Assembly: GCF_016026235.1 (NCBI RefSeq)
Contig: NZ_CP065613.1
Source of the DNA: Escherichia coli
GTDB taxonomy: Bacteria > Pseudomonadota > Gammaproteobacteria > Enterobacterales > Enterobacteriaceae
DNA: 64,000 bases
Reading direction: 5' to 3' (one strand)
In this document: positions 1 through 64,000 of the stretch, in pieces
Layout of the letters: every line of letters begins with the position of its first letter
How positions within the stretch are numbered: position 1 is the first letter of the stretch
Position numbers and translations under genes: made by a program
Notes under the pieces: model-generated
Told to the model about the DNA's origin: nothing
The model's input: only the letters and a program-made list of their open reading frames with translations
Databases searched by the model: none

Positions 1-97
1 AAAAAGGTAGCAATTGCGGCAAATTCACTTGCCGCATCTTTATCATCATTTTATATCCAGGCACAGGAACAAATAATATTGACAACGTGTGCTAAAA

Positions 98-856
98 TTA
101 CCACACCAGCTGGATATTATTGTCTTTGCAAAATGCTATCCACTCTGCACCCGGTGATTTATCAGTTATTATGTAATTAATATGACTAAAGTCAGCTAAC
201 TGAACAAAAGCTTTGCGATCAAACTTAGAGTGATCAACCAATAACGCAACTTCTGTCGCCTGACGGATCATTGTCTTTTTGATTTCAGCTTCCGCTTCAT
301 TAGAGTCCAGCGCGCCGCTGTTAATATCAAGACCTTTACAACTCATTACCATGATATCGACATGATAGCGGCTGATGATCTCTTTAGTAATTCTTCCTTG
401 CAGTGAAAGTGTATTTTTGTTTAGTTCCCCACCCGTTGAAACGACTTTAATTTCTGACTGAGCCAGAACATGAATCGCTTCCGCCGAGTTGGTTAGCAAC
501 GTCAGGTCACTACGGTCCTGTAACAATTTGAGCAATTCCATTACGGTACTACTGGAATCGGCTGCCATGGTGGTTTTATTGTCGATAAAGGGTAGTGCCT
601 TGCGTGCAATAAGCTGCTTCTCTTCATAAAACGATGAAGCGCGCTTATAAAAATGGATATTCTCCGTCAACATCGCTGTATTTAAAACAGCACCACCATA
701 GGTTCTGGTCAAAAAGCCTTCATCTTCCAGCTTCTCAAGATCGCGGCGAATGGTTTCTTCGGTTACCTGAAAAATCCCACTCAAATTTGAGACTGTCACC
801 TTTTTATCGTTGGCAACCATTTGCTTAATTGCCTGAATCCTGTCTTTTGCCGCCAC
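98..856 (-). CDS. ydjF: DeoR-family transcriptional regulator
   Basis: 252-aa ORF with N-terminal DeoR HTH and C-terminal sugar-binding domain; sits next to the ydjG-L sugar catabolic cluster. Confidence 0.9.
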   Translation of the reverse strand: MAAKDRIQAIKQMVANDKKVTVSNLSGIFQVTEETIRRDLEKLEDEGFLTRTYGGAVLNTAMLTENIHFYKRASSFYEEKQLIARKALPFIDNKTTMAADSSSTVMELLKLLQDRSDLTLLTNSAEAIHVLAQSEIKVVSTGGELNKNTLSLQGRITKEIISRYHVDIMVMSCKGLDINSGALDSNEAEAEIKKTMIRQATEVALLVDHSKFDRKAFVQLADFSHINYIITDKSPGAEWIAFCKDNNIQLVW

Positions 857-992
857 GATTACACCCCTGTATCTTTTTACATCACATTAGCGCGATTATC
901 GCATAACCGATGTTTACTTTCAAAATAACCTGTTTGAATCACAGATTTTCATCACGGTTTTCACAGAAACAGAGGTGAATCGTGTTGAGTAT

Positions 993-1973
993 TTAACGCT
1001 CCAGGGCCTCTGCCATTTCCCTCATCAATGTTGCGTCTGCATCCGATAAGTTGATATTCAGTGCCGCGACATTTTCGCGTACCTGTTGCGGTGCAGTAGC
1101 CCCACTAAGAATGGAGATTAAATCACTCTGTTTTAATATCCACGCCAGTGCCAGAGTGGGAATTGTGCACTGATAACGAGCACAAAGTGGCTGCCACTGT
1201 TCAAGCATATCAATCACTTTCAGCATGTTTTCACGCTGGAACCAGACTTTATTTGCCCGAGCGCCGCCCGGAACGTAATCACGAGTGATGGTGCCGGTCA
1301 ACAATCCCTGCTCTAGCGGGGAATAAACCTGAACCACAATGCCATTATCACGACATAGCGGCAGCAGTTCGTTTTCCATTGCCCGGTCGAGGATACTGTA
1401 TTTCGCCTGAATAATATCCAGTTCACCATATTGCAGATACTCGCGGATATGGTCGGCATCGACGTTAGCAGCGCCTATAGCGCGAATTTTCCCTTCAGCC
1501 TTTAACTCATTAAGCACTGCGACAGTTTCAGCGATCGGCGTATAAAATGGCGGCACCGACTGCCAGTGCGTCATGTAGATATCGATGTAATCAATACCCA
1601 GACGTTGCAAGCTGGCTTCTACCTCTTCGCGGATAGATTCCGGGGAAAGGTTTTTATACAACTGCCGATTGCCAACTTTGTTGAATAAACTTCCTTTTCG
1701 TTCCCAGACAATGCCGCATTTGGTTTCTACTACAACCTGTTCACGGGGCAGTTTTTTTAACGCCTGACCGACGATAACTTCACTATTGCCAAAGTTATAT
1801 CCTGGTGCAGTATCAATCAGGTTAATGCCGCAACGATGGGCTTCAAGAATCGTATCAATACATATTTGCCGATCGAGATCGCCATTCCATGCAGGACCGC
1901 CGCCAATGGCCCATGTCCCCAACCCCATTCGCGAAAGCGTAATATCCGTTGTGCCTAAAGGTATCTTTTTCAT
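993..1973 (-). CDS. ydjG: NADH-dependent aldo-keto reductase
   Basis: 326-aa ORF, aldo-keto reductase family; synteny. Confidence 0.9.
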   Translation of the reverse strand: MKKIPLGTTDITLSRMGLGTWAIGGGPAWNGDLDRQICIDTILEAHRCGINLIDTAPGYNFGNSEVIVGQALKKLPREQVVVETKCGIVWERKGSLFNKVGNRQLYKNLSPESIREEVEASLQRLGIDYIDIYMTHWQSVPPFYTPIAETVAVLNELKAEGKIRAIGAANVDADHIREYLQYGELDIIQAKYSILDRAMENELLPLCRDNGIVVQVYSPLEQGLLTGTITRDYVPGGARANKVWFQRENMLKVIDMLEQWQPLCARYQCTIPTLALAWILKQSDLISILSGATAPQQVRENVAALNINLSDADATLMREMAEALER

Positions 1974-2895
1974 TTGCCTTCATTATCCTTCGTATTCTTC
2001 CAGCAATTGTTCGACCAGCTTTCTGTTTTTTACGCCGGTGGTGGCACCGACGCTTAGAACCGAGATAGCCGCCGTTGCATTGGCAAAGCGTGCGCATTCA
2101 CGCAGATTTTTGCCTTCTAACAGTGCCGCAATAAAACCTGAAGCAAAGTTATCACCCGCGCCAATGGTGTCGATGGCGGTTATTCCTGCGACCGCCGGCA
2201 CCTTCATCGTCATGTCACCACGCTTGATAAAGCAGCCGTCTTTACCCGTTTTAATCACCACCGTTTTTACGCCGCACGCAAGAAAGCAGTCAGCAATTTC
2301 ATCCAGTGTCTCTTTCCCGGTGAGTAATTTTGCCTCGGCATAATTAGGAAACAGATAATCGACATAACTCAATGCTTCGCAAATATCATCCAGCGTTTCA
2401 TTCAACCGCGGTTTAATCATATCGGCACAGATAATCATCTGCCGGGCTTTAGCTTGCGTAAAAATTTCTGTTAGCGTTTTACCATCCAATAGTGGACTGT
2501 TGAAAATACTGGCCAGTGATAATAATTTCGCCTGGGAAAACCGAGCAAAATCAACATCGTCAATATTCAATTTCCACAGACTGCCGTTACGGTTTGTGAC
2601 AAACGTCCGCTCGCCATCCTCCGTCACCAGTCCAACATTAATAGAGGTATCTATGTTGACGTCCTGCTTCAGGCTTTGAATATCAATATTCTCTTTGCGG
2701 CAATGGTCGAGAATAAACTGCCCTGCGGCATCTTTACCAATACGGCTCATTAATGCTGTACGATGGCCCAGACGAGAAATAATTGTTGCTTCATTTATTG
2801 CATCACCCCCGGTGGTCATTGCGATTCTTTCAAGAGGATAAGAATCCACATCAAAGATATTTTTACTGACCGGTTGCAATGGAATATCAACAATA

Positions 2896-2904
2896 GCGGC
2901 ACCT
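2896..2904. repeat. IS1 target-site duplication GCGGCACCT (copy 1)
   Basis: Identical 9-mer immediately flanks both IS1 ends. Confidence 0.9.
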
Positions 2905-2919
2905 GGTAATGACTCCAAC

Positions 2920-3423
2920 TTACTGATAGTGTTTTATGTTCAGATAATGCCCGATGACCTTGTCATGCAGCTCCACCGATTTTGAGAACGACAGTGACTT
3001 CCGTCCCAGCCTTGCCAGATGTTGTCTCAGATTCAGATTATGTCGCTCAATGCGCTGAGTGTAACGCTTGCTGATAACGTGCAGCTTTCCCTTCAGGCGT
3101 GATTCATACAGCGGCCAGCCATCCGTCATCCATACCACGACCTCAAAGGCCGACAGCAGGCTCAGAAGACGCTCCAGTGTGGCCAGAGTGCGTTCACCGA
3201 AGACGTGCGCCACAACCGTCCTCCGTATCCTGTCATACGCGTAAAACAGCCAGCGCTGACGTGATTTAGCACCGACGTAGCCCCACTGTTCGTCCATTTC
3301 AGCGCAGACAATCACATCACTGCCCGGTTGTATGCGCGAGGTTACCGACTGCGGCCTGAGTTTTTTAAGTGACGTAAAACCGTGTTGAGGCCAACGCCCA
3401 TAATGCGTGCACTGGCGCGACAT
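2920..3423 (-). CDS. insB: IS1 transposase InsB' frame (made as InsAB' fusion by -1 frameshift)
   Basis: 167-aa ORF matching IS1 InsB; overlaps insA in the -1 frame. Confidence 0.9.
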
Positions 3424-3617
3424 CCGACGCCATTCATGGCCATATCAATGATTTTCTGGTGCGTACCGGGCTGAGAGGCGGTGTAAGTGAACTGTAGTTG
3501 CCATGTTTTACGGCAATGAGAGCAGAGATAGCGCTGATGTCCGGCAGTGCTTTTGCCGTTACGCACCACGCCTTCAGTAGCGGAGCAGGAAGGACATCTG
3601 ATGGAAATGGAAGCCAC
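3342..3617 (-). CDS. insA: IS1 InsA (transposition inhibitor / N-terminal part of transposase)
   Basis: 91-aa ORF with C4 zinc-finger motif CPSC...CSHC. Confidence 0.9.
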
Positions 3618-3672
3618 GCAAGCACCTTAAAATCACCATCATACACTAAATCAGTAAGTTGGCAGCATTACC

Positions 3673-3681
3673 GCGGCACCT
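3673..3681. repeat. IS1 target-site duplication GCGGCACCT (copy 2)
   Basis: Identical to 2896-2904. Confidence 0.9.
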
Positions 3682-3711
3682 ATACAAATAACGTCGAGAT
3701 TATCCATATCA

Positions 3712-4548
3712 TTATTCCGCTTTGCCATCAGAACCGAACAGTTTAATTTTTTCCAATGCCCGTTCTTTTACAGCTTTACGTACTTCACGTTCTAAATGCA
3801 GGAAAGGCTGATCCTGGTTTTCTTTCACTGCGACCATTGCGGCCTGACAGAGCTCAGTATGGATGTTGATTTTCGCGATACCCAACGAAATTGCAGTTTT
3901 AATGTCGGCATCACTGATCCCCGATGCGCCATGCAAAACCAGCGGAACAGACACGGCATCGCGTACGCGTTTGACGACCTCAAAGTTCAATTGTGGCTCT
4001 GACGTATAAACCCCATGCTGGTTGCCGATGGCGACAGCCAATGAGTCACAGCCCGTACGTTCAACAAATTCAGCCGCCTGGTCAGGATCGGTATAGTGAT
4101 AGCCCGCCAGCGCTTCCTCATAAACGGTTTCATTACCGACATGCCCTAATTCCGCCTCTACCGGAATACCCAGCGGATGGAAGAAATCGACAGCCTCTTT
4201 GGTTAAGCGAATATTTTCTTCGAAATCAAATGCGGAAGCATCACGCATTAATGAATTCATACCATGAGTCCAGGCGTTATGAATAATCTCCATACTCCGA
4301 CCATGATCCCAATGAGTTATTACCGGCACAGTTGCTTTTCGTGCCATTGATACCATCATGTGAGAGAAATCTTCAAATGAGGTGTTGCCGACAAAACCTG
4401 TGCCAAAAGAAATAATAACCGGTGATTTCGCTTCTTCGGCTGCGTCGATAACGCCCATCAACATTTCTGCATTCCATACGTTAAAATGGGCAATTGCATA
4501 ATGTTTATTTGTGGCATCGTTTTCCCAATATCTGATATCTGCGAGCAT
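3712..4548 (-). CDS. ydjI: class II aldolase (fructose-bisphosphate aldolase family)
   Basis: 278-aa ORF; synteny. Confidence 0.9.
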   Translation of the reverse strand: MLADIRYWENDATNKHYAIAHFNVWNAEMLMGVIDAAEEAKSPVIISFGTGFVGNTSFEDFSHMMVSMARKATVPVITHWDHGRSMEIIHNAWTHGMNSLMRDASAFDFEENIRLTKEAVDFFHPLGIPVEAELGHVGNETVYEEALAGYHYTDPDQAAEFVERTGCDSLAVAIGNQHGVYTSEPQLNFEVVKRVRDAVSVPLVLHGASGISDADIKTAISLGIAKINIHTELCQAAMVAVKENQDQPFLHLEREVRKAVKERALEKIKLFGSDGKAE

Positions 4549-4568
4549 GTTCTGTTCTCCCGTATTAA

Positions 4569-5612
4569 TTAATCGCTAATTTTAATAACGCCTTTAATAA
4601 TGTCGCGTTTGTTGTTAACCGACTCTTCAAATGCCTGTTGTACATCACGGTAATCGTAAATATGTGTCACCATCGATTTCACATCGAATCGCCCTGAAGA
4701 AATAGCTTCAATCGTGACCGGATAACGATTGGCATAGCGGAATACCGTCTGGATAGTGACTTCGCGATTGATTTTGAGGAAATTGATTGCCGAATCGCCG
4801 GGTACAGTACCAACAATCATAATTTTACCGCCGCGCATTACCAGATAAGGTGCCTGTTTAACGGTGACCGCAGAACCCGCTGTTTCGAAAACAATATCTG
4901 CGCCCATGTCTTCGGTAAATTGCTGACAGCGTGCAATAGTGTCTTCTTTTGCGCCGTTAATAACCACTGTCGCACCAAGCTGTTCCGCCATTGTCAGACG
5001 TTTTTCCAGCACATCAACGACGGCAATTTCCGTTGCTCCCAGGCATTTGCACGCTTGCAACGTCATCAAACCAATACAACCCGCTCCTAGAATAATTATC
5101 TTCTTACCCGGTTTAACATCTGCCAGCATCGCGGCATGCATCCCGACTGCGGCAGGCTCCACCAGCGCCCCTTCCATCGTGTCCATATTGTCGGGCAGTT
5201 TGTAAGTAAAGCTCTCCGGATGACACAGATAGTGCGTTAATGCGCCGCGGTAGTTGGGTTGTGTCGCCATAAAATCAACGTCCGGGCAGATGTTATATTT
5301 GCCTTCCAGACAGTAACGACAGTGACCGCAAGGAACGCCAGGTTCGATATTTACCCGATCCCCCGGTTTAAATTTGCGCACGCGGCTTCCCACAGCCACA
5401 ACCGTCCCGGCGCATTCATGACCCTGGCCAATTTCTTGATTTGGGTCTTTAGGCGGAATAAACGGACCTGATTCAAAACCATGTACATCTGAACCACAAA
5501 TACCGACATATTCTACTTTAATCAAAACTTCATCTTCTTTAGGCACTGGTATTTCTGCTGAAATAATTTTCATTGTGCCCGGCACCTGCAATATTGCTTT
5601 TGAATTTTTCAT
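4569..5612 (-). CDS. ydjJ: Zn-dependent alcohol/sugar dehydrogenase
   Basis: 347-aa ORF; MDR family with GHE and Cys-rich structural zinc motif. Confidence 0.9.
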   Translation of the reverse strand: MKNSKAILQVPGTMKIISAEIPVPKEDEVLIKVEYVGICGSDVHGFESGPFIPPKDPNQEIGQGHECAGTVVAVGSRVRKFKPGDRVNIEPGVPCGHCRYCLEGKYNICPDVDFMATQPNYRGALTHYLCHPESFTYKLPDNMDTMEGALVEPAAVGMHAAMLADVKPGKKIIILGAGCIGLMTLQACKCLGATEIAVVDVLEKRLTMAEQLGATVVINGAKEDTIARCQQFTEDMGADIVFETAGSAVTVKQAPYLVMRGGKIMIVGTVPGDSAINFLKINREVTIQTVFRYANRYPVTIEAISSGRFDVKSMVTHIYDYRDVQQAFEESVNNKRDIIKGVIKISD

Positions 5613-5628
5613 TTTGAATCCACCCGTA

Positions 5629-7008
5629 TTATTTATTGGCTACTGCATCAATACTTAAACTTTCAACGGAGACACCTTTGGTTTCGATTCCAATGGTGGC
5701 GATAGCAATTGCGACAATAATTGAAACCGCCCCCAGAAGAATAAAGACTCCCGTAACGCCATAACTACTGAGCAGCACTGCAACGGCATAAGGTGCGGCA
5801 ATACCACTGATTCGCCCTACCGCATTCGCCAGACCGGAGCCACGGAGTTTGGCCTCTGTCGGCCAGATCTCAGGGACATACACTGCCGAGGCATAGCAAA
5901 CGTACATATAGACGAAAGTAATCAGGAAGAAACCAATCAACGTTATGAGCAACATGCTGGTTTGCAGTGAATAGATATATCCGAGCACCGCAATCAGGAT
6001 TAATAGCCCCACACCCATTGTTTTACGCGGAATTTTATCCATCACCAGCATGGCAATAAAAATGCCAAATGGCGCGCCAAACATACTCATGGTATTTAAA
6101 ACAATCGAGTCTTTTAAATTAATCCCCTGGGTCATGAATATCGTTGGCAACCAGTTAATTAGTGTGTACTGCACAACGTTCATGGCAATCAGCACACAAG
6201 AGCCTAATATCACGCGTTTCAGTAATACTCCTGTCAGTAAGGCTGAATACGGCACCGCTTGTGGCGTTTTACCGTCATCAGCAATAACCACGGGCGGCAA
6301 AGGTTTGCCCGTCTGGTGTATGACGCCTTCTTCTATACTCCGCATGACTTTCTCGGCTTCCTGATACCGTCCGCGCGATTCCAGCCAGCGCGGGGATTCA
6401 GGAAAGTAGCGCCAGGCCAGCGCCGTAGCGATAAGCGACAATATTGCAGGGATAAGCAGTTGTACCCGCCAGTTCCACTCTGCACTAATCAGCGGCGTGA
6501 GTCCCATCGCTATCAATGAACAGAGCGGATATGACCAGTTGCCAATAAAGGAAACCCGACTTGACCACGTTCCACGATTTCTACCGGGCATATATTCGGT
6601 GAAACCAGCAAACAGCGTAACCAGTAAAGCTCCCAGCCCAACTCCCATCACAAAACGGCAGGCAATAAGGAAATCCATATTCGGTGAGAAAGCACCGACA
6701 ACCATCGAGGCAATATGAATGGCCTCATAGAGGATGAACGCATTTCTGCGACCGGTTTTGTCGCCAATGATGCCGCCCACCAGCGCACCGAGAAACATTC
6801 CGGCGGTCGTGATTGCTGAGAATGTGGCTGTGGTGGAATTATCTGTCCAGCCCAACGCTTTCAGCTGCGCGAGGATCAAGCCACCAACGGCATTACTCCA
6901 GCAGACAAGCAAGCCAAACGCGACGATGGCAAACATTGACGAATGCCAGCGGCAATCCGGTAAGCGATCCAGCCGTGCACCACAATGCGGTTTTGTTATC
7001 TGTTCCAT
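5629..7008 (-). CDS. ydjK: MFS sugar transporter
   Basis: 459-aa polytopic membrane ORF; synteny. Confidence 0.9.
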   Translation of the reverse strand: MEQITKPHCGARLDRLPDCRWHSSMFAIVAFGLLVCWSNAVGGLILAQLKALGWTDNSTTATFSAITTAGMFLGALVGGIIGDKTGRRNAFILYEAIHIASMVVGAFSPNMDFLIACRFVMGVGLGALLVTLFAGFTEYMPGRNRGTWSSRVSFIGNWSYPLCSLIAMGLTPLISAEWNWRVQLLIPAILSLIATALAWRYFPESPRWLESRGRYQEAEKVMRSIEEGVIHQTGKPLPPVVIADDGKTPQAVPYSALLTGVLLKRVILGSCVLIAMNVVQYTLINWLPTIFMTQGINLKDSIVLNTMSMFGAPFGIFIAMLVMDKIPRKTMGVGLLILIAVLGYIYSLQTSMLLITLIGFFLITFVYMYVCYASAVYVPEIWPTEAKLRGSGLANAVGRISGIAAPYAVAVLLSSYGVTGVFILLGAVSIIVAIAIATIGIETKGVSVESLSIDAVANK

Positions 7009-7034
7009 GCGATAACGTTCCTTCAGGAAAGTTG

Positions 7035-8111
7035 TTATTCATCAAAGTCGTAAGTCATGATCACTTTGATTGCGGTTTTATCGACCATCGCATCAAACCC
7101 TTCGCGCCATTGCGACAGGCCGATACGATGCGTGATCATCGGTTTGACTTTGATAGCGCCGCTGACTAATAGCCTGATAGCGTTACGCCATGAGGTGGAG
7201 TCATAGGCCATATGCCCAATGATGCTTTTGTTCCAGGCGGTAATGTCATTAATCGAGAAATCAAGAGGTTTGAAGCCCATTCCAACGCGTACCACTTCCC
7301 CGTTCGGGCGGAGCATTTCGATGGCTTGTTTCAGTGCGATATTGGCACCGGAGCATTCAATCACCAGTCCCAGATTGTCTTTTCCACAAATTTGCTGGCA
7401 GCGCGCCACCACATCTTCGGTAGAACCATTTACTACTGCCGTCGCACCCAGTTCTTTTGCAACCGGGAAGCGGACCGCCACATCTTCTTGCAGACCAACG
7501 ACGACGATATTTACCGCCCCCATAATTCGCGCCATTTGTACGGAGAACAGCCCGAGTGGGCCAGTGCCGATGACGACCACATCCTGACCAGGAAGGAATT
7601 TCGATTGCTGCGCGATGGATTTGTAGGCATTACAGATAGGGTCAAGTACGGCTGCGTCCTCATAATCAACACCATCAGGGATTTCCCACAACGCATGACG
7701 ATGAATTTTGAGAATTTCACCAGGAACCAGACAATATTTGGAAAAACCACCGCCCCAGGTATTATTATCCAGACCAAGGTTTACTTTTTCTGTACAACAC
7801 AGAAAATCACCTTGTTCACAGGCCGGACAAACGCCGCAAACGTGACCGCTGTTATCCGATACGACGCGTTGCCCCACTTTCCAGTCTTTGACTTTTTCAC
7901 CAACCTGCGCAATACAACCTGCGAACTCATGGCCGCGGATAGAGTTAAACTCATCAGAACCGCTATCGACATTGTAGTGCTTCATGTCTGCGCCGCAGAT
8001 TGCCGCGGCTTTAATTTCAATCACTACATCTTCCGGGCCACACATGGGTTGTGGGACATCAATCATCTTGTAGCCGCCAAAGGCTTTGCCAAACCGAGCC
8101 AGTGCTTTCAT
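7035..8111 (-). CDS. ydjL: Zn-dependent dehydrogenase
   Basis: 358-aa MDR-family ORF; first gene of the ydjLKJIHG cluster. Confidence 0.9.
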   Translation of the reverse strand: MKALARFGKAFGGYKMIDVPQPMCGPEDVVIEIKAAAICGADMKHYNVDSGSDEFNSIRGHEFAGCIAQVGEKVKDWKVGQRVVSDNSGHVCGVCPACEQGDFLCCTEKVNLGLDNNTWGGGFSKYCLVPGEILKIHRHALWEIPDGVDYEDAAVLDPICNAYKSIAQQSKFLPGQDVVVIGTGPLGLFSVQMARIMGAVNIVVVGLQEDVAVRFPVAKELGATAVVNGSTEDVVARCQQICGKDNLGLVIECSGANIALKQAIEMLRPNGEVVRVGMGFKPLDFSINDITAWNKSIIGHMAYDSTSWRNAIRLLVSGAIKVKPMITHRIGLSQWREGFDAMVDKTAIKVIMTYDFDE

Positions 8112-8189
8112 TGCGTCATCCTCTGTGTTTTGTTTTGCTTAGATGGTCATCATACTTACCCACATGATTTTTGAGGTCAACATTAAATC

Positions 8190-8221
8190 TGTAAAACACA
8201 GATAATGATCTGCGTTTTACA
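8190..8221. promoter_or_regulatory. 32-bp near-perfect palindrome upstream of ydjL (candidate operator)
   Basis: TGTAAAACACAGATAATGATCTGCGTTTTACA, 28 of 32 positions dyad-symmetric, about 80 bp upstream of the ydjL start. Confidence 0.3.
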
Positions 8222-8480
8222 ACTCAGATCACAATTACGCAGAAAATGGCTGGTTCTGTTACAGGTTGATGGAAGGCTGAACGCAAAAGGAGCAAATTTG
8301 AGAGGGATTACCGGCCAAATAGGTCTGAGACTTAAGTTCAGGAGAAGTCATTCAAGCGTGAACGCGACGGCAAGAGACCGGGCTGGGGCTTTGCCTGGTC
8401 GTGACGAGATAATTGAGATGAGTCGTGGGGTTATTGTTGGCTATCCCCTTTATAACCGCGGCAAAAAGGGGACAAACCAC

Positions 8481-8753
8481 TTACTTAAACATGGCAATAG
8501 GCTTTGCTGAGATACCAAAATCTTCTTTTAACTGTTGTTTGCTCTTCATGACCATCTGACCATTTGTGTCAATTGTCATATGCTGTGCTTCGGTATTATT
8601 GCGGGCTTGCCACAGCATCACCAGTTGCAGGCAGTTCTCTTTTTGTTCCTCGGTCAACGCAACGCCATCAGGCCATTTCCCCAGTTCAACGGCGGTCGAC
8701 AAACGCTGGTATACCTCAGGCGTCATGCTGTTGATAATGTCATCAAGATTCAT
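8481..8753 (-). CDS. yeaC: DUF1315 protein YeaC
   Basis: ORF in track is 105 aa; start placed at MNLDD to match the 90-aa K-12 protein. Confidence 0.8.
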   Translation of the reverse strand: MNLDDIINSMTPEVYQRLSTAVELGKWPDGVALTEEQKENCLQLVMLWQARNNTEAQHMTIDTNGQMVMKSKQQLKEDFGISAKPIAMFK

Positions 8754-8794
8754 AATTTTTCCGCTCCTGTGGAATAAGTTGCTGAATCGTTTTT

Positions 8795-9208
8795 TCAACC
8801 GTTGATTTCTTCGCCGTTTTCGCCATCAGTGAAGCGTAAAGAAGCAGAGTTAACACAATAACGTTCGCCTGTTGGTTGCGGCCCGTCGGGAAAGACATGC
8901 CCCAGATGGGCATCACAGTTACCGCAACGAATTTCTATGCGCTGCATTCCATGTGACAAGTCTTTGATATAACGAATGGATTCTTCACTCACCGGTTCGT
9001 AGAAACTGGGCCAGCCACAGCCGGAATCATACTTGGTTTCGGAATGAAACAGCGGGGCATCGCAGATCAAACAGTGATATACGCCGTCACGCTTGTTATG
9101 CAGTAAACGACCCGTAAATGGCGGTTCTGTCCCATGATTCTGCGTCACGTAAAACTGCATCTCGGACAAATTTTTTTTCAGTTCTTCTGCCGAAGGTTTA
9201 TTAGCCAT
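8795..9208 (-). CDS. msrB: methionine-R-sulfoxide reductase MsrB
   Basis: CxxC...CxxC zinc motifs; start placed at [10 protein letters not shown] (137 aa). Confidence 0.9.
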
Positions 9209-9439
9209 TTGCTCACATCTCACTTTAATCGTGCTCACATTACGTGACTGATTCTAACAAAACATTAACACCAACTGGCAAAATTTTGTCCTAAACTTGA
9301 TCTCGACGAAATGGCTGCACCTAAATCGTGATGAAAATCACATTTTTATCGTAATTGCCCTTTAAAATTCGGGGCGCCGACCCCATGTGGTCTCAAGCCC
9401 AAAGGAAGAGTGAGGCGAGTCAGTCGCGTAATGCTTAGG

Positions 9440-9520
9440 CACAGGATTGATTTGTCGCAATGATTGACACGATTCCGCTTGACGCTGCGTAAGGTTTTTG
9501 TAATTTTACAGGCAACCTTT
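9440..9520 (+). promoter_or_regulatory. gapA promoter region
   Basis: TTGACG (9479-9484), 16-bp spacer, TAATTT (9501-9506) upstream of gapA; K-12 gapA is known to have multiple promoters. Confidence 0.45.
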
Positions 9521-9537
9521 TATTCACTAACAAATAG

Positions 9538-10545
<1,008 letters not shown>

Positions 10546-10566
10546 GTTGAGATGACACTGTGATCT

Positions 10567-10598
10567 AAAAAGAGCGACTTCGGTCGCTCTTTTTTTTA
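10567..10598 (+). terminator. rho-independent terminator of gapA
   Basis: Hairpin AGAGCGACTTCGGTCGCTCT followed by T7. Confidence 0.85.
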
Positions 10599-10628
10599 CC
10601 TGATAAAATGAAGTTAAAGGACTGCGTC

Positions 10629-11513
10629 ATGATTAAGAAAATTTTTGCCCTTCCGGTCATCGAACAAATCTCCCCTGTCCTCTCCCGTCGTAAACTGGAT
10701 GAACTGGACCTCATTGTGGTCGATCATCCCCAGGTAAAAGCCTCTTTTGCATTACAGGGCGCACACCTTCTCTCGTGGAAACCTGCGGGTGAAGAAGAAG
10801 TTCTGTGGTTGAGCAACAACACACCGTTCAAAAATGGCGTCGCTATTCGCGGTGGCGTACCGGTTTGCTGGCCGTGGTTTGGTCCGGCTGCACAACAAGG
10901 TCTGCCTGCGCACGGTTTTGCCCGCAACCTGCCGTGGACGCTGAAATCACATCATGAAGATGCTGATGGCGTAGCGCTGACTTTTGAATTGACACAAAGC
11001 GAAGAGACGAAAAAATTCTGGCCGCACGACTTTACGCTGTTAGCGCATTTCCGCGTGGGTAAAACCTGTGAAATCGATCTTGAAGCACACGGCGAATTTG
11101 AAACCACCTCTGCCCTGCATACCTACTTTAACGTGGGTGATATCGCTAAGGTAAGCGTCAGTGGGCTGGGCGATCGCTTCATTGATAAAGTAAATGACGC
11201 GAAAGAAGATGTACTGACCGACGGTATTCAGACCTTCCCTGACCGTACCGATCGCGTGTATCTGAATCCGCAAGATTGCAGCGTGATTAATGATGAAGCG
11301 CTGAATCGTATTATCGCCGTAGGCCACCAGCATCATCTGAACGTTGTCGGCTGGAACCCGGGACCGGCGCTTTCAGTTAGCATGGGCGATATGCCGGACG
11401 ATGGCTACAAGACCTTTGTTTGTGTAGAAACGGCTTACGCTTCAGAAACGCAAAAAGTGACCAAAGAAAAACCTGCACATCTGGCGCAATCCATTCGCGT
11501 TGCGAAACGTTAA
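10629..11513 (+). CDS. yeaD: glucose-6-phosphate 1-epimerase
   Basis: Start placed at MIKKIFALP (294 aa); synteny downstream of gapA. Confidence 0.85.
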   Translation: MIKKIFALPVIEQISPVLSRRKLDELDLIVVDHPQVKASFALQGAHLLSWKPAGEEEVLWLSNNTPFKNGVAIRGGVPVCWPWFGPAAQQGLPAHGFARNLPWTLKSHHEDADGVALTFELTQSEETKKFWPHDFTLLAHFRVGKTCEIDLEAHGEFETTSALHTYFNVGDIAKVSVSGLGDRFIDKVNDAKEDVLTDGIQTFPDRTDRVYLNPQDCSVINDEALNRIIAVGHQHHLNVVGWNPGPALSVSMGDMPDDGYKTFVCVETAYASETQKVTKEKPAHLAQSIRVAKR

Positions 11514-11563
11514 TTTACGTTAATGTTGTGTGCCGGGTGCGATGCATCCGGCACGTATCAACA

Positions 11564-12418
11564 TCACACCATATCCAGCGCAGTTTTTCCTTTTGGTGCC
11601 GGATATGCTTTGTCCAGCATGGCTAATTCCGCTGACGAAAGTTCGACCTCAAGCACAGCCGCATTCTGTTGGACATGGGCAATCGTGGCCGCTTTTGGAA
11701 TCGCCATCACACCCTGATGGCTGATTACCCACGCCAACAATACTTGTGCCGCGCTGATATTGTGAGCATGTGCAATTTCGTTGACTACCGCGTTTTTTAA
11801 CAGTCCATTGCGCAACCGCCCGGCCTGGGCTAATGGACTGTAAGCCATCACCGGCATCTGCTGTTGCTGGCACCAGGGGAGTAGATCGTACTCAATCCCT
11901 CGTGAACCGAGATGGTAAAGCACCTGATTAGTGGCACACTGATTTCCCCCCGGCAGCTGCCAGAGTTCCTGCATATCAGCATGATCAAGGTTAGAAACGC
12001 CCCAGCGGCGGATTTTTCCCTGGGCGATCAATTTTTCCATCGCTGCCACAGTCTCTTCAAAAGCGAAACTGCCAGACCAGTGTAATAAGTAGAGATCGAG
12101 ATAATCAGTATTGAGACGGCGTAAACTGGCTTCGCATGCATTTATCGCTTTTTGCCCGCCAGCATTCCACGGATAGACTTTAGAGACGAGAAAGACGTTA
12201 TCGCGCAGACCGGTTAATGCTTCCCCAACCACCTTTTCGGCACCGCCATCGGCATACATTTCGGCGGTATCAATGAGGGTTAAACCGAGCTCAATGCCCG
12301 CGCGTAGTGCAGCAACTTCTGTTTTGCGCTGACTGGCATCTTCGCCCATATACCATGTTCCCTGCCCTATGGCTGGCAGTGAGACATCGCCACTAAATTG
12401 AATCATTTTTTGTTGCAT
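11564..12418 (-). CDS. yeaE: aldo-keto reductase (methylglyoxal reductase)
   Basis: 284-aa ORF, AKR family. Confidence 0.9.
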   Translation of the reverse strand: MQQKMIQFSGDVSLPAIGQGTWYMGEDASQRKTEVAALRAGIELGLTLIDTAEMYADGGAEKVVGEALTGLRDNVFLVSKVYPWNAGGQKAINACEASLRRLNTDYLDLYLLHWSGSFAFEETVAAMEKLIAQGKIRRWGVSNLDHADMQELWQLPGGNQCATNQVLYHLGSRGIEYDLLPWCQQQQMPVMAYSPLAQAGRLRNGLLKNAVVNEIAHAHNISAAQVLLAWVISHQGVMAIPKAATIAHVQQNAAVLEVELSSAELAMLDKAYPAPKGKTALDMV

Positions 12419-12507
12419 TGTTTCCTCCCAGGTATTGCACCACCGTAATGCAAAACAGGGCGTGACGCCCTGTTTTTATGCACAAAATGCCCTGGAAAGA
12501 TGCATTA

Positions 12508-13254
12508 TCAGAATTTGTAGGTGATCCCGGTAGAAATCAGGCCAGTCCAGGATTTATCCACCATCGGGCTGTCAGTAACTTCATCAGACTGACGGGTATA
12601 GCGCGCGGTACCGTAAACACTCCAGTCGCCGAGGAAGTTGTAGCTGGCGCTCAGCTCCAGGTAAGGGCTCCAGCTGTCGTTCGGGTTATAGCCACGCAGA
12701 CCGCTGCGAGCGGACTCTTTGCGCGATACGCCATAATAGTATTCGTTCTGGTTTTCGCTGTTCCACTGCACACCGATACCCGGGGTCACGGTCAGGCCGC
12801 CGTTGGTGTAACGATACAACCAGGCCATATCCCAGACGATGCCGTTGCTGTTATCCAGGGTATCGCCAGCCAGGGTGGTACGCAGGTAACCGTACTGGGT
12901 AAAGTGAGCATAAGACAGACCAGCCATCATGGTGCTCTTACGGTCATCCAGGTGACGCATTTGGTGATCGCCACTGTCTTTCGCTTTGAAGTAAAGCGGC
13001 GACCAATAAGCGGTAATTGAAAGTTTGTCCGTTGCGTCATTCCACAGGTAGTAACCACCACCTAAGCCACGGAACCAGAAGTTATCGCCTTCATAGTTGA
13101 TTACCGGTACTGGGTAAACATCGGTATCGTAATCTTTATATGGGTGTTCAACGACACCTACGCCTGCGCCCAGGGAAAATTTACCTTCAGCGTGCGCTAC
13201 GCCTGCAGACGTTGCGATAAGCACTCCAAGTGCCAGAAGTTTGAGTTTGGTCAC
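12508..13254 (-). CDS. mipA: MltA-interacting outer-membrane protein
   Basis: 248-aa ORF with signal peptide, ends in aromatic residue (beta-barrel type). Confidence 0.9.
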   Translation of the reverse strand: MTKLKLLALGVLIATSAGVAHAEGKFSLGAGVGVVEHPYKDYDTDVYPVPVINYEGDNFWFRGLGGGYYLWNDATDKLSITAYWSPLYFKAKDSGDHQMRHLDDRKSTMMAGLSYAHFTQYGYLRTTLAGDTLDNSNGIVWDMAWLYRYTNGGLTVTPGIGVQWNSENQNEYYYGVSRKESARSGLRGYNPNDSWSPYLELSASYNFLGDWSVYGTARYTRQSDEVTDSPMVDKSWTGLISTGITYKF

Positions 13255-13689
13255 AATTAATCATTCCTTAAACAAATGTTTAGCGGGCGACAAAGTTTAC
13301 CCGTCAATACATCGAAACCCAACCTTTTTACGTTTTCATTTTTTAAAGTAACTGTTTAATTTTCCTGACGCGGATGACACCGCGCTTACAGCCAAATGAA
13401 TTTAGCGTTACTGGCGAGCCTTGTCTTTACATTAATTATGCAAAATTTATGGATGAGTTGTTGATATGCCATTGAAATTAAGAAAGCCGTGCAGGCAAGT
13501 TTTCCATTTGCCATCTACGCTTAATTTTGAAGGTGTATCACCGGGCACGTTGTTCTCATCGTCGATAAAATGGCATGAGAGTTGCTGTGTTTTAGCAAGA
13601 GACGTCGTTCAGTTTACCTCTTCCGGGAGCCTCTACTATTCATATGAACGGCTCTTAACCTGTGCTAAAAAACGAAAGGACGGCATACC

Positions 13690-15624
13690 ATGAATATATT
13701 CGATCACTATCGCCAGCGATATGAAGCTGCCAAGGACGAAGAGTTCACACTGCAGGAGTTTCTTACCACTTGTCGGCAAGATCGCAGTGCTTATGCCAAC
13801 GCGGCTGAGCGGCTATTGATGGCTATCGGTGAGCCTGTCATGGTCGATACAGCCCAGGAACCCAGACTTTCTCGACTCTTTTCTAACCGGGTCATTGCAC
13901 GTTATCCGGCATTTGAAGAGTTTTACGGCATGGAAGACGCGATTGAACAGATTGTCTCTTATCTGAAACACGCGGCTCAGGGGCTGGAAGAGAAGAAACA
14001 AATCCTGTATCTGCTGGGGCCTGTGGGTGGGGGTAAATCATCGCTTGCTGAGCGACTGAAATCATTAATGCAGCTCGTACCGATTTATGTATTGAGCGCC
14101 AACGGTGAGCGTAGCCCGGTCAACGATCATCCGTTCTGTCTTTTCAATCCGCAGGAAGATGCTCAGATTCTGGAAAAAGAGTATGGCATTCCTCGCCGTT
14201 ATCTCGGCACCATCATGTCGCCGTGGGCGGCAAAACGTCTGCATGAATTTGGTGGCGATATTACTAAGTTCCGGGTAGTGAAGGTCTGGCCGTCCATTCT
14301 GCAACAAATTGCTATCGCCAAAACAGAGCCCGGTGATGAGAACAACCAGGACATCTCCGCGCTGGTAGGGAAAGTCGATATTCGTAAACTCGAACACTAC
14401 GCGCAGAATGACCCAGACGCCTATGGCTATTCCGGCGCACTGTGCCGCGCCAACCAGGGGATCATGGAATTCGTTGAGATGTTTAAAGCACCGATTAAAG
14501 TGCTGCATCCCTTGTTAACCGCCACTCAGGAAGGTAACTACAACGGGACGGAAGGTATCTCCGCCCTGCCGTTCAACGGGATTATTCTCGCCCACTCGAA
14601 CGAGTCCGAATGGGTCACTTTCCGTAATAACAAAAACAACGAAGCCTTCCTCGATCGTGTTTACATCGTGAAGGTGCCGTATTGCTTGCGCATTTCCGAA
14701 GAGATCAAAATCTACGAGAAATTGCTTAATCACAGTGAATTGACTCACGCCCCATGCGCCCCTGGCACGCTCGAAACACTGTCACGTTTTTCCATTCTTT
14801 CGCGCCTGAAAGAGCCAGAAAACTCCAGCATTTATTCAAAGATGCGGGTTTATGATGGCGAAAGTCTGAAAGACACCGATCCCAAAGCCAAGTCGTATCA
14901 GGAATATCGTGACTACGCCGGTGTCGATGAAGGGATGAACGGTCTGTCGACGCGTTTTGCGTTTAAGATCCTCTCCCGCGTGTTCAACTTCGATCATGTA
15001 GAAGTGGCAGCAAACCCGGTCCATCTGTTCTACGTCCTAGAACAGCAGATCGAGCGCGAGCAGTTCCCACAAGAGCAGGCAGAACGCTATCTGGAGTTCC
15101 TGAAAGGTTATCTGATCCCGAAATATGCCGAGTTTATTGGCAAAGAGATCCAGACGGCCTACCTTGAATCCTATTCCGAATATGGGCAAAACATTTTCGA
15201 CCGTTATGTTACCTACGCGGATTTCTGGATTCAGGATCAGGAGTATCGCGATCCGGATACCGGGCAGCTGTTTGACCGCGAGTCTCTTAACGCCGAGCTG
15301 GAGAAAATCGAGAAACCGGCGGGGATCAGTAATCCAAAAGATTTCCGCAACGAGATTGTTAACTTCGTACTGCGCGCCAGAGCCAATAACAGCGGACGCA
15401 ATCCGAACTGGACCAGCTATGAAAAACTGCGCACGGTTATCGAGAAGAAAATGTTCTCCAATACCGAGGAGCTGTTGCCGGTTATCTCGTTTAACGCCAA
15501 AACGTCAACCGACGAGCAGAAGAAACACGACGACTTTGTCGACCGTATGATGGAAAAAGGCTACACCCGTAAACAGGTGCGTTTACTGTGCGAATGGTAT
15601 TTGCGCGTACGTAAATCGTCTTAA
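13690..15624 (+). CDS. yeaG: PrkA-family serine protein kinase
   Basis: 644-aa ORF with Walker A motif GPVGGGKSS. Confidence 0.9.
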   Translation: MNIFDHYRQRYEAAKDEEFTLQEFLTTCRQDRSAYANAAERLLMAIGEPVMVDTAQEPRLSRLFSNRVIARYPAFEEFYGMEDAIEQIVSYLKHAAQGLEEKKQILYLLGPVGGGKSSLAERLKSLMQLVPIYVLSANGERSPVNDHPFCLFNPQEDAQILEKEYGIPRRYLGTIMSPWAAKRLHEFGGDITKFRVVKVWPSILQQIAIAKTEPGDENNQDISALVGKVDIRKLEHYAQNDPDAYGYSGALCRANQGIMEFVEMFKAPIKVLHPLLTATQEGNYNGTEGISALPFNGIILAHSNESEWVTFRNNKNNEAFLDRVYIVKVPYCLRISEEIKIYEKLLNHSELTHAPCAPGTLETLSRFSILSRLKEPENSSIYSKMRVYDGESLKDTDPKAKSYQEYRDYAGVDEGMNGLSTRFAFKILSRVFNFDHVEVAANPVHLFYVLEQQIEREQFPQEQAERYLEFLKGYLIPKYAEFIGKEIQTAYLESYSEYGQNIFDRYVTYADFWIQDQEYRDPDTGQLFDRESLNAELEKIEKPAGISNPKDFRNEIVNFVLRARANNSGRNPNWTSYEKLRTVIEKKMFSNTEELLPVISFNAKTSTDEQKKHDDFVDRMMEKGYTRKQVRLLCEWYLRVRKSS

Positions 15625-15724
15625 CAACCCTGGCCCGGTACACATGCTACCGGGCCTACAACGACAGCGAACCGTGGGCCAGAGAAATGGCAACACAGGC
15701 GTAGCATACAGTTGGCAAATGTAG

Positions 15725-17020
<1,296 letters not shown>

Positions 17021-17023
17021 AAC

Positions 17024-17060
17024 TATCAGCCGGGTCATTATCGCCTGGCTGATTTTTAGC
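17024..17060 (+). terminator. putative terminator after yeaH
   Basis: Hairpin ATCAGCCGG...CCTGGCTGAT followed by TTTTT. Confidence 0.5.
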
Positions 17061-17166
17061 TCACTGTAAATTATCTCATTTATTACATACATTAGCTTAC
17101 AATCGCTTTAAATATGACAGCATAACCTTTACACAATTTAGTTCCAGAAAACAATCATTCGGAAAA

Positions 17167-18642
17167 ATGATTCAGTCAACACGTATTTCCATGGGGTTAT
17201 TCTTTAAATATTTTTTATCGTTAACGAAAATTGATCCTGGTCAAAACTATATATCTCTGCCATCAATAAAATCCAGCACTCACATTGCTCTCCTTTTTAT
17301 GGTTTCTATGGGTACACAAAAATTAAAAGCTCAAAGCTTTTTTATTTTCAGTTTATTGCTGACGTTAATTTTATTTTGCATTACTACCTTATATAACGAA
17401 AACACAAATGTAAAACTCATCCCACAGATGAATTACCTGATGGTTGTTGTGGCTTTGTTTTTCCTTAACGCCGTCATTTTTCTTTTCATGTTAATGAAAT
17501 ATTTTACTAACAAACAAATTTTACCAACACTCATTTTAAGCCTTGCATTTTTAAGTGGCCTTATCTATTTAGTTGAAACCATTGTAATTATCCATAAACC
17601 AATTAACGGCAGTACACTGATCCAGACAAAGTCGAATGATGTTTCTATTTTCTATATTTTCCGCCAACTCAGTTTTATTTGTTTAACCTCGCTGGCGCTC
17701 TTTTGTTATGGAAAAGACAACATCCTTGACAACAATAAGAAAAAAACTGGCATTCTGTTGCTGGCGCTGATTCCTTTTTTAGTTTTTCCCCTTCTGGCAC
17801 ACAATCTGAGCAGTTATAACGCTGACTATTCTTTGTATGTCGTCGATTACTGTCCGGACAACCATACTGCGACCTGGGGAATCAACTATACAAAAATATT
17901 GGTTTGTCTGTGGGCATTTTTACTGTTCTTTATTATCATGCGTACACGATTAGCCAGCGAACTATGGCCGTTAATAGCATTATTATGTCTGGCATCGCTA
18001 TGCTGCAACTTACTTCTACTGACTCTGGATGAGTATAATTATACCATCTGGTATATCAGTCGCGGGATTGAAGTCTCCAGTAAACTGTTTGTTGTGTCTT
18101 TTCTGATTTATAACATTTTTCAGGAGCTGCAACTCTCCAGCAAACTGGCAGTTCATGATGTGCTGACCAATATTTATAATCGGCGCTACTTTTTCAACAG
18201 CGTAGAGTCATTATTGTCGCGACCTGTTGTTAAGGACTTCTGTGTCATGCTGGTTGATATTAATCAGTTCAAGCGCATCAATGCCCAATGGGGACATCGT
18301 GTGGGTGATAAAGTGCTGGTTTCAATTGTCGATATTATCCAGCAAAGCATCCGCCCCGATGATATTTTAGCGCGACTGGAGGGTGAGGTGTTTGGCTTGC
18401 TATTTACCGAACTCAATAGTGCCCAGGCAAAAATCATTGCGGAACGTATGCGTAAAAATGTCGAACTCCTGACCGGCTTTAGTAACAGATATGATGTTCC
18501 TGAACAAATGACCATCAGTATTGGCACGGTTTTTTCAACGGGTGACACGCGTAATATCTCGCTTGTCATGACGGAAGCAGATAAAGCCTTACGCGAAGCG
18601 AAAAGCGATGGGGGCAACAAAGTGATTATTCATCATATTTAA
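17167..18642 (+). CDS. yeaI: membrane-anchored degenerate GGDEF-domain protein
   Basis: 491-aa ORF; AT-rich N-terminal multi-TM domain and C-terminal GGDEF-like domain (motif reads EGEVF). Confidence 0.85.
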   Translation: MIQSTRISMGLFFKYFLSLTKIDPGQNYISLPSIKSSTHIALLFMVSMGTQKLKAQSFFIFSLLLTLILFCITTLYNENTNVKLIPQMNYLMVVVALFFLNAVIFLFMLMKYFTNKQILPTLILSLAFLSGLIYLVETIVIIHKPINGSTLIQTKSNDVSIFYIFRQLSFICLTSLALFCYGKDNILDNNKKKTGILLLALIPFLVFPLLAHNLSSYNADYSLYVVDYCPDNHTATWGINYTKILVCLWAFLLFFIIMRTRLASELWPLIALLCLASLCCNLLLLTLDEYNYTIWYISRGIEVSSKLFVVSFLIYNIFQELQLSSKLAVHDVLTNIYNRRYFFNSVESLLSRPVVKDFCVMLVDINQFKRINAQWGHRVGDKVLVSIVDIIQQSIRPDDILARLEGEVFGLLFTELNSAQAKIIAERMRKNVELLTGFSNRYDVPEQMTISIGTVFSTGDTRNISLVMTEADKALREAKSDGGNKVIIHHI

Positions 18643-18822
18643 GTGCAAAAATATTCAGAGCCATGCTTTTTGCGTGGCTTTTGCATACAATTTATTACTA
18701 TTACCCCTAAATTTCCCCTCCCCAGCGGCGCAGAGATGAGTATAATTAGCGCCCCTGTGCCAGGCCGCAATCGAACTTTATCTGGTTTTCTCGTTTCACT
18801 AACCGAAGGAGTGCCATTTATC

Positions 18823-20313
18823 ATGAAATTGCACCATAGAATGCTCCGGCATTTTATCGCCGCAAGTGTCATTGTGCTGACATCTTCCTTCCTTATTTTT
18901 GAACTTGTCGCCAGCGACAGAGCAATGAGTGCCTATCTGCGCTATATCGTGCAGAAAGCAGACTCCTCCTTTCTTTATGATAAGTATCAGAATCAGAGTA
19001 TTGCCGCGCATGTGATGCGCGCTCTCGCTGCTGAGCAGTCGGAAGTGTCGCCAGAACAGCGGCGCGCCATCTGCGAGGCTTTTGAGTCTGCCAATAATAC
19101 CCATGGCTTAAACCTGACTGCCCATAAATACCCGGGCTTACGCGGCACACTACAAACCGCATCCACTGACTGCGACACAATTGTGGAAGCTGCAGCACTA
19201 TTACCCGCTTTTGATCAGGCAGTGGAAGGCAACCGCCACCAGGATGATTACGGTTCAGGTCTTGGGATGGCCGAAGAGAAATTTCACTATTATCTCGATC
19301 TCAATGACCGCTATGTCTATTTTTATGAGCCGGTTAATGTTGAATACTTTGCGATGAATAACTGGTCCTTCCTGCAGTCAGGAAGTATTGGCATCGATCG
19401 CAAAGATATTGAAAAGGTATTTACCGGGCGTACCGTATTGTCGAGCATTTACCAGGATCAGCGTACTAAACAGAACGTGATGAGTTTGCTGACGCCGGTG
19501 TATGTTGCAGGGCAGCTAAAAGGGATTGTGCTGCTGGATATTAACAAAAACAATCTGCGGAATATCTTTTACACTCATGACCGCCCTCTCCTCTGGCGTT
19601 TTCTCAATGTCACGCTAACCGATACAGATTCGGGGCGCGACATTATCATCAACCAGAGCGAAGATAATCTGTTCCAGTATGTCAGTTACGTCCATGACTT
19701 ACCGGGCGGCATTCGTGTCTCGTTATCCATTGATATTCTTTACTTTATCACGTCTTCGTGGAAAAGCGTTCTGTTCTGGATTTTGACGGCGTTAATTTTG
19801 CTGAATATGGTGCGGATGCACTTCCGCTTATACCAAAATGTGTCGCGAGAAAATATTAGTGATGCGATGACTGGACTGTATAATCGCAAAATTTTAACCC
19901 CTGAACTGGAGCAGCGGTTGCAGAAACTGGTGCAATCCGGTTCTTCGGTGATGTTTATTGCAATTGACATGGACAAGTTAAAGCTAATAAATGACACCCT
20001 CGGTCATCAGGAAGGGGATTTAGCGATTACGTTGTTAGCTCAGGCGATTAAACAATCGATTCGTAAAAGTGATTATGCCATCCGACTCGGTGGCGATGAA
20101 TTCTGCATCATTCTTGTCGATTCGACGCCGCAAATTGCAGCACAACTGCCTGAACGTATCGAAAAACGTCTGCAACATATCGCGCCGCAGAAAGAGATCG
20201 GCTTCTCTTCCGGTATTTACGCGATGAAAGAAAACGATACGTTACATGATGCGTATAAAGCTTCCGATGAGCGTTTATATGTCAATAAGCAGAACAAAAA
20301 CAGCCGTTCATGA
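18823..20313 (+). CDS. dgcJ: diguanylate cyclase DgcJ
   Basis: Start placed at MKLHHRM (496 aa) with AGGAG upstream; C-terminal GGDEF domain (RLGGDEF). Confidence 0.85.
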   Translation: MKLHHRMLRHFIAASVIVLTSSFLIFELVASDRAMSAYLRYIVQKADSSFLYDKYQNQSIAAHVMRALAAEQSEVSPEQRRAICEAFESANNTHGLNLTAHKYPGLRGTLQTASTDCDTIVEAAALLPAFDQAVEGNRHQDDYGSGLGMAEEKFHYYLDLNDRYVYFYEPVNVEYFAMNNWSFLQSGSIGIDRKDIEKVFTGRTVLSSIYQDQRTKQNVMSLLTPVYVAGQLKGIVLLDINKNNLRNIFYTHDRPLLWRFLNVTLTDTDSGRDIIINQSEDNLFQYVSYVHDLPGGIRVSLSIDILYFITSSWKSVLFWILTALILLNMVRMHFRLYQNVSRENISDAMTGLYNRKILTPELEQRLQKLVQSGSSVMFIAIDMDKLKLINDTLGHQEGDLAITLLAQAIKQSIRKSDYAIRLGGDEFCIILVDSTPQIAAQLPERIEKRLQHIAPQKEIGFSSGIYAMKENDTLHDAYKASDERLYVNKQNKNSRS

Positions 20314-20355
20314 TAACCTTCTGTGGTTGTTTGCTTGTAATCTCAGGAGCGTGAA

Positions 20356-20859
20356 ATGACTGAAATGGCTAAAGGAAGCGTGACGCATCAGCGGTTAATC
20401 GCTTTATTATCACAAGAAGGTGCTGATTTCCGCGTCGTTACCCATGAAGCGGTAGGTAAATGTGAAGCGGTGTCAGAAATTCGTGGCACCGCTCTAGGCC
20501 AGGGTGCTAAGGCACTGGTATGTAAAGTCAAAGGCAATGGCGTAAATCAACATGTTCTGGCGATCCTCGCAGCCGATCAACAGGCCGATCTGAGCCAACT
20601 CGCCAGCCATATAGGCGGATTACGCGCTTCGTTGGCCAGCCCGGCGGAAGTCGATGAACTCACAGGCTGTGTCTTCGGCGCGATCCCCCCTTTCAGCTTC
20701 CATCCAAAACTCAAACTGGTTGCCGACCCTCTACTCTTCGAACGATTTGATGAAATCGCCTTCAATGCAGGGATGCTGGATAAATCCGTTATTTTGAAAA
20801 CCGCGGATTATTTGCGCATTGCGCAACCAGAACTGATCAATTTCCGCCGCACAGCGTAA
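20356..20859 (+). CDS. yeaK: YbaK/ProX-like aminoacyl-tRNA deacylase
   Basis: 167-aa ORF; synteny. Confidence 0.85.
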   Translation: MTEMAKGSVTHQRLIALLSQEGADFRVVTHEAVGKCEAVSEIRGTALGQGAKALVCKVKGNGVNQHVLAILAADQQADLSQLASHIGGLRASLASPAEVDELTGCVFGAIPPFSFHPKLKLVADPLLFERFDEIAFNAGMLDKSVILKTADYLRIAQPELINFRRTA

Positions 20860-20964
20860 CTAGCCTGTCCGTTCAATAAGCAGAACGGACAAAACCAGCA
20901 CAACCGCAATGGCAAAAAACGATGACGTGATAATCAGTGTCTCGACGAACATTTGATCGTTCAT
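20860..20964 (-). CDS. yoaI: small membrane protein YoaI (34 aa)
   Basis: Manual translation [34 protein letters not shown]; below ORF-track cutoff; its stop abuts the yeaK stop. Confidence 0.75.
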
Positions 20965-21133
20965 AGTATGCCCCCGGGAGATAGCTGTTTTCACGTTATT
21001 GTTAGCGTGCACAAATGGCAGTTTGATGACAGTTCGCCTGATTTTTTATGCAAAAAACGTAAAGATTTTCTACTTCCTTCCTGCAGCAAGCGTAAAGTAA
21101 GCAGGCTTATTATTTTTTGGCAAGGAAACCACG

Positions 21134-21580
21134 ATGTTTGATGTCACTTTGCTGATCCTGCTCGGGTTAGCTGCGCTGGGCTTTATCAGTCATAACACCA
21201 CTGTCGCCGTTTCAATTCTGGTGTTGATCATTGTCCGCGTCACACCGTTAAGCACCTTTTTCCCGTGGATTGAAAAACAGGGGCTAAGTATCGGGATAAT
21301 CATTCTGACGATTGGCGTTATGGCCCCCATCGCCAGCGGGACGCTACCGCCCTCAACCTTGATTCACTCGTTTCTGAACTGGAAATCGCTGGTGGCAATT
21401 GCAGTAGGCGTTATTGTCTCCTGGCTGGGTGGGCGCGGCGTGACGTTAATGGGCAGCCAGCCGCAACTGGTTGCTGGGCTGCTGGTGGGCACTGTTTTAG
21501 GCGTAGCGCTGTTTCGCGGCGTACCGGTTGGCCCGCTTATTGCCGCGGGTCTGGTTTCGCTGATTGTGGGGAAACAGTAG
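21134..21580 (+). CDS. yeaL: DUF441 inner-membrane protein
   Basis: 148-aa hydrophobic ORF. Confidence 0.85.
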
Positions 21581-22358
21581 TTAATCCCGCAATATATCGG
21601 CCTGGCGTTTGCCCCAGGCCTTTCTTAAACATAGTAATAAAGGCCGTTGTTGAATCATACCCCAGCGTATGAGCAACTTTCTGTACAGTATCGCCTTTCA
21701 CTAATCCCTGAAGCGCCATAATCAGCTGTAACTGCTGTCGCCACTGGCGAAAACTCAACCCCGTCTCTTTTACTATCAGTCGGGCAAGATTGCGTTCACT
21801 CATCGCAAAAAAGCCAGCCCATTGCCCCAATGACCCCCACTCGACGGGCTCTTTCGCCATCATCTCCACCATCGCGCGGATTTTAGGATGAGAAGAAACG
21901 GGTAGGTGCAGCTGTTGTTGTGGCTGCTGAGGGAGTTCATCAAACAGGACCTGAATTAATCTGCGGGTCATCGGCTCAGCACGCTGAGTCGTCGTCCTGT
22001 TTGCCAGAGTTAAAATTAATTCCCGGCATAAGGGCGATATTTTCAATGTGCAACAGGTTGTCGGCATTGTCACTGCGCTGGGTTCGATAAACAGAAAACA
22101 GAGTTCAGCGTTAGCTGTCACTTGATTGCTATGTTCCACCCCGCCCGGTATCCAAACCGCATATTGCGGCGGCACCATCCACAAAGCATTTTCCACCGTA
22201 CAGGTAATTGCACCATGTAATGCTAGTATCAGCTGTCCTTTGCGGTGCTGATGTACAGGACTGGTTAACTCATCCGTTCCGGCGTGAATACAAAATGCGA
22301 CCGCGGCTTCATGGTGTCGGTCGGGTTCATAGCCATTGAGATTCAACCTGTGCATCAT
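21537..22358 (-). CDS. nimR: AraC-family transcriptional regulator NimR
   Basis: 273-aa ORF with cupin-like N-terminus and AraC HTH C-terminus; divergent from nimT. Confidence 0.85.
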
Positions 22359-22454
22359 TTTGTCCGAATTTAGCGATAATTTGTCATTTTAGCTTGATTC
22401 AACATAACAATAAAAACGGTAAGGTACAGCCTCGTTTGTAACAATGAGAAGCAT

Positions 22455-23636
22455 ATGACCTGTTCAACTTCATTAAGCGGCAAAAACAGGATTGTCCTTA
22501 TCGCTGGCATTCTGATGATTGCCACAACATTACGCGTCACCTTTACCGGCGCAGCGCCGTTACTGGATACGATTCGTTCCGCTTACTCGCTGACGACAGC
22601 GCAAACCGGCTTATTAACCACCCTGCCATTATTGGCCTTTGCGCTAATCTCACCTTTGGCTGCCCCGGTGGCGCGACGTTTTGGTATGGAACGTAGCCTG
22701 TTTGCCGCGTTACTTTTGATCTGTGCAGGTATCGCAATTCGTTCTCTCCCTTCGCCTTACTTATTATTTGGCGGTACAGCGGTCATTGGCGGTGGGATTG
22801 CATTAGGCAATGTCTTACTGCCAGGATTAATTAAACGCGATTTCCCTCATTCCGTCGCCAGACTTACCGGCGCATATTCCCTGACAATGGGAGCTGCAGC
22901 GGCACTGGGATCGGCTATGGTCGTGCCGCTGGCTTTGAACGGTTTTGGCTGGCAAGGCGCGTTGTTCATGCTGATGTGTTTTCCTCTGCTGTCTCTTTTT
23001 TTATGGCTGCCACAGTGGCGAAGCCAACAACATGCAAATTTGAGTACCTCGCGCGCCTTACATACTCGGGGTATCTGGCGTTCGCCGCTTGCCTGGCAGG
23101 TCACATTGTTTCTTGGGATCAACTCACTGGTCTATTACGTGATTATTGGCTGGCTTCCGGCGATCCTCATCAGTCACGGCTATAGCGAAGCACAGGCGGG
23201 TTCACTGCATGGTTTGCTGCAACTAGCCACAGCAGCTCCCGGTTTGCTGATCCCTCTTTTCTTACATCATGTGAAAGATCAGCGTGGTATTGCAGCGTTC
23301 GTTGCCTTGATGTGCGCAGTGGGCGCTGTTGGGCTCTGCTTTATGCCAGCGCACGCGATCACCTGGACTCTGCTTTTCGGTTTTGGTTCCGGCGCAACAA
23401 TGATACTGGGGTTGACGTTCATTGGTCTTCGGGCAAGTTCTGCGCATCAGGCGGCGGCACTCTCGGGGATGGCACAATCCGTCGGGTATTTGCTGGCAGC
23501 CTGTGGGCCGCCGCTGATGGGTAAAATACACGATGCTAACGGTGACTGGTCCGTACCACTGATGGGTGTTGCAATACTTTCACTACTGATGGCGATTTTC
23601 GGACTTTGCGCCGGGAGAGACAAAGAAATTCGCTAA
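22455..23636 (+). CDS. nimT: MFS efflux transporter NimT
   Basis: 393-aa polytopic ORF. Confidence 0.85.
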   Translation: MTCSTSLSGKNRIVLIAGILMIATTLRVTFTGAAPLLDTIRSAYSLTTAQTGLLTTLPLLAFALISPLAAPVARRFGMERSLFAALLLICAGIAIRSLPSPYLLFGGTAVIGGGIALGNVLLPGLIKRDFPHSVARLTGAYSLTMGAAAALGSAMVVPLALNGFGWQGALFMLMCFPLLSLFLWLPQWRSQQHANLSTSRALHTRGIWRSPLAWQVTLFLGINSLVYYVIIGWLPAILISHGYSEAQAGSLHGLLQLATAAPGLLIPLFLHHVKDQRGIAAFVALMCAVGAVGLCFMPAHAITWTLLFGFGSGATMILGLTFIGLRASSAHQAAALSGMAQSVGYLLAACGPPLMGKIHDANGDWSVPLMGVAILSLLMAIFGLCAGRDKEIR

Positions 23637-23690
23637 TATCCGGTGCTATAGTGACGTGACAAATCATGCGTGAAAGGGAGAACAAACACG

Positions 23691-24038
23691 ATGAATATTC
23701 AGTGCAAACGCGTTTATGATCCGGCTGAACAGAGCGATGGTTATCGCGTACTGGTCGACCGCCTCTGGCCGCGCGGTATCAAAAAAACCGATTTAGCCCT
23801 TGATGAGTGGGATAAAGAAATCACGCCGTCAACGGAACTGCGCAAAGCCTTTCACGGCGAAGTCGTCGATTTTGCAACCTTTCGCGAGCAATATCTTGCA
23901 GAACTGGCGCAACACGAGCAAGAAGGAAAGCGGCTGGCGGACATCGCCAAAAAACAGCCGCTGACCCTGCTCTACGCAGCAAAAAACACCACGCAGAACC
24001 ATGCGCTGGTGCTGGCCGACTGGCTACGTAGCTTGTGA
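23691..24038 (+). CDS. yeaO: DUF488 protein YeaO
   Basis: Start placed at MNIQCKRVYD (115 aa). Confidence 0.8.
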   Translation: MNIQCKRVYDPAEQSDGYRVLVDRLWPRGIKKTDLALDEWDKEITPSTELRKAFHGEVVDFATFREQYLAELAQHEQEGKRLADIAKKQPLTLLYAAKNTTQNHALVLADWLRSL

Positions 24039-24059
24039 TTTTAGTACAGCATCCGGCGG

Positions 24060-24314
24060 TTATTTTTCACCAGCCGGATGGTCCCGTCGCCACAATGCCC
24101 ATTCATCAATCGTTTCACCGCCCGGTAATTTGCAATTGTTGCTGACCCCTTGCGCTGTCGACACTGGAATGAGCGTCCCGCCCTTCTGCTGGCAATAGAC
24201 CGACGCCGGATTTGCCATACCAATCTGCGGCGGTTTAGGTGCTTCTGGCTGAGAAGAGGTTGAACAACCAGCCAGGACCAGCAAGCAAGGCAAAGCAAAA
24301 CTGATAATTTTCAT
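24060..24314 (-). CDS. yoaF: DUF333 lipoprotein YoaF
   Basis: 84-aa ORF with lipobox LAGC. Confidence 0.85.
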   Translation of the reverse strand: MKIISFALPCLLVLAGCSTSSQPEAPKPPQIGMANPASVYCQQKGGTLIPVSTAQGVSNNCKLPGGETIDEWALWRRDHPAGEK

Positions 24315-24496
24315 TTATTGATCTCACTCATTTATCTACGCTTAGAGTATCGCGGTATCGTTTTGTTTTGCAGCACTATTTTTATTACATTCACTCAAAA
24401 CATATTACGTCTTGTTTCATCTTTGTTGGTGATGTTTTATCATGCCTGCAAAGATTAAATAATCAGCATTTACCCGCCGTATCCTGGAGTTGTTTC

Positions 24497-25522
24497 GTGT
24501 CAGATCAGATTATCGCCCGCGTCTCGCAATCCCTTGCCAAAGAACAGTCACTGGAAAGTCTGGTCCGACAGCTTCTGGAGATGCTGGAAATGGTCACTGA
24601 TATGGAATCAACCTACCTGACCAAAGTGGATGTCGAAGCGCGCCTGCAGCATATTATGTTTGCCCGTAACAGCCAGAAAATGCACATCCCGGAGAATTTT
24701 ACCGTCTCGTGGGATTACTCGTTATGCAAACGCGCCATTGATGAAAACTGCTTTTTCAGCGATGAAGTCCCTGACCGTTGGGGCGACTGTATTGCGGCAC
24801 GCAATCTTGGCATCACCACATTTCTGAGCACGCCAATTCACTTACCGGATGGATCATTCTATGGCACGCTTTGCGCCGCCAGCAGTGAGAAGCGCCAGTG
24901 GAGTGAACGCGCGGAACAGGTTTTACAGTTATTCGCCGGACTGATTGCACAATATATTCAAAAAGAGGCGTTGGTTGAACAGCTGCGCGAAGCCAATGCC
25001 GCGCTGATTGCGCAATCGTATACCGACTCGTTAACCGGGCTACCGAATCGGCGGGCGATTTTTGAAAATCTGACAACACTGTTTTCCCTCGCCCAGCATC
25101 TTAACCATAAGATAATGATCGCGTTTATCGATCTGGATAACTTCAAATTAATCAATGATCGTTTTGGTCATAATAGTGGCGATCTGTTTCTCATTCAGGT
25201 TGGCGAGCGCCTTAATACGCTCCAGCAAAATGGCGAAGTTATTGGTCGTCTCGGTGGTGATGAGTTTTTGGTTGTTTCACTAAACAACGAGAATGCGGAT
25301 ATTTCGTCGCTGCGAGAACGTATTCAACAGCAAATACGTGGAGAATATCACTTAGGTGATGTTGATTTGTATTATCCCGGTGCCAGTCTTGGCATAGTAG
25401 AAGTCGATCCTGAAACGACCGATGCAGACAGTGCCCTGCATGCTGCCGATATCGCGATGTATCAGGAGAAAAAACACAAACAGAAAACACCTTTTGTCGC
25501 GCATCCAGCGCTACATTCCTGA
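24497..25522 (+). CDS. dgcP: diguanylate cyclase DgcP
   Basis: GTG start with GGAG upstream (341 aa); GAF-like N-terminus and GGDEF domain (RLGGDEF). Confidence 0.85.
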   Translation: MSDQIIARVSQSLAKEQSLESLVRQLLEMLEMVTDMESTYLTKVDVEARLQHIMFARNSQKMHIPENFTVSWDYSLCKRAIDENCFFSDEVPDRWGDCIAARNLGITTFLSTPIHLPDGSFYGTLCAASSEKRQWSERAEQVLQLFAGLIAQYIQKEALVEQLREANAALIAQSYTDSLTGLPNRRAIFENLTTLFSLAQHLNHKIMIAFIDLDNFKLINDRFGHNSGDLFLIQVGERLNTLQQNGEVIGRLGGDEFLVVSLNNENADISSLRERIQQQIRGEYHLGDVDLYYPGASLGIVEVDPETTDADSALHAADIAMYQEKKHKQKTPFVAHPALHS

Positions 25523-25554
25523 GGCGTATTCACATCCTTTTGATTGGTGATAAC

Positions 25555-25653
25555 ATGCGAATCGGTATTATTTTTCCGGTTGTAATCTTCATTACAGCGG
25601 TCGTATTTTTAGCATGGTTTTTTATTGGCGGCTATGCTGCCCCGGGAGCATAA
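25555..25653 (+). CDS. yoaK: small membrane protein YoaK (32 aa)
   Basis: Manual translation MRIGIIFPVVIFITAVVFLAWFFIGGYAAPGA*. Confidence 0.7.
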   Translation: MRIGIIFPVVIFITAVVFLAWFFIGGYAAPGA

Positions 25654-25655
25654 AG

Positions 25656-25730
25656 ATGAAAAAAACAACGATTATTATGATGGGTGTGGCGATTATTGTC
25701 GTACTCGGCACTGAGCTGGGATGGTGGTAA
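25656..25730 (+). CDS. yoaJ: small membrane protein YoaJ (24 aa)
   Basis: Manual translation MKKTTIIMMGVAIIVVLGTELGWW*. Confidence 0.7.
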   Translation: MKKTTIIMMGVAIIVVLGTELGWW

Positions 25731-25743
25731 CGTCACCTCTAAA

Positions 25744-25790
25744 AAATAGCAAAGGCTGCCTGTGTGCAGCCTTTGTGCAATTTAAGCGTT
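25744..25790. terminator. bidirectional terminator between yoaJ and yeaQ
   Basis: Hairpin CAAAGGCTGCCTGTGTGCAGCCTTTG. Confidence 0.5.
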
Positions 25791-26037
25791 AACTTTTAAT
25801 CTTCCTGTAGATAAATAGCACGACAATCGCACCAATAACGGCAACCACGAAGCTGCCAAAATTGAAGCCATCGACTTTACCAAAGCCAAACAGCGTGCTG
25901 ATCCAACCGCCGACTACGGCACCGACTATCCCCAGCAGGATAGTCATAAAGAATCCACCACCATCTTTACCTGGCATGATCCACTTCGCCAGAATACCGG
26001 CAATAAGCCCAAAAATAATCCATGACAGAATGCCCAT
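25789..26037 (-). CDS. yeaQ: GlsB/YeaQ/YmgE-family stress membrane protein
   Basis: 82-aa glycine-rich membrane ORF. Confidence 0.85.
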   Translation of the reverse strand: MGILSWIIFGLIAGILAKWIMPGKDGGGFFMTILLGIVGAVVGGWISTLFGFGKVDGFNFGSFVVAVIGAIVVLFIYRKIKS

Positions 26038-26184
26038 TGTTTCCTCACTTATCTGTTTTGCATTAGCGGGTTAGTCGCTGATAAAAAGCATAGCACAACA
26101 TCGGGAGGGCAAGATTTGTGACGAGCATCACGGAGGATTTTTTTGCGATGGCGCAGAAATTACGCCATCAACGATCAGTGATAA

Positions 26185-26367
26185 TTACCAACCACAAACA
26201 TCATGTTCGTTTTCCGTGTCATAAGAACGCACGGTATTCACCAGATCTTTTATCACTTCAGCCGCCACTTCTGGCACCAGCAAAGTCATCGGCGTCTCTG
26301 TTTCATAATCGACAGAAACGCCATTGCTGTTATTGGTGACGGTCACGGTATACGTTGCTTTACCCAT
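26185..26367 (-). CDS. yoaG: DUF1869 protein YoaG
   Basis: 60-aa ORF MGKATYTVTVTNNSNG... Confidence 0.85.
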   Translation of the reverse strand: MGKATYTVTVTNNSNGVSVDYETETPMTLLVPEVAAEVIKDLVNTVRSYDTENEHDVCGW

Positions 26368-26370
26368 GAT

Positions 26371-26730
26371 TCATTTCCCGTTATGAATGACTTTCCGTTG
26401 TTGCGCACCTTCCATCAGGACTTCAGGAGCCACGAAGAAGTCAATGTTGAAATAAGTATCGTCAGTCATGGCTTCAATGTTGTGCCACTTTTCTGGAGGG
26501 AACACCGCAAACTGCCCCGCTTCGATAAGGATCACCTGATCAGGCTCTGCACTGTGTTCATCAGCGTAGCCGAGATATTTGACCGCCCCATGCATAACGG
26601 AAAGGCGTGGGTAAACCCCCGGGCGCGTTCCTTTATCAAGATGACGTTCGAATATTCCGGCAGGCGCAGTTTGTTTATTCCAGAAAGGTGTTGAGCGCGT
26701 ATGAATATAATTCTGTGGGATTTGCAGCAT
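26371..26730 (-). CDS. yeaR: DUF1971 protein YeaR
   Basis: 119-aa ORF; yeaR-yoaG operon arrangement. Confidence 0.85.
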   Translation of the reverse strand: MLQIPQNYIHTRSTPFWNKQTAPAGIFERHLDKGTRPGVYPRLSVMHGAVKYLGYADEHSAEPDQVILIEAGQFAVFPPEKWHNIEAMTDDTYFNIDFFVAPEVLMEGAQQRKVIHNGK

Positions 26731-26902
26731 CCTTTTCCCTCCTTCGGTGAATGCGCTGAAAACGGTTTATTCCAGCCGTTTCAGGGTACGCCTGATAATT
26801 TGCATTTTAAATACCATTTATTGGTTACTTTTTAGCACCATATCAGAGAAGAATCAGGGAGGATTATAGATGGGAAGCCCGCGACAACGCGGGCTGAAAG
26901 CA

Positions 26903-27610
<708 letters not shown>

Positions 27611-27667
27611 TTAGAAAGGTGAAAATCAGGTTTTAATCTGATATCAACCCGATAATTGAATCATGAA

Positions 27668-28591
27668 TCAGGCATGTTCCAGTGAAAAATTCGGGTAGTG
27701 CTCGGCAAAATACTGGCGTAAAAATTCTACCGTTATCCGCACTTTCGCTGACGTCGCCAGCCTTGAAACATAAACGGCCCAGACGTTCGCTGGCTGGTAA
27801 TATTCCGGTAGCACTTGCACTAAATGACCACTGGCAATGTTTTCGCTAACATCCCACCAGGAACGCAGAGCAATCCCCTGCCCATCGAGACACCACTGAT
27901 GGACAATTTCTCCATGATTAGACGACAGTGGGCCGGTGACTTTAATCGCATGGTGGCCTTCTTTATTGCGTAATTGCCAGACACCAAAAGGATGATCGCG
28001 CTCTTTAATGACCAGGCACGGCAATGCAGAAAGATCGGTTAAATGTTTCGGCGCGCCATGTTGCGCAATAAATTCCGGCGACGCGCAGAGAATGCGGTAA
28101 TTGGTCGCCAGTTTGCGGGCGATTAAATTAGGGGCAATGTCATCGCCAATGCGAATATCGAGATCGACACCTTCATTGACCAAATCGACCAGCCGGTCTT
28201 CCACATCAAAACGTAATTCCAGTTGCGGATACGCCTTCGCCAGCGCTGATAACGCCGGAGCCACCACCTGTCGTCCAAAACCAAAGCTGCTGATAATACG
28301 CAGCATCCCCTGTGGCACCTGACGCACGTCAGAAAGTTCGTCCATCATCTGACCGACATCCTGCAAAATCCGCTGCGCCCATTCATAAATCCGCTCTCCT
28401 TCTTCGGTAATGGTGACGCGGCGGGTGGTGCGGTGTAACAACACCACGTTTAGCGTTTGCTCCAGCAAGGCGATGCGCTTGCTGACGAACGCCGGTGAAA
28501 CGCCCAGTTCTTCCGCCACGGCGGCAAAACCAGCCCGGCGAGCCACCAGCATAAAGACGCGCAAATCATTCAGCAGCGGTAAATTATTCAT
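27668..28591 (-). CDS. dmlR: LysR-family regulator DmlR
   Basis: Start placed at MNNLPLLNDLRVF (307 aa); divergent from dmlA. Confidence 0.85.
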   Translation of the reverse strand: MNNLPLLNDLRVFMLVARRAGFAAVAEELGVSPAFVSKRIALLEQTLNVVLLHRTTRRVTITEEGERIYEWAQRILQDVGQMMDELSDVRQVPQGMLRIISSFGFGRQVVAPALSALAKAYPQLELRFDVEDRLVDLVNEGVDLDIRIGDDIAPNLIARKLATNYRILCASPEFIAQHGAPKHLTDLSALPCLVIKERDHPFGVWQLRNKEGHHAIKVTGPLSSNHGEIVHQWCLDGQGIALRSWWDVSENIASGHLVQVLPEYYQPANVWAVYVSRLATSAKVRITVEFLRQYFAEHYPNFSLEHA

Positions 28592-28693
28592 GATTCGTGT
28601 TTTATGTTTCACCAGTTACGGGGATTAATTCCTTTTCAGTCAATTATAGGATGGTGATGTTGTCAATTTTGATGGTCAGGAAGTGAGAACCCA

Positions 28694-29779
28694 ATGATGA
28701 AAACGATGCGTATTGCTGCGATCCCGGGAGACGGGATTGGCAAAGAAGTCCTTCCTGAAGGGATTCGCGTGTTACAGGCTGCCGCTGAGCGCTGGGGCTT
28801 CGCCTTGAGTTTTGAGCAAATGGAGTGGGCGAGCTGCGAGTATTACAGCCATCACGGTAAAATGATGCCGGACGACTGGCATGAGCAACTTAGCCGTTTC
28901 GACGCCATCTATTTTGGTGCCGTCGGCTGGCCGGACACCGTTCCGGACCATATTTCGTTGTGGGGTTCGCTGCTGAAATTTCGTCGTGAATTCGACCAGT
29001 ACGTCAACCTGCGCCCGGTTCGTCTCTTTCCTGGCGTTCCCTGCCCGCTGGCGGGAAAACAGCCTGGCGACATCGATTTTTACGTGGTCAGGGAAAACAC
29101 CGAAGGCGAATATTCCTCGCTCGGCGGTAGAGTGAATGAAGGTACAGAGCATGAAGTCGTCATTCAGGAATCGGTATTTACGCGTCGTGGTGTCGATCGC
29201 ATTTTGCGTTATGCCTTCGAACTTGCGCAAAGCCGCCCACGTAAGACGCTAACTTCTGCCACTAAATCAAACGGTTTAGCCATCAGCATGCCGTACTGGG
29301 ATGAGCGAGTGGAAGCAATGGCCGAGAATTACCCGGAGATCCGCTGGGACAAGCAGCATATTGATATTCTCTGCGCGCGTTTTGTGATGCAGCCGGAACG
29401 CTTCGATGTGGTGGTGGCCTCCAATTTGTTTGGCGATATCCTTTCCGATCTTGGCCCAGCCTGCACCGGCACCATTGGCATTGCCCCATCCGCCAACCTG
29501 AATCCGGAACGCACTTTCCCGTCGCTCTTCGAGCCTGTCCACGGTTCCGCGCCGGATATCTACGGGAAAAATATTGCTAACCCTATCGCCACAATTTGGG
29601 CCGGTGCAATGATGCTCGATTTTCTCGGCAATGGTGATGAGCGTTTCCAGCAAGCGCATAACGGTATTCTGGCAGCGATTGAAGAAGTGATTGCTCACGG
29701 GCCGAAAACACCGGATATGGAAGGCAGTGCCACCACGCCACAGGTTGCCGACGCGATTTGCAAAATTATTTTGCGTTAA
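28694..29779 (+). CDS. dmlA: D-malate / tartrate dehydrogenase (decarboxylating)
   Basis: 361-aa isocitrate/isopropylmalate dehydrogenase-family ORF. Confidence 0.9.
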   Translation: MMKTMRIAAIPGDGIGKEVLPEGIRVLQAAAERWGFALSFEQMEWASCEYYSHHGKMMPDDWHEQLSRFDAIYFGAVGWPDTVPDHISLWGSLLKFRREFDQYVNLRPVRLFPGVPCPLAGKQPGDIDFYVVRENTEGEYSSLGGRVNEGTEHEVVIQESVFTRRGVDRILRYAFELAQSRPRKTLTSATKSNGLAISMPYWDERVEAMAENYPEIRWDKQHIDILCARFVMQPERFDVVVASNLFGDILSDLGPACTGTIGIAPSANLNPERTFPSLFEPVHGSAPDIYGKNIANPIATIWAGAMMLDFLGNGDERFQQAHNGILAAIEEVIAHGPKTPDMEGSATTPQVADAICKIILR

Positions 29780-29799
29780 GGTCAAACCAGTTTATTTGA

Positions 29800-29826
29800 A
29801 CCGCGTCACTGACGCGGTTTTTTTAT
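29800..29826 (+). terminator. rho-independent terminator of dmlA
   Basis: Hairpin ACCGCGTCACTGACGCGGT followed by T8. Confidence 0.8.
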
Positions 29827-30029
29827 TCGTTCTTTGCAGTTAATAACCTGCGTCATTTCACCTTTTATTGTTTCCGTTTCGTGTTTTATGGCTTTCCGTA
29901 TTCTTAATTGTTTAATTTATGTAACATGCAAATAATCAATTTGTTAAACACAACATACAACTCATTACCCTGCAAATAATTACAACTGGCAAAAGCCAGA
30001 GACGGGCTTTTATGCCCAGGAGATGACTC

Positions 30030-31640
30030 ATGATGAGCAATGTTAAGAAAAAAGATGTGCCGCTGATAAGCATCAGCCTGGTGGCCATTCTTTTCATCGC
30101 AGCTGCATTAAGCCTTTTCCCACAACAATCGGCCGACGCGGCCAACGCAATATACACTTTTGTTACGCGTACGTTAGGTTCCGCCGTACAGGTATTGGTT
30201 TTGCTGGCAATGGGACTGGTGATTTATTTAGCCACCAGTAAATACGGCAATATTCGTCTTGGCGAAGGAAAACCGGAATACAGCACGCTCTCCTGGCTGT
30301 TTATGTTTATTTGTGCCGGTTTAGGTTCTTCTACGCTTTATTGGGGGGTTGCTGAATGGGCCTATTATTATCAAACACCTGGATTAAATATCGCACCGCG
30401 TTCACAACAGGCACTCGAATTTAGCGTTCCCTACTCTTTCTTCCACTGGGGCATCAGCGCCTGGGCAACTTATACGCTGGCCTCATTAATCATGGCTTAT
30501 CACTTTCATGTGCGGAAAAACAAAGGTCTGAGCCTTTCCGGCATTATTGCTGCTATTACCGGCGTTCGCCCGCAAGGCCCATGGGGAAAACTGGTCGATT
30601 TGATGTTCCTGATCGCCACTGTCGGCGCACTGACCATTTCCCTTGTTGTTACCGCAGCAACCTTTACCCGTGGGCTTTCCGCGCTGACCGGTTTACCCGA
30701 TAACTTCACCGTGCAGGCATTTGTGATCCTGCTTTCCGGCGGCATTTTTTGCCTAAGCTCGTGGATTGGTATCAACAACGGTTTGCAACGTCTGAGCAAA
30801 ATGGTTGGCTGGGGCGCGTTCCTGCTGCCATTACTGGTGCTGATTGTCGGCCCAACCGAATTTATTACCAACAGCATCATCAATGCCATCGGCCTGACCA
30901 CGCAAAACTTCCTGCAAATGAGCTTATTCACCGATCCGCTTGGCGATGGTTCATTTACCCGCAACTGGACCGTTTTCTACTGGCTGTGGTGGATCTCATA
31001 CACCCCTGGCGTAGCAATGTTTGTCACCCGCGTTTCCCGCGGTCGTAAGATTAAAGAAGTTATCTGGGGACTGATCCTCGGCAGCACCGTCGGTTGCTGG
31101 TTCTTCTTTGGCGTAATGGAAAGCTATGCCATTCATCAGTTTATCAATGGCGTAATCAACGTCCCACAGGTGCTGGAAACACTGGGCGGCGAAACAGCTG
31201 TGCAGCAAGTTCTGATGTCGTTGCCAGCCGGTAAATTGTTCCTCGCCGCATACCTGGGTGTGATGATTATTTTCCTTGCCTCGCATATGGATGCGGTGGC
31301 CTACACCATGGCTGCGACCAGTACGCGTAATCTCCAGGAAGGTGACGATCCTGACCGTGGGCTGCGTCTTTTCTGGTGCGTGGTGATCACTCTGATCCCG
31401 CTTTCCATCTTGTTTACCGGTGCTTCGCTGGAAACGATGAAAACCACCGTCGTGCTCACAGCCCTTCCCTTCCTCGTCATTTTACTGGTGAAAGTCGGCG
31501 GATTTATTCGCTGGCTGAAACAGGATTACGCCGACATTCCGGCTCATCAAGTTGAACATTATCTCCCGCAGACACCGGTTGAAGCCCTGGAAAAAACACC
31601 AGTGCTCCCTGCGGGAACCGTATTCAAAGGCGACAACTGA
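30030..31640 (+). CDS. yeaV: BCCT-family transporter YeaV
   Basis: 536-aa ORF from an ATG with strong AGGAG at 7-nt spacing; the K-12 annotation as I recall it (481 aa) would correspond to an internal TTG at 30195. Confidence 0.8.
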
Positions 31641-31671
31641 GCGCCATCATCCTAACGATAAAGGTATCCCT

Positions 31672-32796
31672 ATGAGCAATCTGAGCCCTGACTTTGTACT
31701 ACCCGAAAATTTTTGCGCTAACCCGCAAGAGGCGTGGACCATTCCTGCCCGTTTTTATACCGATCAGAACGCGTTTGAACACGAAAAAGAGAACGTCTTC
31801 GCCAAAAGCTGGATTTGCGTCGCTCACAGCAGCGAACTGGCGAATGCCAATGATTATGTGACGCGTGAGATCATTGGCGAAAGCATCGTGCTGGTACGCG
31901 GTCGTGATAAGGTTTTGCGCGCGTTCTATAACGTGTGTCCGCACCGTGGTCATCAGTTGTTGAGCGGTGAAGGAAAAGCAAAAAATGTGATTACCTGCCC
32001 GTATCACGCATGGGCATTCAAACTCGATGGCAATCTGGCCCATGCACGTAACTGCGAAAACGTCGCCAATTTCGATAGCGACAAAGCGCAACTGGTTCCG
32101 GTGCGTCTGGAAAAATATGCCGGATTCGTCTTCATCAACATGGACCCCAACGCCACCAGCGTAGAAGATCAGTTACCCGGTCTGGGCGCGAAAGTGCTGG
32201 AAGCCTGCCCGGAAGTCCACGATCTGAAACTGGCGGCCCGCTTTACCACCCGCACGCCTGCCAACTGGAAGAACATTGTCGATAACTATCTCGAGTGCTA
32301 TCACTGTGGTCCGGCGCATCCAGGTTTCTCCGACTCCGTACAGGTTGATCGTTACTGGCACACCATGCACGGTAACTGGACGCTGCAATACGGTTTCGCC
32401 AAACCGTCCGAACAGTCGTTTAAATTTGAAGAGGGTACGGATGCGGCATTCCACGGTTTCTGGCTGTGGCCGTGCACGATGCTGAACGTCACCCCGATCA
32501 AAGGGATGATGACGGTCATTTATGAATTCCCGGTGGATTCTGAAACTACCCTGCAAAACTACGATATTTACTTCACCAATGAAGAGTTAACCGACGAGCA
32601 AAAATCGCTGATTGAGTGGTATCGCGATGTGTTCCGTCCGGAAGATTTACGTCTGGTTGAAAGCGTACAGAAAGGGCTGAAATCGCGTGGCTATCGTGGT
32701 CAGGGGCGCATCATGGCCGACAGTAGCGGTAGTGGCATTTCCGAACATGGTATCGCCCATTTCCATAATCTGCTGGCGCAGGTGTTTAAGGACTAA
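31672..32796 (+). CDS. yeaW: Rieske-type carnitine monooxygenase oxygenase subunit
   Basis: Start placed at MSNLSPDF (374 aa); Rieske motif CPHRGH...CPYHAW. Confidence 0.9.
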   Translation: MSNLSPDFVLPENFCANPQEAWTIPARFYTDQNAFEHEKENVFAKSWICVAHSSELANANDYVTREIIGESIVLVRGRDKVLRAFYNVCPHRGHQLLSGEGKAKNVITCPYHAWAFKLDGNLAHARNCENVANFDSDKAQLVPVRLEKYAGFVFINMDPNATSVEDQLPGLGAKVLEACPEVHDLKLAARFTTRTPANWKNIVDNYLECYHCGPAHPGFSDSVQVDRYWHTMHGNWTLQYGFAKPSEQSFKFEEGTDAAFHGFWLWPCTMLNVTPIKGMMTVIYEFPVDSETTLQNYDIYFTNEELTDEQKSLIEWYRDVFRPEDLRLVESVQKGLKSRGYRGQGRIMADSSGSGISEHGIAHFHNLLAQVFKD

Positions 32797-32851
32797 TGAC
32801 ATCGGCGGCGGTATTTTCCGCCGCTGGGCTGATTTTTGATGGAGTACAGCA

Positions 32852-33817
32852 ATGTCAGACTATCAAATGTTTGAAGTACAGGTGAGTCAGGTGGAACCGC
32901 TTACCGAACAGGTGAAACGCTTCACGCTGGTGGCAACCGATGGCAAACCGCTGCCTGCGTTCACCGGAGGAAGTCACATCATTGTGCAGATGAGCGATGG
33001 TGATAACCAGTACAGCAATGCGTATTCACTACTGAGTTCGCCGCATGACACCTCTTGTTATCAGATTGCCGTTCGGCTGGAGGAAAACTCGCGCGGCGGT
33101 TCCCGCTTTTTGCATCAGCAGGTAAAAGTGGGCGATCGGTTAACGATTTCAACGCCTAATAACCTGTTTGCGCTAATTCCCTCAGCCAGAAAGCATCTGT
33201 TTATCGCGGGCGGTATTGGTATCACCCCTTTCCTGTCGCACATGGCAGAGCTGCAACACAGCGACGTCGACTGGCAGCTACATTACTGCTCGCGAAATCC
33301 AGAAAGTTGCGCATTTCGTGATGAGCTAGTCCAGCATCCGCAGGCTGAGAAAGTCCATTTGCATCATTCATCAACCGGAACACGACTGGAATTAGCGCGA
33401 TTATTGGCGGATATCGAACCTGGCACACACGTTTATACCTGTGGCCCCGAGGCGCTAATTGAAGCGGTAAGAAGTGAAGCTGCGCGTCTGGACATCGCCG
33501 CCGATACGCTGCACTTTGAGCAATTTGCTATCGAAGACAAAACCGGCGATGCATTTACCCTGGTGCTTGCCCGTTCCGGAAAAGAGTTTGTGGTGCCGGA
33601 AGAGATGACTATTTTGCAGGTTATTGAAAATAATAAAGCCGCGAAAGTGGAATGTTTATGTCGTGAAGGGGTATGCGGAACCTGCGAAACAGCAATACTG
33701 GAAGGTGAAGCTGACCATCGGGATCAATATTTTAGCGATGAAGAGCGTGCCAGCCAGCAAAGTATGTTGATCTGTTGTTCGCGTGCGAAGGGTAAACGCC
33801 TGGTGTTGGATTTGTAG
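32852..33817 (+). CDS. yeaX: carnitine monooxygenase reductase subunit (FMN / 2Fe-2S)
   Basis: 321-aa ORF with C-terminal plant-type ferredoxin cysteines. Confidence 0.9.
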   Translation: MSDYQMFEVQVSQVEPLTEQVKRFTLVATDGKPLPAFTGGSHIIVQMSDGDNQYSNAYSLLSSPHDTSCYQIAVRLEENSRGGSRFLHQQVKVGDRLTISTPNNLFALIPSARKHLFIAGGIGITPFLSHMAELQHSDVDWQLHYCSRNPESCAFRDELVQHPQAEKVHLHHSSTGTRLELARLLADIEPGTHVYTCGPEALIEAVRSEAARLDIAADTLHFEQFAIEDKTGDAFTLVLARSGKEFVVPEEMTILQVIENNKAAKVECLCREGVCGTCETAILEGEADHRDQYFSDEERASQQSMLICCSRAKGKRLVLDL

Positions 33818-33819
33818 TT

Positions 33820-33870
33820 TGCCGAAGCCGGATGTGGCGCTGAGCGCGCCCAGTCCGGCTTCGGAAGATT
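33820..33870. terminator. bidirectional terminator between yeaX and rnd
   Basis: Long hairpin GCCGAAGCCGGAT...GTCCGGCTTCGG between convergent genes. Confidence 0.6.
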
Positions 33871-34998
33871 TTACTGCGGATATTCCTGCAATAAATTGTG
33901 TAATGCTTCCGCCATCAGCTCACCACGCCAGCCGGAAATCAGCTCCGGCAAATTGTTCTGCGGTTTCAGTTTCCAGTGCCAGTTCAGCAGTTGGTTGATT
34001 TGCCGACGCGATGCCAGCAATTCGGCGCTGATCTTATGCGTTTCGCTCACGTCAGTAATCAGCGACTTAATCGCTTTAAACGCTTTACGATAACCCGGCA
34101 TGTCCATCAGGTTAAGCATCGGCTGCGGTAAGGCATCTTCCGGCAATGTCTGCGCTTTTTCCACCAGCGCCAGCAGCGTTTTACCGTGAAAGCGGATTTC
34201 GCTACCGGATAAACCCAGGCTGTCCAGTTCGCCTAAACTTCCCGGCATATAACGCGCTACCGACCACAAATGCTCTTCACGCACGACAAAGTTCACCGCC
34301 AGATCGCGCTCTCGCGCCTTGCGCAGTCGCCAGTCGGCTAACAGTTGCAGACAGGCCAGTTGGCGTGTGCGTAATTGCCAGGCATTGGTGATATCACGCC
34401 AGGCATCTTCCGGCGCAACGACTTCCTGACGACGCATTTGCATCAGGCGGCATTCATCCAGCGCCGCAGGTAGCCAGCCGGAGGCCTCCGTTTCTACCAT
34501 AAGCTTGGCGGTGATCGGTAACAGATACCAGACATCCGCCGCTGCGTATTCACACTGACGTTCGGTCAGCGGTCTGGCCAGCCAGTCGGTGCGCGATTCA
34601 CTCTTGTCCAGCGTAACGCCGGAATACTCTTCCACCATGGAAGCGAAACCCCATGACATCGGGCGTCCGCAGAAGGCAGCAAGGATTTGCGTGTCAATCA
34701 AGGGTTGTGGTAATTCGCCAAAGACATTGAGGAACACTTCCAGATCTTCACTGCCTGCATGGAGAAATTTTGTGATGGACGGATCGCGCAGGATCGCTTT
34801 CAGCGGTGACCAGTCGGTGATCCCGAGAGGATCAATTAGCGCCAGATGCTCGCCATCGAAAAGTTGAATCAACCCCAGCTGCGGGTAATAAGTGCGCGTA
34901 CGAACAAATTCAGTATCCAGGGCTATCGCCGGAAAGGCACGGACGGCTTCACACAAAGAAGCCAGCGCATCGTCCGTGGTAATCATTTGGTAATTCAA
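33871..34998 (-). CDS. rnd: ribonuclease D
   Basis: 375-aa ORF; DEDDy exonuclease plus HRDC. Confidence 0.9.
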   Translation of the reverse strand: MNYQMITTDDALASLCEAVRAFPAIALDTEFVRTRTYYPQLGLIQLFDGEHLALIDPLGITDWSPLKAILRDPSITKFLHAGSEDLEVFLNVFGELPQPLIDTQILAAFCGRPMSWGFASMVEEYSGVTLDKSESRTDWLARPLTERQCEYAAADVWYLLPITAKLMVETEASGWLPAALDECRLMQMRRQEVVAPEDAWRDITNAWQLRTRQLACLQLLADWRLRKARERDLAVNFVVREEHLWSVARYMPGSLGELDSLGLSGSEIRFHGKTLLALVEKAQTLPEDALPQPMLNLMDMPGYRKAFKAIKSLITDVSETHKISAELLASRRQINQLLNWHWKLKPQNNLPELISGWRGELMAEALHNLLQEYPQ

Positions 34999-35067
34999 AT
35001 TGTTTTCTCTTTAGTGGGCGTCAAAAAAAACGCCGGATTAACCGGCGTCTGACGACTGACTTAACGC

Positions 35068-36753
35068 TCAGGCTTTATTGTCCACTTTGCCGCGCGCTTC
35101 GTCACGTAATTCTCGTCGCAAAATTTTTCCGACGTTAGATTTCGGTAACTCATCACGAAACTCCACCAGCTTCGGTACTTTGTATCCCGTGAGCTGACGG
35201 CGGCAAAAAGTCACCAGTGACTCTTCGGTAAGCGATGGATCTTTTTTCACTACGAAGATTTTCACCGCTTCACCACTGGAGCCGGAAGGTACGCCAACAG
35301 CCGCGACTTCCTGTACGCCAGGATGCTGCATGACGACATCTTCAATCTCGTTGGGATAGACGTTAAAACCGGAAACCAGAATCATGTCTTTTTTACGATC
35401 GACAATGCGCAGGAATCCTTCTTCATCCATTACCGCGATGTCGCCGGTGTGTAACCAGCCATTTTTGATGATTTCATCGGTAGCATCGGGACGCTGCCAG
35501 TAACCCAGCATCACCTGCGGTCCTTTGACACAAAGCTCACCCGGTTGACCTGGTGGTACTTCATTATCATCATCATCCACCAGTTTGGCTTCCGTCGACG
35601 GCACCGGCAAACCGATGCTACCACTATGATAATCAATATCATATGGGTTAACGCTGACCAGCGGCGCACACTCGGTAAGGCCATAGCCTTCCAGCAGATA
35701 CTGTCCTGTCAGTTTCACCCAACGCTCTGCCACCACTTGCTGCACTGGCATCCCTCCGCCTGCGGAAAGATGCAGACTGGAGAAATCCAGCTGCTGGAAC
35801 TCTTTATTGTTCAGCAACGCATTGAACAAGGTGTTAACGCCCGTGATAGCGGTAAACGGATATTTCGCTAACTCTTTTACCAACCCTGGAATATCGCGCG
35901 GGTTAGTGATAAGCAGGTTCTGCCCACCCAGTTCGATAAACAGCAGGCAGTTAATGGTCAGGGCAAAAATGTGATACAGCGGCAGCGCCGTCACCACCAG
36001 CTCTTTGCCCGGATGCAACAGCGGACCATAGGTCGCGTTAACCTGTTCCAGGTTCGCCAGCATATTGCGGTGAGTCAGCATCGCGCCTTTCGCCACACCA
36101 GTGGTGCCGCCGGTGTATTGCAGAAAAGCTAAATCTTCCGGCACCAGTTCGGGTTTGACGTACTGCATCCGGTAGCCGTTATGCAGTGCGCTACGAAATG
36201 AAATGGCATCTGGCAGATGGTATTTCGGCACCAAACGCTTGATGTATTTAACAACGAAATTGACTACCGTGCCTTTTGCCGTAGATAGCTGATCGCCCAT
36301 ACGGGTCAGAATTACGTGCTGAACGGCGGTTTTATCAACCACTTTTTCCAGTGTGTGAGCAAAGTTAGACACGATAACAATCGCCGATGCGCCGCTATCG
36401 TTAAGCTGATGCTCAAGCTCACGCGGGGTATACAACGGGTTAACGTTTACGACGATCATCCCGGCACGCAAAATGCCAAACAGCGCCACCGGATATTGCA
36501 ATAAATTAGGCATCATCAACGCAACGCGATCGCCTTTCTTCAGCCCCAACCCTTGTTGCAAATAAGCGGCAAACGCGCGACTGCGTTCTTCCAGCTTGCG
36601 GAAGGTCATCACCTCCCCCATATTCACAAACGCAGGCTGATCGGCGTAGCGCGCGACCGACTGCTCAAACATATCTACCAGAGATTGATAACGGTCAGGG
36701 TTGATCTCCGTCGGAACGTCCGCGGGATAACGGTTAAGCCAAACCTTCTTCAA
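35068..36753 (-). CDS. fadD: long-chain fatty acid-CoA ligase FadD
   Basis: 561 aa from a TTG start ([14 protein letters not shown]); AMP-binding motif [11 protein letters not shown]; the ORF-track start 22 codons upstream is rejected. Confidence 0.9.
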
Positions 36754-36815
36754 TTCTTCACCTCTAAAATGCGTGTTCGTCGTCATCGCAACCCCAAATG
36801 ATATACATGCCGTTA

Positions 36816-36832
36816 ACATAATATTAACTCAT
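36816..36832 (-). promoter_or_regulatory. putative FadR operator in the fadD promoter
   Basis: AGCTGGTATGATGAGTT on the minus strand, 13 of 17 matches to the FadR consensus AACTGGTCNGACCAGTT as I recall it. Confidence 0.5.
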
Positions 36833-36957
36833 CATACCAGCTTGATAATTACCCAACGAAAAGGTTGCGAAGCGCGTCACTATTTATTTTTATCTTTACC
36901 GTAAGAATGCAGAAACAGCGGACCAGCCGCTGTTTCTTTTTCTTTAAAAACAAGCAA

Positions 36958-37539
36958 TTATTCAGTTACAACTGTTTGTACTCTCGCGGGGCCGGGATTA
37001 TACCAGCCCCATCCGCCGTAGCCATAGGGCCAGCCACGACCGCCATAAAACCATGGATCAATCGGCTGAGGCGGCATAATCACCTGCTGGGTTAAATGCC
37101 AACGTTTGTAACCCGTTACTTGCATCACCATAAATTTATAGGGCGTATTGCCGATTTTGCCGTCAACCGCACCAGTGATTGGCCCGACTACCGTAACCAG
37201 TTGTCCACGGAAATCCACCGGGTCCAGAAAACCGTTCACATCGGCATAAATGCGACCGCGAGAAGGTTCTCCCAGCGTCGGTCTGGCTCCGCTGTCCAGC
37301 GGTACGGTAGCAATTTCCAGGCGGGTTTTCCCTTGCTGGTTTTGTACCGCAACCACTTTGCCACCAAAGCGTGCCTCCTGACCAACGTACAGCTGCGGCG
37401 CACTCATCACCCGAACTAAATCTTGTTGCGGCGTGGGACTGCTGCCTTTAATGGCGTCCGGCACAGTGACACAACCGCTCAGCATTAGCGCAAACGTACC
37501 TGCCAGTATGCCTTTGATAACATTCTTTTGAACCGCCAT
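36958..37539 (-). CDS. yeaY: Slp-family outer-membrane lipoprotein
   Basis: 193-aa ORF with lipobox LSGC. Confidence 0.85.
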
Positions 37540-37578
37540 GATGCGACTCCTTTTTTTCTCAGGGCATACTCTTAAGAT

Positions 37579-38274
37579 TCATTCTTTGCCCGGAAGTTTC
37601 TTCCATGCGACGTTGTTACGTAAATAAACCGGTTCGGCATGTTCCACCGCCACCGTTTTACCCTCGGCAAACATCTGACAAGCAATCGGCAGCATATCTT
37701 CTGCAGCGGGGAGTAACACTTCGCCATCGCGCAAAACCAGCTCGCTCTCTTCACCGAGATCCGGCCAGGCTTGCCAGCCCGTCCCTACCGTCACCCATTC
37801 GCCGGAAAGCTGTTGCATTCGTTCATGAACGAGTTCGGGTTTGAGTACGGCTTCGGTTTCTTCACCGTGCCAGATACCGTTTTCATCACGCTGATATTCG
37901 GCCCAGTAAACTTCGCCCATTCGCGCGTCAATGGCTGACAGCACGCGTGTTGCGCCGTTTTTGCGCCACGCCCCTTGCGCCATCGTCATTAGCGTGGAGA
38001 CGCCAATCATCGGTAATTCCGCGCCAAGCGCCAGCCCTTGCGCGATGCCAATACCAATGCGCACGCCGGTAAAGCTACCGGGGCCGCGCCCGTAAGCCAG
38101 AGCGTTAATATCAGTCAGGGAAGTTCCGCTGGTGGTCAGGATATCCTGCACCATCGGTAAGATTCGTTGAGTATGTTCACGAGGGCAAAGCTCAAAATGA
38201 GCGTTGACAGTACCGTCGTTCCACAGGGCGACAGAGCAGGCCTCTGTCGCGGTATCGATAGCCAGAATTCGCAT
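37579..38274 (-). CDS. tsaB: tRNA t6A37 biosynthesis protein TsaB
   Basis: 231-aa [20 protein letters not shown]. Confidence 0.9.
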
Positions 38275-38331
38275 GGGTCTTCGTGCTTAGATCAATAAAA
38301 AGGCGCGCATCATACCATACTCCGTAACAAA

Positions 38332-40242
38332 TTACCTGGAGGATGGTATCGCAAGGAAACGAACCGCACGGGCAATGTCACGGGTGCGCGGCGCGGGCGG
38401 CAGACTGGCGAGAAACGTCGCACCGTAAGGGCGCATCACCAGCCGATTATCGCAAATCACCAGCACGCCGCGATCATCGGCGTCGCGAATCAGTCGCCCT
38501 ACCCCCTGCTTGAGAGTAATCACCGCATCCGGCAGTTGTACTTCATCGAACGGGTCGCCACCGCGCAAACGGCAATCTTCCATGCGCGCTTTTAACAGTG
38601 GATCATCAGGAGAGGTAAACGGCAATTTGTCGATAATCACCAATGACAGCGTATCGCCACGCACGTCCACCCCTTCCCAGAAACTGCTGGTTGCCACAAG
38701 AAGCGCGTTACCGGCACTGACAAATTGCTGCAACAGTTGCCCTTTGCTGGTTTCCCCCTGCAATAATACGGGAAGTGTCATGGTAGCGCGGAACTGCTCG
38801 GCCAGATCGCGCATCATGGCGTGCGAGGTACAAAGCATAAAACAGCGACCGTTGTTAGCTTCGATGATCGGGCGCAGCATAGCCGCCAGTTGCCGCGCGG
38901 AACCCGGTTGATTGGTTTGCGGCAGGTTGCGCGGCACACAGAGTAACGCCTGGCGGCTGTAATCAAACGGGCTTGGCAATAGCAACGACTCCGCCTGTTC
39001 TATCCCAAGCCGCGAGGTGAAATGATGCAGATCGTCGTTCACCGACAGCGTTGCTGAGGTGAAGATCCAGCTACCGGGCTTTTGCGCCATTAACTCTTTG
39101 AATTTATCCGCCACGCTGAGCGGCGTGAGAGCCAGAGTAAAATGGCGCGAAGTGCATTCGTACCAGTAGCTGTAGCCCGGCTGATTGATCTCTTTTAGCC
39201 GCTTCAGCCGTGTGCGATACAACGTGGCGCGCTCAAATGCCGCATCCAGCAAGGCGGAACGCCCCAGTGACAGTTTCGCCACGTCATAACAAAGTTCCAG
39301 GGTGTCATCGAGCAGTAAAAATGCCCGCTGAATTTGCGGATTAGCTAACAGCTCACGCAGGTTACCGCGATAACCTGGCTCACCGAGTTGCAGACGAAAA
39401 TCCTGCGCACTCTGGGCAAGACGATCAGCGCACTTTTGTAACTGCTGGGTGTCTTTTAATTCGGTGCGGTAAGCGATGGTGATGTCTTTTGCCAGGTCGA
39501 GCAGTTGTCGACTGGAGAGTGACTGACCAAAATACTGGCTGGCAATGTCCGGTAGCTGGTGGGCTTCGTCGAAGATCATGACGTCCGCTTCCGGGATCAA
39601 CTCGCCAAATCCACTCTCTTTAACCACCATATCCGCTAGAAAGAGATGATGGTTTACCACCACCACATCGGCGTCCATCGCTTTTTTACGTGCTTTGACC
39701 ACAAAGCAATCTTTATACATCGGGCAGTCGCTGCCAAGACAGTTGTCGTTGGTGCTGGTGACCAGCGGCCACGCCTGTGAATCTTCCGCCACGCTGACGC
39801 AGGTGCTGATATCACCATCGACTGTTTGATTAGACCAGGAGCGCAGCAGGATCACATCGCTTAAGATTTGTACCGGCAGTTCGTCCCCCGCCAGCGCCTG
39901 CTGTTCGAGACGTTCAAGGCAGAGGTAGTTTGAGCGCCCTTTCAGCAGCGCCACGTTGCCCGTGTATTTCAACGCCTTTGAGACTGTTGGCAAATCGCGG
40001 CTGTAGAGCTGATCCTGCAACGCTTTTGAGCCGGTCGAGATAATGACTTTCTTTTTCGCCCGCAGCGCAGGAGCCAGGTAAGCGTAGGTTTTGCCCGTAC
40101 CGGTTCCTGCTTCCACCACCAGCGGCTGGCCTTTTTCTATCGCCTGGGTGACGGCTACCGCCATCTGTCGCTGTGGTTCTCGCGGCTTAAAGCCTGGTAT
40201 CGCTTTCGCCAGCTGACCGTCTGGTGCAAAATCGTCCGTCAC
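38332..40242 (-). CDS. yoaA: DinG-family ATP-dependent helicase YoaA
   Basis: 636-aa ORF with Walker A GTGTGKT, DEAH box and Fe-S cysteines. Confidence 0.9.
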   Translation of the reverse strand: MTDDFAPDGQLAKAIPGFKPREPQRQMAVAVTQAIEKGQPLVVEAGTGTGKTYAYLAPALRAKKKVIISTGSKALQDQLYSRDLPTVSKALKYTGNVALLKGRSNYLCLERLEQQALAGDELPVQILSDVILLRSWSNQTVDGDISTCVSVAEDSQAWPLVTSTNDNCLGSDCPMYKDCFVVKARKKAMDADVVVVNHHLFLADMVVKESGFGELIPEADVMIFDEAHQLPDIASQYFGQSLSSRQLLDLAKDITIAYRTELKDTQQLQKCADRLAQSAQDFRLQLGEPGYRGNLRELLANPQIQRAFLLLDDTLELCYDVAKLSLGRSALLDAAFERATLYRTRLKRLKEINQPGYSYWYECTSRHFTLALTPLSVADKFKELMAQKPGSWIFTSATLSVNDDLHHFTSRLGIEQAESLLLPSPFDYSRQALLCVPRNLPQTNQPGSARQLAAMLRPIIEANNGRCFMLCTSHAMMRDLAEQFRATMTLPVLLQGETSKGQLLQQFVSAGNALLVATSSFWEGVDVRGDTLSLVIIDKLPFTSPDDPLLKARMEDCRLRGGDPFDEVQLPDAVITLKQGVGRLIRDADDRGVLVICDNRLVMRPYGATFLASLPPAPRTRDIARAVRFLAIPSSR

Positions 40243-40373
40243 ACTACCCCCTGTTGATTTGAACAGGGATTATGTCAGGATGAGGGCGCTTTCGCCAGTT
40301 GAAGTGGTGACGGCGACCTCACATTGTGGCAGTCTTTGCAGCACGAAAATGGAAGTATAATGAGGACAAAATG

Positions 40374-40718
40374 ATGACTATCGTTCGTATCGATGCTGAA
40401 GCCCGCTGGTCTGATGTAGTAATCCACAACAACACGCTCTACTACACTGGTGTACCGGAAAACCTCGACGCCGATGCCTTTGAGCAAACCGCCAACACGC
40501 TGGCACAGATTGACGCCGTGCTGGAAAAACAGGGCAGCAATAAATCGAGCATTCTGGATGCCACCATTTTCCTGGCCGATAAAAACGACTTCGCGGCGAT
40601 GAATAAAGCGTGGGATGCCTGGGTTGTCGCGGGTCATGCGCCGGTGCGCTGCACGGTACAAGCGGGTTTGATGAACCCGAAGTATAAAGTTGAAATTAAG
40701 ATTGTGGCTGCGGTGTAA
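40374..40718 (+). CDS. yoaB: RidA/YjgF-family protein YoaB
   Basis: Start placed at MTIVRIDAEARW (114 aa). Confidence 0.85.
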   Translation: MTIVRIDAEARWSDVVIHNNTLYYTGVPENLDADAFEQTANTLAQIDAVLEKQGSNKSSILDATIFLADKNDFAAMNKAWDAWVVAGHAPVRCTVQAGLMNPKYKVEIKIVAAV

Positions 40719-41113
40719 GCTTTATCGAAGCAAAATAAGTCAGACGATAATTTATCGATAATACTGGTCGGTTTTACATAAATCGACCAGAGAATAAGAT
40801 ATTACTGTTGATGCTTCTGCTAATTCATTATTTATATTTATAATTTCAATTTTATCTATAAAACTAACTATATAAATAAACATAAACATGCCGTTGTGTT
40901 CGCCCTTTGATTAGCAACTCTGGTTTTCTTTCTTAGCTGAACAATCTGGTTATAGCGTGCGGACTGACCGTTAATTTTCTCCATCTTACTGGATAACACA
41001 CCATGAACTGCTACTTTTAAAACACCTGAATGTCAACAGGTTAACTCGTGCCATATCGGGTGATGCTGCCAACTTACTGATTTAGTGTATGATGGTGTTT
41101 TTGAGGTGCTCCA

Positions 41114-41389
41114 GTGGCTTCTGTTTCTATCAGCTGTCCCTCCTGTTCAGCTACTGACGGGGTGGTGCGTAACGGCAAAAGCACCGCCGGACATCAGCGC
41201 TATCTCTGCTCTCACTGCCGTAAAACATGGCAACTGCAGTTCACTTACACCGCTTCTCAACCCGGTACGCACCAGAAAATCATTGATATGGCCATGAATG
41301 GCGTTGGATGCCGAGCAACTGCCCGCATTATGGGCGTTGGCCTCAACACGATTTTACGTCACTTAAAAAACTCAGGCCGCAGTCGGTAA
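41114..41389 (+). CDS. insA: IS1 InsA
   Basis: 91-aa ORF; differs from the 3342-3617 copy at 5 residues. Confidence 0.9.
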
Positions 41390-41811
41390 CCTCGCGCATA
41401 CAGCCGGGCAGTGACGTCATCGTCTGCGCGGAAATGGACGAACAGTGGGGCTATGTCGGGGCTAAATCGCGCCAGCGCTGGCTGTTTTACGCGTATGACA
41501 GTCTCCGGAAGACGGTTGTTGCGCACGTATTCGGTGAACGCACTATGGCGACGCTGGGGCGTCTTATGAGCCTGCTGTCACCCTTTGACGTGGTGATATG
41601 GATGACGGATGGCTGGCCGCTGTATGAATCCCGCCTGAAGGGAAAGCTGCACGTAATCAGCAAGCGATATACGCAGCGAATTGAGCGGCATAACCTGAAT
41701 CTGAGGCAGCACCTGGCACGGCTGGGACGGAAGTCGCTGTCGTTCTCAAAATCGGTGGAGCTGCATGACAAAGTCATCGGGCATTATCTGAACATAAAAC
41801 ACTATCAATAA
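41308..41811 (+). CDS. insB: IS1 transposase InsB' frame
   Basis: 167-aa ORF overlapping insA in the -1 frame. Confidence 0.9.
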
Positions 41812-41837
41812 GTTGGAGTCATTACCGGATTAGTGTG

Positions 41838-42017
41838 TTACTCGTCTTCATCCTCAAAACGCGCCACGATTCGCTCGCCGGAGTGGTTGGCACGCAGCTC
41901 TTCTGCCACCAGCGCGATTGCCTGGCCGCTGCTCATCCCTTGTGCCATCAGTTCCTGGATCCGCTCGACAGCTTTTTGCTGCTGTTCATGGGTGAGTGAA
42001 GGTAAACCTGCAAACAT
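41838..42017 (-). CDS. yoaH: UPF0181 small protein YoaH (59 aa)
   Basis: Manual translation [59 protein letters not shown]; below ORF-track cutoff; stop is 11 bp from the IS1 end. Confidence 0.8.
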
Positions 42018-42090
42018 TGTTAACTCCTGCTAAATTGTTGGCGCTAATTATTTCATGCTACCCGGCACATAGCCAGTAGAGTCAGGACTG

Positions 42091-43452
42091 ATGAAGACGT
42101 TATCTCCCGCTGTGATTACTTTACCCTGGCGTCAGGACGCCGCTGAATTTTATTTCTCCCGCTTAAGCCACCTGCCGTGGGCGATGCTTTTACACTCCGG
42201 CTATGCCGATCATCCGTATAGCCGCTTTGATATTGTGGTCGCCGATCCGATTTGCACTTTAACCACTTTAGGTAAAGAAACCATTGTTAGTGAAAGCGAA
42301 AAACGCACAACGACCACTGATGACCCGCTACAGGTGCTCCAGCAGGTGCTGGATCGCGCAGACATTCGCCCAACGCATAACGAAGATTTGCCATTTCAGG
42401 GCGGCGCACTGGGGTTGTTTGGCTACGATCTGGGCCGCCGTTTTGAGTCACTGCCAGAAATTGCGGAACAAGATATCGTTCTGCCGGATATGGCAGTGGG
42501 TATCTACGATTGGGCGCTCATTGTCGACCACCAGCGTCATACAGTTTCTTTGCTGAGTCATAATGATGTCAATGCCCGTCGGGCCTGGCTGGAAAGCCAG
42601 CAATTCTCGCCGCAGGAAGATTTCACGCTCACTTCCGACTGGCAATCCAATATGACCCGCGAGCAGTACGGCGAAAAATTTCGCCTGGTACAGGAATATC
42701 TGCACAGCGGTGATTGCTATCAGGTGAATCTCGCCCAGCGTTTTCATGCGACCTATTCTGGCGATGAATGGCAGGCATTCCTTCAGCTTAATCAGGCCAA
42801 CCGCGCGCCATTTAGCGCTTTTTTACGTCTTGAACAGGGTGCAATTTTAAGCCTTTCGCCAGAGCGGTTTATTCTTTGTGATAATAGTGAAATCCAGACC
42901 CGCCCGATTAAAGGCACGCTACCACGCCTGCCCGATCCTCAGGAAGATAGCAAACAAGCAGAAAAACTGGCGAACTCAGCGAAAGATCGTGCCGAAAATC
43001 TGATGATTGTCGATTTAATGCGTAATGATATCGGTCGTGTTGCCGTAGCCGGTTCGGTAAAAGTACCAGAGCTCTTCGTGGTGGAACCCTTCCCTGCCGT
43101 GCATCATCTGGTCAGCACTATAACGGCGCGACTACCAGAACAGTTACACGCCAGCGATCTGCTGCGCGCAGCTTTTCCTGGTGGCTCAATAACCGGGGCT
43201 CCGAAAGTACGGGCTATGGAAATTATCGACGAACTGGAACCGCAGCGACGTAATGCCTGGTGCGGCAGCATTGGCTATTTGAGCTTTTGCGGCAACATGG
43301 ATACCAGCATTACTATCCGCACGCTGACTGCCATTAACGGACAAATATACTGCTCTGCGGGCGGTGGAATTGTCGCCGATAGCCAGGAAGAAGCGGAATA
43401 TCAGGAAACTTTTGATAAAGTTAATAAGATATTACGCCAACTGGAGAAGTAA
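42091..43452 (+). CDS. pabB: aminodeoxychorismate synthase component I
   Basis: 453-aa chorismate-binding enzyme. Confidence 0.9.
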   Translation: MKTLSPAVITLPWRQDAAEFYFSRLSHLPWAMLLHSGYADHPYSRFDIVVADPICTLTTLGKETIVSESEKRTTTTDDPLQVLQQVLDRADIRPTHNEDLPFQGGALGLFGYDLGRRFESLPEIAEQDIVLPDMAVGIYDWALIVDHQRHTVSLLSHNDVNARRAWLESQQFSPQEDFTLTSDWQSNMTREQYGEKFRLVQEYLHSGDCYQVNLAQRFHATYSGDEWQAFLQLNQANRAPFSAFLRLEQGAILSLSPERFILCDNSEIQTRPIKGTLPRLPDPQEDSKQAEKLANSAKDRAENLMIVDLMRNDIGRVAVAGSVKVPELFVVEPFPAVHHLVSTITARLPEQLHASDLLRAAFPGGSITGAPKVRAMEIIDELEPQRRNAWCGSIGYLSFCGNMDTSITIRTLTAINGQIYCSAGGGIVADSQEEAEYQETFDKVNKILRQLEK

Positions 43453-43455
43453 GAC

Positions 43456-44034
43456 GTGGAATACCGTAGCCTGACGCTTGATGATTTTTTATCGCGCTTT
43501 CAACTTTTGCGCCCGCAAATTAACCGGGAAACCCTAAATCATCGTCAGGCTGCCGTGTTAATCCCCATCGTCCGTCGACCGCAACCGGGGTTGTTGCTGA
43601 CTCAGCGTTCAATTCATCTGCGTAAACACGCTGGACAAGTGGCATTCCCTGGAGGTGCAGTCGATGACACGGACGCATCAGTTATCGCCGCCGCGCTGCG
43701 CGAAGCTGAAGAAGAGGTCGCTATACCGCCTTCCGCCGTTGAAGTTATCGGCGTGCTGCCGCCCGTCGATAGCGTAACTGGCTATCAGGTAACCCCAGTG
43801 GTCGGCATTATCCCGCCCGATCTGCCGTATCGCGCCAGTGAAGATGAAGTCTCGGCGGTGTTTGAAATGCCGCTCGCCCAGGCATTACATCTGGGTCGTT
43901 ATCACCCTTTAGATATCTACCGCCGTGGCGATTCACATCGGGTATGGCTGTCCTGGTACGAACAGTATTTTGTATGGGGAATGACCGCAGGCATAATTCG
44001 TGAGCTGGCGCTGCAAATTGGTGTGAAACCCTGA
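43456..44034 (+). CDS. nudL: Nudix CoA pyrophosphatase NudL
   Basis: 192-aa ORF with Nudix box (GGxxDxxDx5AxREAEEE). Confidence 0.85.
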
Positions 44035-44217
44035 CTATACTTATCTTTACATCTACAAAACACTACTTGAGACAATCATCGCAATATTAGTTAAATCGCG
44101 GTTTTTGATTAGTTTAATTCATGTGAATAGTTAAGCCAGTCGCCGCGTTCCCTCTTACACTATGCGCTGTTATTAGTTCGTTACTGGAAGTCCAGTCACC
44201 TTGTCAGGAGTATTATC

Positions 44218-45582
44218 GTGATTAGTCTATTCGACATGTTTAAGGTGGGGATTGGTCCCTCATCTTCCCATACCGTAGGGCCTATGAAGGCGGGTAAACA
44301 GTTCGTCGATGATCTGGTCGAAAAAGGCTTACTGGATAGCGTTACTCGCGTTGCCGTGGACGTTTATGGTTCACTGTCGCTGACGGGTAAAGGCCACCAC
44401 ACCGATATCGCCATTATTATGGGTCTTGCAGGTAACGAACCTGCCACCGTGGATATCGACAGTATTCCCGGTTTTATTCGCGACGTAGAAGAGCGCGAAC
44501 GTCTGCTGCTGGCACAGGGACGGCATGAAGTGGATTTCCCGCGCGACAACGGGATGCGTTTTCATAACGGCAACCTGCCGCTGCATGAAAACGGTATGCA
44601 AATCCACGCCTATAACGGCGATGAAGTCGTCTACAGCAAAACTTATTATTCCATCGGCGGCGGTTTTATCGTCGATGAAGAACACTTTGGTCAGGATGCT
44701 GCCAACGAAGTGAGCGTGCCGTATCCGTTCAAATCTGCCACCGAACTGCTCGCGTACTGTAATGAAACCGGCTATTCGCTGTCTGGTCTCGCTATGCAGA
44801 ACGAACTGGCGCTGCACAGCAAGAAAGAGATCGACGAGTATTTCGCGCATGTCTGGCAAACCATGCAGGCATGTATCGATCGCGGGATGAACACCGAAGG
44901 TGTACTGCCAGGCCCGCTGCGCGTGCCACGTCGTGCGTCTGCCCTGCGCCGGATGCTGGTTTCCAGCGATAAACTGTCTAACGATCCGATGAATGTCATT
45001 GACTGGGTAAACATGTTTGCGCTGGCAGTTAACGAAGAAAACGCCGCCGGTGGTCGTGTGGTAACTGCGCCAACCAACGGTGCCTGCGGTATCGTTCCGG
45101 CAGTGCTGGCTTACTATGACCACTTTATTGAATCGGTCAGCCCGGACATCTATACCCGTTACTTTATGGCAGCGGGCGCGATTGGTGCATTGTATAAAAT
45201 GAACGCCTCTATTTCCGGTGCGGAAGTTGGTTGCCAGGGCGAAGTGGGTGTTGCCTGTTCAATGGCTGCTGCGGGTCTTGCAGAACTGCTGGGCGGTAGC
45301 CCGGAACAGGTTTGCGTGGCGGCGGAAATTGGCATGGAACACAACCTTGGTTTAACCTGCGACCCGGTTGCAGGGCAGGTTCAGGTGCCGTGCATTGAGC
45401 GTAATGCCATTGCCTCTGTGAAGGCGATTAACGCCGCACGGATGGCTCTGCGCCGCACCAGTGCACCGCGCGTCTCGCTGGATAAGGTCATCGAAACGAT
45501 GTACGAAACCGGTAAGGACATGAACGCCAAATACCGCGAAACCTCACGCGGTGGTCTGGCAATCAAAGTCCAGTGTGACTAA
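44218..45582 (+). CDS. sdaA: L-serine dehydratase 1
   Basis: 454-aa [26 protein letters not shown] from a GTG start. Confidence 0.9.
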
Positions 45583-45712
45583 TACTTCTTACTCGCCCAT
45601 CTGCAACGGATGGGCGAATTTATCCCCGCTTTCTCGTCTGCTGTAATATTCCCCACTACACTTCCACTGTTGCGTCAGGCGTTTGTCGCCATACGCTTAC
45701 AGGGTGGCCCGC

Positions 45713-55059: not shown

Positions 55060-55865
55060 TAAGAACGCTGCCAGAGGTGAATATTAAAGTCCGTCTGGCA
55101 GTCGAACACTTCTTTTGCTGCCAGTGTTTGCCAGACTTCTGGCTTCGCACGCCAGGCAAACGGCGTCATCTGCAATAATGCGACGGCTTCATCACCGCGA
55201 AGACGCATCGGATAACACAACTCCGCACTCTGCTGTAATGTAAAACCTTCCAGTTGTTCTGCATGAGGTGCATGAAGATGTACTTCATTGTAAATCAGCC
55301 CCTTCAGCTCCATCAAATGTCGCGGTCCCGGCGTGGCAGTAATGACCCAGCCGCCGGGCTTCACTACTCGTGCTAATTCTTCTGCTTTACACGGCGCGTA
55401 AATACGTATTATGGCGTCCATACTGGTATCGGAAAACGGCAAACGGTGGCTGGAAGCGACACAAAAAGTGACCTGCGGATAGCGTTTCGCCGCCGCTTTT
55501 ATCGCTACCTTCGAAACATCCAGACCAAACGTGGTGATTTCGGGCAACGCATCGGCAAATGCGTGTGTGTAATACCCTTCACCACAGCCAATATCCAGCA
55601 CCGCCGTGGCCTTATCATCAAGCCGTTCCCTCAGTTGGGCGACAATTGCATCACGCAGCGGCTGATAATGTCCGGCATCTAAGAATGCGCGGCGTGCTTG
55701 CATCATTTCCGCGCTGTCGCCCGGATCACGAGACCGTTTATGCTGAACGGGCAGCAGATTGACATACCCTTCTTTCGCCATATCAAACTGATGTCGCTGG
55801 GGACAGATATAGCTGTTTTTTTCACGCGAAAGAGGCTGATGGCAAAGTGGACAGGGAAAAGACAT
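55056..55865 (-). CDS. rlmA: 23S rRNA m1G745 methyltransferase
   Basis: 269-aa ORF with N-terminal zinc-binding cysteines and SAM motif LDIGCGEGY. Confidence 0.9.
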
Positions 55866-55956
55866 GACAACTCCGGCAGGATACTAAAGGCCGCAAGTGT
55901 AACGCGAATCACGCGGCGGGCAAATATCCGAACGCCAGGAGCGAAGATAAAGCATA

Positions 55957-55986
55957 GTAAAAAGCCTCGCATTCGACGAGGCTTTA
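55957..55986 (-). terminator. rho-independent terminator of yobF-cspC
   Basis: Minus-strand hairpin AAAGCCTCGTCGAATGCGAGGCTTT followed by TTTAC. Confidence 0.7.
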
Positions 55987-56030
55987 TAGCGAGATTGAAG
56001 CGTATTCACACTTCAGATCAGTGGATTCGA

Positions 56031-56240
56031 TCAGATAGCTGTTACGTTAACAGCTGCCGGACCTTTCTGGCCGTCCTGAATTTCGAACTCAACGTTCTGA
56101 CCTTCAGCCAGAGTTTTGAAGCCATTACCCTGGATAGCGGAGAAGTGTACGAACACGTCTTTGCTGCCATCAGCCGGAGTAATGAAGCCAAAACCTTTAG
56201 ACTCGTTGAACCACTTAACCTGACCTTTAATCTTTGCCAT
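56031..56240 (-). CDS. cspC: cold-shock-domain protein CspC
   Basis: 69-aa [23 protein letters not shown]. Confidence 0.95.
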
Positions 56241-56252
56241 TTGAAAAATTCC

Positions 56253-56396
56253 TTAGATTGTTTTCTTCGCCCGCAGGCATAACATAGATAAAACTGACAC
56301 ATTACTGCATGAGGCACCAATATAAGGCTCGGCAGAGAAGCGGTATTCAACGTCAACGTGTTTACTCAGGACTTCTTTACTGAAAATGCCACACAT
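56253..56396 (-). CDS. yobF: small protein YobF (47 aa)
   Basis: Manual translation [47 protein letters not shown]; immediately upstream of cspC. Confidence 0.75.
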
Positions 56397-57064
56397 AAAC
56401 AGAACTGTACCTCGTTTAACCCGAAATCTGTTATCACATACAACGTTAATTATGGCAAGCCATTTTTAAACATGTCTCGATCAGACGCACAAATCTCGAT
56501 ACGTCTTCCACTTTTTTTGCACACTTATGCAACGGAATACGCGCTGATATATCATTGTGCTTAACCTTGCCAGTTCAGGCAGATACTTAAACTGGCGTAT
56601 TTTCTAACATAGTTCAATAAGTTCAGTTGTTCCAGGCCAGTGGGAGAAGTTATTACATAGTGCGTGCAATATCACATTTTTTGCTATGCAATGAATAAAA
56701 AGTTATATCACTTTTTCTCATAAAACAGTCAGTTAACGGCTATCAATTACCCTAAAGAGAAGTCAATCCCCAAAGGGATTGAAAATTTAAAATAAGAAAA
56801 ATTGATGAATGAGCAAAAAATCAAGAAAGAAACGTTTCGCTAATAAATAATACCACGCTTAATCACAAATCCGATGTAAACATCCTAATAAATTAATGAG
56901 GAAAATATCTTTTTCTGATATCCCGTTACGCAAATAAATAATATGATAATTATTTGAAGTCAGACCAGAGTTTTAATTTGAAGCAGTTGCACCATGGCAG
57001 TGCGTATAATCAGGATGAATTGAGTAACCCTTCAACGACGGGGTTACTCAAGATTGAGGAAGGA

Positions 57065-57352
57065 TTATCGTTCGGCGACCAGACGAATAATATCTTCGTC
57101 TTCAACCGATTTTTGACTCTCAACGGTCTTTTTATCTGCTTTCTCAGGTTCGTTTGCTTCGCACAAACGACGTAACAGTGCATTTTGACGTTTTTGCTGA
57201 TCCAGCAACGCCTCAAGCAGTTCAATCTGTTCGTTAGTCCGTGAACTGGCACGATTGATAAAAAACCACAAGATGAGCCCGATAAGAAGAACCACCACCG
57301 ATACAACCAAAGACGCAATGTTCATCACGCCTGAATTTACAACTTCGTTCAT
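57065..57352 (-). CDS. yebO: small membrane protein YebO
   Basis: 95-aa ORF with N-terminal TM helix. Confidence 0.85.
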   Translation of the reverse strand: MNEVVNSGVMNIASLVVSVVVLLIGLILWFFINRASSRTNEQIELLEALLDQQKRQNALLRRLCEANEPEKADKKTVESQKSVEDEDIIRLVAER

Positions 57353-57426
57353 TTCACCACCTCTGAGTAGAGGCGCTATTCTACCACTGCTGGAGAGGAA
57401 GAAAATCTAGTGCTGAAAAAATGATA

Positions 57427-57570
57427 TCACCACGGGATAAACTGGTTAATGGCACAAATTCCGCTGAAAAATTGTACATCCTGATCGCACATCATGTTGA
57501 ATACCTGCGCCCAAAGCAGCAAGCAAGCCAACACCACGACAACCAGAACGACCCATCGAAACTTTTTCAC
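57427..57570 (-). CDS. mgrB: PhoQ feedback inhibitor MgrB (47 aa)
   Basis: Manual translation from a GTG start: [46 protein letters not shown]. Confidence 0.8.
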
Positions 57571-57728
57571 TCCAATCTCCGCTTCACCTACCTTATGTCA
57601 TTAAACTAGCATGCGTTAGTTAAACAGCGCCTAACTATGTCGATATTCGTGCTTTTTCGGAATGAGTAGCTTGCTTCAGCGCATATTGCCGCTACGATTA
57701 AGCGAACATAAAAAGAGAAGAGGTTGTA

Positions 57729-57968
57729 ATGCGATTCATCATTCGCACAGTTATGCTGATAGCACTGGTATGGATAGGATTATTACTCAGCGGATATGGC
57801 GTTTTGATTGGAAGCAAAGAGAATGCCGCAGGATTAGGTTTGCAATGTACCTATCTGACTGCCAGAGGCACCAGCACGGTACAATACTTGCACACTAAAA
57901 GTGGTTTCTTGGGGATAACAGATTGCCCACTGTTACGTAAAAGCAATATCGTGGTCGATAATGGTTAA
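57729..57968 (+). CDS. yobH: small secreted protein YobH
   Basis: 79-aa ORF MRFIIRTVMLIALVWIGLLL. Confidence 0.85.
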   Translation: MRFIIRTVMLIALVWIGLLLSGYGVLIGSKENAAGLGLQCTYLTARGTSTVQYLHTKSGFLGITDCPLLRKSNIVVDNG

Positions 57969-58110
57969 GGGTAATAAACAACCAGATTCTCACTCATGAG
58001 TAAAATATTCTTATAGCAAGCGCGTTTAATATAACGCACCTTCAACTTTATTTTTCTCATGCTAAATAAAGAACCTGTCTGTTTGATATTCCGACAGGTT
58101 CTTACTCTCA

Positions 58111-58902
58111 TCAGAACGGATAGTCGTGATAACCCATTTGGGCAGAAATTTTGCGCGCTGCGGTATGCAACATTGCGACATATTCCTGTAAACGCTCTTC
58201 AGAGAAACGCAACGTCGGGAAGGAGATGCTCAAACCGGCAATGACCACGCCAAAGCGATCAAATACCGGAACCGCAATGCATCGCAGCCCTTCTTCCTGC
58301 TCTTCGTTATCTTCGCCATACCCCTGCTCGCGCACCTGGTCCAGAACGGGTAATAACGCTTCTGTACTGGTGATGGTCCGCTCGGTACTGCGTTTATACT
58401 CCACGCCCTCAAGAATTTGCTTCACTTCATCGAGATCGCGCCATGCCAGCAGTACCTTACCAATCGCGGTGCTGTACAGCGGATTACGACGCCCAATCCG
58501 TGAATACATGCGCAAATTGTACATAGAGTCAATTTTGTGAATGTAAACAATACTGTCTTCGTCCAGTGCGCCGAGGTGGATAGTTTCTTTGGTCAGGCGG
58601 GAGATCTCACGCATCTGGATATCTGCGCTACGAATTAAATCGACGTTTTGTAACGCGCGAGCGCCCAGTTCAAACAATTTCAGGGTCAGGGAATATTTCT
58701 CCGACTCCCCTTCCTGCGCCACATAACCTAAGGTTTTCATGGTCTGTAAAAAGCGATAAACGGTGCTTTTTGACATCATGACGCGCTGCGACAGCTCGGT
58801 TATCCCTATTTCGCGCTCTTCACCCAGCGCCTGCAAAATGCCAAAAACTTTTAGCACGGAAGATACAGAATCAGGCTGTTTATCCAGATCTGCGTTAGCC
58901 AT
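58111..58902 (-). CDS. kdgR: IclR-family repressor KdgR
   Basis: 263-aa ORF with IclR HTH and effector domain. Confidence 0.9.
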   Translation of the reverse strand: MANADLDKQPDSVSSVLKVFGILQALGEEREIGITELSQRVMMSKSTVYRFLQTMKTLGYVAQEGESEKYSLTLKLFELGARALQNVDLIRSADIQMREISRLTKETIHLGALDEDSIVYIHKIDSMYNLRMYSRIGRRNPLYSTAIGKVLLAWRDLDEVKQILEGVEYKRSTERTITSTEALLPVLDQVREQGYGEDNEEQEEGLRCIAVPVFDRFGVVIAGLSISFPTLRFSEERLQEYVAMLHTAARKISAQMGYHDYPF

Positions 58903-59078
58903 TTATCACCTCATTGCGAGTGTTTTATAAAAATCAGAACTGTTTTTTATTATAATTTCGCACCAGGGTGGTCGCAATCCATCTTTTGCCGGTTAGTTAC
59001 AATTCTGCGACATCCACCGTGAATATCAGTGCTAGAATCATACCCCTGTTGATTATTCACCAAAGATATAAAATTCCT

Positions 59079-60452
59079 ATGCCAAAAGTTCAGGCCGACG
59101 GCCTGCCGTTGCCCCAGCGATACGGTGCGATATTAACCATTGTGATTGGTATTTCGATGGCTGTCCTTGACGGCGCAATCGCCAACGTAGCCCTGCCAAC
59201 AATCGCCACGGACCTTCATGCCACGCCAGCCAGTTCCATCTGGGTAGTGAACGCCTATCAAATCGCCATTGTCATCTCCCTGCTCTCGTTTTCGTTTCTG
59301 GGTGATATGTTTGGCTATCGACGTATTTATAAATGCGGTCTGGTCGTTTTTCTGTTGTCTTCACTGTTCTGCGCCCTTTCTGATTCGCTGCAAATACTCA
59401 CCCTTGCGCGTGTCATACAAGGTTTCGGCGGTGCAGCGTTGATGAGCGTTAATACCGCCCTTATCCGCCTGATCTATCCACAACGTTTTCTGGGTAGAGG
59501 GATGGGCATAAACTCGTTTATTGTTGCCGTCTCTTCTGCTGCCGGGCCGACAATTGCTGCAGCAATCCTCTCCATCGCATCCTGGAAATGGTTATTTTTA
59601 ATCAATGTACCGTTGGGTATTATCGCCCTGCTTCTGGCGATGCGTTTTCTGCCACCCAATGGTTCTCGCGCCAGTAAACCCCGTTTCGACCTGCCCAGCG
59701 CCGTGATGAACGCGTTAACCTTCGGCCTGCTTATCACTGCGTTGAGTGGTTTCGCTCAGGGGCAATCGCTGACGTTAATTGCTGCGGAACTGGTTGTAAT
59801 GGTTGTCGTTGGTATTTTCTTTATTCGCCGCCAGCTTTCTCTTCCAGTACCGCTGCTACCGGTGGATTTACTGCGTATCCCGCTGTTTTCACTTTCTATT
59901 TGCACATCTGTTTGCTCTTTCTGCGCACAAATGCTGGCAATGGTTTCCCTGCCCTTTTACCTGCAAACCGTGCTCGGGCGTAGTGAAGTCGAAACAGGTT
60001 TACTTCTGACACCGTGGCCGTTAGCAACGATGGTGATGGCTCCGTTGGCAGGCTATTTGATTGAACGCGTACATGCAGGATTGCTGGGTGCTTTAGGATT
60101 ATTCATCATGGCTGCGGGGCTTTTTTCCCTGGTTCTGCTGCCCGCGTCACCTGCGGATATCAATATTATCTGGCCGATGATCTTATGTGGCGCTGGATTT
60201 GGCTTGTTCCAGTCACCCAATAACCACACCATTATTACCTCCGCTCCTCGCGAACGTAGCGGTGGAGCCAGTGGCATGTTAGGAACGGCTCGTCTACTGG
60301 GTCAGAGTAGCGGCGCGGCGCTGGTGGCGCTGATGCTAAATCAGTTTGGAGATAATGGTACACACGTCTCGCTGATGGCTGCGGCTATTCTGGCAGTGAT
60401 TGCTGCCTGTGTCAGTGGTTTACGTATCACTCAGCCACGATCCAGGGCATAA
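59079..60452 (+). CDS. yebQ: MFS drug-efflux transporter YebQ
   Basis: Start placed at MPKVQADGLPLPQRYGAIL (457 aa); the ORF track starts 37 codons upstream. Confidence 0.85.
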   Translation: MPKVQADGLPLPQRYGAILTIVIGISMAVLDGAIANVALPTIATDLHATPASSIWVVNAYQIAIVISLLSFSFLGDMFGYRRIYKCGLVVFLLSSLFCALSDSLQILTLARVIQGFGGAALMSVNTALIRLIYPQRFLGRGMGINSFIVAVSSAAGPTIAAAILSIASWKWLFLINVPLGIIALLLAMRFLPPNGSRASKPRFDLPSAVMNALTFGLLITALSGFAQGQSLTLIAAELVVMVVVGIFFIRRQLSLPVPLLPVDLLRIPLFSLSICTSVCSFCAQMLAMVSLPFYLQTVLGRSEVETGLLLTPWPLATMVMAPLAGYLIERVHAGLLGALGLFIMAAGLFSLVLLPASPADINIIWPMILCGAGFGLFQSPNNHTIITSAPRERSGGASGMLGTARLLGQSSGAALVALMLNQFGDNGTHVSLMAAAILAVIAACVSGLRITQPRSRA

Positions 60453-60482
60453 AAAAAGCGCGTCGATCAGGACGCGCTTTTT
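60451..60482. terminator. bidirectional terminator between yebQ and htpX
   Basis: A7-GCGCGTCGATCAGGACGCGC-T5. Confidence 0.8.
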
Positions 60483-60497
60483 AGTATTTACTTCATA

Positions 60498-61379
60498 TTA
60501 CTTCAGGTATTCACCCGTACGCAGAGCTTCAATTCGTTTATCCAGCGGCGGGTGAGTCATGAACAACTCACTGAGCGATTTCGACTTACCGTTAATGCAG
60601 AAAGCCATCATGCTGGTTGCTTCTTGCGGTTCATAGCTGGTTTTCAGGCGCTGCAGCGCGGCAATCATTTTCTCGCGACCAACCAGTTTTGCCGAACCGG
60701 CATCTGCATGGAATTCACGATGACGCGAGAACCACATGGTGATAATGCTCGCCAGAATACCAAACACCAGTTCCAGAACCGTTGCAACCGCAAAGTAGAT
60801 CAGCGGGTTGCCGTTGCTCTCTTCACCTTCATCACGATTTCCGCCCATAAAACCCGCGGTAAGCTGCGCCAGGATACGGGAAATAAAGATAACGAAGGTG
60901 TTCACCACGCCCTGAATCAGCGTCATGGTGACCATATCACCATTGGCGATGTGGCTGATTTCGTGAGCAATTACCGCCTCGGCTTCATCCGGGCTCATGT
61001 TCTGCAGCAAACCGGTGCTGACAGCAACCAGAGAGGCATCACGGCGCGCACCGGTTGCAAAAGCGTTGATGTCCGGCGCATGGTAGATAGCCACTTGCGG
61101 CATAGCGATCCCCGCCTGACGAGCCTGGGTTGCTACAGTATTGACCAGCCAACGTTCCCTTTCGTTACGCGGTTGCTCGATCACTTCCCCGCCAACAGAT
61201 CGTAATGCCATCCATTTGGACATCAGAAGCGAAACGAAGGAACCACCAAAACCGAACAGCAAGGCCATGATCATCAGCCCCTGAACGCTGCTCGACTGTA
61301 TCCCTGTCAGGCTCAGTACCAGCCCGAAAACGACCATTACGGCCAGGTTCGTTAGCAGGAAGAGCGCGATTCGCATCAT
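60498..61379 (-). CDS. htpX: membrane zinc metalloprotease HtpX
   Basis: 293-aa ORF with HEISH zinc motif. Confidence 0.95.
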
Positions 61380-61570
61380 AATTTTCTTTTTACCTCAGTT
61401 TAACAAAACGCAATATGCGATACCCACATCGTATGGGTTACGCGACTATTTTCAAGTCTGGATAGTGCGTAAGTCACCAGAAAGACACAACTTTACATTT
61501 TGTAGCATCTGATTTACGGCATCTTGCCGCTGTTAAAAAATCAGGCACAATTTCTTGTGCCTGATTGATA

Positions 61571-63619
61571 TTACTTGACGGGTGCGGGTTGTTCCGCGGG
61601 TCTGGCTTTTTCAAGCTTCGCCAGATCGAGTGCGATATTCACCGTCTCATCCAGATAAGGATCCGGCTCCTGGTAATCTTTCGGTAGATCATCCAGTTTC
61701 TTCAACTCCGGTTTACCTTCGCGTTTAAAGCGTTCGTTCAAACGCGCCAGACGCGTCGCATCATCTTCATTATTCTCTTTCTCACGCACAGCGTAATTCA
61801 GAGAAACGATATTGCGCTTGTCCTTCATAGCGTTGAAGCGCGCGATATCCTTCATGATGTTCTGGAACTCAGGATCTTTCGCGATACGCGCATTATGTTC
61901 CTTCAGTAGCTCCGGTTCAAAGGCCGTTAAATCTCCTGATTTCACATAAGTCGCGGCATCAATGCTATCCCACGGCAGCGCGTTATCTTCGAATTTCTCA
62001 CCCGTTTCCGTTTCTTCATTACCCGTCGGCATGATGATGTCTGGCGTTACGCCTTTACGTTGCGTACTGCCGCCGTTAACGCGATAGAATTTCTGGATCG
62101 TGTACTGCACAGAACCCAGCGCTGGCCATTCAGGACGTAACATCTGATCGTAAATACGGTTCAATGAACGGTATTGCTGAACGGTGCCTTTACCAAACGT
62201 CGGTTCACCCACAACCAGCGCACGACCGTAATCCTGCATTGCCGCGGCAAAGATTTCTGAAGCCGAAGCACTGAAGCGGTCAACCAGTACCACCAGCGGG
62301 CCTTTATAGAAAACCTGTCCGTCGGTATCGCTGCCTTCACGAACTTTACCGTTGTTATCACGGACCTGAACAATAGGACCCGCAGGAATAAACAGACCTG
62401 AGAGCGATACCGCTTCGGTCAACGCCCCACCGCCATTGCTACGCAGGTCGATGATCACACTGCTGACATTCTGTTTTTCCAGTTTCTGCAGTTGTACTTT
62501 GACATCGTCTGTCAAACCCACATAGAAGCCAGGAATATCCAGCACGCCGACTTTCTCTTTACCGACGGTCTTCACCGACATTTTAACCGCGCGGTCTTCG
62601 AGACGAATACGTTCACGGGTCAATGTTACAGTGCGGGTCTTGGTCCCTTTACCAGCAGGTAAAATTTCCAGACGAACTTTACTGCCCTTCGGCCCTTTAA
62701 TTAAGGCAACCACATCATCAAGACGCCAGCCAATCACGTCAACCATCGGCTTGCCTGTTTGACCAACACCGACAATTTTGTCACCAACGCTGATAGCTTT
62801 ACTCTTCGCTGCCGGACCACCTGCCACCATCGAATTGATAACGGTGTAGTCATCATCCATTTGCAGCACTGCGCCAATACCTTCCAGCGACAAACTCATT
62901 TCAGTGTTGAACTGTTCGGTATTACGCGGGGAAAGATAGTTGGTATGCGGGTCGATTTCACGCGCAAACGCCGTCATTGCCAGCGAGAAAACATCTTCGC
63001 TGTTGGTTTGCGCCAGACGACGAATGGCAAATTTGTAGCGGCGTGTCAGGGTTTCACGAATTTCTTTATCCGTTTTTCCTGCCAGCTTCAGGCTTAACTC
63101 GTCGAATTTAACTTTACTGTCCCACAGCGCGTTCAACTCAGCCTCGTTTTTCGGCCAGGGCGCTTTGCTGCGGTCAAGGTTATAAGTGTCGTTGCCGGTG
63201 AAATCCATCGGCTTTTCCAGTACCGACAAAGCGTACTGGTAACGCTCAAAACGGCGCTTTTGCGCCAGATTGTAGAGATCGTAGAAAACGTCGAGTTTGC
63301 CTGAACGCAGTTCATCGCCTAACTCGGTTTTCTTTTTCGCGAACTGTTCAACATCGCTTGCCAGCAGCACGTTGTGGCTGTAATCGAGCAGATTCAGGTA
63401 ACGGTCAAAGATTTTGGCCGAAAATGCCTGATCGAGGTCGAACTGGCGATAATGAGAACGGGTGAAGCGCGACGTTACGCGCTCACTTACCGTCGCATGC
63501 TGCGTCTCTTCCTTTAATACCGGAATTTGATCAGCACGCGTGATATCTTCTACAGCGAAGGTCTGGCCTGCTATTGCAAACAGGCCAGCTAACGCGGTAA
63601 GCCTAAAAAACATGTTCAT
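61571..63619 (-). CDS. prc: tail-specific periplasmic protease Prc
   Basis: Start placed at MNMFFRLTALAGL (682 aa); PDZ and S41 peptidase domains. Confidence 0.9.
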   Translation of the reverse strand: MNMFFRLTALAGLFAIAGQTFAVEDITRADQIPVLKEETQHATVSERVTSRFTRSHYRQFDLDQAFSAKIFDRYLNLLDYSHNVLLASDVEQFAKKKTELGDELRSGKLDVFYDLYNLAQKRRFERYQYALSVLEKPMDFTGNDTYNLDRSKAPWPKNEAELNALWDSKVKFDELSLKLAGKTDKEIRETLTRRYKFAIRRLAQTNSEDVFSLAMTAFAREIDPHTNYLSPRNTEQFNTEMSLSLEGIGAVLQMDDDYTVINSMVAGGPAAKSKAISVGDKIVGVGQTGKPMVDVIGWRLDDVVALIKGPKGSKVRLEILPAGKGTKTRTVTLTRERIRLEDRAVKMSVKTVGKEKVGVLDIPGFYVGLTDDVKVQLQKLEKQNVSSVIIDLRSNGGGALTEAVSLSGLFIPAGPIVQVRDNNGKVREGSDTDGQVFYKGPLVVLVDRFSASASEIFAAAMQDYGRALVVGEPTFGKGTVQQYRSLNRIYDQMLRPEWPALGSVQYTIQKFYRVNGGSTQRKGVTPDIIMPTGNEETETGEKFEDNALPWDSIDAATYVKSGDLTAFEPELLKEHNARIAKDPEFQNIMKDIARFNAMKDKRNIVSLNYAVREKENNEDDATRLARLNERFKREGKPELKKLDDLPKDYQEPDPYLDETVNIALDLAKLEKARPAEQPAPVK

Positions 63620-63639
63620 GCCTGGCCCGGCCTCCGTTT

Positions 63640-64000
63640 CAGAACACCAGGTGTTCTGCGCGCACAATCAAAGACATACCCGAATTCAGCTGGACGCGGA
63701 CGCCGTCTTTGGTGATTTCTAATACGGTGGCATCCATCGCGTTTTGACCCGCTTTCACCTTCAGGGCTTGTCCGACAGTCAGAGCTGAAATGTCAGAAAC
63801 TGGGGTGTGCTGTTCTTCGCGAGGTGCTTTTACTGTTTTTGGCGCTTTCTCTACCGGCTTTTGCGCACGAGGTTTACGTTCAGCGCCTTCTTTGCGGCGT
63901 GGCGTGGTCGGACGTGGCTTGCGTTCGCGGCGCGGTGCGTCTTCTTTCTCACCAGCAGCTGCGGCAGCTTCGCGTTTTTTCGCTTGCTGTTCAGCACGCT
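63640..64000 (-). CDS. proQ: RNA chaperone ProQ, C-terminal part (5' end off window)
   Basis: Minus-strand frame ends ...[22 protein letters not shown]; Lys/Ala/Glu-rich linker upstream; sits 20 bp upstream of prc. Confidence 0.85.

Follow-up and report, generated by a model that had tools for sequence, protein, structure and literature searches.

An IS1 insertion in ydjH of Escherichia coli lies at a recurrent natural target of the element

Introduction

Insertion sequences interrupt bacterial genes, and for a gene interrupted in this way it can be asked whether the insertion is a single accident, what is left of the gene and of the genes behind it, and why the element entered at that particular nucleotide. 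The E. coli gene ydjH, which encodes a sugar kinase of the PfkB family, raises all three questions. Its product and YdjI favour long-chain uronate-type sugars in vitro, as stated in a passage of PMC9602453 that cites Huddleston and Raushel 2019. In the 64,000-nucleotide stretch of E. coli DNA analysed here (the window), ydjH is interrupted close to its 5' end by a copy of IS1. The interruption is not a one-off: the site is a recurrent IS1 hot spot, a property that the initial annotation of the sequence missed.

The IS1 element and its target duplication

Members of the IS1 family are about 768 bp long, have imperfect terminal inverted repeats of roughly 23 bp that begin with GGT(A/G)ATG, and usually duplicate 9 bp, rarely 8-10 bp, of the target. 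The element described at 2905-3672 in the initial annotation was confirmed by sequence reading and a scripted check as a complete, 768-bp IS1 on the minus strand, the direction of its insA gene being the same as that of ydjH. It is bounded by IRR (GGTAATGACTCCAACTTACTGAT; 2905-2927, plus strand), which adjoins the ydjH 3' fragment, and by the insA-proximal IRL (3650-3672, minus strand; GGTAATGCTGCCAACTTACTGAT on the other strand), which is overlapped by a promoter-like site, pIRL, at 3638-3665. Of 23 positions, 20 are identical between the two repeats. The insA gene (3342-3617, minus strand) encodes a protein of 91 residues consisting of a zinc ribbon and a helix-turn-helix (Pfam Zn_ribbon_InsA and HTH_Tnp_IS1; matches to PF03811 and PF12759). 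The insB' frame (2920-3423, minus strand) contains the DDE_Tnp_IS1 domain (PF03400). An A6C programmed -1 frameshift motif is present at 3360-3366 on the same strand, and the modelled shift would produce a 232-residue InsAB' transposase.

Over its 768 bp the element is 100% identical to loci annotated as 'IS1 family transposase' in many E. coli genomes and to the IS1 of the same isoform located between ydjF and ydjE in E. coli FDAARGOS_943. To the IS1A and IS1B isoforms, among them the second IS1 of the window (41059-41826), its identity is about 91%. The length, the inverted repeats, the insA/insB' organization with the A6C motif, the 9-bp duplication and the sequence identity all agree with the IS1 family. 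The element looks like an intact, apparently transposition-competent copy.

The 9-mer GCGGCACCT borders the element on both sides, at 2896-2904 and at 3673-3681, and a search of both strands of the 64-kb window gave no third copy. The target duplication is perfect, as had been reported. It corresponds to coding nucleotides 27-35 of ydjH and runs from the third base of codon 9 to the second base of codon 12, so that the earlier placement of the insertion 'near codon 11' was accurate. When IS1 and one copy of the duplication are removed, positions 1983-2904 and 3682-3707 join into an open reading frame of 948 nucleotides, 315 codons and a stop, with the start MDNLDVICIGAAIVDIPLQ; this is the restored gene predicted by the initial annotation. 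A comparison with K-12, which it had proposed, showed that the restored protein matches K-12 YdjH (PDB 3H49/3IN1) from end to end (E = 6e-205) with three substitutions, S92N, A152T and F196Y. The PfkB domain found by Pfam extends over residues 5-300 (profile positions 3-299). The K-12 match, the PfkB domain and the synteny between ydjI and ydjG all identify the gene as ydjH. The perfect duplication, the intact IS1 and the freedom of ydjH from any other lesion support the view that the insertion was a simple and probably recent one, and so do the full length of the other ydj genes and the presence of the same junction in independent assemblies.

Probable effect on the ydj cluster

The cluster is located on the minus strand in the order ydjL-K-J-I-H-G-F, with intergenic gaps of 26, 16, 20, 4, 9 and 136 bp, and ydjH does occupy the middle of ydjLKJIHG as originally described. 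The genes ydjL (7035-8111), ydjK (5629-7008), ydjJ (4569-5612) and ydjI (3712-4548), all on the minus strand, have the lengths of the annotated genes of other genomes and are thus full length. The ydjG gene (993-1973, minus strand), assigned from the list of open reading frames and from the annotation in relatives, begins 9 bp downstream of ydjH.

The ydjH gene itself is split into two parts on the minus strand. The 3' fragment (1983-2904), recognized from the sequence, the K-12 comparison and Pfam, comprises coding nucleotides 27-948 with the stop codon. According to a scripted translation, the 5' stub (3651-3707) comprises 12 native codons, six IS1-encoded codons and a stop (MDNLDVICIGAAVMLPTY*), the interrupted native gene reading MDNLDVICIGAA, six residues from IS1, stop. 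The native frame stops after 18 codons, and an intact, expressible reading frame is therefore absent. The allele is probably null, with loss of the kinase function.

Because the genes are so tightly spaced, IS1 would separate the ydjH remnant and ydjG from the ydjL-proximal promoter. The 9-bp distance between ydjH and ydjG and the tight packing of the operon suggest that ydjG probably depends on read-through across the element. IS1 is strongly polar according to classical work, and ydjG is probably strongly down-regulated by polarity.

Recurrent insertion at the same nucleotides

Six of 5,426 complete E. coli genomes carry IS1 at ydjH nucleotide 26/27. They were found with junction-spanning queries and a query containing the flipped IS1, and were then mapped by BLAST. 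In TUM1857, an IS1B-type element, 90.9% identical to the window copy, has entered at the identical nucleotide; its orientation and its duplication (nucleotides 27-35) are also those of the window copy, and the ydjH gene that it interrupts differs from that of the window at 24 sites. The IS1 of DSM 101139 also duplicates nucleotides 27-35 and has the opposite orientation. The remaining four have the opposite orientation as well: in EC291 the left junction is at nucleotide 27 and the far side is deleted up to ydjK; in O121 201805972 and in strain 1943 the duplication comprises nucleotides 26-34; and in AHB18 the left junction is at nucleotide 26 and the far side adjoins a mer/TEM-1 resistance region. 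Together with the window there are seven occupants, in two orientations and at two adjacent positions.

The AHB18 sequence (NZ_OZ546938.1, 2572-5094) has an IS1B at the hot spot next to merR, merT and TEM-1 and not next to the rest of ydjH. In this strain the ydjH hot spot is, as far as the sequence tells, the entry point or a rearrangement boundary of an IS1-bounded resistance region.

A uniform model, calculated from 59,352 chromosomal IS1 places in the 5,426 genomes, predicts about 0.024 occupants against the six observed, a roughly 250-fold excess that is a rough figure without phylogenetic correction. The site thus has two properties of a hot spot, independent reuse of the same nucleotide and an excess over random insertion (rough and uncorrected for phylogeny). 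The other mapped ydjH junctions are scattered (nucleotides 2, 8, 53, 368, 390, 413/422, 436, 449, 550, 819 and 910), and 7 of about 19 mapped junctions fall on two adjacent nucleotides. Positions derived from BLAST span lengths are approximate; the junction of Res13, predicted at ydjH nucleotide 8, is actually at nucleotides 1-9 of ydjG. A search with the occupied-site pattern ATCAACAATAGCGGCACCT N{0,1} GGTRATG gave 0 hits among genome contigs, which represent each species once, and short-read metagenome contigs, which break at IS elements.

A second recurrent IS1 target, TGCCATCAG (3723-3731; ydjI nucleotides 818-826), is located 50 bp upstream of the ydjH site and is empty in the window. At least eight complete E. 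coli genomes have this site occupied; the elements are of the IS1A and IS1X2 types, and both orientations occur. The element has the same orientation in MB64 and 14EC047 and the opposite orientation in TUM9812, ET82 (IS1X2-type) and FCI56; CM188245, PD4 and 14EC017 were assigned to the site by their identical 190-bp junction spacing. Across the ydjI/ydjH boundary, a stretch of approximately 160 bp contains an IS1 junction in about 20-25 genomes, some of these positions being deduced from spans.

Other rearrangements were seen in the cluster. Several carriers of the second site have IS1-bounded deletions that extend into ydjI, ydjJ or ydjK. E. coli F467 (NZ_OY754409.1) has three IS1 copies in the ydj cluster, which is scrambled by an IS1-mediated inversion joining ydjJ nucleotide 708/716 to ydjH nucleotide 413/422.

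Cause of the recurrence

IS1 has reused the exact nucleotide in either orientation, which favours target preference rather than selection, and target-site preference is the most likely explanation of the recurrence. The alternative is that loss of ydjH or of the distal ydj genes is advantageous and that IS1 is merely the commonest mutagen. The cluster is indeed often disrupted: an IS1 is present within about 1.4 kb of the ydjH site in 33 and 41 of the 5,426 genomes, counted by orientation, IS1-bounded deletions from ydjI to ydjK are common, and the prevalence of the ydj genes is described in one part of PMC9602453 as varying strongly by phylogroup. A selected knock-out, however, could be located anywhere in the 948-nucleotide gene, yet the two adjacent nucleotides account for the cluster of junctions described above, in both orientations, and the second exact site, in the last 20 nucleotides of ydjI, leaves ydjH intact. 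Selection is an unlikely explanation of the recurrence as a whole; selection for loss of the pathway could contribute to it.

Several candidate determinants of target preference were considered. The AT content around the target is 60-67%, compared with a cluster mean of 53%, and corresponds to the 76th-92nd percentile of the cluster; these values are only moderately high, other parts of the cluster being richer in AT, and AT-richness was rejected as the cause. No IHF consensus was found within one mismatch in the 100 bp on either side of the target. The likeness of the target to the IS1 ends (GGTGCCGCT compared with GGTGATGCT, seven of nine positions at the ydjH site) is at chance level. Matches of 8 of 12 positions to the IS1 ends, present at both sites, likewise do not exceed the local chance expectation, and sequences of the cluster that match better are not hot spots. 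AT-richness, an IHF site and end homology do not explain the two nucleotide-precise sites. These could mark a targeting determinant that has not been recognized, such as DNA that is bent or bound by a nucleoid protein, or else a repeated and perhaps adaptive route for switching off ydj. Either proposal is speculative and, in our judgement, doubtful.

The chimeric reading frame and the annotation of interrupted ydjH

An open reading frame of 311 codons that starts in the IS1 end was described in the initial annotation as encoding nearly the whole kinase if transcribed from IS1. The frame exists (1983-2918, minus strand): it begins with a TTG inside IRR (TTG/MESLPGAAIVDIP) and encodes MESLP followed by YdjH residues 10-315, which are kept because the duplication regenerates G10-A11-A12. 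The condition that it be transcribed is an important one. The PfkB match of the chimera begins at profile position 12, so that positions 3-11, the start of the domain and its first strand, are gone, and signals for transcription and translation are missing. A consensus scan for sigma-70-like sites predicted no outward promoter at the IRR junction and detected only the pIRL site. A hybrid promoter found by hand (TTGGAG, 17 nucleotides, TATTGT) was rejected: it matches at 7 of 12 positions and its transcript would start downstream of the TTG. The sequence preceding the TTG (...CACTATCAGTAAG) contains no Shine-Dalgarno motif.

It might still be argued that IS1 supplies the expression signals and that the chimera is a working kinase, ydjH being rewired and not lost. 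Most of the protein is retained, the TTG is located 1 nucleotide past the insB' stop codon, which makes termination-reinitiation conceivable, and RefSeq calls equivalent frames 'sugar kinase'. Besides the incomplete domain, the junction without a predicted promoter and the unassisted TTG, two further observations oppose this proposal. Translation of the insB' frame depends on a rare frameshift, and the occupants with IS1 in the opposite orientation are annotated with other, arbitrary starts (303-314 residues), which points to an annotation artefact. A functional chimera is thus very unlikely, and the frame is probably meaningless; ydjH is better regarded as lost.

Exact look-ups of the 311-residue (TTG) and 278-residue (ATG) proteins and of the intact 315-residue form of the window allele found no record. 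A PGAP-style version of 314 residues is on record as 'sugar kinase [Escherichia coli]' (WP_096985569.1/QPR12087.1) in about 10 contigs, which include a 5.07-Mb chromosome record. In RefSeq/PGAP, the IS1-cut gene is named 'ydjH: sugar kinase', with 303-314 residues and assorted starts, inside IS1 or at non-canonical codons. The pseudogene flag is missing in all six of the other occupied genomes and in WP_096985569.1 of the window clade. Under this naming dead genes can be counted as live ones, and presence/absence and genome-wide association studies of the ydj cluster may score a dead ydjH as functional.

Independence, age and lineage of the insertion

The occupied ydjH sites could in principle descend from one ancestral insertion that was spread by recombination and diversified by gene conversion among IS1 isoforms. 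The window and TUM1857 have no SNPs between them in the 144 bp beside the element, and O121 201805972 and strain 1943, the only two occupants with a common flank background, carry different IS1 isoforms. Gene conversion, however, can neither turn an element round nor shift the duplication by 1 bp. The occupants are also divergent: their IS1 copies differ pairwise by 0-70 nucleotides in 768 and represent four or more isoforms, and their 1.4-kb flanks differ by 1-41 nucleotides; with the pair O121 201805972 and 1943 set aside, the figures are 7-70 nucleotides for the elements and 11-41 for the flanks. A single origin is extremely improbable. The pattern points to at least six independent events, six or seven being most parsimonious, and even the most cautious count gives three.

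That the insertion in the window is an assembly artefact, the possibility by which the initial annotation thought it could be refuted, has a negligible probability and was excluded, given that the target duplication is perfect and that the identical junction is found in three independent draft assemblies as well as in the 5.07-Mb chromosome record. Over 3.0-3.1 kb, from a point within IS1 across the ydjH remnant and ydjG and on through ydjF, the drafts (GCA_001907385.1, GCA_002467115.1 and GCA_050054195.1) show 100% identity to the window, and their contigs end in IS1. The exact occupied allele of the window is present in none of the 5,426 complete E. coli genomes of the collection. The closest complete genome for the flanks is FDAARGOS_943, with 99.93-99.97% identity across the window; its ydjH site is empty and its intact gene is 2 nucleotides from the restored window ydjH. 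Since secondary decay is absent and the site of the nearest relative is empty, the insertion is, on the sequence comparison, a real and recent one that is fixed in a small clade.

In this region the window and FDAARGOS_943 differ almost only in IS content, as is typical of an IS-active lineage. FDAARGOS_943 has its elements, the ydjF-ydjE IS1, the ydjK IS1A and, near nimR, an IS66-family element, at sites that correspond to positions 81-89, 5765-5773 and 22387-22394 of the window, all of which are empty.

The second IS1 of the window, at 41059-41826, belongs to a different isoform, with 67 mismatches to the ydjH copy and two to the ydjK IS1A of FDAARGOS_943. No target duplication flanks it, and it stands in place of about 488 bp of the FDAARGOS_943 sequence, yoaC among them, an arrangement that resembles an adjacent deletion associated with IS1. 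A 1.5-kb IS110-family element (approximately 47306-48840) is located between pdeD (45683-47311) and yoaE (48834-50390). It is 99.7-99.9% identical to loci annotated as ISSso6, is not found at this position in FDAARGOS_943, and has a 378-residue transposase frame (DEDD_Tnp_IS110 and Transposase_20), an overlapping frame of 118 residues and a perfect 14-nucleotide inverted repeat (47318-47331 and 48815-48828). The strains of the E. coli collection that carry ISSso6 are mainly ones with large plasmids bearing IS600 and IS91. This distribution hints at an EIEC- or Shigella-like background, and the source clade is probably EIEC-like.

Proposed course of events

The following sequence of events is proposed. 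The InsAB' transposase of an active-looking IS1 would have made a 9-bp staggered cut at GCGGCACCT, ydjH coding nucleotides 27-35, and repair would have duplicated the 9-mer. The native ydjH frame would then end after 18 codons, and the allele would be null. Any transcript initiated at the ydjL-proximal promoter would have to traverse 768 bp of largely untranslated IS1, which would lower ydjG expression by polarity. The insertion would be recent and fixed in a small, IS-rich and probably EIEC-like E. coli clade that also carries ISSso6. The site of entry would not be a chance one: the ydjI/ydjH boundary contains two exact targets that IS1 has used repeatedly, of which this is one, most likely as a result of target-site preference. 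We hold this account as a whole, a recent IS1 jump into a preferred target with a null ydjH, polarity on ydjG and spread in a small clade, with high confidence. Within it, we infer the loss of kinase function, the polarity on ydjG and the precedence of target preference over selection as the cause of recurrence.

Comparison with known systems

IS1 ends have reportedly been found, in work of 1986, to create hybrid promoters and fusion reading frames. The ydjH junction is similar in that a frame opens inside the IS1 end and continues in phase into the target gene. Unlike those cases, no acceptable -35/-10 pair spans the junction, and no ribosome-binding site precedes the TTG.

The formation of pseudogenes by IS elements in Shigella and EIEC offers a second comparison. 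The window is likewise IS-rich, its 64 kb containing IS1 twice and ISSso6 once; over the same region its closest relative carries another four IS elements. In the window, too, a catabolic gene has been inactivated with its neighbours intact. In contrast to the Shigella/EIEC naming, the NCBI label for the source of the 314-residue product is E. coli.

Classical IS1 insertions in E. coli operons such as gal and lac, described in the literature of the 1970s and 1980s, are polar. They share with the present insertion the 768-bp element, the 9-bp duplication and the disruption of the gene, and polarity on the distal genes would be expected here as well. Mechanistically nothing is different; the target in this case is ydjH. 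Judged from its sequence, the insertion is a textbook IS1 event and, for an E. coli clade rich in IS elements, an ordinary step of genome decay.

What is new is the position, ydjH nucleotide 26/27, as a recurrent natural IS1 target. A literature search found no paper naming both ydjH and IS1 and none describing this hot spot. Together with its neighbour 50 bp away, the site is a defined chromosomal location at which the choice of exact targets by IS1 can be studied. IS1 is usually described as having a regional target preference only. Hot spots of the element were reportedly described in plasmids and in lacZ in work of 1980 and 1985, and IHF is said to have been implicated, in 1987, at the IS1 hot spot of pBR322. 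The ydjH site resembles these hot spots in the reuse of the same target nucleotides, in the use of both orientations and in its location in a somewhat AT-rich stretch. It differs from them in having only moderate AT-richness and no IHF consensus nearby, and in being a natural, chromosomal site that is used across wild lineages.

Follow-up and report, generated by a model that had tools for sequence, protein, structure and literature searches.

Two divergent IS1 isoforms in inverted orientation around an uninverted core segment of an Escherichia coli chromosome

The insertion-sequence expansion of Shigella and EIEC (Hawkey et al., 2020, PMC7373316) is among the closest described settings for the locus considered here. 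IS1 dominates in this expansion, with 105–272 copies per Shigella chromosome (supplementary table of PMC7373316), close relatives vary in their insertions, and gene loss follows both from IS insertion and from IS-associated deletion; this variation and both routes of gene loss recur at the present locus, with no difference in kind. Many inversions have been mapped to Shigella branches, with inverted IS copies as their substrates (Seferbekova et al., 2021, PMC8072062), and the two IS1 copies described below are arranged as such substrates are, but they are 8.7% divergent rather than near-identical, and no inversion has accompanied them. As for the elements themselves, two relevant lineages are both resident in K-12, that of IS1A/IS1E, the IS1 ‘consensus’ close to IS1R, and that of IS1F, a divergent ‘type IV’ or nu-like iso-IS1 whose K-12 copy is reported to be essentially immobile (PMC12428005).

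The DNA analysed, hereafter the window, is one stretch of 64 kb carrying three IS. Comparison of this sequence with related genomes leads us to the view, in which we have high confidence, that its two IS1 copies represent two separate, fairly recent transpositions of co-resident IS1 lineages into the conserved core of an IS-expanding, Shigella/EIEC-like chromosome. The pair is ordinary, textbook IS biology and alters nothing in what is known of IS1.

Anatomy of the IS1 pair

A repeat search found, as the sole long repeat in the window, two inverted arms of 768 nt each (2905-3672 and 41059-41826), 91% complementary and with 37,386 nt between them; the original prediction of two IS1 copies in opposite orientation about 38 kb apart was thus exact to the base. 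Copy 1 lies on the minus strand (2905..3672; IRR at 2905, IRL at 3672) and copy 2 on the plus strand (41059..41826; IRL at 41059, IRR at 41826), so that the IRL ends of both point inward and the IRR ends are outermost. Both are intact, each measuring exactly 768 bp and bounded by imperfect terminal inverted repeats of ~23 bp (GGTGATGCTGCCAACTTACTGAT / GGTAATGACTCCAACTTATTGAT). A –1 frameshift at an A6C motif fuses the insA and insB' frames to yield the IS1 transposase, InsAB'; this motif, AAAAAAC, stands at position 307 in both copies, and the fused frame is open in both. The NCBIfam model for the IS1 transposase, NF033558 (cut-off 100 bits), matches both ORF pairs, the InsB' parts scoring 147.9 and 143.7 bits and InsA alone 89–91 bits.

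Compared directly, the two copies differ by 67 mismatches and no gaps (91.3% identity), a degree of repetition over 768 bp that is far beyond chance. The five differences among the 91 residues of InsA that had been predicted were recovered (I4V, R7S, E15D, S69T and V80I), as was the claimed difference at one outer end of the elements, copy 1 having GGTAATGCTGCC and copy 2 GGTGATGCTGCC at the IRL end in IS orientation. Synonymous codon changes predominate over non-synonymous ones in both insA (16 versus 5) and insB (30 versus 14), which indicates that the copies diverged long ago and under selection. Copy 1 is identical to K-12 IS1F at 763 of 768 positions and differs from K-12 IS1A by 68 mismatches, as befits an IS1F-type element, which should be nearly identical to the former and ~9–10% off the latter, whereas copy 2 matches K-12 IS1A at 766 of 768 positions and is of IS1A type, its two differences from IS1A/IS1E being silent and its InsAB' identical. 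Both isoforms are widespread at no less than 99% identity, that of copy 1 in 3,926 E. coli records and that of copy 2 in 6,143, and elements 100% identical to copy 1 occur in many E. coli genomes.

Equal length, membership of one family and proximity within 38 kb might suggest that the pair arose by local duplication, with one copy then diverging in place. The copies, however, are 8.7% apart, against a backbone difference of 0.05% from a relative in which neither insertion is present. This relative, FDAARGOS_943, is the nearest E. coli record, 99.95% identical to the window (33 mismatches over ~61 kb); it has none of the three IS insertions and carries ydjH uninterrupted. Each copy, moreover, agrees at 99.3% identity or more with a widespread isoform of its own, and these isoform assignments rule out divergence in place, to which we accord next to no probability. 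The prediction of independent acquisitions thus stands insofar as the copies are different isoforms and not recent duplicates; separate horizontal acquisition does not necessarily follow, since K-12 has both lineages.

The IS1F-type copy in ydjH

Copy 1 is flanked by a 9-bp target-site duplication, GCGGCACCT, at 2896..2904 on the left and 3673..3681 on the right; this sequence is single in K-12 (1856894-1856902), and its length is within the 8–9 bp typical of a simple IS1 insertion. The insertion point is 26 nt into the K-12 ydjH coding sequence, and because copy 1 inserted there, the sugar kinase gene ydjH (1983..2904, minus strand) lacks its first nine codons, tblastn recovering only residues 10-315 of K-12 YdjH. 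We take it that a simple insertion placed an IS1F-type element in the 5' end of ydjH and generated the 9-bp duplication.

K-12 IS1F resembles copy 1 in its length of 768 bp, in the same IRL variant and in an InsA identical except for two residues, but its InsAB' carries W163* and three substitutions, whereas the InsAB' frame of copy 1 is open. At another site, FDAARGOS_943 has an element identical to copy 1 at 768 of 768 positions. The open frame, the fresh duplication and this twin together indicate that the IS1F-type lineage is mobile in this background, whether by its own transposase or in trans.

Another E. coli genome, TUM1857, has an IS1 at the identical position in ydjH, with the same orientation and the same duplication, but of IS1B type. 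One could therefore suppose that the ydjH insertion is old and inherited in common with TUM1857, gene conversion having later exchanged its isoform. The flanks in TUM1857, however, match the window at only 97.5% identity, and ydjH is uninterrupted in the 99.95% relative; on this evidence we reject a shared ancestral insertion, which we consider very unlikely. Other observations also speak against it. In two further E. coli lineages, IS1 elements lie 19 and 25 bp from the ydjH site in the orientation of copy 1, which suggests a hot spot there, and another site in the window's region takes different IS1 isoforms in both orientations among E. coli. The ydjH site with the isoform of copy 1 was found in no E. 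coli complete genome. The target sites are common to unrelated E. coli, which leaves a low probability that an insertion has a greater age than is apparent, relatives having lost or converted it.

The IS1A-type copy and the loss of yoaC

No target duplication flanks copy 2, which, unlike K-12 IS1A, adjoins a deletion of 489 bp; the original prediction had overlooked both points. K-12 positions 1894052-1894540, with all of yoaC, are absent immediately left of its IRL (junction at 41058..41059), and a single copy of its presumed original target, GGATTAGTG, remains on its right (41827..41835). E. coli BL12 carries an IS1 that shares the right junction and the orientation of copy 2 and matches it at 99.5% identity; there GGATTAGTG flanks the element at either end and yoaC is still whole, presumably the precursor state of the copy 2 locus. 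The adjoining deletion would then explain why copy 2 lacks a duplication.

Most simply, an IS1A-type element would have inserted at GGATTAGTG between yoaC and yoaH, and a deletion starting from the exact IRL end of the element would then have removed the left duplication together with the 489 bp that include yoaC. In such an event, intramolecular transposition into GCCATATCG would produce an adjacent deletion promoted by IS1; the general mechanism of IS-promoted adjacent deletion has been summarised (PMC11708052). We infer both the order of events and the mechanism from the junctions, and a single insertion-with-deletion event could equally have produced the deletion.

Let us consider, however, that two IS1 elements had been present in direct orientation, one upstream of yoaC at GCCATATCG and one downstream of it at GGATTAGTG. 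RecA-dependent exchange between them would have removed yoaC and left one hybrid IS1 without a duplication, with no need for a transposase-mediated adjacent deletion, and its end product would be indistinguishable from copy 2 as observed. Such double insertions are plausible, since the yoaB-yoaC-yoaH spacer has received repeated IS1 insertions across E. coli, mostly in (+) orientation. Yet an IS1 whose IRL adjoins the window's left flank at copy 2 occurs in 0 of 5,426 E. coli genomes, the nearest recurrent IS1 site being 32 bp off, and IS1 classically promotes deletions that begin at its own end. We therefore view the exchange as possible but doubtful, and keep adjacent deletion after insertion at GGATTAGTG as the simplest account.

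The recurrence of IS1 at both insertion sites is in itself a mildly interesting extra. We would only tentatively entertain the stronger proposal, and think it rather unlikely, that both are true orientation-biased hot spots at which different isoforms, in E. coli and Shigella lineages unrelated to one another, re-use the target base-for-base (GCGGCACCT in ydjH, GGATTAGTG beside yoaH).

The enclosed segment, the third IS and the chromosomal background

The segment between the two copies (3673..41058, 37,386 bp) spans ydjI to yoaB, gapA and the yea genes included, and every K-12 gene within it is intact. Its megablast blocks are collinear with K-12 MG1655, and it is also collinear with FDAARGOS_943. 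The window as a whole is collinear with K-12 except for the three IS and one K-12-specific gap of 224 bp; the corresponding ‘insert’ at 29934-30157 was considered as an IS and rejected, being the normal 5' end of yeaV, absent from K-12.

Inverted IS1 pairs can mobilise the DNA between them, as in IS1 composite transposons, and the outer ends of the present pair are both IRR, so one may ask whether the pair and its enclosed DNA moved as a 38.9-kb unit. The enclosed DNA, however, is not foreign but native to the core chromosome, placed and ordered as in K-12, copy 1 has a 9-bp duplication of its own, the outer flanks, GCGGCACCT on the left and GGATTAGTG on the right, differ and form no duplication, and in FDAARGOS_943 the segment is present while both IS1 copies are absent. 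We reject a composite transposon, which appears vanishingly improbable.

The original prediction further held that recombination between the copies would invert the segment. This is right in principle, but gene order compared with K-12 and FDAARGOS_943 gave no inversion with endpoints at the IS1 copies: the segment is not reversed, the duplication of copy 1 is kept and unsplit, and the predicted inversion junction is present in 0 of 5,426 E. coli genomes. From the collinearity of the 37.4-kb segment with K-12 we conclude that no inversion has taken place. A sequence divergence of 8.7% should strongly lower RecA-dependent exchange, and together with a longest run of only 51 bp identical between both copies it would hinder exchange between them. 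Much less likely than the hot-spot proposal is that the two divergent copies continue to invert the gapA segment in a small part of the population. The opposite orientation of the two copies is happenstance, the ancestral order and orientation of the 37.4 kb having been kept without recombination.

The third IS that had been noted is indeed present, at about 47316-48832 on the minus strand between pdeD and yoaE. It scores 246 bits against NCBIfam NF033542 (DEDD-type IS110 transposase; cut-off 140 bits) and is 99.7–99.9% identical to elements annotated as ISSso6, which identifies it as ISSso6 of the IS110 family. A 1-nt deletion shifts its transposase frame near residue 322, toward the 3' end, and because the copy in the window is frameshifted in this way, a protein look-up with its ORF returned zero matches. 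S. sonnei 53G and S. boydii Sb227 are both listed as carrying ISSso6 in their chromosomes (supplementary table of PMC7373316).

The three insertions are absent from a relative 99.95% identical, which is itself ipaH3-positive and IS-rich (5 IS in 95 kb), with near-identical IS1A-type copies at other sites; this suggests that the insertions are recent and that the background is Shigella/EIEC-like. A Shigella or EIEC chromosome is expected to have hundreds of IS copies, with ipaH and the invasion plasmid; the proposal of a Shigella-like, IS-rich background gains indirect support from the three IS in 64 kb, from ISSso6 and from this nearest record. PabB and YeaE look-ups led only to widespread E. 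coli contigs without the window's insertions. The junction counts cover 5,426 E. coli genomes, and the deletion junction of copy 2 gave zero exact matches among species-representative genomes. In the text and examined supplementary material of Hawkey et al. (PMC7373316), ydjH and yoaC are not mentioned.

The finding marks the window as part of an IS-expanded lineage, probably Shigella/EIEC-like, and carries little weight beyond annotation. It documents two gene losses caused by IS, the truncation of ydjH and the deletion of yoaC, and offers a concrete, still uninverted example of inverted IS1 copies. Lineages of IS1A type and of intact IS1F type have both moved after the split from the closest sequenced E. 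coli relative. If the hot spots are true, then local DNA structure or a host factor would steer IS1 to these sites, or the loss of ydjH and yoaC may have been repeatedly selected.

Two IS1 isoforms in a chromosomal segment collinear with K-12

In alignment, the window corresponds to K-12 MG1655 1,853,999-1,915,197 as five collinear blocks of 98.8-99.3% identity, interrupted at only four places: an IS1 on the minus strand at 2905-3672 (copy 1), a 224-bp stretch without K-12 counterpart at 29934-30157, an IS1 on the plus strand at 41059-41826 (copy 2), and a 1.5-kb insertion at ~47316-48832, the third IS. A mobile element at 29934-30157 was considered and rejected; the stretch is yeaV's normal 5' end, deleted in K-12. 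YeaV is 536 aa long in the window and in FDAARGOS_943, the closest E. coli record, versus 481 aa in K-12. Aside from ydjH and yoaC, the 63 K-12 genes in the window are all intact.

A repeat search of the whole window returned a single long repeat, the inverted arms at 2905-3672 and 41059-41826, of 768 nt each with a spacing of 37,386 nt. Both arms match the NCBIfam IS1 transposase model in profile search, have terminal inverted repeats at either end, and contain a 91-codon insA followed by an overlapping insB' frame, with the A6C frameshift motif at position 307. Copy 1, reverse-complemented, differs from copy 2 by 67 mismatches and no gaps (91.3% identity), distributed evenly over the element. 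The original prediction of two divergent IS1 elements in inverted orientation is borne out, down to the 5 of 91 differing InsA residues and the left inverted repeat (IRL) ends, which read exactly GGTAATGCTGCC in copy 1 and GGTGATGCTGCC in copy 2.

Copy 1 is identical to K-12 IS1F at 763 of 768 positions (68 mismatches to IS1A), and copy 2 to K-12 IS1A at 766 of 768, with an identical InsAB' protein. Isoforms of both types are common in E. coli: in 3,926 records the best-matching IS1 shares at least 99% identity with copy 1, with many 100% matches at unrelated loci, and in 6,143 records it does so with copy 2. The K-12 genome contains both lineages, its IS1F differing from the IS1 consensus by 73 mismatches (PMC12428005). 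Codon differences between the two copies are mostly synonymous (16 synonymous and 5 non-synonymous in insA, 30 and 14 in insB), which indicates two old, selectively maintained IS1 lineages; decay of a duplicate in place is rejected. IS1F has been reported to be immobile in K-12 (PMC12428005). The K-12 IS1F InsAB' frame has a nonsense codon, W163*, and three substitutions relative to copy 1, and this element is a decayed copy, unlike the intact copy 1. The immobility reported for K-12 therefore need not extend to the IS1F lineage here, and these changes offer a simple candidate reason for it.

Insertion sites and the loss of yoaC

Copy 1 lies 26 nt into ydjH, which has lost its first nine codons, between the halves of an exact 9-bp duplication, GCGGCACCT; K-12 has this sequence once, at 1856894-1856902. 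Copy 2 shows no target duplication, its left flank reading GCCATATCG and its right flank GGATTAGTG, and K-12 1894052-1894540, including all of yoaC, is absent precisely at its IRL end. In the E. coli strain BL12 and two sister strains, an IS1 99.5% identical to copy 2 has the identical right junction and the same orientation, with GGATTAGTG on either side and yoaC intact. Copy 2 looks like this state minus 498 bp, namely one copy of the 9-bp duplication plus 489 bp, extending leftwards from the IRL end. Intramolecular transposition of IS1 classically yields such adjacent deletions, starting precisely at the IS end with the IS kept. We are inclined, with some reserve, to attribute the structure of copy 2 to this process, whose mechanism and link to absent duplications are summarized in general terms in PMC11708052. 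Recombination between two directly oriented IS1 elements flanking yoaC could also have removed the gene, but an IS1 adjoins the window's left flank of copy 2 in none of 5,426 E. coli genomes, and we regard this route as rather unlikely. Copy 1 is a simple insertion; by the adjacent-deletion account, copy 2 would be an insertion followed by a deletion from its IRL end.

Judging from other strains, both sites are recurrent IS1 targets. At the 5' end of ydjH (window 2896-2930), TUM1857 has an IS1B-type element at the identical position, with the same 9-bp duplication and orientation, in flanks merely 97.5% identical to those of the window, and in two further unrelated lineages, E1433 and STEC346, like-oriented IS1 elements sit at distances of 19 and 25 bp. 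The AT-rich yoaB-yoaC-yoaH spacer (window 40719-41840) has repeatedly received IS1 in E. coli; within its yoaB-yoaC part the CAAATTAA site is occupied by different isoforms in both orientations, and IS1 occupies the GGATTAGTG site both in BL12 and in the window. STEC276 has an IS1 plus a partial yoaC deletion in this spacer. IS1 prefers AT-rich hot spots, and the recurrence at both sites fits this preference.

Recombination between the copies

Exchange between inverted repeats inverts the intervening DNA (PMC8072062), and the original prediction of this potential was right in principle. No such inversion has happened here, however, since the ydjI-yoaB segment between the copies retains K-12 gene order and orientation, both halves of the copy 1 duplication are still in place, and the predicted junction, a synthetic query joining the ydjH flank to the reversed yoaB flank, was spanned at a single locus in none of 5,426 E. 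coli genomes. The pair should also be a poor inversion substrate. Its longest identical run is 51 bp, and established work in E. coli on how much homology recombination needs, and on its editing by mismatch repair, predicts that divergence of ~9% would reduce RecA-dependent exchange between one and several orders of magnitude below that of identical repeats. If the genome is rich in IS1, each copy would find much better partners in identical copies at other sites. A composite transposon is excluded, because the enclosed DNA is the native segment at its usual position and the sequences outside the pair are no duplication.

A probable IS-expanding, Shigella-like background

In the Shigella chromosomes tabulated in PMC7373316, IS1 numbers 105-272 copies and all IS together 229-373, against an E. 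coli median of 32 IS. The median number of IS1 places per genome in the E. coli collection is 11, at which by our arithmetic a random 64-kb window would hold ~0.14 IS1, and at least two in <1% of windows; at 165 copies per 5 Mb the expectation is ~2. FDAARGOS_943 (RefSeq, NZ_CP065615.1, 860001-955000) is 99.95% identical to the window (33 mismatches in ~61 kb), has a chromosomal ipaH3 near the matching region, and across its matching 95 kb has three IS1 plus IS5 and IS66, five IS in all. None of the window's three insertions is present there, and all regional IS sites differ. FDAARGOS_943 has a 768/768 twin of copy 1 between ydjF and ydjE and, at other sites, IS1A-type copies that differ from copy 2 by 2 nt. 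Each IS1 lineage has therefore transposed after the two near-identical chromosomes separated. On this comparison the window's insertions are recent, and the differing sites indicate parallel IS expansion in sister lineages.

The third IS (47316-48832, minus strand, between pdeD and yoaE) is ISSso6 of the IS110 family (NF033542, 246 bits), 99.7-99.9% identical to annotated copies and found at 14 places in FDAARGOS_943. A 1-nt deletion shifts its frame after ~residue 322 relative to an annotated 375-aa copy; barring a sequencing error, this copy is probably inactive. The same flanking bases, CGTT[A/G]ACGC on the left and TTAC on the right, occur at two independent ISSso6 copies, in keeping with the targeting of specific sequences that is expected for the IS110 family. 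The reference table of Hawkey et al. 2020 (PMC7373316) places ISSso6 in the chromosomes of S. sonnei 53G and S. boydii Sb227 but has no entry for it in S. dysenteriae Sd197 or S. flexneri 301. Together with the ipaH3-positive, IS-dense closest relative, ISSso6 gives good support to a Shigella/EIEC-like background with IS expansion, in line with the Shigella-like, IS-rich background originally proposed.

The original finding is thus real and accurate and its interpretation largely right; the case amounts to two known isoforms with no rearrangement between the copies, one simple insertion, and one insertion with what is somewhat more plausibly than otherwise an adjacent deletion. As an instance of how IS1 behaves in an IS-rich enterobacterial chromosome it is routine, and its recurrent IS1 sites caution against equating a shared site with shared ancestry.

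Follow-up and report, generated by a model that had tools for sequence, protein, structure and literature searches.

Upstream of ydjL, the first gene of the ydjLKJIHGF operon in Escherichia coli, lies a 32-bp near-palindrome that probably consists of two adjacent operators for YdjF, the DeoR-family regulator encoded at the other end of the same cluster. The two operators would belong to a multi-operator array on which YdjF probably acts as a repressor. The first-pass annotation had described the dyad as a plausible operator for the regulator of the cluster, and this proposal is now supported by the evolutionary footprint of the site, by the conserved -35 and -10 elements that adjoin it, and by the occurrence of the box motif together with YdjF orthologues; that YdjF is the binding protein we infer from the linkage of ydjF to the cluster. 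Positions are given below in the window, by which we mean the whole 64,000-nucleotide stretch of DNA that was analysed.

The dyad at positions 8190 to 8221, TGTAAAACACAGATAATGATCTGCGTTTTACA, is symmetric at 28 of 32 positions (14 of 16 pairs) when compared with its reverse complement, exactly as first described, the two mismatched pairs being 8198/8213 and 8204/8207. A repeat search delimits two arms of 14 nt each (8190-8203 and 8208-8221), 93% complementary and separated by 4 nt. Given the limits of the ydjL open reading frame (Table 1), the dyad starts 79 bp upstream of the ydjL ATG, which agrees with the earlier estimate of about 80 bp, and it is located inside the 369-bp spacer between yeaC and ydjL. 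The genes ydjL, K, J, I, H, G, and F are all carried by the minus strand, with ydjK to ydjF downstream of ydjL, which heads the operon. An identical copy of the dyad is present in K-12 MG1655 (NC_000913.3, 1861411-1861442). No other 32-bp dyad with at most two mismatched pairs was found in the 64-kb window and none arose in 30 shuffles, for an analytic expectation of ~0.02 per 64 kb.

Table 1. Features at the ydjL and ydjF promoters and their positions in the window
Feature	Position	Strand	Remarks
32-bp near-palindrome	8190..8221	.	Inner 14 nt of box 1 and of box 2, 4-nt spacer
Box 2, promoter-proximal candidate operator	8187..8203	.	Perfect 6-5-6 palindrome, plus strand ATCTGT AAAAC ACAGAT
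Box 1, distal weaker candidate operator	8208..8224	.	AGTTGTAAAACGCAGAT (ydjL orientation), 9/12 arm positions match
TGTGATC element upstream of box 1	8227..8233	-	Alignment of 17 Enterobacterales
Predicted ydjL -35, TTGACC	8175..8180	-	6 nt downstream of box 2
Predicted ydjL -10, AAGTAT	8152..8157	-	17-nt spacer; predicted start site near 8145
ydjL, first gene of operon ydjLKJIHGF	7035..8111	-	Open reading frame and RefSeq annotation
Intragenic box, candidate looping operator	7788..7804	.	TTCTGTGTTGTACAGAA in ydjL orientation, nt +305..+321
Box F2, ydjG-ydjF spacer	930..946	-	ATCTGTGATTCAAACAG; ends 6 nt upstream of ydjF -35
Box F1, half-box, good left arm only	952..968	-	TTCTGTGAAAACCGTGA; 22 bp upstream of F2
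ydjF promoter TTGAAA-N17-GATAAT	895..923	-	Sequence and genomic SELEX listing (PMC3946193)
ydjF, DeoR-family regulator, inferred binding protein	98..856	-	HTH_DeoR and DeoRC domains
yeaC	8481-8753		RefSeq annotation

A cluster search with YdjL as the query and one genome per species returned complete ydjLKJIHGF clusters from many genera, and the 190 bp upstream of ydjL were aligned for 17 genera or species ranging from Escherichia to Serratia, Budvicia, Enterobacillus, and Symbiopectobacterium. The distal part of this alignment is unconserved and is followed by a single strongly conserved block that contains the dyad. In the ydjL orientation, this block reads TTTGTGATCTgAG-TTGTgAAAtGCAGATCa-ttATCTGTGTTTTAaAGATTT-aatG-TTGACC-N17-AAGTAT, ahead of the Shine-Dalgarno sequence and the ATG. 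The phylogenetic footprinting suggested in the first-pass annotation was thus positive, the dyad lying in the sole strongly conserved block upstream of ydjL across 17 Enterobacterales genera, with the predicted -35 and -10 elements next to it and not elsewhere.

The dyad is composed of two 17-bp boxes of the form ATCTGT-N5-ACAGAT, arranged head to head with their centres 21 bp apart, which therefore places both on the same face of the helix. The best-conserved element of the alignment is box 2 and not the dyad as a whole. In E. coli, E. whittamii, Symbiopectobacterium, Enterobacillus, and Serratia, the two arms of box 2 are perfectly palindromic; box 1 is conserved in the Enterobacteriaceae and is weak or poorly kept in the most distant genera, Serratia having in its place a box in direct orientation, ATCTGCGAAACAAATAA, with the 21-bp offset unchanged. 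Only in Escherichia is the 32-bp symmetry near-perfect, with 13 of 14 Watson-Crick arm pairs versus 5 to 12 of 14 in the other genera. The conserved unit is therefore the 17-bp palindrome, and additional boxes are found in ydjL and before ydjF. The exact box 2 pattern, ATCTGTNNNNNACAGAT, occurs once in the window, and matches with up to two mismatches are no more numerous there than expected by chance, so that their location alone is unusual.

Within E. coli, divergent alleles were aligned directly, in replacement of a comparison of identity bands between the 70-bp region and a control region. All 32 dyad positions are invariant in the sampled alleles, including the most divergent ones, while flanking intergenic positions vary. 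Across the genus, the dyad is identical in E. whittamii, and a C-to-A substitution in a box 2 arm of Escherichia sp. E1V33 is the sole change seen. The identity bands had been uninformative, since the control segment of the window consists of rare alleles.

Immediately downstream of box 2, the TTGA of the predicted -35 element is invariant and the C that follows is conserved in at least 90% of the 17 genera; the equivalents of the -10 element are AATTAT in Serratia and Enterobacillus and GATAAT in UBA3516. The resulting consensus, TTGAC-N17-(A/G)A(G/T)(T/A)AT, represents a plausible sigma-70 promoter, relative to whose predicted start site, near K-12 position 1861366, the centre of box 2 would be at about -50 and that of box 1 at about -71. 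In the available parts of the Cappable-seq (PMC4782308) and SMRT-Cappable-seq (PMC6131387) supplements, a search by coordinate returned no entry for a ydjL start site, and the ydjL promoter is therefore a prediction. The lack of a proximal start site in these two supplements may be due to a promoter that is silent in culture. An alternative promoter, TTTACA-17-AAAAAT, whose -35 element is inside box 2, was the top pick of an E. coli promoter scan; it is not conserved outside Escherichia and was kept as a secondary possibility. Upstream of box 1, the TGTGATC element shows invariant TGTGA and final C and at least 90% conservation of its remaining T in the 17 Enterobacterales, and it is absent from the Gram-positive loci. 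This element may represent half of a CRP site centred near -81 or, alternatively, an additional half-site for YdjF, the poor second CRP half-site leaving the assignment to CRP putative.

The same cluster is not confined to the Enterobacterales. Complete ydjLKJIHGF clusters were also found in Lachnospiraceae, Eubacteriaceae, Ruminococcus, Anaerococcus, Megamonas, and one Atopobiaceae genome, with 77 to 85% identity to E. coli for YdjL and 41 to 56% for YdjF, and every complete cluster found, in three phyla, encodes a YdjF orthologue. Upstream of the Gram-positive ydjL genes, two or three repeats at 20- to 21-bp spacing (e.g., TTCTGTGAAACACAGAA in locus L037, ATCTGCGAAACAGACAA in L024, and ATCTGTAAAACAGAAAT in L038) precede near-consensus promoters. 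A de novo expectation-maximization (EM) motif search in 12 nonredundant Gram-positive ydjL upstream regions, with seeds devoid of enterobacterial sequence, converged on CTKTGAAACAnAnAAAA. The corresponding position weight matrix (PWM) was then scanned over 17 enterobacterial loci of ~20 kb each on both strands, i.e., ~40,000 positions per locus. Box 2 ranks first in the E. coli window, and box 1 or box 2 is among the top three hits in 12 of the 17 loci and among the top five in 14. This test, made independently of the E. coli sequence, is the main reason to view the element as a site of specific protein binding that moves together with the cluster.

Promoters and boxes were also scanned jointly, which showed that, from E. 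coli to Clostridia and Atopobiaceae, one box starts 23 to 24 nt and another 44 nt before the -35 element, counted from its first base, and that a weak third copy of the box overlaps the -35 element in several loci. The Megamonas locus has two ATGTTT-N5-AAACAT palindromes with the same 6-5-6 layout and 21-bp distance, located downstream of the -10 element. Part of this architecture common to the different phyla could come from descent through horizontal transfer and not from independent selection.

The array appears to extend beyond the ydjL promoter. The box inside ydjL is identical to box 2 at 14 of 17 positions, in the same orientation and 399 bp away, and the Gram-positive matrix places it first or second in each of the 17 enterobacterial loci (~40,000 positions each). 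It falls in ydjL codons 102 to 107, at a Cys-rich motif (D-F-L-C-C-T-E-K), where the GAT, TTT, first TGT, ACA, and GAA codons are invariant across 25 enterobacterial sequences; ACA is normally a rare codon. In the same 25 sequences, neighbouring Cys, Gly, Val, Leu, and Asn codons vary freely. The seven-codon stretch from codon 102 has the lowest synonymous-codon entropy of ydjL (0.17 bits versus 1.04 on average, first among 347 windows). Gram-positive YdjL orthologues contain nearly the same peptide written with other codons, and the box is absent from them. Motif identity together with synonymous constraint thus makes the box at 7788-7804 a candidate intragenic operator.

A second extension is found before ydjF, where box F2 takes the form ATCTGTGATTCA(A/G)ACA(G/T), is conserved in 15 Enterobacterales, and is separated from the -35 element by the same distance as at ydjL. 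The promoter that follows corresponds exactly to the TTGAAA-17-GATAAT listed for ydjF as a constitutive sigma-70 promoter in the genomic SELEX of Shimada et al. (PMC3946193). Among the Gram-positive loci, clear boxes upstream of ydjF were seen in L038 only, and autoregulation may therefore be specific to the Enterobacterales.

YdjF, with domain matches to PF08220 (2.9e-17) and PF00455 (2.4e-49), is the sole regulator consistently linked to the ydjLKJIHGF cluster. Its recognition helix, TEETIRRDL, is near-identical across clades (VTPETIRRDL in L025 and L036); since this also applies to Megamonas, whose boxes differ, there is no covariation in specificity. At the sequence level, the locus combines a linked regulator, a symmetric site adjacent to the predicted promoter, several candidate operators phased on the helix or far enough apart to loop, and the co-occurrence of site and regulator across taxa, as is the case for DeoR-family operators. 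The searchable literature yielded no YdjF site or binding data, and the protein appears there in lists of uncharacterized regulators (PMC4797297).

Altogether, we propose the following model of ydj regulation. Each 17-bp box would presumably be bound by one YdjF dimer. In the absence of inducer, YdjF oligomers would fill the boxes cooperatively and keep the expression of ydjLKJIHG and ydjF low, through one or more of (a) a block of upstream RNA polymerase contacts, or of the possible CRP site at TGTGATC, (b) a loop to the intragenic box, or (c) cooperative spread onto the weak third box over the -35 element. A phosphorylated intermediate of the pathway, most plausibly the product of the kinase YdjH (L-glycero-L-galacto-octuluronate kinase in the RefSeq annotation), would bind the DeoRC domain and release the repressor, the choice of the kinase product as effector being made by analogy with the DeoR family. 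Several lines of evidence favour repression: (i) characterized DeoR-family proteins are mostly repressors, (ii) the Gram-positive loci have near-consensus promoters, which should not need activation, (iii) the Megamonas palindromes are located downstream of the -10 element, and (iv) the ydjF promoter, where the boxes have the same geometry, is constitutive and was bound in SELEX by RNA polymerase on its own (PMC3946193). For an inducer-controlled operon one would also expect the observed behaviour of the ydjL promoter, which is inactive in culture and becomes active in the mouse gut (PMC6561318).

The same boxes and the same protein could also serve activation. Inducer-bound YdjF, with one dimer near -50 and a second at -71, would then recruit RNA polymerase in a class I-like manner or in the manner of FucR, another member of the DeoR family. 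The main argument for such a role is geometric, the box ending 6 to 7 nt upstream of the -35 element in almost every locus between E. coli and Clostridia and also at the ydjF promoter; the boxes overlap neither the -35 nor the -10 element, and a fixed distance of this kind is more typical of activators and speaks against repression. The weak -10 element of the E. coli ydjL promoter (AAGTAT) and the silence of this promoter in culture (PMC6561318) fit activation as well. Against it stand the four lines of evidence listed above and the weak third box over the -35 element in several loci, and we regard activation by YdjF as unlikely. A more far-reaching proposal, which we advance tentatively and with some doubt, is that YdjF control at three points has been kept across phyla, with tandem boxes at a fixed distance from the -35 element and, in the Enterobacterales, a third operator in codons of the YdjL Cys-rich motif, frozen so as to preserve the box, that would give a ~400-bp loop enclosing the promoter, or alternatively that the fixed -50 position marks YdjF as an activator.

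We also considered that the dyad might act as RNA, forming in yeaC read-through transcripts a hairpin that would have the role of a secondary terminator, an insulator, or an attenuator in the ydjL 5' untranslated region (UTR). The ydjL-sense RNA does fold into a stem of 14 to 19 bp (-18.2 kcal/mol, z = -4.5) followed by AUUUAAUGUU and looks terminator-like in a consensus scan, and with G-U pairs 12 to 14 of the 14 stem pairs are kept in Citrobacter, Klebsiella, and Raoultella. Furthermore, the "ydjL 5' UTR" clone of Adams et al. starts inside yeaC (bioRxiv 10.1101/2020.07.18.207399), its primer mapping to window positions 8568-8588, and the same work reports Rho-dependent termination within ydjL; thus, read-through transcripts that contain the dyad exist. 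However, the stem has 4 G-C among 15 pairs and a U-poor tail, short of what defines an intrinsic terminator, and the 17-genus alignment contains no covariation, with 82.8% of cells paired compared to 83.6% in column shuffles and one pair changed on both sides compared to a shuffled mean of 1.7. The Term-seq 3' end of yeaC is found ~213 nt upstream in the transcript, after a different hairpin (K-12 1861655, window 8434), and ydjL is without a detectable 3' end in the LB dataset at an optical density of 0.4 of Adams et al. Since the predicted conserved promoter is downstream of the dyad, the operon's own mRNA would lack it. In the Gram-positive loci, the repeats are direct and not inverted, and a hairpin would leave the boxes at ydjF and inside ydjL unexplained. 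A scan of window positions 8050-8850 on both strands gave no Rfam 15 match at E ≤ 1. A minor role of the dyad at the RNA level is possible; as the explanation of the dyad, the hairpin appears very unlikely.

Binding by a global or unrelated regulator such as CRP, TyrR, or LexA, and not by YdjF, we judge highly improbable. The motif is kept in Firmicutes and Atopobiaceae, always with a YdjF orthologue, and to our knowledge these bacteria do not have the enterobacterial regulators in question. The resemblances that could suggest such a regulator are partial. The outer hexamers TGTAAA and TTTACA are half-sites of a TyrR box, which requires TGTAAA-N6-TTTACA, and their spacing in the dyad is N20 (8196-8215). 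The CTGT..ACAG of the boxes recalls LexA, whose box requires CTGT-N8-ACAG, and box 2 is CTGT-N5-ACAG. For CRP, TGTGA occurs in the boxes of other genera and in the invariant TGTGATC that adjoins box 1; within 8190-8221, TGTGA-N6-TCACA is absent and the best reading is TGTAA-N6-GATCA, and in the adjoining TGTGATCTGAGTTGTA the left half is perfect and the right half (TTGTA) is poor, with 2 of 5 matches. Published data point to other places: ydjF is among the predicted targets in CRP genomic SELEX, not at the dyad (PMC3105977), a degenerate LexA ChIP-chip site is in the ydjF 5' region, not at the dyad (PMC3542263), and the predicted GalR site is in ydjI, not at the dyad (PMC5110547).

Finally, although REP-type palindromes are numerous in E. 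coli intergenic regions, a chance palindrome or a functionless copy of this type is practically negligible as an explanation, considering the expected frequency of such dyads, their absence from the shuffles, and the cross-genus conservation; the 70-bp region is present in 4208 E. coli genomes, in each of them at exactly one place, and is therefore not a REP/BIME-type repetitive element.

The operator array proposed here for YdjF is close to several characterized systems and identical to none of them. In the deo system of E. coli, DeoR acts on the operators O1, O2, and OE, 16-bp TGTTAGAA-TTCTAACA sequences overlapping -10 regions, which cooperate through oligomers and looping, and its effector is a sugar phosphate. 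The ydj locus resembles it by an HTH_DeoR and DeoRC regulator, short perfect palindromes, and several operators hundreds of base pairs apart, and differs by its 17-bp ATCTGT-N5-ACAGAT boxes, found upstream of the -35 element as two in tandem 21 bp apart. GlpR, also of the DeoR family, binds at glpD tandem promoter operators that cover the -10 element and the start site, and intragenic operators have been proposed there for looping. The tandem operators at helical-repeat spacing are a shared trait and the intragenic glpD operators parallel the box predicted at +305 to +321 of ydjL, whereas the ydjL boxes leave the -10 element and the start site free, and the intragenic one is predicted from sequence.

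FruR of Lactococcus lactis, a DeoR-type repressor of the fru operon, recognizes an array of 10-bp repeats by the promoter and is released by fructose-1-phosphate, and across the Firmicutes operator and regulator are conserved as a pair. Both systems share a promoter-side array of repeats, release by a kinase product (as proposed for ydj), and joint conservation of operator and regulator, the ydj units being 17-bp pseudo-palindromes at 21-bp spacing instead of 10-bp repeats. If TGTGATC were a CRP site at about -81, YdjF would also recall CytR, which contacts CRP directly in the CytR/CRP antiactivation at deoP2 and promoters like it, since in both cases a repressor would be placed between CRP and RNA polymerase with the core promoter left untouched; CytR, however, belongs to the LacI family, and the CRP site at ydjL is putative.

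The dyad thus most likely belongs to a common type of element, the operator array of a sugar regulator from the DeoR family. In the searchable literature, we found no earlier description of its box sequence, its geometry (6-5-6 boxes in tandem at 21 bp, upstream of the -35 element), its intragenic copy, or its conservation across phyla. The ydj operon encodes a poorly understood and horizontally mobile sugar-acid pathway, annotated in RefSeq as an octuluronate kinase/aldolase pathway. With a box sequence, five box positions, a promoter, and a candidate intragenic operator, the operator model makes ydj regulation directly testable, and box 2 offers a handle for finding the natural inducer among compounds that release YdjF from it. 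The model would also allow the rational engineering of the ydjL promoter as a gut-responsive biosensor. More broadly, the conservation of promoter and operator across phyla provides a clean example of a regulatory module that travels with its operon.

The terminator of yeaC, the gene upstream of ydjL, is the G+C-rich hairpin beyond its stop codon (see the table below) and not the 32-bp dyad proposed as a YdjF operator pair. The Term-seq 3' end of yeaC in K-12 (1861655; Adams et al., bioRxiv 10.1101/2020.07.18.207399) corresponds to window position ~8434, just downstream of this hairpin. The forward primer used by the same authors for their cloned "ydjL 5' UTR" maps to 8568-8588 on the - strand, within yeaC, and this position implies a transcription start inside yeaC and a transcript crossing the dyad into ydjL. 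Rho-dependent termination has also been reported within ydjL, at K-12 position 1861188 (about window 7967) (Adams et al., bioRxiv 10.1101/2020.07.18.207399).

Features of the ydj region and of a compared Megamonas locus (L040)
Feature	Position	Strand	Location	Remarks
IS1 copy	2906-3673		near ydjH 5' end	inverted repeats, target duplication, transposase ORF
IS1 transposase ORF	2920-3423			match to DDE_Tnp_IS1
Intragenic box	7788-7804		ydjL codons 102-107	nearly identical to box 2
TGTGATC	8227-8233	-	upstream of box 1
Hairpin, CCCCTTTTTGCC..GGGG	8446-8471	-	10 nt past yeaC stop codon	G+C rich
Two palindromes, ATGTTT-N5-AAACAT	L040 ~9948-9985		ydjL upstream region	21 bp apart

Next to box 1, the distal half of the operator pair, the TGTGA and the last C of the TGTGATC element show no variation across the 17 Enterobacterales examined, and the Gram-positive loci lack the motif. 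Compared with a CRP site, its left half-site is perfect, whereas the right half is poor. At the ydjF promoter, the distal box has a comparable extra arrangement, TCTG-N3/4-TGTG, on its 5' side. Within ydjL, the near-copy of box 2 (the promoter-proximal box) could be a looping operator. It falls where synonymous variation reaches its minimum for the gene, and an RNA-level constraint may lie behind this low variation. The degenerate LexA-like site CCCTGTATCTTTTTACATCA, proposed from LexA ChIP-chip data in the ydjF 5' region (PMC3542263), matches the ydjF 5' UTR (window ~868-887, a coordinate estimated by eye) and is unrelated to the dyad.

The IS1 copy, bounded by the terminal inverted repeats GGTAATGACTCCAACTTACTGAT and ATCAGTAAGTTGGCAGCATTACC and by the 9-bp target duplication GCGGCACCT (2897-2905 and 3673-3681), is inserted in ydjH, and the ydj operon of the present strain is thus disrupted. 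The ydjL upstream region of strain FDAARGOS_943 shows 100% identity to that of the present strain; there, IS1 copies lie instead in ydjK and between ydjF and ydjE, on the downstream side of ydjF.

The ydj cluster is an accessory island within E. coli. The entire ydjE-ydjL block (window ~1-8480) is missing from 1218 of 5426 complete genomes (~22%), in which pncA directly adjoins yeaC (locus L060). Outside the Enterobacterales, ydjLKJIHGF was found in Clostridia, Enterococcus alishanensis, Anaerococcus, Megamonas, and Atopobiaceae (compared loci L023-L042 and L046). In most Gram-positive clusters retaining ydjK, an additional gene of ~230 aa separates ydjL from ydjK. Enterobacterales clusters lack this gene, and its L037 copy gives a match to the ribulose-phosphate 3-epimerase family. 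The Megamonas palindromes, located 3' of the -10 element of a consensus promoter (TTGACA-17-TATTAT), share their geometry with the E. coli boxes but differ in arm sequence and position. The occurrence of ydjLKJIHGF in these taxa, with YdjL 77 to 85% identical to that of E. coli, implies that the cluster has been transferred between phyla.

Follow-up and report, generated by a model that had tools for sequence, protein, structure and literature searches.

What accounts for the strongly AT-rich composition of the 5′ half of yeaI (cdgI), and does this composition betray a foreign origin of the gene? The question arises from a window of 64,000 nucleotides of Escherichia coli DNA (the whole stretch that was analysed), in which an earlier note, made from the sequence alone, had singled out positions 17167-18100. 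The reading favored here, to which we assign a probability of roughly three in four, is that the AT-rich tract consists of the cdgI regulatory region together with the MASE4 coding half of the gene and derives from an ancient acquisition of low-GC DNA that is now fixed, with FNR and AppY as putative counter-silencers of H-NS.

The gene and its product

The gene is yeaI, as the earlier note had named it; this is evident from the matches of the product to the MASE4 and GGDEF domains and from the RefSeq annotation of E. coli cdgI. In the annotated protein, MASE4 (Pfam PF17158) spans aa 88-319 (E = 1.4e-48, profile positions 5-237 of 239), that is, nucleotides 17428-18123, and GGDEF (PF00990) spans aa 328-485 (E = 1.2e-44). 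The gene lies between yeaH and dgcJ (yeaJ), as in K-12, in agreement with the note, which had placed it at its K-12 position. Its two coding parts are as follows.

17308..18123, + strand: MASE4 membrane-sensor coding part of cdgI (Pfam MASE4), GC 0.354, GC3 0.41
18148..18639, + strand: GGDEF domain of cdgI (A-site degenerate, EGEVF; I-site intact, RPDD), GC 0.443

In the YeaI alignment, the motif RPDD...RLEGEVFG combines the intact RxxD I-site with the degenerate A-site, and the same combination, along with c-di-GMP binding, has been reported for CdgI (PMC5635695). The active site of the GGDEF domain is degenerate and variable across the Escherichia lineages, whereas the Citrobacter orthologs retain GGEEF. 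When over-expressed, the GGDEF domain of CdgI is toxic, and there is no CdgI expression under standard laboratory conditions (PMC5635695). The MASE4-GGDEF architecture is shared with DgcT (YcdT) and DgcX of E. coli (PMC5635695, PMC10459773).

Composition and extent of the AT-rich tract

The GC content of 17167-18100 is 0.353, compared with 0.491 for the whole window, and only 0.69% of all 934-bp segments (mean 0.491, sd 0.038) are as low. The minimum for segments of this size, 0.336, is reached by the one beginning at 17052, and the lowest 300-bp value in the region, 0.287, is found at 17307. The tract begins upstream of 17167, inside the yeaH-yeaI spacer, with the 300-bp segments of GC 0.36 or less starting at positions 16911 to 17520. 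In the 3′ direction, GC rises stepwise from 0.318 (17308-17700) to 0.388 (17701-18123) and then to 0.443 in the GGDEF part. In GC (0.383), GC1 (0.417) and GC3 (0.425) alike, yeaI ranks last among the 49 ORFs of the window that encode 150 aa or more; when the gene is taken from the ATG at 17308 and compared with the other 48 ORFs, the z-scores are -3.8 for GC and -1.9 for GC3, and those of the MASE4 part are -5.0 and -2.4, respectively. In 17167-18100, 12 homopolymers of A or T are 5 nt or longer and 15 stretches of 8 nt or more consist of A/T only, counts that are equalled by ~1% of the same-size tiles of the window and exceed those in composition-matched shuffles (P = 0.006 for the homopolymers and P = 0.03 for the A/T-only runs). 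The sliding-window GC check proposed in the earlier note, run here within the window, thus finds the tract to be real, with GC below that of its neighbors and with the long A/T runs that the note described.

The annotated N-terminus and the start codon

The 5′ part of the tract falls in a portion of the annotated gene that is probably not translated. Three features delimit it.

17021..17307, strand not assigned: probable true yeaH-yeaI intergenic/regulatory region, 287 bp, GC 0.331
17167..17307, + strand: first 47 codons of the annotated 491-aa YeaI/CdgI, probably untranslated
17308..17310, + strand: conserved start codon ATG (M48 of the annotated protein), invariant in 11 loci

Comparison of the orthologous sequences suggests that the first 141 nt of the annotated gene are probably promoter and 5′ leader and that the true start is the ATG at 17308. 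The variable sites in 17167-17307 are distributed over the three codon positions as 11:10:12 (p = 0.91), with no coding signature, and the segment carries 1-nt indels in two of the loci (L004 and L005). The frame is closed 13-29 codons 5′ of the conserved ATG in E. albertii, in L005 and in the Citrobacter-type loci. Outside E. coli and the clades closest to it, no locus matches the start at 17167. In every intact ortholog, the ATG at 17308 yields a product of 444-445 aa, the orthologs in databases are 445-448 aa long, and those of Citrobacter have a spacer of 290-296 bp ahead of the same conserved ATG. Nearly all E. coli genomes carry 17167-17307 with an identity of 95% or more. In strain ECZP248, two 1-nt deletions in T-runs break the long frame, and PGAP calls a 447-aa CdgI; this case is given little weight because the assembly also contains a frameshifted dgcJ, so that homopolymer sequencing errors are possible. 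The earlier note had taken the whole of 17167-18100 for the membrane-domain half of the gene, which holds from 17308 onwards but probably not for the first 141 nt. Constructs, reporter fusions and structure models that are based on the 491-aa annotation would be affected by the correction of the start codon.

A conserved FNR box and a predicted promoter

The spacer contains three elements that are conserved among the orthologous loci.

17025..17053, + strand: terminator-like hairpin and T-run just 3′ of the yeaH stop, probable yeaGH terminator (11-bp stem with 6 G-C pairs, TTTTT)
17231..17244, strand not assigned: FNR box TTGATCCTGGTCAA, matching 9/10 positions of TTGAT-N4-ATCAA
17267..17272, + strand: candidate -10 hexamer TAAAAT (TAGAAT in other species), conserved in 11/11 loci

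The arms of the terminator stem (TCAGCC.GG and CC.GGCTGA) are kept in all loci that cover this stretch, including those of Citrobacter, and the loop varies. The half-sites of the FNR box are invariant in 11 orthologous loci, with a variable 4-nt spacer, and the Citrobacter-type loci carry a perfect TTGAT-N4-ATCAA. The pattern occurs once in each of the 13 loci that contain yeaI and in none of the five loci that do not. The center of the box is separated from the TAAAAT/TAGAAT hexamer by 29.5 nt, which fits the class II spacing with the box centered at -41.5, and from this geometry the transcription start is predicted to lie near 17279. A scan of 16500-19000 against Rfam (E <= 1) detected no RNA family.

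Published data place FNR at this site. Myers et al. 2013 detected an FNR ChIP-seq peak at 1868480 and tabulated exactly the same site as ‘Within yeaI' (PMC3688515, supplement), an intragenic label that results from the long ORF call. FNR occupancy was higher in the hns stpA double mutant (2.55, up from 1.57), and their upstream sigma70 peak is located near 17087, ~190 bp from the predicted start (PMC3688515). In being near-consensus and in showing higher occupancy without hns and stpA, the yeaI site resembles the class II FNR promoters that are masked by H-NS, such as that of hlyE; it differs from them in that its transcription start is a predicted one and in that no FNR-dependent expression change is given for yeaI (PMC3688515).

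With the start codon corrected, the ‘intragenic' FNR site would become part of a conserved promoter, which yields a testable hypothesis on when the silent CdgI is expressed. In its full form, the hypothesis states that the 491-aa CdgI is 47 residues too long, that the FNR site forms the core of a class II promoter that Citrobacter and Escherichia share, and that CdgI is a c-di-GMP effector induced by anaerobiosis, under the control of FNR along with AppY further downstream, and masked by H-NS in laboratory culture. We consider the chances of this composite proposal to be evenly balanced; if true, it would answer which conditions drive CdgI expression.

H-NS binding and possible selection for AT-richness

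The tract overlaps a published regulatory feature.

17292..17595, strand not assigned: promoter island 1868534_304 yeaI(+) of MG1655 (PMC3661553, Table 1; coordinates converted)

The conversion (window position = U00096.2 position - 1,851,242) is anchored on the FNR site, and the converted interval falls on the GC minimum. Shavkunov, Ozoline and co-workers list the island among 78 in E. coli K-12, with H-NS bound in all cited ChIP studies (‘A'), and yeaI is predicted to be foreign by GIST, by Nakamura 2004 and by Lawrence & Ochman 1998 (PMC3661553). In another compilation, yeaI is listed as bound by H-NS (TRUE) and as a transferred gene of class ‘L/N', and the binding is conserved among E. coli strains (PMC4720273). 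An AppY peak has been reported in cdgI, with a log2 fold change of 5.1 (PMC10057817). The tract has thus already been described as an H-NS-bound promoter island with a predicted transferred gene, and the present analysis adds nothing new on anciently acquired core genes. Like other promoter islands, it is AT-rich and bound by H-NS, with a gene that is predicted to be horizontally acquired; unlike them, it consists mostly of the coding sequence of a conserved membrane domain, and the promoter elements with the strongest conservation (FNR box, -10 hexamer) are located just upstream of the listed island. A scan of 9 kb for strict sigma70 -35/-10 consensus sites found 11 where 13.4 would be expected, and these did not cluster in the tract; the islands were originally defined by an unusually high density of promoter-like sites as scored with PlatProm.

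These observations raise the possibility that AT-richness is kept by selection, either to preserve an H-NS platform or promoter island by which a toxic gene is silenced or to slow translation during membrane insertion. The conserved H-NS binding and the toxicity of the GGDEF domain fit this explanation, as does the low GC shared by the Escherichia and Citrobacter orthologs even though synonymous sites between E. coli and Citrobacter are saturated (no estimate of dS was obtained for yeaI or yeaJ). The same compositional profile in dgcT also points in this direction. However, the tract contains no specific, conserved H-NS motif: the high-affinity motif TCGATAAATT, with at most one mismatch, occurs nine times in the window (six expected) and not once inside the tract or in yeaI. 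Moreover, yeaI shows a net gain of GC (see below) rather than stasis. As the sole cause, maintenance by selection appears unlikely, but it can coexist with an old acquisition, by slowing amelioration, and would modify that reading more than compete with it.

Amino acid composition and codon choice

The low GC could also be a mere by-product of a hydrophobic MASE4 domain rich in F, I, L, N, K and Y in a native, vertically inherited gene. The amino acids F/Y/M/I/N/K make up 0.379 of the MASE4 part, compared with a mean of 0.246 in the other ORFs, and amino acids alone predict a GC of 0.41, which corresponds to ~63% of the GC deficit of this part (GC2 equals the amino acid expectation by construction). 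The other ~37% is due to AT-biased synonymous codons: GC3 is 0.41 vs ~0.55 expected for the same amino acids under local codon usage, and TTA accounts for 34% of the Leu codons vs 14% elsewhere. A MASE4 paralog at an unrelated locus, in a context of 54-57% GC, serves as a control: its N-terminal GC is also lowered, to 0.44, but its GC3 is a normal 0.56, with a synonymous share of 3%. The other membrane proteins of the window have normal or high GC (for example, 0.53 for the MFS gene at 22455-23636), and the adjoining 287 bp of non-coding DNA is as AT-rich as the coding part. Together with the direction of substitution in yeaI and its patchy distribution, considered below, these results make membrane-domain bias alone an improbable explanation.

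They support a contribution of both membrane-domain bias and AT-biased codon choice. The earlier note had treated the pattern as an old acquisition or a membrane-domain codon bias and not as a recent island; of these, the first two both appear to contribute and the recent island is excluded, with the codon-usage check that the note suggested, carried out within the window, yielding the GC3 deficit and the TTA excess given above.

Direction of substitution and selection on yeaI

Among the changes in yeaI that could be polarized within Escherichia, 63 are AT->GC and 36 GC->AT (p = 0.009), whereas the flanks are balanced (Fisher test for the difference between yeaI and the flanks, p = 0.017). This test involved 8 sequences, parsimony polarization and 99 changes. 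The implied equilibrium GC3 of yeaI, 0.56, equals that of the flanks. The excess of AT->GC changes in yeaI next to balanced flanks points to an old acquisition of low GC that is still ameliorating. A deficit that is protein-driven in its larger part (~60%) and historical or synonymous in the rest (~40%), in a gene whose GC is still rising, makes the locus a clean illustration of how a fixed gene ameliorates slowly.

The same data bear on the notion that yeaI is a decaying, functionless gene, with relaxed selection and AT-biased mutation pressure, which we regard as very improbable. The silence of CdgI in the laboratory and its degenerate, variable active site would be compatible with decay, as would the fast evolution of YeaI between genera (57-62% identity, compared with 94-99% for YeaG and YeaH) and the occasional IS insertions or deletions. 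Nevertheless, yeaI is under purifying selection. The variable sites in the MASE4 part fall into the three codon positions as 37:13:109 (p = 3.5e-21), the published dN and dS of 0.0012 and 0.044 give a dN/dS of ~0.03 within E. coli (PMC4720273), and the ORF from the conserved ATG stays open over its 444-445 aa throughout Escherichia and in two of three tested Citrobacter-type loci. In addition, the net substitution is toward GC, not AT, the I-site is kept and c-di-GMP binding has been reported (PMC5635695). Decay is largely refuted by this evidence.

Distribution and synteny

The region is present in 5424 of the 5426 complete E. coli genomes, with a coverage of 80% or more in 5411, and its identity across these genomes is 95-100%. 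E. albertii, Citrobacter sp. Awk 4, Citrobacter sp. NCU1 and one further contig share the gene order yeaG-yeaH-yeaI-yeaJ-yeaK, one more, short contig retains yeaI-yeaJ, and yeaI is found between yeaH and yeaJ in the cryptic Escherichia clades as well. In C. freundii and in two further contigs from enterobacteria, yeaH is not followed by yeaI, which is replaced or absent there. Across the loci surveyed, from E. coli, E. albertii, the cryptic Escherichia clades, Citrobacter and a few other enterobacterial contigs, yeaI is thus patchily distributed at a conserved junction. The E. albertii and Citrobacter loci were found by a protein search followed by contig look-ups; a whole-protein contig scan that required exact peptide-pattern matches returned only five near-identical Escherichia loci and missed both groups, so that its silence on other genera does not amount to absence. 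No matches named Salmonella or Klebsiella are in the list of YeaH homologs. All detectable relatives are enterobacterial, and the search revealed no donor lineage.

A recent horizontally acquired island or strain-specific insertion, as suggested by the atypical composition and by composition-based methods that call yeaI foreign (PMC3661553), is scarcely credible and is refuted by the distribution: the presence/absence check proposed in the earlier note finds the gene in nearly all E. coli genomes and, at an unchanged position, in further Escherichia species and part of Citrobacter, and there is no integrase, IS element or tRNA gene in the ORF list of the window and no direct repeat flanking yeaI. 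A search around yeaI for repeats that could be insertion scars yielded short two-copy matches only, none of them flanking the gene. One 14-nt exact repeat was seen in this search.

The origin of the tract

Taken together, the synonymous bias, the direction of substitution and the patchy distribution lead us to infer a foreign origin of yeaI, the ancient acquisition proposed at the outset. The first part of the tract, ~17021-17307, comprises the probable yeaGH terminator, the conserved FNR box and the conserved -10 hexamer, with its last 141 bp likely untranslated, and the second part, 17308-18123, is the coding sequence of the MASE4 membrane sensor. Under this scenario, the synonymous bias and part of the amino acid bias would be what remains of an ancient acquisition from a lower-GC background, or of a history in one. 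The gene would have entered the yeaH-yeaJ junction before the divergence of Escherichia and part of Citrobacter, and would then have been fixed in E. coli, under purifying selection and with a slow drift up toward the GC of the host. The AT-rich tract would serve as an H-NS platform that silences cdgI in laboratory conditions, as suggested by the published ChIP data, and the likely condition-specific activators would be FNR and, further downstream, AppY, in a putative role of counter-silencers.

The scenario has precedents. The net AT->GC drift of yeaI toward the composition of its neighbors is as in the amelioration model of Lawrence & Ochman. Like the ancient H-NS-bound transferred core genes of Higashi et al. 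2016 (PMC4720273), yeaI is near-universal in E. coli and less conserved outside the genus; the difference is that its Citrobacter orthologs share the low GC. The orthologs are equally AT-rich (0.354-0.357 in the N-terminal part, with a GC3 of 0.44 vs 0.56-0.68 in the neighbors), so that any transfer either predates the split of Escherichia and Citrobacter or involved exchange among enterics.

Besides the enterobacterial nature of all detectable relatives and the small basis of the substitution test, three observations weigh against acquisition. At the synonymous level alone, yeaI is only ~2 sd below the mean of the window. In Citrobacter, the orthologs match the E. coli gene in AT-richness despite saturated synonymous sites, which implies either slow amelioration or partly maintained AT-richness. 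Finally, the similarity of dgcT to cdgI, with a GC of 0.351 in the N-terminal part and 0.441 in the C-terminal part and a GC3 of 0.39, is compatible with a family-specific constraint; dgcT itself is located in a low-GC region that adjoins an IS element and a tRNA gene.

Base composition of the yeaI locus

Over this E. coli chromosomal stretch, the window is 99.1% identical to K-12, and the locus runs yeaG, yeaH, yeaI/cdgI, yeaJ/dgcJ, yeaK, yoaI, yeaL, with the following coordinates:

13690-15624, yeaG
15737-17020, yeaH
17167-18642, yeaI/cdgI as annotated
18823-20313, dgcJ/yeaJ

The yeaI product combines a MASE4 membrane domain (amino acids 88-319, E = 1.4e-48) with a GGDEF domain (amino acids 328-485, E = 1.2e-44). 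The earlier note described the 5' half of the gene (17167-18100) as AT-rich with long A/T runs, and both features are real: the GC content of this interval is 0.353 vs 0.491 for the window, a value as low is reached in just 0.69% of the 934-bp windows sliding along the whole stretch, and A/T homopolymers of at least 5 nt (12) and A/T-only runs of at least 8 nt (15) are over-represented, such counts being matched by ~1% of window tiles. The low-GC tract begins upstream of this interval, in the yeaH-yeaI spacer; the absolute minimum among 934-bp windows (0.336) starts at 17052, the 300-bp minimum of the tract (0.287) lies at 17307, and GC recovers gradually along yeaI, from 0.318 (17308-17700) through 0.388 (17701-18123) to 0.443 in the GGDEF part. 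The proposed check of sliding-window GC and codon usage marks yeaI as atypical within the window: it ranks lowest for GC, GC1 and GC3 among the 49 ORFs of at least 150 aa, with z-scores relative to the other window ORFs of -3.8 (GC) and -1.9 (GC3) when counted from the ATG at 17308, and of -5.0 and -2.4, respectively, for the MASE4 part. The GC of yeaJ is likewise under average (0.459).

The expected GC was calculated with the synonymous codon choice for each amino acid set to that of the other 48 ORFs. For the MASE4 part, this gives 0.411 vs 0.354 observed, so that 63% of its deficit relative to the pooled coding GC (0.508) comes from amino-acid composition and 37% from synonymous choice. In this part, F/Y/M/I/N/K account for 0.379 of the residues (other ORFs: mean 0.246, maximum 0.355) and G/A/R/P for 0.114 (mean 0.264 in other ORFs); among its Leu codons, TTA makes up 34% vs 14% elsewhere, and CTG 30% vs 47%. 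The other membrane proteins of the window have normal GC. A 40%-identical paralog with the same MASE4-GGDEF architecture, encoded elsewhere (L010, between fabI and sap), has an N-terminal GC of 0.442, a normal GC3 (0.56) and a synonymous share of 3%. The MASE4 domain alone therefore depresses GC by about 0.06, the remainder of the yeaI deficit being specific to this lineage. The other MASE4 gene of K-12, dgcT, has a yeaI-like profile (0.351 and 0.441; GC3 0.39); it belongs to the pga region, which is low in GC, and has an IS3 element and a tRNA gene next to it.

Amelioration and distribution of yeaI

Substitutions within Escherichia were polarised by parsimony with E. albertii as the root, in a small sample of eight sequences. 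In yeaI, there are 63 AT->GC changes vs 36 GC->AT (binomial p = 0.0086; Fisher test against the flanks, p = 0.017), and the flanks are balanced (yeaG 25/31, yeaH 23/22, yeaJ 37/38). The changes imply an equilibrium GC3 of 0.56 for yeaI, the same as in the flanks (0.53-0.57). A low-GC gene whose composition is still ameliorating toward that of the host would be expected to behave in this way. The Citrobacter-type orthologs are equally AT-rich (N-terminal GC 0.354-0.357, GC3 0.44; neighbour genes 0.56-0.68), and because AT-richness thus persists on either side of the Escherichia-Citrobacter split, there is room for selection, for example preserving H-NS binding, that slows amelioration. The AT->GC excess fits neither a static composition nor decay under AT-biased mutation.

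The codon-position distribution of variable sites in the MASE4 part (37:13:109), together with the published within-E. coli dN of 0.0012 and dS of 0.044 (Higashi et al., PMC4720273), shows that yeaI is under purifying selection. Between E. coli and Citrobacter, protein identity is 57-62% for YeaI, 63-64% for YeaJ, 98-99% for YeaG and 94-95% for YeaH, with synonymous sites of yeaI and yeaJ saturated; yeaJ diverges between the genera as quickly as yeaI, its substitutions being compositionally balanced.

The yeaI region is present in 5424 of the 5426 complete E. coli genomes at 95-100% identity (5411 with coverage of at least 80%), and orthologs also come from cryptic Escherichia lineages (L001-L005). 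The yeaG-yeaH-yeaI-yeaJ-yeaK order is common to E. albertii (L015), Citrobacter sp. Awk 4 (L007), Citrobacter sp. NCU1 (L017) and a further compared locus, L011; a short contig (L016) retains yeaI-yeaJ after a truncated upstream ORF. The K-12 position claimed for the gene is borne out by the yeaH-yeaI-yeaJ order. In C. freundii (L012), an opposite-strand methyltransferase lies between yeaH and yeaJ, and two other enterobacterial loci (L013, L014) carry unrelated genes 3' of yeaH and lack both yeaI and yeaJ; therefore, the site 3' of yeaH is a variable junction among Enterobacteriaceae. Thus, yeaI is an old gene, fixed in Escherichia and patchy outside the genus; no donor lineage was identified. 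Neither the window ORFs nor the repeat search revealed an integrase, an IS element, a tRNA gene or flanking repeats at yeaI, and with the near-universal presence in E. coli and synteny in relatives, a recent island is excluded.

The earlier reading, an old acquisition or membrane-domain bias, is accordingly supported by the split deficit, amelioration and near-universality, and it matches a view already published. The gene was predicted foreign by GIST, Nakamura 2004 and Lawrence & Ochman 1998 (as cited in PMC3661553), and is H-NS bound and of class 'L/N' (predicted transferred) in PMC4720273. A 304-bp 'promoter island' at 1868534, H-NS-bound in all cited ChIP studies (PMC3661553), converts to 17292-17595, the GC minimum (window = U00096.2 - 1,851,242, anchored on the FNR site). 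The tract is real and unremarkable: it comprises the AT-rich regulatory and membrane-domain DNA, bound by H-NS, of a c-di-GMP effector gene that was acquired long ago and is now core.

The annotated N-terminus of YeaI and the FNR box

The sole new element is evidence that the annotated N-terminus of YeaI is likely promoter DNA. Database orthologs have 445-448 aa, vs 491 annotated; the ATG at 17308 (M48 of the annotation) is invariant in the alignment of 11 orthologous loci, and the product from this ATG has 444-445 aa in every intact ortholog. None of the coding signatures tested is present in the 47-codon extension (from 17167): the upstream start has a counterpart in E. coli and the nearest clades only (TTG in E. 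whittamii), the frame is closed 13-29 codons 5' of the conserved ATG in E. albertii, L005 (a cryptic lineage) and Citrobacter-type loci, 1-nt indels occur in L004 (also cryptic) and L005, and variable sites are even over codon positions (11:10:12, p = 0.91). With the start at 17308, the yeaH-yeaI spacer is 287 bp (290-296 bp in Citrobacter). In strain ECZP248, the extension carries two 1-nt T-run deletions, possibly homopolymer assembly errors, and CdgI is annotated with 447 aa.

Two conserved elements lie within the extension:

17231-17244, FNR box TTGATCCTGGTCAA, half-sites invariant in 11/11 loci, spacer variable
17267-17272, candidate -10 hexamer TAAAAT/TAGAAT, conserved, 29.5 nt from the FNR box centre

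The FNR pattern occurs exactly once per locus in all 13 yeaI-bearing loci, 77-81 nt 5' of the conserved ATG, matching the perfect consensus TTGAT-N4-ATCAA in Citrobacter-type loci, and is absent from all five loci without yeaI. The box-to-hexamer spacing fits class II FNR promoter geometry, with a predicted transcription start near 17279. The site was first recognized by conservation, and the matching published site was found afterwards: Myers et al. (PMC3688515) list this sequence (ChIP-seq peak 1868480, site 1868473, 'Within yeaI', PWM score 15.15), with an occupancy of 1.57 that increases to 2.55 in the mutant lacking both hns and stpA. Because the same study reports no FNR-dependent expression change for yeaI and its upstream anaerobic sigma70 peak converts to ~17087, not 17279, we only infer the promoter, which would re-label the published 'intragenic' site as a conserved promoter. 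RstA binds the yeaI promoter region by gel shift, and an SrsR gSELEX peak falls in the yeaH-yeaI spacer (~17124). A hairpin 3' of yeaH (17025-17053), kept from Citrobacter to Escherichia with a variable loop sequence, probably terminates yeaGH transcription.

An exact 14-nt direct repeat with a perfect TATAAT, GATGAGTATAATTA, occurs at 18028-18041, inside yeaI, where it encodes a conserved D-E-Y-N motif, and at 18735-18748, ~75 nt 5' of where dgcJ starts. The internal copy adjoins an anaerobic sigma70 peak 'within yeaI' (1869297, ~18055; signal 15.6 aerobic, 408 anaerobic; PMC3688515) and the AppY ChIP-seq summit (~18011; log2 fold change 5.1; PMC10057817), which suggests that a promoter active under anaerobic conditions lies inside the gene and drives transcription into the GGDEF part and dgcJ.

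Other observations

The GGDEF motif (18376-18390) is an intact GGEEF in Citrobacter-type orthologs and degenerate, differing per lineage, in Escherichia (EGEVF, EGEEF, DGEVF, EGDVF, EGNVF, EGKRF), where the RxxD I-site is kept; the protein probably lost its cyclase activity at the root of the genus, the motif drifting since. In the Citrobacter sp. NCU1 locus (L017 3924-4025), the reading frame of the conserved ATG stays open for 34 codons and the gene call (419 aa) starts at a later Met, which probably reflects a frameshift, a pseudogene or an error of assembly. The otherwise closest genome, FDAARGOS_943 (99.8%), has a transposase of the IS5 family in the yeaH-cdgI part of the match, with the cyclase gene annotated there in two parts. 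For K-12 derivatives, the literature describes a cdgI-dgcJ' deletion that arose spontaneously and an IS1 copy inserted in dgcJ.

Four further short low-GC spots, all in DNA carried by nearly all E. coli genomes, are 56424-56845 (near yobF), 53846-54112 (yobD 3' end; ORF 53606-54064), 40627-40827 (near yoaB) and 13200-13600 (mipA-yeaG spacer), with 300-bp minima of 0.280, 0.287, 0.317 and ~0.40, respectively. The sole perfect copy of the H-NS motif TCGATAAATT in the window lies at 40749-40758; two copies with 1 mismatch, at 13444 and 13562, fall in the mipA-yeaG spot.

Follow-up and report, generated by a model that had tools for sequence, protein, structure and literature searches.

How many genuine genes escape notice when a stretch of bacterial chromosome is viewed only through its open reading frames (ORFs) of at least 60 amino acids, and what distinguishes such genes from the short ORFs around them? 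We addressed this question in a 64-kb window, the whole stretch of DNA analysed here, which is an E. coli/Shigella-type chromosome segment whose K-12 counterpart runs from yeaK to mgrB (about 1.874-1.909 Mb). A first-pass annotation made from the letters of the sequence had named six small-protein genes in positions 20860-57570 (yoaI, yoaK, yoaJ, yoaH, yobF and mgrB), had described them as hidden by the 60-aa cutoff and had judged them not to be novel.

Identification of the small-protein genes

We took the K-12 reference products from NC_000913.3 and compared them with the window by TBLASTN. Each of the six K-12 small proteins gave a full-length match, with E-values from 1.5e-13 to 4.8e-35. 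Identity was 100% in five of the six alignments, and the sixth, that of mgrB, differed by the GTG start, which is shown as V. Gene order is exactly syntenic with that of annotated K-12 and of strain 88-3493, the strands and neighbours are the same as in K-12, and the same small genes are annotated in K-12, strain 88-3493 and FDAARGOS_943. Curated NCBIfam cut-offs were exceeded by yoaI, yoaK, yoaJ, yoaH and mgrB, and curated Pfam cut-offs by yoaH, yobF, mgrB and one further gene, yoaL. Shine-Dalgarno-like motifs were observed 5' of yoaK, yoaJ, yoaH and mgrB, and hydropathy analysis gave one clear transmembrane segment apiece in YoaI, YoaK, YoaJ and MgrB. The six small ORFs were checked for frameshifts and stop codons and none was found; nothing in the data at hand contradicted the identification of the six genes. 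The features are collected in Table 1.

Table 1. Small-protein genes and associated features, with positions in the 64-kb window
Feature	Position	Strand	Length (aa)	K-12 counterpart and protein identity	Description
yoaI	20860-20964	-	34	b1788, 100%	ATG start, TAG stop; single-pass small membrane protein
Pho box-like site CTGTCATCAAACTGCCAT	21015-21032	-			51-68 nt 5' of yoaI start codon
yoaK	25555-25653	+	32	b4676, 100% (DNA and protein)	small membrane protein
yoaJ	25656-25730	+	24	b4675, 100%	small membrane protein
GC-rich 10-bp hairpin	25750-25775				between yoaJ and convergent yeaQ; candidate shared terminator
antisense shadow ORF over yoaH	41833-42033	+			shown by the 60-aa track; covers yoaH completely
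yoaH	41838-42017	-	59	b1811, 100%	soluble, UPF0181 family; divergent from pabB; AGGAG ribosome-binding site
yoaL	50378-50536	-	52	b4751, 51/52 (N14S the single substitution)	leader peptide of yoaE/mgpA
PhoP box TGTTTAACTCCCGTTTA	50570-50586	-			34-50 nt 5' of yoaL start codon; 1 mismatch to consensus
cspC	56031-56240	-	69		downstream partner of yobF, same strand; in ORF list and in K-12 and FDAARGOS_943 annotations
yobF	56253-56396	-	47	b1824, 100%
antisense shadow ORF over mgrB	57421-57609	+			shown by the 60-aa track; covers mgrB completely
mgrB	57427-57570	-	47	b1826, identical, GTG start included	inner-membrane PhoQ inhibitor
PhoP box-like site	57621-57637	-			5' of mgrB; 2 mismatches

By TBLASTN against K-12, family profiles and the K-12 annotation, the names, lengths and positions assigned in the first pass were right for all six genes, and the bounds of its interval are the exact outer ends of yoaI and mgrB. 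The peptide comparison with K-12 that it had suggested was carried out, and all six proteins were identical. As annotated K-12 genes the six are already known and there is nothing novel in them, just as had been judged. The gene list itself stood for its six members and was incomplete, having left out yoaL. At the DNA level six differences from the K-12 allele were found in yoaI, all silent, and none in yoaK, yoaJ, yoaH, yobF or mgrB; since these five alleles are DNA-identical to K-12, the within-species comparison yields a coding signal for yoaI only. Judged by these sequence comparisons, the six are almost certainly ordinary intact orthologues of annotated K-12 small-protein genes, joined by yoaL as a seventh, in a conserved segment of the core chromosome.

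Short ORFs and the length cutoff

None of the six genes is among the listed ORFs of 60 aa or more, in agreement with the first-pass annotation, and their length is the only reason for their absence. The corresponding mechanical ORFs measure 50 (yoaI), 37 (yoaK), 38 (yoaJ), 59 (yoaH), 47 (yobF) and 47 aa (mgrB). The lesson drawn earlier, that the cutoff hides real genes, holds but is only half of the story, since a cutoff of 20 aa returns 446 ORFs of 20-59 aa in positions 20860-57570, of which 6-7 are genes. With such numbers the existence of an ORF of this size is not in itself beyond chance, and it was recall and synteny, rather than ORF length, that identified the six. Matches to K-12 proteins and to protein families, unlike the mere presence of an ORF, are beyond chance.

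At the yoaH and mgrB loci the 60-aa track is actively misleading, for it displays in each case the longer antisense ORF listed in Table 1. A Pfam search with the antisense ORFs (60 aa or longer) that overlie yoaH, mgrB, yobF and yoaI gave no significant match, and neither did one with an 81-aa ORF in the mntP leader. The seventh gene, yoaL, is concealed in another manner, inside a 108-aa mechanical ORF (50378-50704).

Several other candidates were considered and rejected. Strain 88-3493 carries an annotated 40-aa 'hypothetical protein' 5' of mntP, which could have been an eighth small gene; this ORF needs a 1-nt insertion specific to 88-3493, and alignment showed that the frame is broken in both the window and K-12. 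The Mn2+ riboswitch leader occupies this region. We also discarded mntS, which is absent from the K-12 annotation here, and yoaM, a small ORF that lies elsewhere, antisense to nrdAB (10.1101/511675). The long gap between yobF and yebO (56397-57064) contains 15 ORFs that reach 20 aa; scans of this gap for promoters and terminators found nothing beyond chance.

The yoaK-yoaJ pair

The shortest of the genes form a pair. The start of yoaK lies 33 nt past the dgcP stop, with GGTGA 5' of its ATG, and yoaJ starts 2 nt beyond the yoaK stop with its GGGAG ribosome-binding site inside the end of yoaK. A pattern scan placed a terminator-like site on the minus strand at the hairpin that separates yoaJ from yeaQ. 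A full-length pair is present in 5403 of 5426 complete genomes.

Genes of this size invite the suspicion that some of the six, notably yoaJ and yoaK, are chance ORFs which annotation pipelines have propagated by name and which are not translated. Such sizes are indeed common by chance, as the 446 ORFs in the range attest, and the DNA identity of both genes to K-12 means that the window offers no substitution-pattern evidence. However, both exceed the cut-offs of curated multi-species NCBIfam equivalog models (YoaK 69.1 bits against NF033821, cut-off 32; YoaJ 60.4 bits against NF011343, cut-off 54), and both have ribosome-binding motifs, with the 2-nt spacing typical of coupled genes. Each protein also has a clear hydrophobic helix, the single one of YoaK reaching a best 17-residue Kyte-Doolittle hydropathy of 2.98 (residues 3-19). 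Chromosomally tagged proteins have already been reported as detected in K-12; tagged YoaK serves as an expression reference (10.1101/511675), and YoaJ and YoaK have been handled as RseP substrates (PMC10470546). We therefore find it scarcely credible that these are untranslated ORFs. As genuine genes, yoaK and yoaJ, translationally close-packed 3' of dgcP, would encode two single-pass membrane peptides that the protease RseP can cleave.

yoaH and the insertion sequences

YoaH exceeded the cut-offs of both its family profiles, with 100.9 bits for PF03701 (cut-off 23.5) and 114.2 for NF003476 (cut-off 72). A single-sequence AlphaFold model (mean pLDDT 75) predicts a two-helix hairpin and an acidic tail. 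We found no solved homologue of YoaH at a meaningful E-value, and a Foldseek search of the model against the PDB gave no match with E<1 and no functional lead. YoaH is predicted to be a soluble helical-hairpin protein.

The segment contains two insertion sequences, IS1 and ISSso6. Compared with K-12, IS1 takes the place of yoaC next to yoaH, leaving 11 nt between its end and the yoaH stop codon, and the ISSso6 element sits between pdeD and yoaE. Both insertions would suit a host from an IS-rich, Shigella-like lineage undergoing gene decay, in which some of the small genes might have been inactivated. Against this, each of the six coding sequences is intact and specifies the K-12 protein, yoaL differs by N14S only, and the upstream regions are present, including ribosome-binding sites, Pho box and PhoP box; the alteration is confined to the 3' flank of yoaH. 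Inactivation of any of these genes is thus very improbable, and we retain their reading as intact orthologues. It is also improbable, if slightly less so, that a strain-specific item lies among the 446 short ORFs or the IS-flanked contexts, for example that IS1 removed the native yoaH 3' end along with yoaC and alters YoaH expression, or that a long gap such as yobF-yebO holds another small gene. No positive evidence was found for IS1-altered YoaH expression or for an extra gene in the yobF-yebO gap.

yobF and yoaL

Two of the genes immediately precede a larger gene. The end of yobF is 12 nt 5' of the cspC start, and the spacing of its ribosome-binding site is unusual, the GAGG lying about 13 nt away from the ATG. 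YobF matched PF10736 at 105 bits (cut-off 25), a family named DUF2527 although its Pfam description line reads DUF2627; a search of NCBIfam with YobF returned no model match.

The gene yoaL overlaps the start of yoaE (48834-50390, minus strand) with its last codons, in the same position as K-12 b4751. YoaL scored 134.1 bits against PF22867 (cut-off 27), and the N14S substitution that separates it from the K-12 protein is common to strain FDAARGOS_943. The PhoP box upstream, TGTTTAACTCCCGTTTA, is identical in sequence to the site at which PhoP gives a DNase I footprint 5' of yoaE in S. flexneri (PMC5775216). YoaL would serve as a leader peptide that must be translated for yoaE to be fully expressed (PMC6001520, 10.1101/511675, PMC12421838).

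An analogous role can be proposed for yobF, which might act mainly in cis, as an upstream ORF tuning cspC translation or mRNA stability in the way that yoaL does for yoaE, and not through a trans-acting protein. The close spacing of the two genes on one strand fits this proposal, as does the Rfam cspA-mRNA model, which spans 55956-56416 and so takes in yobF, aligned where the cspA mRNA has its 5' leader; moreover, the induction of yobF in heat shock is reported to be post-transcriptional (PMC11429745). The leader portion of the Rfam alignment is weak, however, most of the score coming from the csp coding region, and conservation of the YobF peptide is sufficient for a Pfam family of its own. 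His-tagged YobF is membrane-associated (PMC11429745), and a section heading of that paper names loss of YobF among the deletions with a growth defect specific to Mg2+ stress. A predominantly cis-acting yobF is accordingly unlikely, although the proposal deserves more weight than the other alternatives considered here. YobF itself would be a stress-induced, membrane-associated protein encoded just 5' of cspC.

yoaI and mgrB

The stop codon of yoaI abuts that of the convergent yeaK (20356-20859). All six nucleotide differences from K-12 fall at third codon positions and are synonymous, and the chance of all six falling on third positions is about (1/3)^6 = 0.0014. Of 5426 complete E. coli genomes, 5410 carry the gene at full length. 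YoaI scored 79.8 bits against NF041475 (cut-off 45) and is hydrophobic over residues 14-30, with a mean Kyte-Doolittle hydropathy of 2.81. The upstream site CTGTCATCAAACTGCCAT is the sole match in the 64-kb window to CTGTCAT-N4-CTGTCAT at no more than one mismatch, with 0 expected from 100 shuffles, and transcription of yoaI is reported to be PhoB-dependent (PMC11429745). Ser26, Val27 and Glu31 of YoaI are invariant, and binding to EnvZ needs Glu31 (PMC11429745); the protein in the window carries S26, V27 and E31. YoaI would be expected to be made here from a PhoB-dependent promoter, to build up in low Mg2+ and to bind and activate the kinase EnvZ, as published (PMC11429745).

At the other end of the interval, mgrB starts with GTG, not ATG, as it does in K-12, with GGAG 8-11 nt upstream. 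MgrB passed the profiles of both databases, at 89.9 bits for NF007635 (cut-off 40) and 66.3 for PF13998 (cut-off 27). Residues 7-23 form the transmembrane stretch (Kyte-Doolittle 2.95), and there are cysteines at positions 16, 28 and 39, of which Cys28 and Cys39 are important. The PhoP box-like site 5' of mgrB carries no weight, because 32 sites with 2 mismatches occur in the window where 16.5 would be expected. Inner-membrane topology has been reported for MgrB, as have PhoQ binding and repression for the identical K-12 protein (PMC2789325). MgrB would be produced when PhoP is active, enter the inner membrane and repress the kinase PhoQ, closing a negative feedback loop (PMC2789325, PMC11429745).

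Implications

The value of this analysis is that of quality control, in that annotation based on recall proved accurate. The limits of a length cutoff are quantified in a well-studied region, where 446 ORFs measure 20-59 aa and 6-7 genes are shorter than 60 aa; longer antisense shadow ORFs mask two of the real genes. Among the genes are biologically important regulators, all of them already published. Small membrane proteins that modulate sensor kinases comprise MgrB with PhoQ, YoaI with EnvZ, SafA with PhoQ and MzrA with EnvZ, and the MgrB and YoaI found here are founding or recent members of this class that keep all the sequence features; YoaK and YoaJ resemble them in single-pass architecture and are without a known kinase partner. 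Klebsiella is known to become resistant to polymyxin through loss of MgrB, and YoaI, as already published, joins the Pho and EnvZ systems.

Identification of small-protein genes

The products of yoaI, yoaK, yoaJ, yoaH, yobF and mgrB, taken from E. coli K-12 MG1655 (NC_000913.3), were used as TBLASTN queries against the window. All six were matched over their full length at 100% identity, with E-values ranging from 1.5e-13 to 4.8e-35. This confirms the first-pass annotation, which had named these genes at these positions and proposed comparison with the K-12 peptides, and supports its interpretation; the limits of the range it gave, 20860-57570, coincide exactly with the outer ends of yoaI and mgrB. 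YoaI, YoaK, YoaJ, YoaH and MgrB exceeded their NCBIfam equivalog cut-offs, YoaH, YobF, MgrB and YoaL (see below) exceeded their Pfam gathering scores, and the same genes occupy the same places in the RefSeq annotations of K-12 and strains 88-3493 and FDAARGOS_943. As the first-pass annotation had stated, the six genes are nothing new, being already known and annotated in K-12.

Positions of features in the window
Feature	Position	Strand	Length	Remarks
yoaI	20860-20964	-	34 aa	TBLASTN, K-12 product
yoaK	25555-25653	+	32 aa	TBLASTN, K-12 product
yoaJ	25656-25730	+	24 aa	TBLASTN, K-12 product
yoaH	41838-42017	-	59 aa	TBLASTN, K-12 product
yobF	56253-56396	-	47 aa	TBLASTN, K-12 product
mgrB	57427-57570	-	47 aa	TBLASTN, K-12 product; GTG start, same in K-12
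yoaL (b4751)	50378-50536	-	52 aa	Leader peptide; overlaps yoaE start; Pfam PF22867, 134 bits
Antisense shadow ORF	41833-42033	+	66 aa	Covers yoaH completely; in ORF track
Antisense shadow ORF	57421-57609	+	62 aa	Covers mgrB completely; in ORF track
PhoP box	50570-50586	-		Near-perfect
Hairpin	25750-25775		10 bp	Between yoaK-yoaJ and convergent yeaQ
cspA thermoregulator	55956-56416	-		Rfam, 135.7 bits
sroD	35024-35109	-		RF00370, 115 bits
mntP riboswitch	54266-54362	+		40.1 bits, E = 1.3e-8
AT-rich palindrome	54060-54141			Downstream of yobD
Complete IS1	41059-41826		768 bp
IS1 insA/insB ORFs	41114-41389 and 41308-41811
ISSso6	~47316-48832			IS110 family
ISSso6 transposase ORF	47619-48755	-	378 aa
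ydjG-ydjL cluster	1-8482			Left window end
Segment missing from K-12	29934-30157		225 bp	Upstream of and within yeaV start

Among 5426 complete E. coli genomes, full-length yoaI was present in 5410 and full-length yoaK-yoaJ in 5403. Between the yoaI gene and its K-12 allele there are six nucleotide differences (18, 60, 66, 84, 90 and 99), every one of them at a third codon position and silent, a pattern that at the sequence level is a direct coding signal, seen here among the small genes for yoaI alone. With 446 ORFs of 20-59 amino acids in 20860-57570, the presence of a short ORF has no significance by itself there; the gene identifications are significant.

Effect of the length cutoff

The six genes had been described as falling under the cutoff of the ORF track, the mechanical list of ORFs reaching 60 amino acids or more, and indeed none is in that list, their mechanical ORFs being 37-59 amino acids long. 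The accompanying claim that this cutoff conceals real genes holds, but a lower cutoff would bring in ∼65 false ORFs for each true one. In place of the real yoaH and mgrB, the track carries antisense shadow ORFs with no significant Pfam match; a naive reading of it would therefore annotate the wrong strand.

The six genes were named correctly, but the list left out a seventh annotated small gene, yoaL, which the track hides inside a 108-amino-acid ORF with a GTG start. It differs from its K-12 counterpart by a single change, N14S. The original annotation of yoaL was 69 amino acids long (PMC6001520), and the start was later shifted downstream. Upstream of yoaL, at 34-50 nt, lies TGTTTAACTCCCGTTTA, a near-perfect PhoP box identical to the one that footprinting located in front of yoaE in S. 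flexneri (PMC5775216). The former 69-amino-acid start codon falls within this box, a placement that would fit the shorter annotation. A stop codon introduced into yoaL strongly lowers yoaE-lacZ expression (10.1101/511675; PMC12421838).

Other intergenic features and rejected candidates

The small RNA sroD, in the rnd-fadD spacer, is another known feature in a seemingly empty gap. The mntP leader contains a Mn2+ (yybP-ykoY) riboswitch, missed by the default Rfam scan because its score is below the gathering score of 45. A 40-amino-acid "hypothetical protein" predicted upstream of mntP (54375-54496) by PGAP in strain 88-3493 was rejected, as it depends on a single C inserted specifically in that strain, and its reading frame is not kept in either the window or K-12. 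Both strands of an AT-rich palindrome weakly match a microRNA model (mir-282), almost certainly spuriously. Promoter and terminator scans of the yobF-yebO gap returned nothing above chance.

Local context of the small genes

By hydropathy, YoaI, YoaK, YoaJ and MgrB each have a single clear transmembrane segment; the one in YobF is weak, and YoaH lacks any. The yoaI gene is convergent with yeaK (+) and their stop codons abut with zero spacer (20857-20862); as no terminator-like site was found near them, the two transcripts must either overlap or each extend into the other. At 51-68 nt upstream of the yoaI ATG lies CTGTCATCAAACTGCCAT, a Pho box-like site; it is the only one in the window, where none was expected, and would fit the reported control by PhoB. 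YoaI is activated by PhoB, accumulates when Mg2+ is low, and uses Glu31 to bind and activate EnvZ; the residues S26, V27 and E31, reported as invariant, are retained here (PMC11429745).

The yoaK start lies 33 nt past dgcP. With yoaJ starting 2 nt after yoaK and its GGGAG lying within the yoaK end, the two are probably translated as a unit. Both are expressed small membrane proteins, cleaved by RseP in some assays (PMC10470546; 10.1101/511675). The yoaH gene, divergent to pabB, carries an AGGAG site; its product is modelled as a hairpin of two helices bearing an acidic tail (pLDDT 75), and has neither a sequence relative in the PDB nor a structural neighbour at E < 1.

The yobF gene stops 12 nt short of cspC. 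An Rfam cspA thermoregulator match covers cspC and all of yobF, which therefore sits where a cspA-type 5' leader would be; the leader portion of the match is weak, and the csp coding region supplies most of the score. YobF is induced at low Mg2+ and post-transcriptionally in heat shock, and the His-tagged protein fractionates with membranes (PMC11429745); that work also lists loss of YobF among deletions giving a growth defect under Mg2+ stress. The GTG start of mgrB is preceded by GGAG, and MgrB is a 47-amino-acid inner-membrane peptide under PhoP whose repression of PhoQ gives negative feedback (PMC2789325).

Genomic setting and insertion sequences

Nearly every complete E. coli genome matches a 20-kb slice of the window at 95-100% identity. 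K-12 MG1655 (∼1.874-1.909 Mb) and strain 88-3493 are both collinear with the window, the gene order running from yeaK to mgrB and then prc/proQ. A segment at the yeaV start is shared with 88-3493 and missing from K-12, so that K-12 YeaV is shorter (481 versus 536 amino acids). The ydjG-ydjL cluster is not in 88-3493.

None of the small genes is disrupted by an insertion sequence. Where K-12 has 488 bp with yoaC, the window has a complete IS1, whose right end lies 11 nt away from the yoaH stop codon; both yoaC and the original 3' flank of yoaH are therefore lost. A 167-amino-acid ORF within the ydjG-ydjL cluster, at 2920-3423 (-), has the same length as the insB ORF, and a second IS1 copy is suspected there. 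ISSso6 lies between pdeD and yoaE, a site where none of the 5426 complete E. coli genomes carries it, which suggests that the host belongs to a Shigella-like, IS-rich lineage.

Follow-up and report, generated by a model that had tools for sequence, protein, structure and literature searches.

yeaV of Escherichia coli probably begins 55 codons upstream of the K-12-style start, as an intact allele encoding a 536-residue BCCT-family transporter

Where does yeaV begin? In the E. coli K-12 strain MG1655 (NC_000913.3) the gene (b1801, NP_416315.1) is annotated at 1446 bp, encoding 481 amino acids from a TTG codon at position 689 of the MG1655 locus. In the stretch of E. coli DNA analysed here (64,000 nucleotides of contig NZ_CP065613.1, termed the window) the frame opens earlier, at the first of two adjoining ATG codons, and the initial annotation placed the start there, 55 codons upstream of the K-12-style start. 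We ask whether these codons belong to the protein, and what became of them in K-12. We assign a probability of about 90% to the reading that the window holds an intact ancestral allele of yeaV for a 536-aa transporter, whose start precedes the K-12 one by 55 codons. The features at issue are:

30030..31640, plus strand: yeaV CDS, BCCT-family transporter, 536 aa plus stop (open reading frame list, profile matches)
30018..30022, plus strand: Shine-Dalgarno AGGAG, with a 7-nt spacer (30023-29) before the first ATG
30030..30032, plus strand: yeaV start codon ATG, conserved Met1 (orthologue N-termini, RefSeq CDS start)
30033-30035, plus strand: second ATG, adjoining the first (read from the sequence)
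30030..30194, plus strand: 55-codon 'extension' relative to the K-12 annotation (coding signature, invariant residues)
30195..30197, plus strand: TTG, in-frame codon 56, the annotated start in K-12 MG1655 (b1801; NC_000913.3 annotation)

The AGGAG that had been described at 7-nt spacing before ATG 30030 can be read directly in the sequence. Upstream of both ATGs the anti-Shine-Dalgarno duplex energy is -7.4 kcal/mol, while at TTG 30195 it is only -3.1 kcal/mol, compared with a background of -2.0 +/- 2.2 kcal/mol at positions within yeaV; the ATG thus has a real Shine-Dalgarno sequence and the TTG is not above background. The TTG is in frame and the length arithmetic agrees (536-55 = 481 codons), so that the 481-aa K-12 start does correspond, as proposed, to an internal TTG lacking a convincing Shine-Dalgarno.

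The adjacent ATG at 30033 could instead initiate a 535-aa protein, with everything else as in our main reading, since it adjoins ATG 30030 and has the same Shine-Dalgarno at 10-nt spacing, with the same -7.4 kcal/mol. We consider this quite unlikely. A 7-nt spacing, as for ATG 30030, is nearer the usual optimum, the RefSeq CDS starts at 30030, and the aligned second codon is TTG in Klebsiella, TTG in Citrobacter and CAG in Serratia while the first is ATG in all, making Met1 and not the codon at 30033 the conserved initiator. ATG 30030 is therefore favoured here as the codon that would be used in vivo, judging from sequence comparison.

Homology extends well into the first 55 codons. The Pfam BCCT profile PF02028 (gathering cut-off 27 bits) scores 406 bits (E = 1.9e-121), a value that places the open reading frame far beyond chance, with residues 14-499 matching profile positions 3-485 of 485. 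The NCBIfam equivalog NF007412, with 536 positions and a curated cut-off of 647 bits, covers residues 1-536 end to end at 1033 bits. Alignments with PDB chains of DddT, CaiT, TmaT, BetT and BetP begin at query residues 9-33. Full-length orthologues of about 528-548 aa occur in more than 10 genera and share the N-terminus M-x-S-N-x-K-K-D-[VI]-x-L-I; we sampled Klebsiella, Citrobacter/Salmonella, Enterobacter lignolyticus, Leclercia, Shimwellia, Serratia, Yersinia and Xenorhabdus, and further Pseudomonas, Aeromonas, Cupriavidus, Achromobacter and Helicobacter. The orthologue proteins open with ML, MM, MQ or MF followed by SN-x-KKD, and no variation occurs at D9, L12, P31, A38 or T46 among 38 orthologues. 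The comparison of N-termini across BCCT-family homologues and orthologues in many genera that the initial annotation had suggested thus finds the extension present.

The DNA of this region also evolves as coding sequence. Between E. coli and Klebsiella, codons 1-55 differ at 12, 6 and 23 sites in codon positions 1, 2 and 3, a third-position bias that is a coding signature. The Shine-Dalgarno and ATG context caggagat-N5-ATG is kept, with the motif caggagat itself in Klebsiella and variants in Citrobacter and Serratia. Amino-acid identity over codons 1-55 is 57-75% against three genera and 79-89% over the remainder of the protein; the lower value reflects weaker constraint, though this is usual for a peripheral helix.

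What these residues build can be seen in an AlphaFold2 model based on the 38 orthologues (pLDDT 82, pTM 0.83), which places two helices at the N-terminus:

30057..30116, plus strand: transmembrane helix 1, residues 10-29 (AlphaFold2 model, block pLDDT 80-87; hydropathy peak)
30120..30236, plus strand: helix 2, residues 31-69 (AlphaFold2 model)

The hydrophobic, helix-like stretch first noticed in the extension corresponds to residues 12-30, the top 19-residue Kyte-Doolittle window of the protein (mean 2.72). In the alignments with DddT and CaiT helix 1 falls on their N-terminal helix, and since the modelled helix 2 spans residues 31-69, the K-12-style TTG falls in the middle of it. Within residues 1-55, a short Lys-rich tail on the cytoplasmic side (MMSNVKKKD) would accordingly be followed by helix 1 and then by helix 2 up to about its midpoint. 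By the positive-inside rule the tail, with three Lys in residues 1-11, is predicted to be cytoplasmic, with helix 1 crossing outwards.

BCCT proteins have a LeuT-type core of ten helices, with two further helices at the N-terminus. This twelve-helix architecture is found in the YeaV model, in which helices 10-29 and 31-69 precede the core, and Foldseek aligns the model with CaiT, BetT, TmaT and BetP over 483-518 columns at query-normalised TM-scores of 0.80-0.85. The Trp-rich BCCT signature, which we take to be [GSDN]-W-T-[LIVM]-x-[FY]-W-x-W-W as in PROSITE, is present at residues 312-321. On this evidence YeaV belongs to the BCCT family of secondary transporters, and the 55 codons are a part of the protein integral to its fold, not an optional extension.

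Among solved relatives DddT (PDB 21FH and others) is the best by sequence (E = 3e-100). Its chain, residues 14-498, aligns to YeaV 16-498, so that helix 1 of YeaV aligns with that of DddT residue for residue; DddT comes from another organism and substrate context and is not a YeaV orthologue. The same BCCT fold is seen in CaiT (PDB 2WSX, 2WSW, 3HFX), which serves E. coli and Proteus mirabilis as L-carnitine/gamma-butyrobetaine antiporter, with TM-scores against the YeaV model of 0.80-0.85 (query-normalised) over 483-493 columns that include the N-terminal helices. The CaiT sequence alignment begins at YeaV residue 26-33, at an identity of only 27-28%, and the gene context, the cai operon, differs from that of yeaV. 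The NCBIfam CaiT equivalog NF002887 gives 346 bits, under its 541 cut-off; by its sequence YeaV is a CaiT paralogue and not CaiT.

It follows how little room is left for the idea that TTG 30195 is the true start in the window too, with the upstream 165 nt an untranslated leader open by chance. Its basis is the historical K-12 annotation only (NP_416315.1, 481 aa), and it would require a leader whose 55 codons match BCCT profiles and solved structures, carry residues invariant across 38 orthologues, evolve with third-position bias, and account for helix 1 and one half of helix 2 as modelled, all ahead of a start with no Shine-Dalgarno above background. In K-12, moreover, the upstream codons are missing through a deletion. 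The comparisons made here speak against it already, and we regard it as barely credible.

That deletion was seen on searching E. coli genomes with window positions 29780-30400, which returned two coverage classes, full and 64%. Alignment with MC4100 and with strain 504239 defines the difference:

29933..30157, no strand: segment of 225 bp, present in the window and deleted in K-12-type genomes (alignment with MC4100 and strain 504239)

The deleted 225 bp consist of 97 bp of upstream DNA, the Shine-Dalgarno, the ATG and 42.7 codons (about 43). MG1655 (NC_000913.3) carries a junction 56-mer identical to that of the MC4100-type deletion. Its YeaV (b1801) occupies the same locus, flanked by dmlA and yeaW/yeaX, and has the same sequence from window position 30158 onward, but lacks the 225 bp and has its annotated TTG start within helix 2. 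In K-12 a TAA 45 nt ahead of the TTG closes the reading frame on that side; in this remnant we found no ATG ahead of the residue equivalent to M61 and no candidate start with a Shine-Dalgarno above background.

The 64%-coverage class and the 225-bp deletion in the alignment lead us to reject a plain mis-annotation of the K-12 start. The difference between K-12 and the window is a real one between alleles, an intact gene and a 5'-truncated remnant, and not one of annotation alone. The earlier view of the 481-aa form is thereby amended: its length and TTG start stand, but it is not an alternative start on the same DNA, for K-12 physically lacks the upstream ATG. The K-12 start is uninformative on start choice in intact alleles because the upstream codons are deleted there. 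K-12 and its relatives lost 225 bp, and with them probable promoter-proximal DNA, the Shine-Dalgarno, the ATG and about 43 codons; annotators then settled on TTG, the earliest canonical start codon that the decapitated frame still offers. With helix 1, part of helix 2, the Shine-Dalgarno and upstream DNA gone, the remnant is probably non-functional or impaired. As to the mode of deletion, microhomology at the junction is 1 nt (boundary ambiguity 1 nt), and a repeat-mediated event was rejected: a 7-nt TTTGTTA repeat near both ends fails to predict the observed junction.

Polarity of the change could be questioned, taking the 225 bp as an insertion in the lineage of the window and not a deletion in K-12. 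An antisense open reading frame (29936..30157) nearly coincides with the segment and could superficially suggest a small inserted element. The segment, however, encodes an N-terminus common to other genera and to distant BCCT members, with conserved Shine-Dalgarno and ATG, and it gives a single match in each genome bar one or two, which is how a non-mobile sequence would behave; nor was any outgroup species seen that lacks the segment yet keeps a functional transporter. We give insertion almost no weight, and take the segment as ancestral because it encodes the N-terminus shared by other genera. The antisense frame itself (29936-30157, minus strand) has a GTG start and 73 aa and spans almost exactly the K-12-deleted segment; lying opposite conserved yeaV coding sequence, it is most likely a coincidence.

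Both alleles are common. In a collection of 5,426 complete E. coli genomes, the 225-bp segment is carried by 2,930 and the identical K-12 junction by 1,439; the locus is present at all in 4,372 of the 5,426, a number equal to those with yeaW, and the cluster is absent from about 1,054 of them. One and the same junction in 1,439 genomes would point to a single deletion event in one clade, probably phylogroup A to judge by the K-12, B-derived and UMNF18 strains. The whole yeaVWX cluster is missing in about a fifth of genomes, where neither the yeaV 5' region nor yeaW finds a match. Other lesions were observed in 3 of the 4,372 cluster-bearing genomes: in one (H40) the match is confined to query positions 507-621, and another (H70) has half of the 225-bp segment and no gene annotated.

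Public annotation already treats the two alleles separately. RefSeq/PGAP names the product of the intact allele 'BCCT family transporter YeaV', 536 aa (WP_000987525.1, strain 504239, O157:H7). Strain 504239 is 100% identical to window 29780-30400, and the window yeaV product is 100% identical to WP_000987525.1; this record and NF007412 (PRK09950) describe the same protein as the window gene, at an equal length of 536, with nothing different. PGAP calls the K-12-type allele a pseudogene, 'incomplete; missing N-terminus', in MC4100, re-sequenced MG1655 and UMNF18, while the curated K-12 reference record retains the 481-aa CDS. A yeaV start 55 codons upstream of the K-12-style start is therefore what homologues, Shine-Dalgarno and ATG conservation and WP_000987525.1 all agree on; since public annotation already contains the right start as well as the truncation, the finding holds but is an ordinary one. 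In the literature on yeaV we found no paper on the start codon or its experimental mapping, on ribosome-profiling evidence or on the K-12 truncation; the matches came from gene lists, from work with Keio/ASKA material or from unrelated words.

The deletion also reaches into the 200-bp spacer between dmlA and yeaV, half of which is deleted in K-12. A terminator-like element follows dmlA:

29798..29820, plus strand: terminator-like hairpin and T-run after dmlA (terminator scan)

This terminator after dmlA suggests that yeaV has its own promoter within 29830-30017; a scan of 29600-30400 for the sigma-70 promoter consensus found none. From genomic SELEX with CRP, yeaV is one of the predicted targets of this regulator in K-12 (PMC3105977), and no CRP consensus site is obvious by eye in the dmlA-yeaV spacer of the window. 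The AT-rich spacer holds two direct copies of the 10-bp sequence TGCAAATAAT, at 29927-29936 and 29971-29980. This repeat could be a regulator-binding element; the left K-12 deletion breakpoint (29932|29933) lies inside its first copy. Two inverted repeats are also seen: CTGGC-AAAA-GCCAG (29986-29999), just upstream of the Shine-Dalgarno, and GGGC-TTTTAT-GCCC (30004-30017), which abuts AGGAG and has the Klebsiella form GGGC-AATCAT-GCCC. Both are lost in the K-12 deletion; stems of 4-5 bp can occur by chance.

The neighbours of yeaV bear on its function. The gene order in the window is dmlR-dmlA-yeaV-yeaW-yeaX:

28694..29779, plus strand: dmlA, D-malate dehydrogenase, the upstream neighbour (RefSeq annotation of identical region, open reading frame list)
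31672..32796, plus strand: yeaW, oxygenase subunit of carnitine monooxygenase, 31 nt after yeaV (RefSeq annotation)
32852..33817, plus strand: yeaX, carnitine monooxygenase reductase subunit (RefSeq annotation, open reading frame list)

The order LysR regulator, Iso_dh (dmlA), BCCT, Rieske oxygenase, reductase is kept in the Klebsiella, Citrobacter/Salmonella and Serratia loci. For dmlR, the longest open reading frame (27668-28612, minus strand) begins at GTG 28612; the RefSeq start lies 21 nt downstream, at the equivalent of 28591 (924 bp).

Carnitine is the substrate to which this gene company points. In Acinetobacter baumannii the BCCT protein Aci01347 is needed for growth on carnitine and confers carnitine uptake in E. 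coli MKH13 (PMC6562126), and the Acinetobacter pathway runs from carnitine through malic semialdehyde and D-malate to pyruvate (PMC11353897). Aci01347 is likened to YeaV by gene company, as its operon holds CntA/CntB, D-malate dehydrogenase and a LysR regulator, as around yeaV (PMC6562126, PMC11353897). By this analogy YeaV may import carnitine or a related quaternary amine for YeaWX, as Aci01347 does. The clusters differ in one respect: that of Acinetobacter carries a malic semialdehyde dehydrogenase gene and that of E. coli does not. In Klebsiella, Citrobacter/Salmonella and Serratia the genes for the Rieske oxygenase and the reductase are likewise separated by one for an aldehyde dehydrogenase (Pfam Aldedh, about 482 aa), in the three loci at:

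6788-8236 (L004): Aldedh gene
6787-8238 (L005): Aldedh gene
6809-8257 (L006): Aldedh gene

The enzyme presumably serves the carnitine pathway as malic semialdehyde dehydrogenase. In E. coli only a 55-bp spacer (32797-32851) separates yeaW from yeaX, so that the cluster is without the malic semialdehyde dehydrogenase step.

Could the K-12 remnant still work? Although short of helix 1 and a third of helix 2, it might be made from the TTG or from a codon close by and still transport. This is hinted at by a metabolomics screen with the K-12 Keio knockout and the ASKA over-expression clone, which reported yeaV-dependent changes including carnitine depletion (PMC10971958); if those phenotypes are real, the remnant would keep some activity. 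We think this quite unlikely. Were the remnant active, the two N-terminal BCCT helices would be dispensable for function, and the deletion, carried by about a third of cluster-bearing E. coli, would change the regulation or the extent of carnitine uptake and would not be a gene loss.

The K-12 reference record (b1801, 481 aa) is a 5'-truncated remnant, and both the Keio knockout and the ASKA clone derive from K-12. Because the K-12 copy is truncated, functional studies of K-12 YeaV (e.g. PMC10971958, PMC3884056) never tested the intact transporter. The biology is modest, and the practical value lies in a caveat for K-12 yeaV reagents. Trimethylamine, which the yeaVWX cluster forms from carnitine, is a metabolite of medical interest. 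The capacity of a strain to form it could depend on whether that strain has the intact importer (2,930 genomes), carries the deletion allele (1,439) or is without the cluster (about 1,054).

Follow-up and report, generated by a model that had tools for sequence, protein, structure and literature searches.

The 64-kb window (the whole stretch of DNA that was analysed) carries a copy of IS1, referred to here as IS1-B, between the genes yoaB and yoaH. To its left lie the helicase gene yoaA (38332..40242, minus strand) and yoaB (40374..40718, plus strand), which encodes an intact RidA/YjgF-family protein of 114 aa (Pfam PF01042, E=3.9e-31). To its right are yoaH (41838..42017, minus strand), encoding an intact UPF0181 protein of 59 aa (PF03701, E=2.8e-29), and the intact pabB (42091..43452, plus strand). 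The stop codon of yoaH is placed 11 bp (41827-41837) from the end of IS1-B, on the side of the right inverted repeat (IRR), just as the sequence-only reading of this locus had stated. The same reading had described the 340 bp that follow yoaB (40719..41058) as AT-rich and rich in stop codons, which was borne out by a GC content of 33.5% and by stop-rich sequence in all six frames. These 340 bp have 3 mismatches to K-12 and map to positions 2920-3259 of the E24377A locus (L001), and the 759-bp query made of yoaB and this spacer part was covered at ≥80% in 5394 of the 5426 complete E. coli genomes. Judged by their sequence, they are native and not novel, constituting the first 340 bp of the native 421-bp spacer between yoaB and yoaC.

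IS1-B (41059..41826, plus strand) is 768 bp long and of the IS1A type, as determined by inverted-repeat pattern matches, ORFs and Pfam domains. Its left inverted repeat (IRL, 41059-41081, GGTGATGCTGCCAACTTACTGAT) and its IRR (41804-41826) fit the consensus patterns with 0 mismatches, and each of the two patterns had 2 matches in the window against 0 expected. The element encodes insA (41114-41389, 91 aa) and the insB' frame (41308-41811), with the A6C motif AAAAAAC (41365-41371) as the -1 frameshift site, and its products matched Zn_ribbon_InsA, HTH_Tnp_IS1 and DDE_Tnp_IS1 (PF03811, PF12759 and PF03400; E-values down to 5.9e-78). As both inverted repeats, insA/insB' and the A6C site are intact, the copy appears to be competent for transposition. 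It shares with the IS1A-type element of E. coli K-12 the same size, the imperfect inverted repeats of ~23 bp, insA/insB' and the A6C site, and differs by one mismatch from the IS1A-type copies of E. coli that match it best (99.9% identity), while a 100%-identical copy was found in none of the 5426 complete E. coli genomes. The sole difference common to the comparisons with the nine IS1 copies that were compared from the yoaB-yoaH interval is G256A, which reads as a synonymous change in insA. IS1-B is unambiguously an IS1 by every structural criterion except the target duplication, and it departs from a typical IS1 in lacking the 8/9-bp duplication and in carrying G256A.

The 9-mers that adjoin the element are GCCATATCG on the left (41050-41058) and GGATTAGTG on the right (41827-41835). 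They had been reported to be unlike each other and indeed agree at 4 of 9 positions only, so that there is no target duplication around IS1-B. In the un-inserted loci of K-12, E24377A and FDAARGOS_943 the two 9-mers form distinct sites with 489 bp between them (1894043-1894051 and 1894541-1894549 in K-12; 3251-3259 and 3749-3757 of L001 in E24377A), and no cryptic duplication emerged from the closer alignment. The annotation of K-12 MG1655 places yoaC (1894133-1894432) between yoaB (1893367-1893711) and yoaH (1894552-1894731, minus strand), in agreement with what the sequence-only reading had stated, and E24377A has the same layout with yoaC at L001 3341-3640, inside the missing 489 bp. The alignment to K-12 that had been proposed there yielded matching breakpoints. 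The ends of IS1-B abut L001 3259 and 3749, and the 489 bp in between, corresponding to K-12 1894052-1894540 and to L015 22605-23093 in FDAARGOS_943, are absent from the window. Compared with these three genomes, a segment holding the whole of yoaC has thus been replaced by one intact IS1, as had been suspected.

From left to right, the lost segment takes in 81 bp upstream of yoaC, the gene in full (300 bp, encoding a 99-aa DUF1889 protein) and 108 bp downstream. The endpoints of the deletion coincide exactly with both termini of the full-length IS1-B, and the missing target duplication is attributable to this associated 489-bp deletion. No remnant of yoaC, either as DNA or as protein, was found within the 64-kb window. 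An inversion in place of a deletion was considered and ruled out, as both flanks keep the reference order and orientation (yoaA-yoaB on the left and yoaH-pabB on the right), the collinear pabB on the right flank being the sign of a deletion. Just 3' of yoaC, the lost segment contains a strong hairpin and then a T-run (AGGACGCTTTT-10 nt-AAAAGCGTCCTTTTT). This structure probably serves as the terminator of yoaC, and the convergent yoaH may be subject to it as well. When the native and the rearranged interval were scanned for simple terminators and promoters, nothing rose above the shuffled expectation; the terminator scan missed this hairpin because its 10-nt loop exceeds the limit of 8 nt.

The nearest complete relative, FDAARGOS_943 (NZ_CP065615.1), is ~0.05% divergent, with ~33 mismatches in ~62 kb of aligned chromosomal sequence, and has an empty site with yoaC intact. 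As so close a relative has the empty site, the event that combined IS1 with the yoaC deletion is lineage-specific and recent. Relative to FDAARGOS_943, YoaA of the window has a G120D change. A search of the public collection for this allele, which marks the lineage, gave only 33 blocks, and in 27 of these the contig measured 20-50 kb. Four such contigs were read (L017-L020); they are 37.4-37.8 kb long, a length that matches the spacing of the window's two IS1 copies, and each ends inside IS1-B at the identical left junction. The left junction was reproduced in five independent assemblies altogether (L016-L020), two being re-assemblies of raw read sets, and contig JTCO01000124 spans the whole of IS1-B and, along 11,911 bp, is 100% identical to the window. 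The JTCO accession belongs to the draft genome of strain 4608-58, an enteroinvasive E. coli (EIEC) of type O143:H26 (PMC4319576). All the lineage members that were read, namely the 4608-58 draft and four further draft or read-set assemblies, carry the allele, which is real and fixed in the EIEC O143:H26 (4608-58-like) lineage, and the junction pair provides a clean marker for it. The PabB allele was also tried as a lineage marker and rejected for being widespread (1517 blocks); its lookup uncovered further IS1 insertions upstream of yoaC.

The interval delimited by the stop codons of yoaB and yoaH extends over 840 bp (L001 2920-3759) and has a GC content of 37% against 52-54% in its flanks, and IS1 is an element that prefers AT-rich targets. 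We fetched the genomes with IS1 in this interval and mapped every junction (loci L002-L012, L032-L043 and L045-L054), through which 15 distinct sites of simple IS1 insertion were identified, in both orientations and each with a duplication of 8 or 9 bp, the two lengths that IS1 produces (PMC12428005). The site duplicating CAAATTAA was used in both orientations by copies annotated as different IS1 types, and GCA_047308285.1 (L052) holds two IS1 copies 350 bp apart in the interval, inverted and at other sites. Besides these, STEC276 carries an intact IS1 without target site duplication (TSD) together with a 164-bp deletion inside yoaC, and GCA_000408585.1 and GCA_964051545.1 (L045/L053) carry a TSD-less IS1 of the opposite orientation with a 698-bp deletion that includes all of yoaC. 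In both alleles, as in the window, an intact IS1 without TSD replaces part or all of yoaC, but the breakpoints differ from those of the window, so these are independent events. The left flank of IS1 in the L045/L053 allele is AATTTATCG, which ends as GCCATATCG does, and GCCATATCG is similar to the true IS1 target duplications GCTTTATCG and ACGAAATCG of the same interval.

One of the 15 sites coincides exactly with the right junction of the window and is occupied in BL12, where IS1 has the same orientation, GGATTAGTG is duplicated on both sides and yoaC is intact; for GS04 and BHD6, too, the match ran through this junction in one piece. These simple insertions are identical to the window in orientation and in the right junction, at which IS1-IRR is joined to GGATTAGTGTGTTACTCG. 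BL12 differs from the window in that it keeps yoaC and the GGATTAGTG duplication, in 4 positions of its IS1 and in its chromosomal background, the left flank diverging by 2.3% and the right one by 0.23%, as against ~0.02-0.08% for FDAARGOS_943. As the background is distant and the IS1 differs, the BL12 insertion is independent of the one in the window, and it shows GGATTAGTG to be a genuine primary target of IS1.

In the search for precursors of the window allele, all 22 records that cover ≥80% of the junction-spanning query were examined or accounted for. An IS1 in plus orientation at GCCATATCG occurs in none of the 5426 complete E. coli genomes, and an IS1 end of either orientation joined to GCCATATCGTTATAATCC, the junction that a left-site precursor would have, gave 0 hits in the metagenome scan. 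X14-3 was taken up as a left-site precursor and rejected, because its IS1, flanked by a TGATATTAG duplication of its own, lies 21 bp further to the right. The left and the right junction were each scanned for among the species-representative genomes, with 0 hits in either case and thus no precursors among the representatives. Lookups by the TsaB allele and by the ancestral YoaA allele yielded no IS1-plus-yoaC precursor in the clade and turned up other, independent alleles.

The sequence-only reading had offered an IS1-mediated adjacent deletion or recombination between IS1 copies as the origin of this structure, and the 489-bp replacement with collinear flanks supports that view, these two being the leading explanations. 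The most likely mechanism, which we consider probable, is the insertion of IS1 followed by a transposase-mediated adjacent deletion in the EIEC lineage. This is favoured because the endpoints coincide with the IS1 termini, BL12 displays a precursor-like state, GCCATATCG is target-like, FDAARGOS_943 has an empty site, no left-site insertion was seen and two further TSD-less alleles exist. An IS1A-type copy would first have inserted by ordinary transposition in the AT-rich yoaB-yoaH interval, the likeliest site being the yoaC-yoaH spacer with GGATTAGTG duplicated, the state that is present today in BL12. The resident IS1 would then have undergone intramolecular replicative transposition, its ends attacking GCCATATCG, 489 bp to the left, and resolution in the deletion orientation would have left one IS1 joined directly to the new target. 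A circle would have been lost in this step, taking with it yoaC, the second IS1 copy and the duplicated 9-mer on the left. The mirror order, with a first insertion at GCCATATCG and then a rightward deletion from IRR, would be equally compatible, and GCCATATCG could be either the novel joint, where the deletion step found its 9-mer target, or the site at which a first insertion, since lost, had taken place. Both the order of events and the involvement of one IS1 copy rather than two are what we infer from these comparisons.

Adjacent deletions promoted by IS1 are reportedly a classical phenomenon, described by Reif & Saedler in 1975 and by Turlan & Chandler in 1995. As in the IS-promoted adjacent deletions of IS1 in gal, IS903, IS10 and IS150 in the LTEE, the window keeps an intact IS without TSD, one end of which lies on new sequence, and the flanks have stayed collinear while the DNA between them was lost; such deletions are described in general terms in PMC11708052. 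Copies of IS without TSD beside deletions have been attributed to adjacent deletion or to IS-IS recombination. For all 14 such cases in the LTEE, an IS had already been present at that position, and they were two-step adjacent deletions (PMC11708052). The two-step order was observed there by time series, whereas for the lineage of the window it is deduced.

Against the single-copy route it has to be said that the final structure is the same as that from recombination between two direct IS1 copies, and that no precursor was found within the lineage, BL12 proving no more than that IS1 does use this site. Two IS1A-type copies in direct orientation, at GCCATATCG and GGATTAGTG, could have recombined in a RecA-dependent manner with the loss of yoaC and one IS1, and the copy that remained would be a hybrid. 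The product would be indistinguishable from the observed structure, both flanking 9-mers resemble real IS1 targets, and the interval is struck often, at 15 simple sites and in both orientations. A double insertion is known in L052, though inverted, and IS activity is high, with three private insertions in 64 kb versus a 0.05%-divergent relative; one stable inverted double set against three deletion alleles would give a rough prior of about one third. However, this course requires three events in place of two, plus-orientation IS1 at GCCATATCG is absent from the 5426 genomes, the metagenome scan was empty, and a double-direct intermediate was not seen among the sampled genomes, which a transient ancestor could have escaped. 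IS1-B is one SNP away from the common IS1A-type and shows no mosaicism, being uniformly IS1A-type without segments of the other IS1 variant of the window, an observation that is uninformative if both parents were of the same variant. We favour adjacent deletion over recombination between two copies, to which we give a tentative place as the second candidate.

Much further down in probability is a one-step event, in which IS1 without duplication would have been captured at the break or intermediate of a spontaneous 489-bp deletion. IS capture of this kind was proposed for IS5 and IS481 by Ngan et al. 2024. TSD-less IS at the centre of deletions arising within a single overnight culture are on record (PMC11708052), and such a capture would be compatible with the final structure. 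The 14 of 14 two-step cases of the LTEE (PMC11708052) speak against it, as does the position of both breakpoints on ordinary IS1 target sequences, GGATTAGTG being exact in BL12 and the left 9-mer target-like, since sites chosen by transposase are then expected and not random breaks. We regard this capture as very unlikely. The least credible of all is an assembly artefact, in which two IS1 flanking yoaC, or an IS1 lying elsewhere, would have been collapsed or mis-joined as repeats. IS1 is indeed multi-copy and most assemblies of the lineage are short-read drafts with contigs that break in IS1-B. However, the window is contiguous over 64 kb across three IS elements, the left junction recurs in the five independent assemblies, of which two come from raw read sets, JTCO01000124 spans the element without a single difference, and the joined flanks are natural near-neighbours in correct order and orientation. 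The adjacent deletion remains the reading that we prefer over all of these.

Apart from IS1-B, the window contains a second IS1, IS1-A (2905-3672, minus strand), which interrupts ydjH and is bordered by a perfect 9-bp duplication, GCGGCACCT, at 2896-2904 and 3673-3681. It is a divergent variant, with 67 differences from IS1-B in 768 positions, spread over the full length. Recombination of IS1-B with this copy was discarded as a source of the deletion, given its inverted orientation, its own intact duplication and differences that run across the whole element. An IS1 in FDAARGOS_943, located between ydjF and ydjE at a distance of ~2.8 kb, is 100% identical to IS1-A; the matching site of the window (around 81-89) is empty, so the two close relatives harbour one and the same variant at neighbouring but different sites. 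A third element, ISSso6 of the IS110 family (47316-48832), is a 1517-bp insertion between pdeD and yoaE relative to FDAARGOS_943 and most E. coli. Only 125 of the 5426 complete E. coli genomes carry it, EIEC strains and the large plasmids of such strains among them. The copy in the window is 1 nt shorter than the 1518-bp copies and has the typical C-terminal part of the transposase in another frame, so its transposase is probably frameshifted.

Over the 64 kb, the window and FDAARGOS_943 show seven IS differences, of which IS1-A, IS1-B and ISSso6 are specific to the window. Those specific to FDAARGOS_943 (L015 and L044; NZ_CP065615.1 920851-923240, 927246-928089, 940833-941530 and 946517-947214) are an IS66 between nimT and nimR, an IS5 in a diguanylate cyclase gene, an IS1A-type copy in ydjK and the divergent IS1 between ydjF and ydjE. 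Seven IS differences against ~33 SNPs in ~62 kb signify that IS turnover is fast relative to point mutation, which is typical of EIEC/Shigella.

Damage to yoaC by IS1 is recurrent in E. coli, and at least 4 distinct IS1 insertion sites were counted inside the yoaC coding sequence among the sampled genomes. Another kind of lesion was noticed in genomes sharing the TsaB allele of the window (L023, L025, L027 and L031), where yoaC has a 1-bp deletion in an A-run, causing a -1 frameshift at codon ~72 (L001 ~3550) and leaving a truncated protein of 79 aa. Its carriers include EC2641, which ranks second among the complete genomes in closeness to the window. This frameshift is an independent inactivation of the same gene. 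Three IS1-plus-deletion alleles, the insertion sites in the coding sequence and the A-run frameshift in several relatives suggest that, beyond a neutral hot spot, selection might have promoted the loss of yoaC in some lineages, this EIEC clone among them; taken jointly with the one-step capture, we judge this improbable.

As a consequence of the rearrangement, yoaC, a DUF1889 gene that is dispensable in K-12, is gone along with the 81 bp upstream of it and the terminator-like hairpin. In K-12 a knockout of yoaC is viable, and sensitivity to boric acid has been reported for it (PMC11502571). With the hairpin region downstream of yoaH removed, yoaH transcripts would be predicted to enter IS1 from the IRR side. 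The terminator and promoter scans provided no evidence of a regulatory gain from the rearrangement. The locus resembles the IS-driven reductive evolution of Shigella/EIEC in that it matches EIEC O143:H26 4608-58 and has private IS insertions, and differs from it in that only one small gene is lost in the window. The phenomenon as such is already known and belongs to textbook IS biology. For annotation, the finding explains the absent yoaC and the duplication-less IS1 in a genome of the EIEC O143:H26 type. Its added value consists in documenting a natural IS1 hot spot around yoaC and a small example of IS-driven gene loss in the EIEC/Shigella setting.
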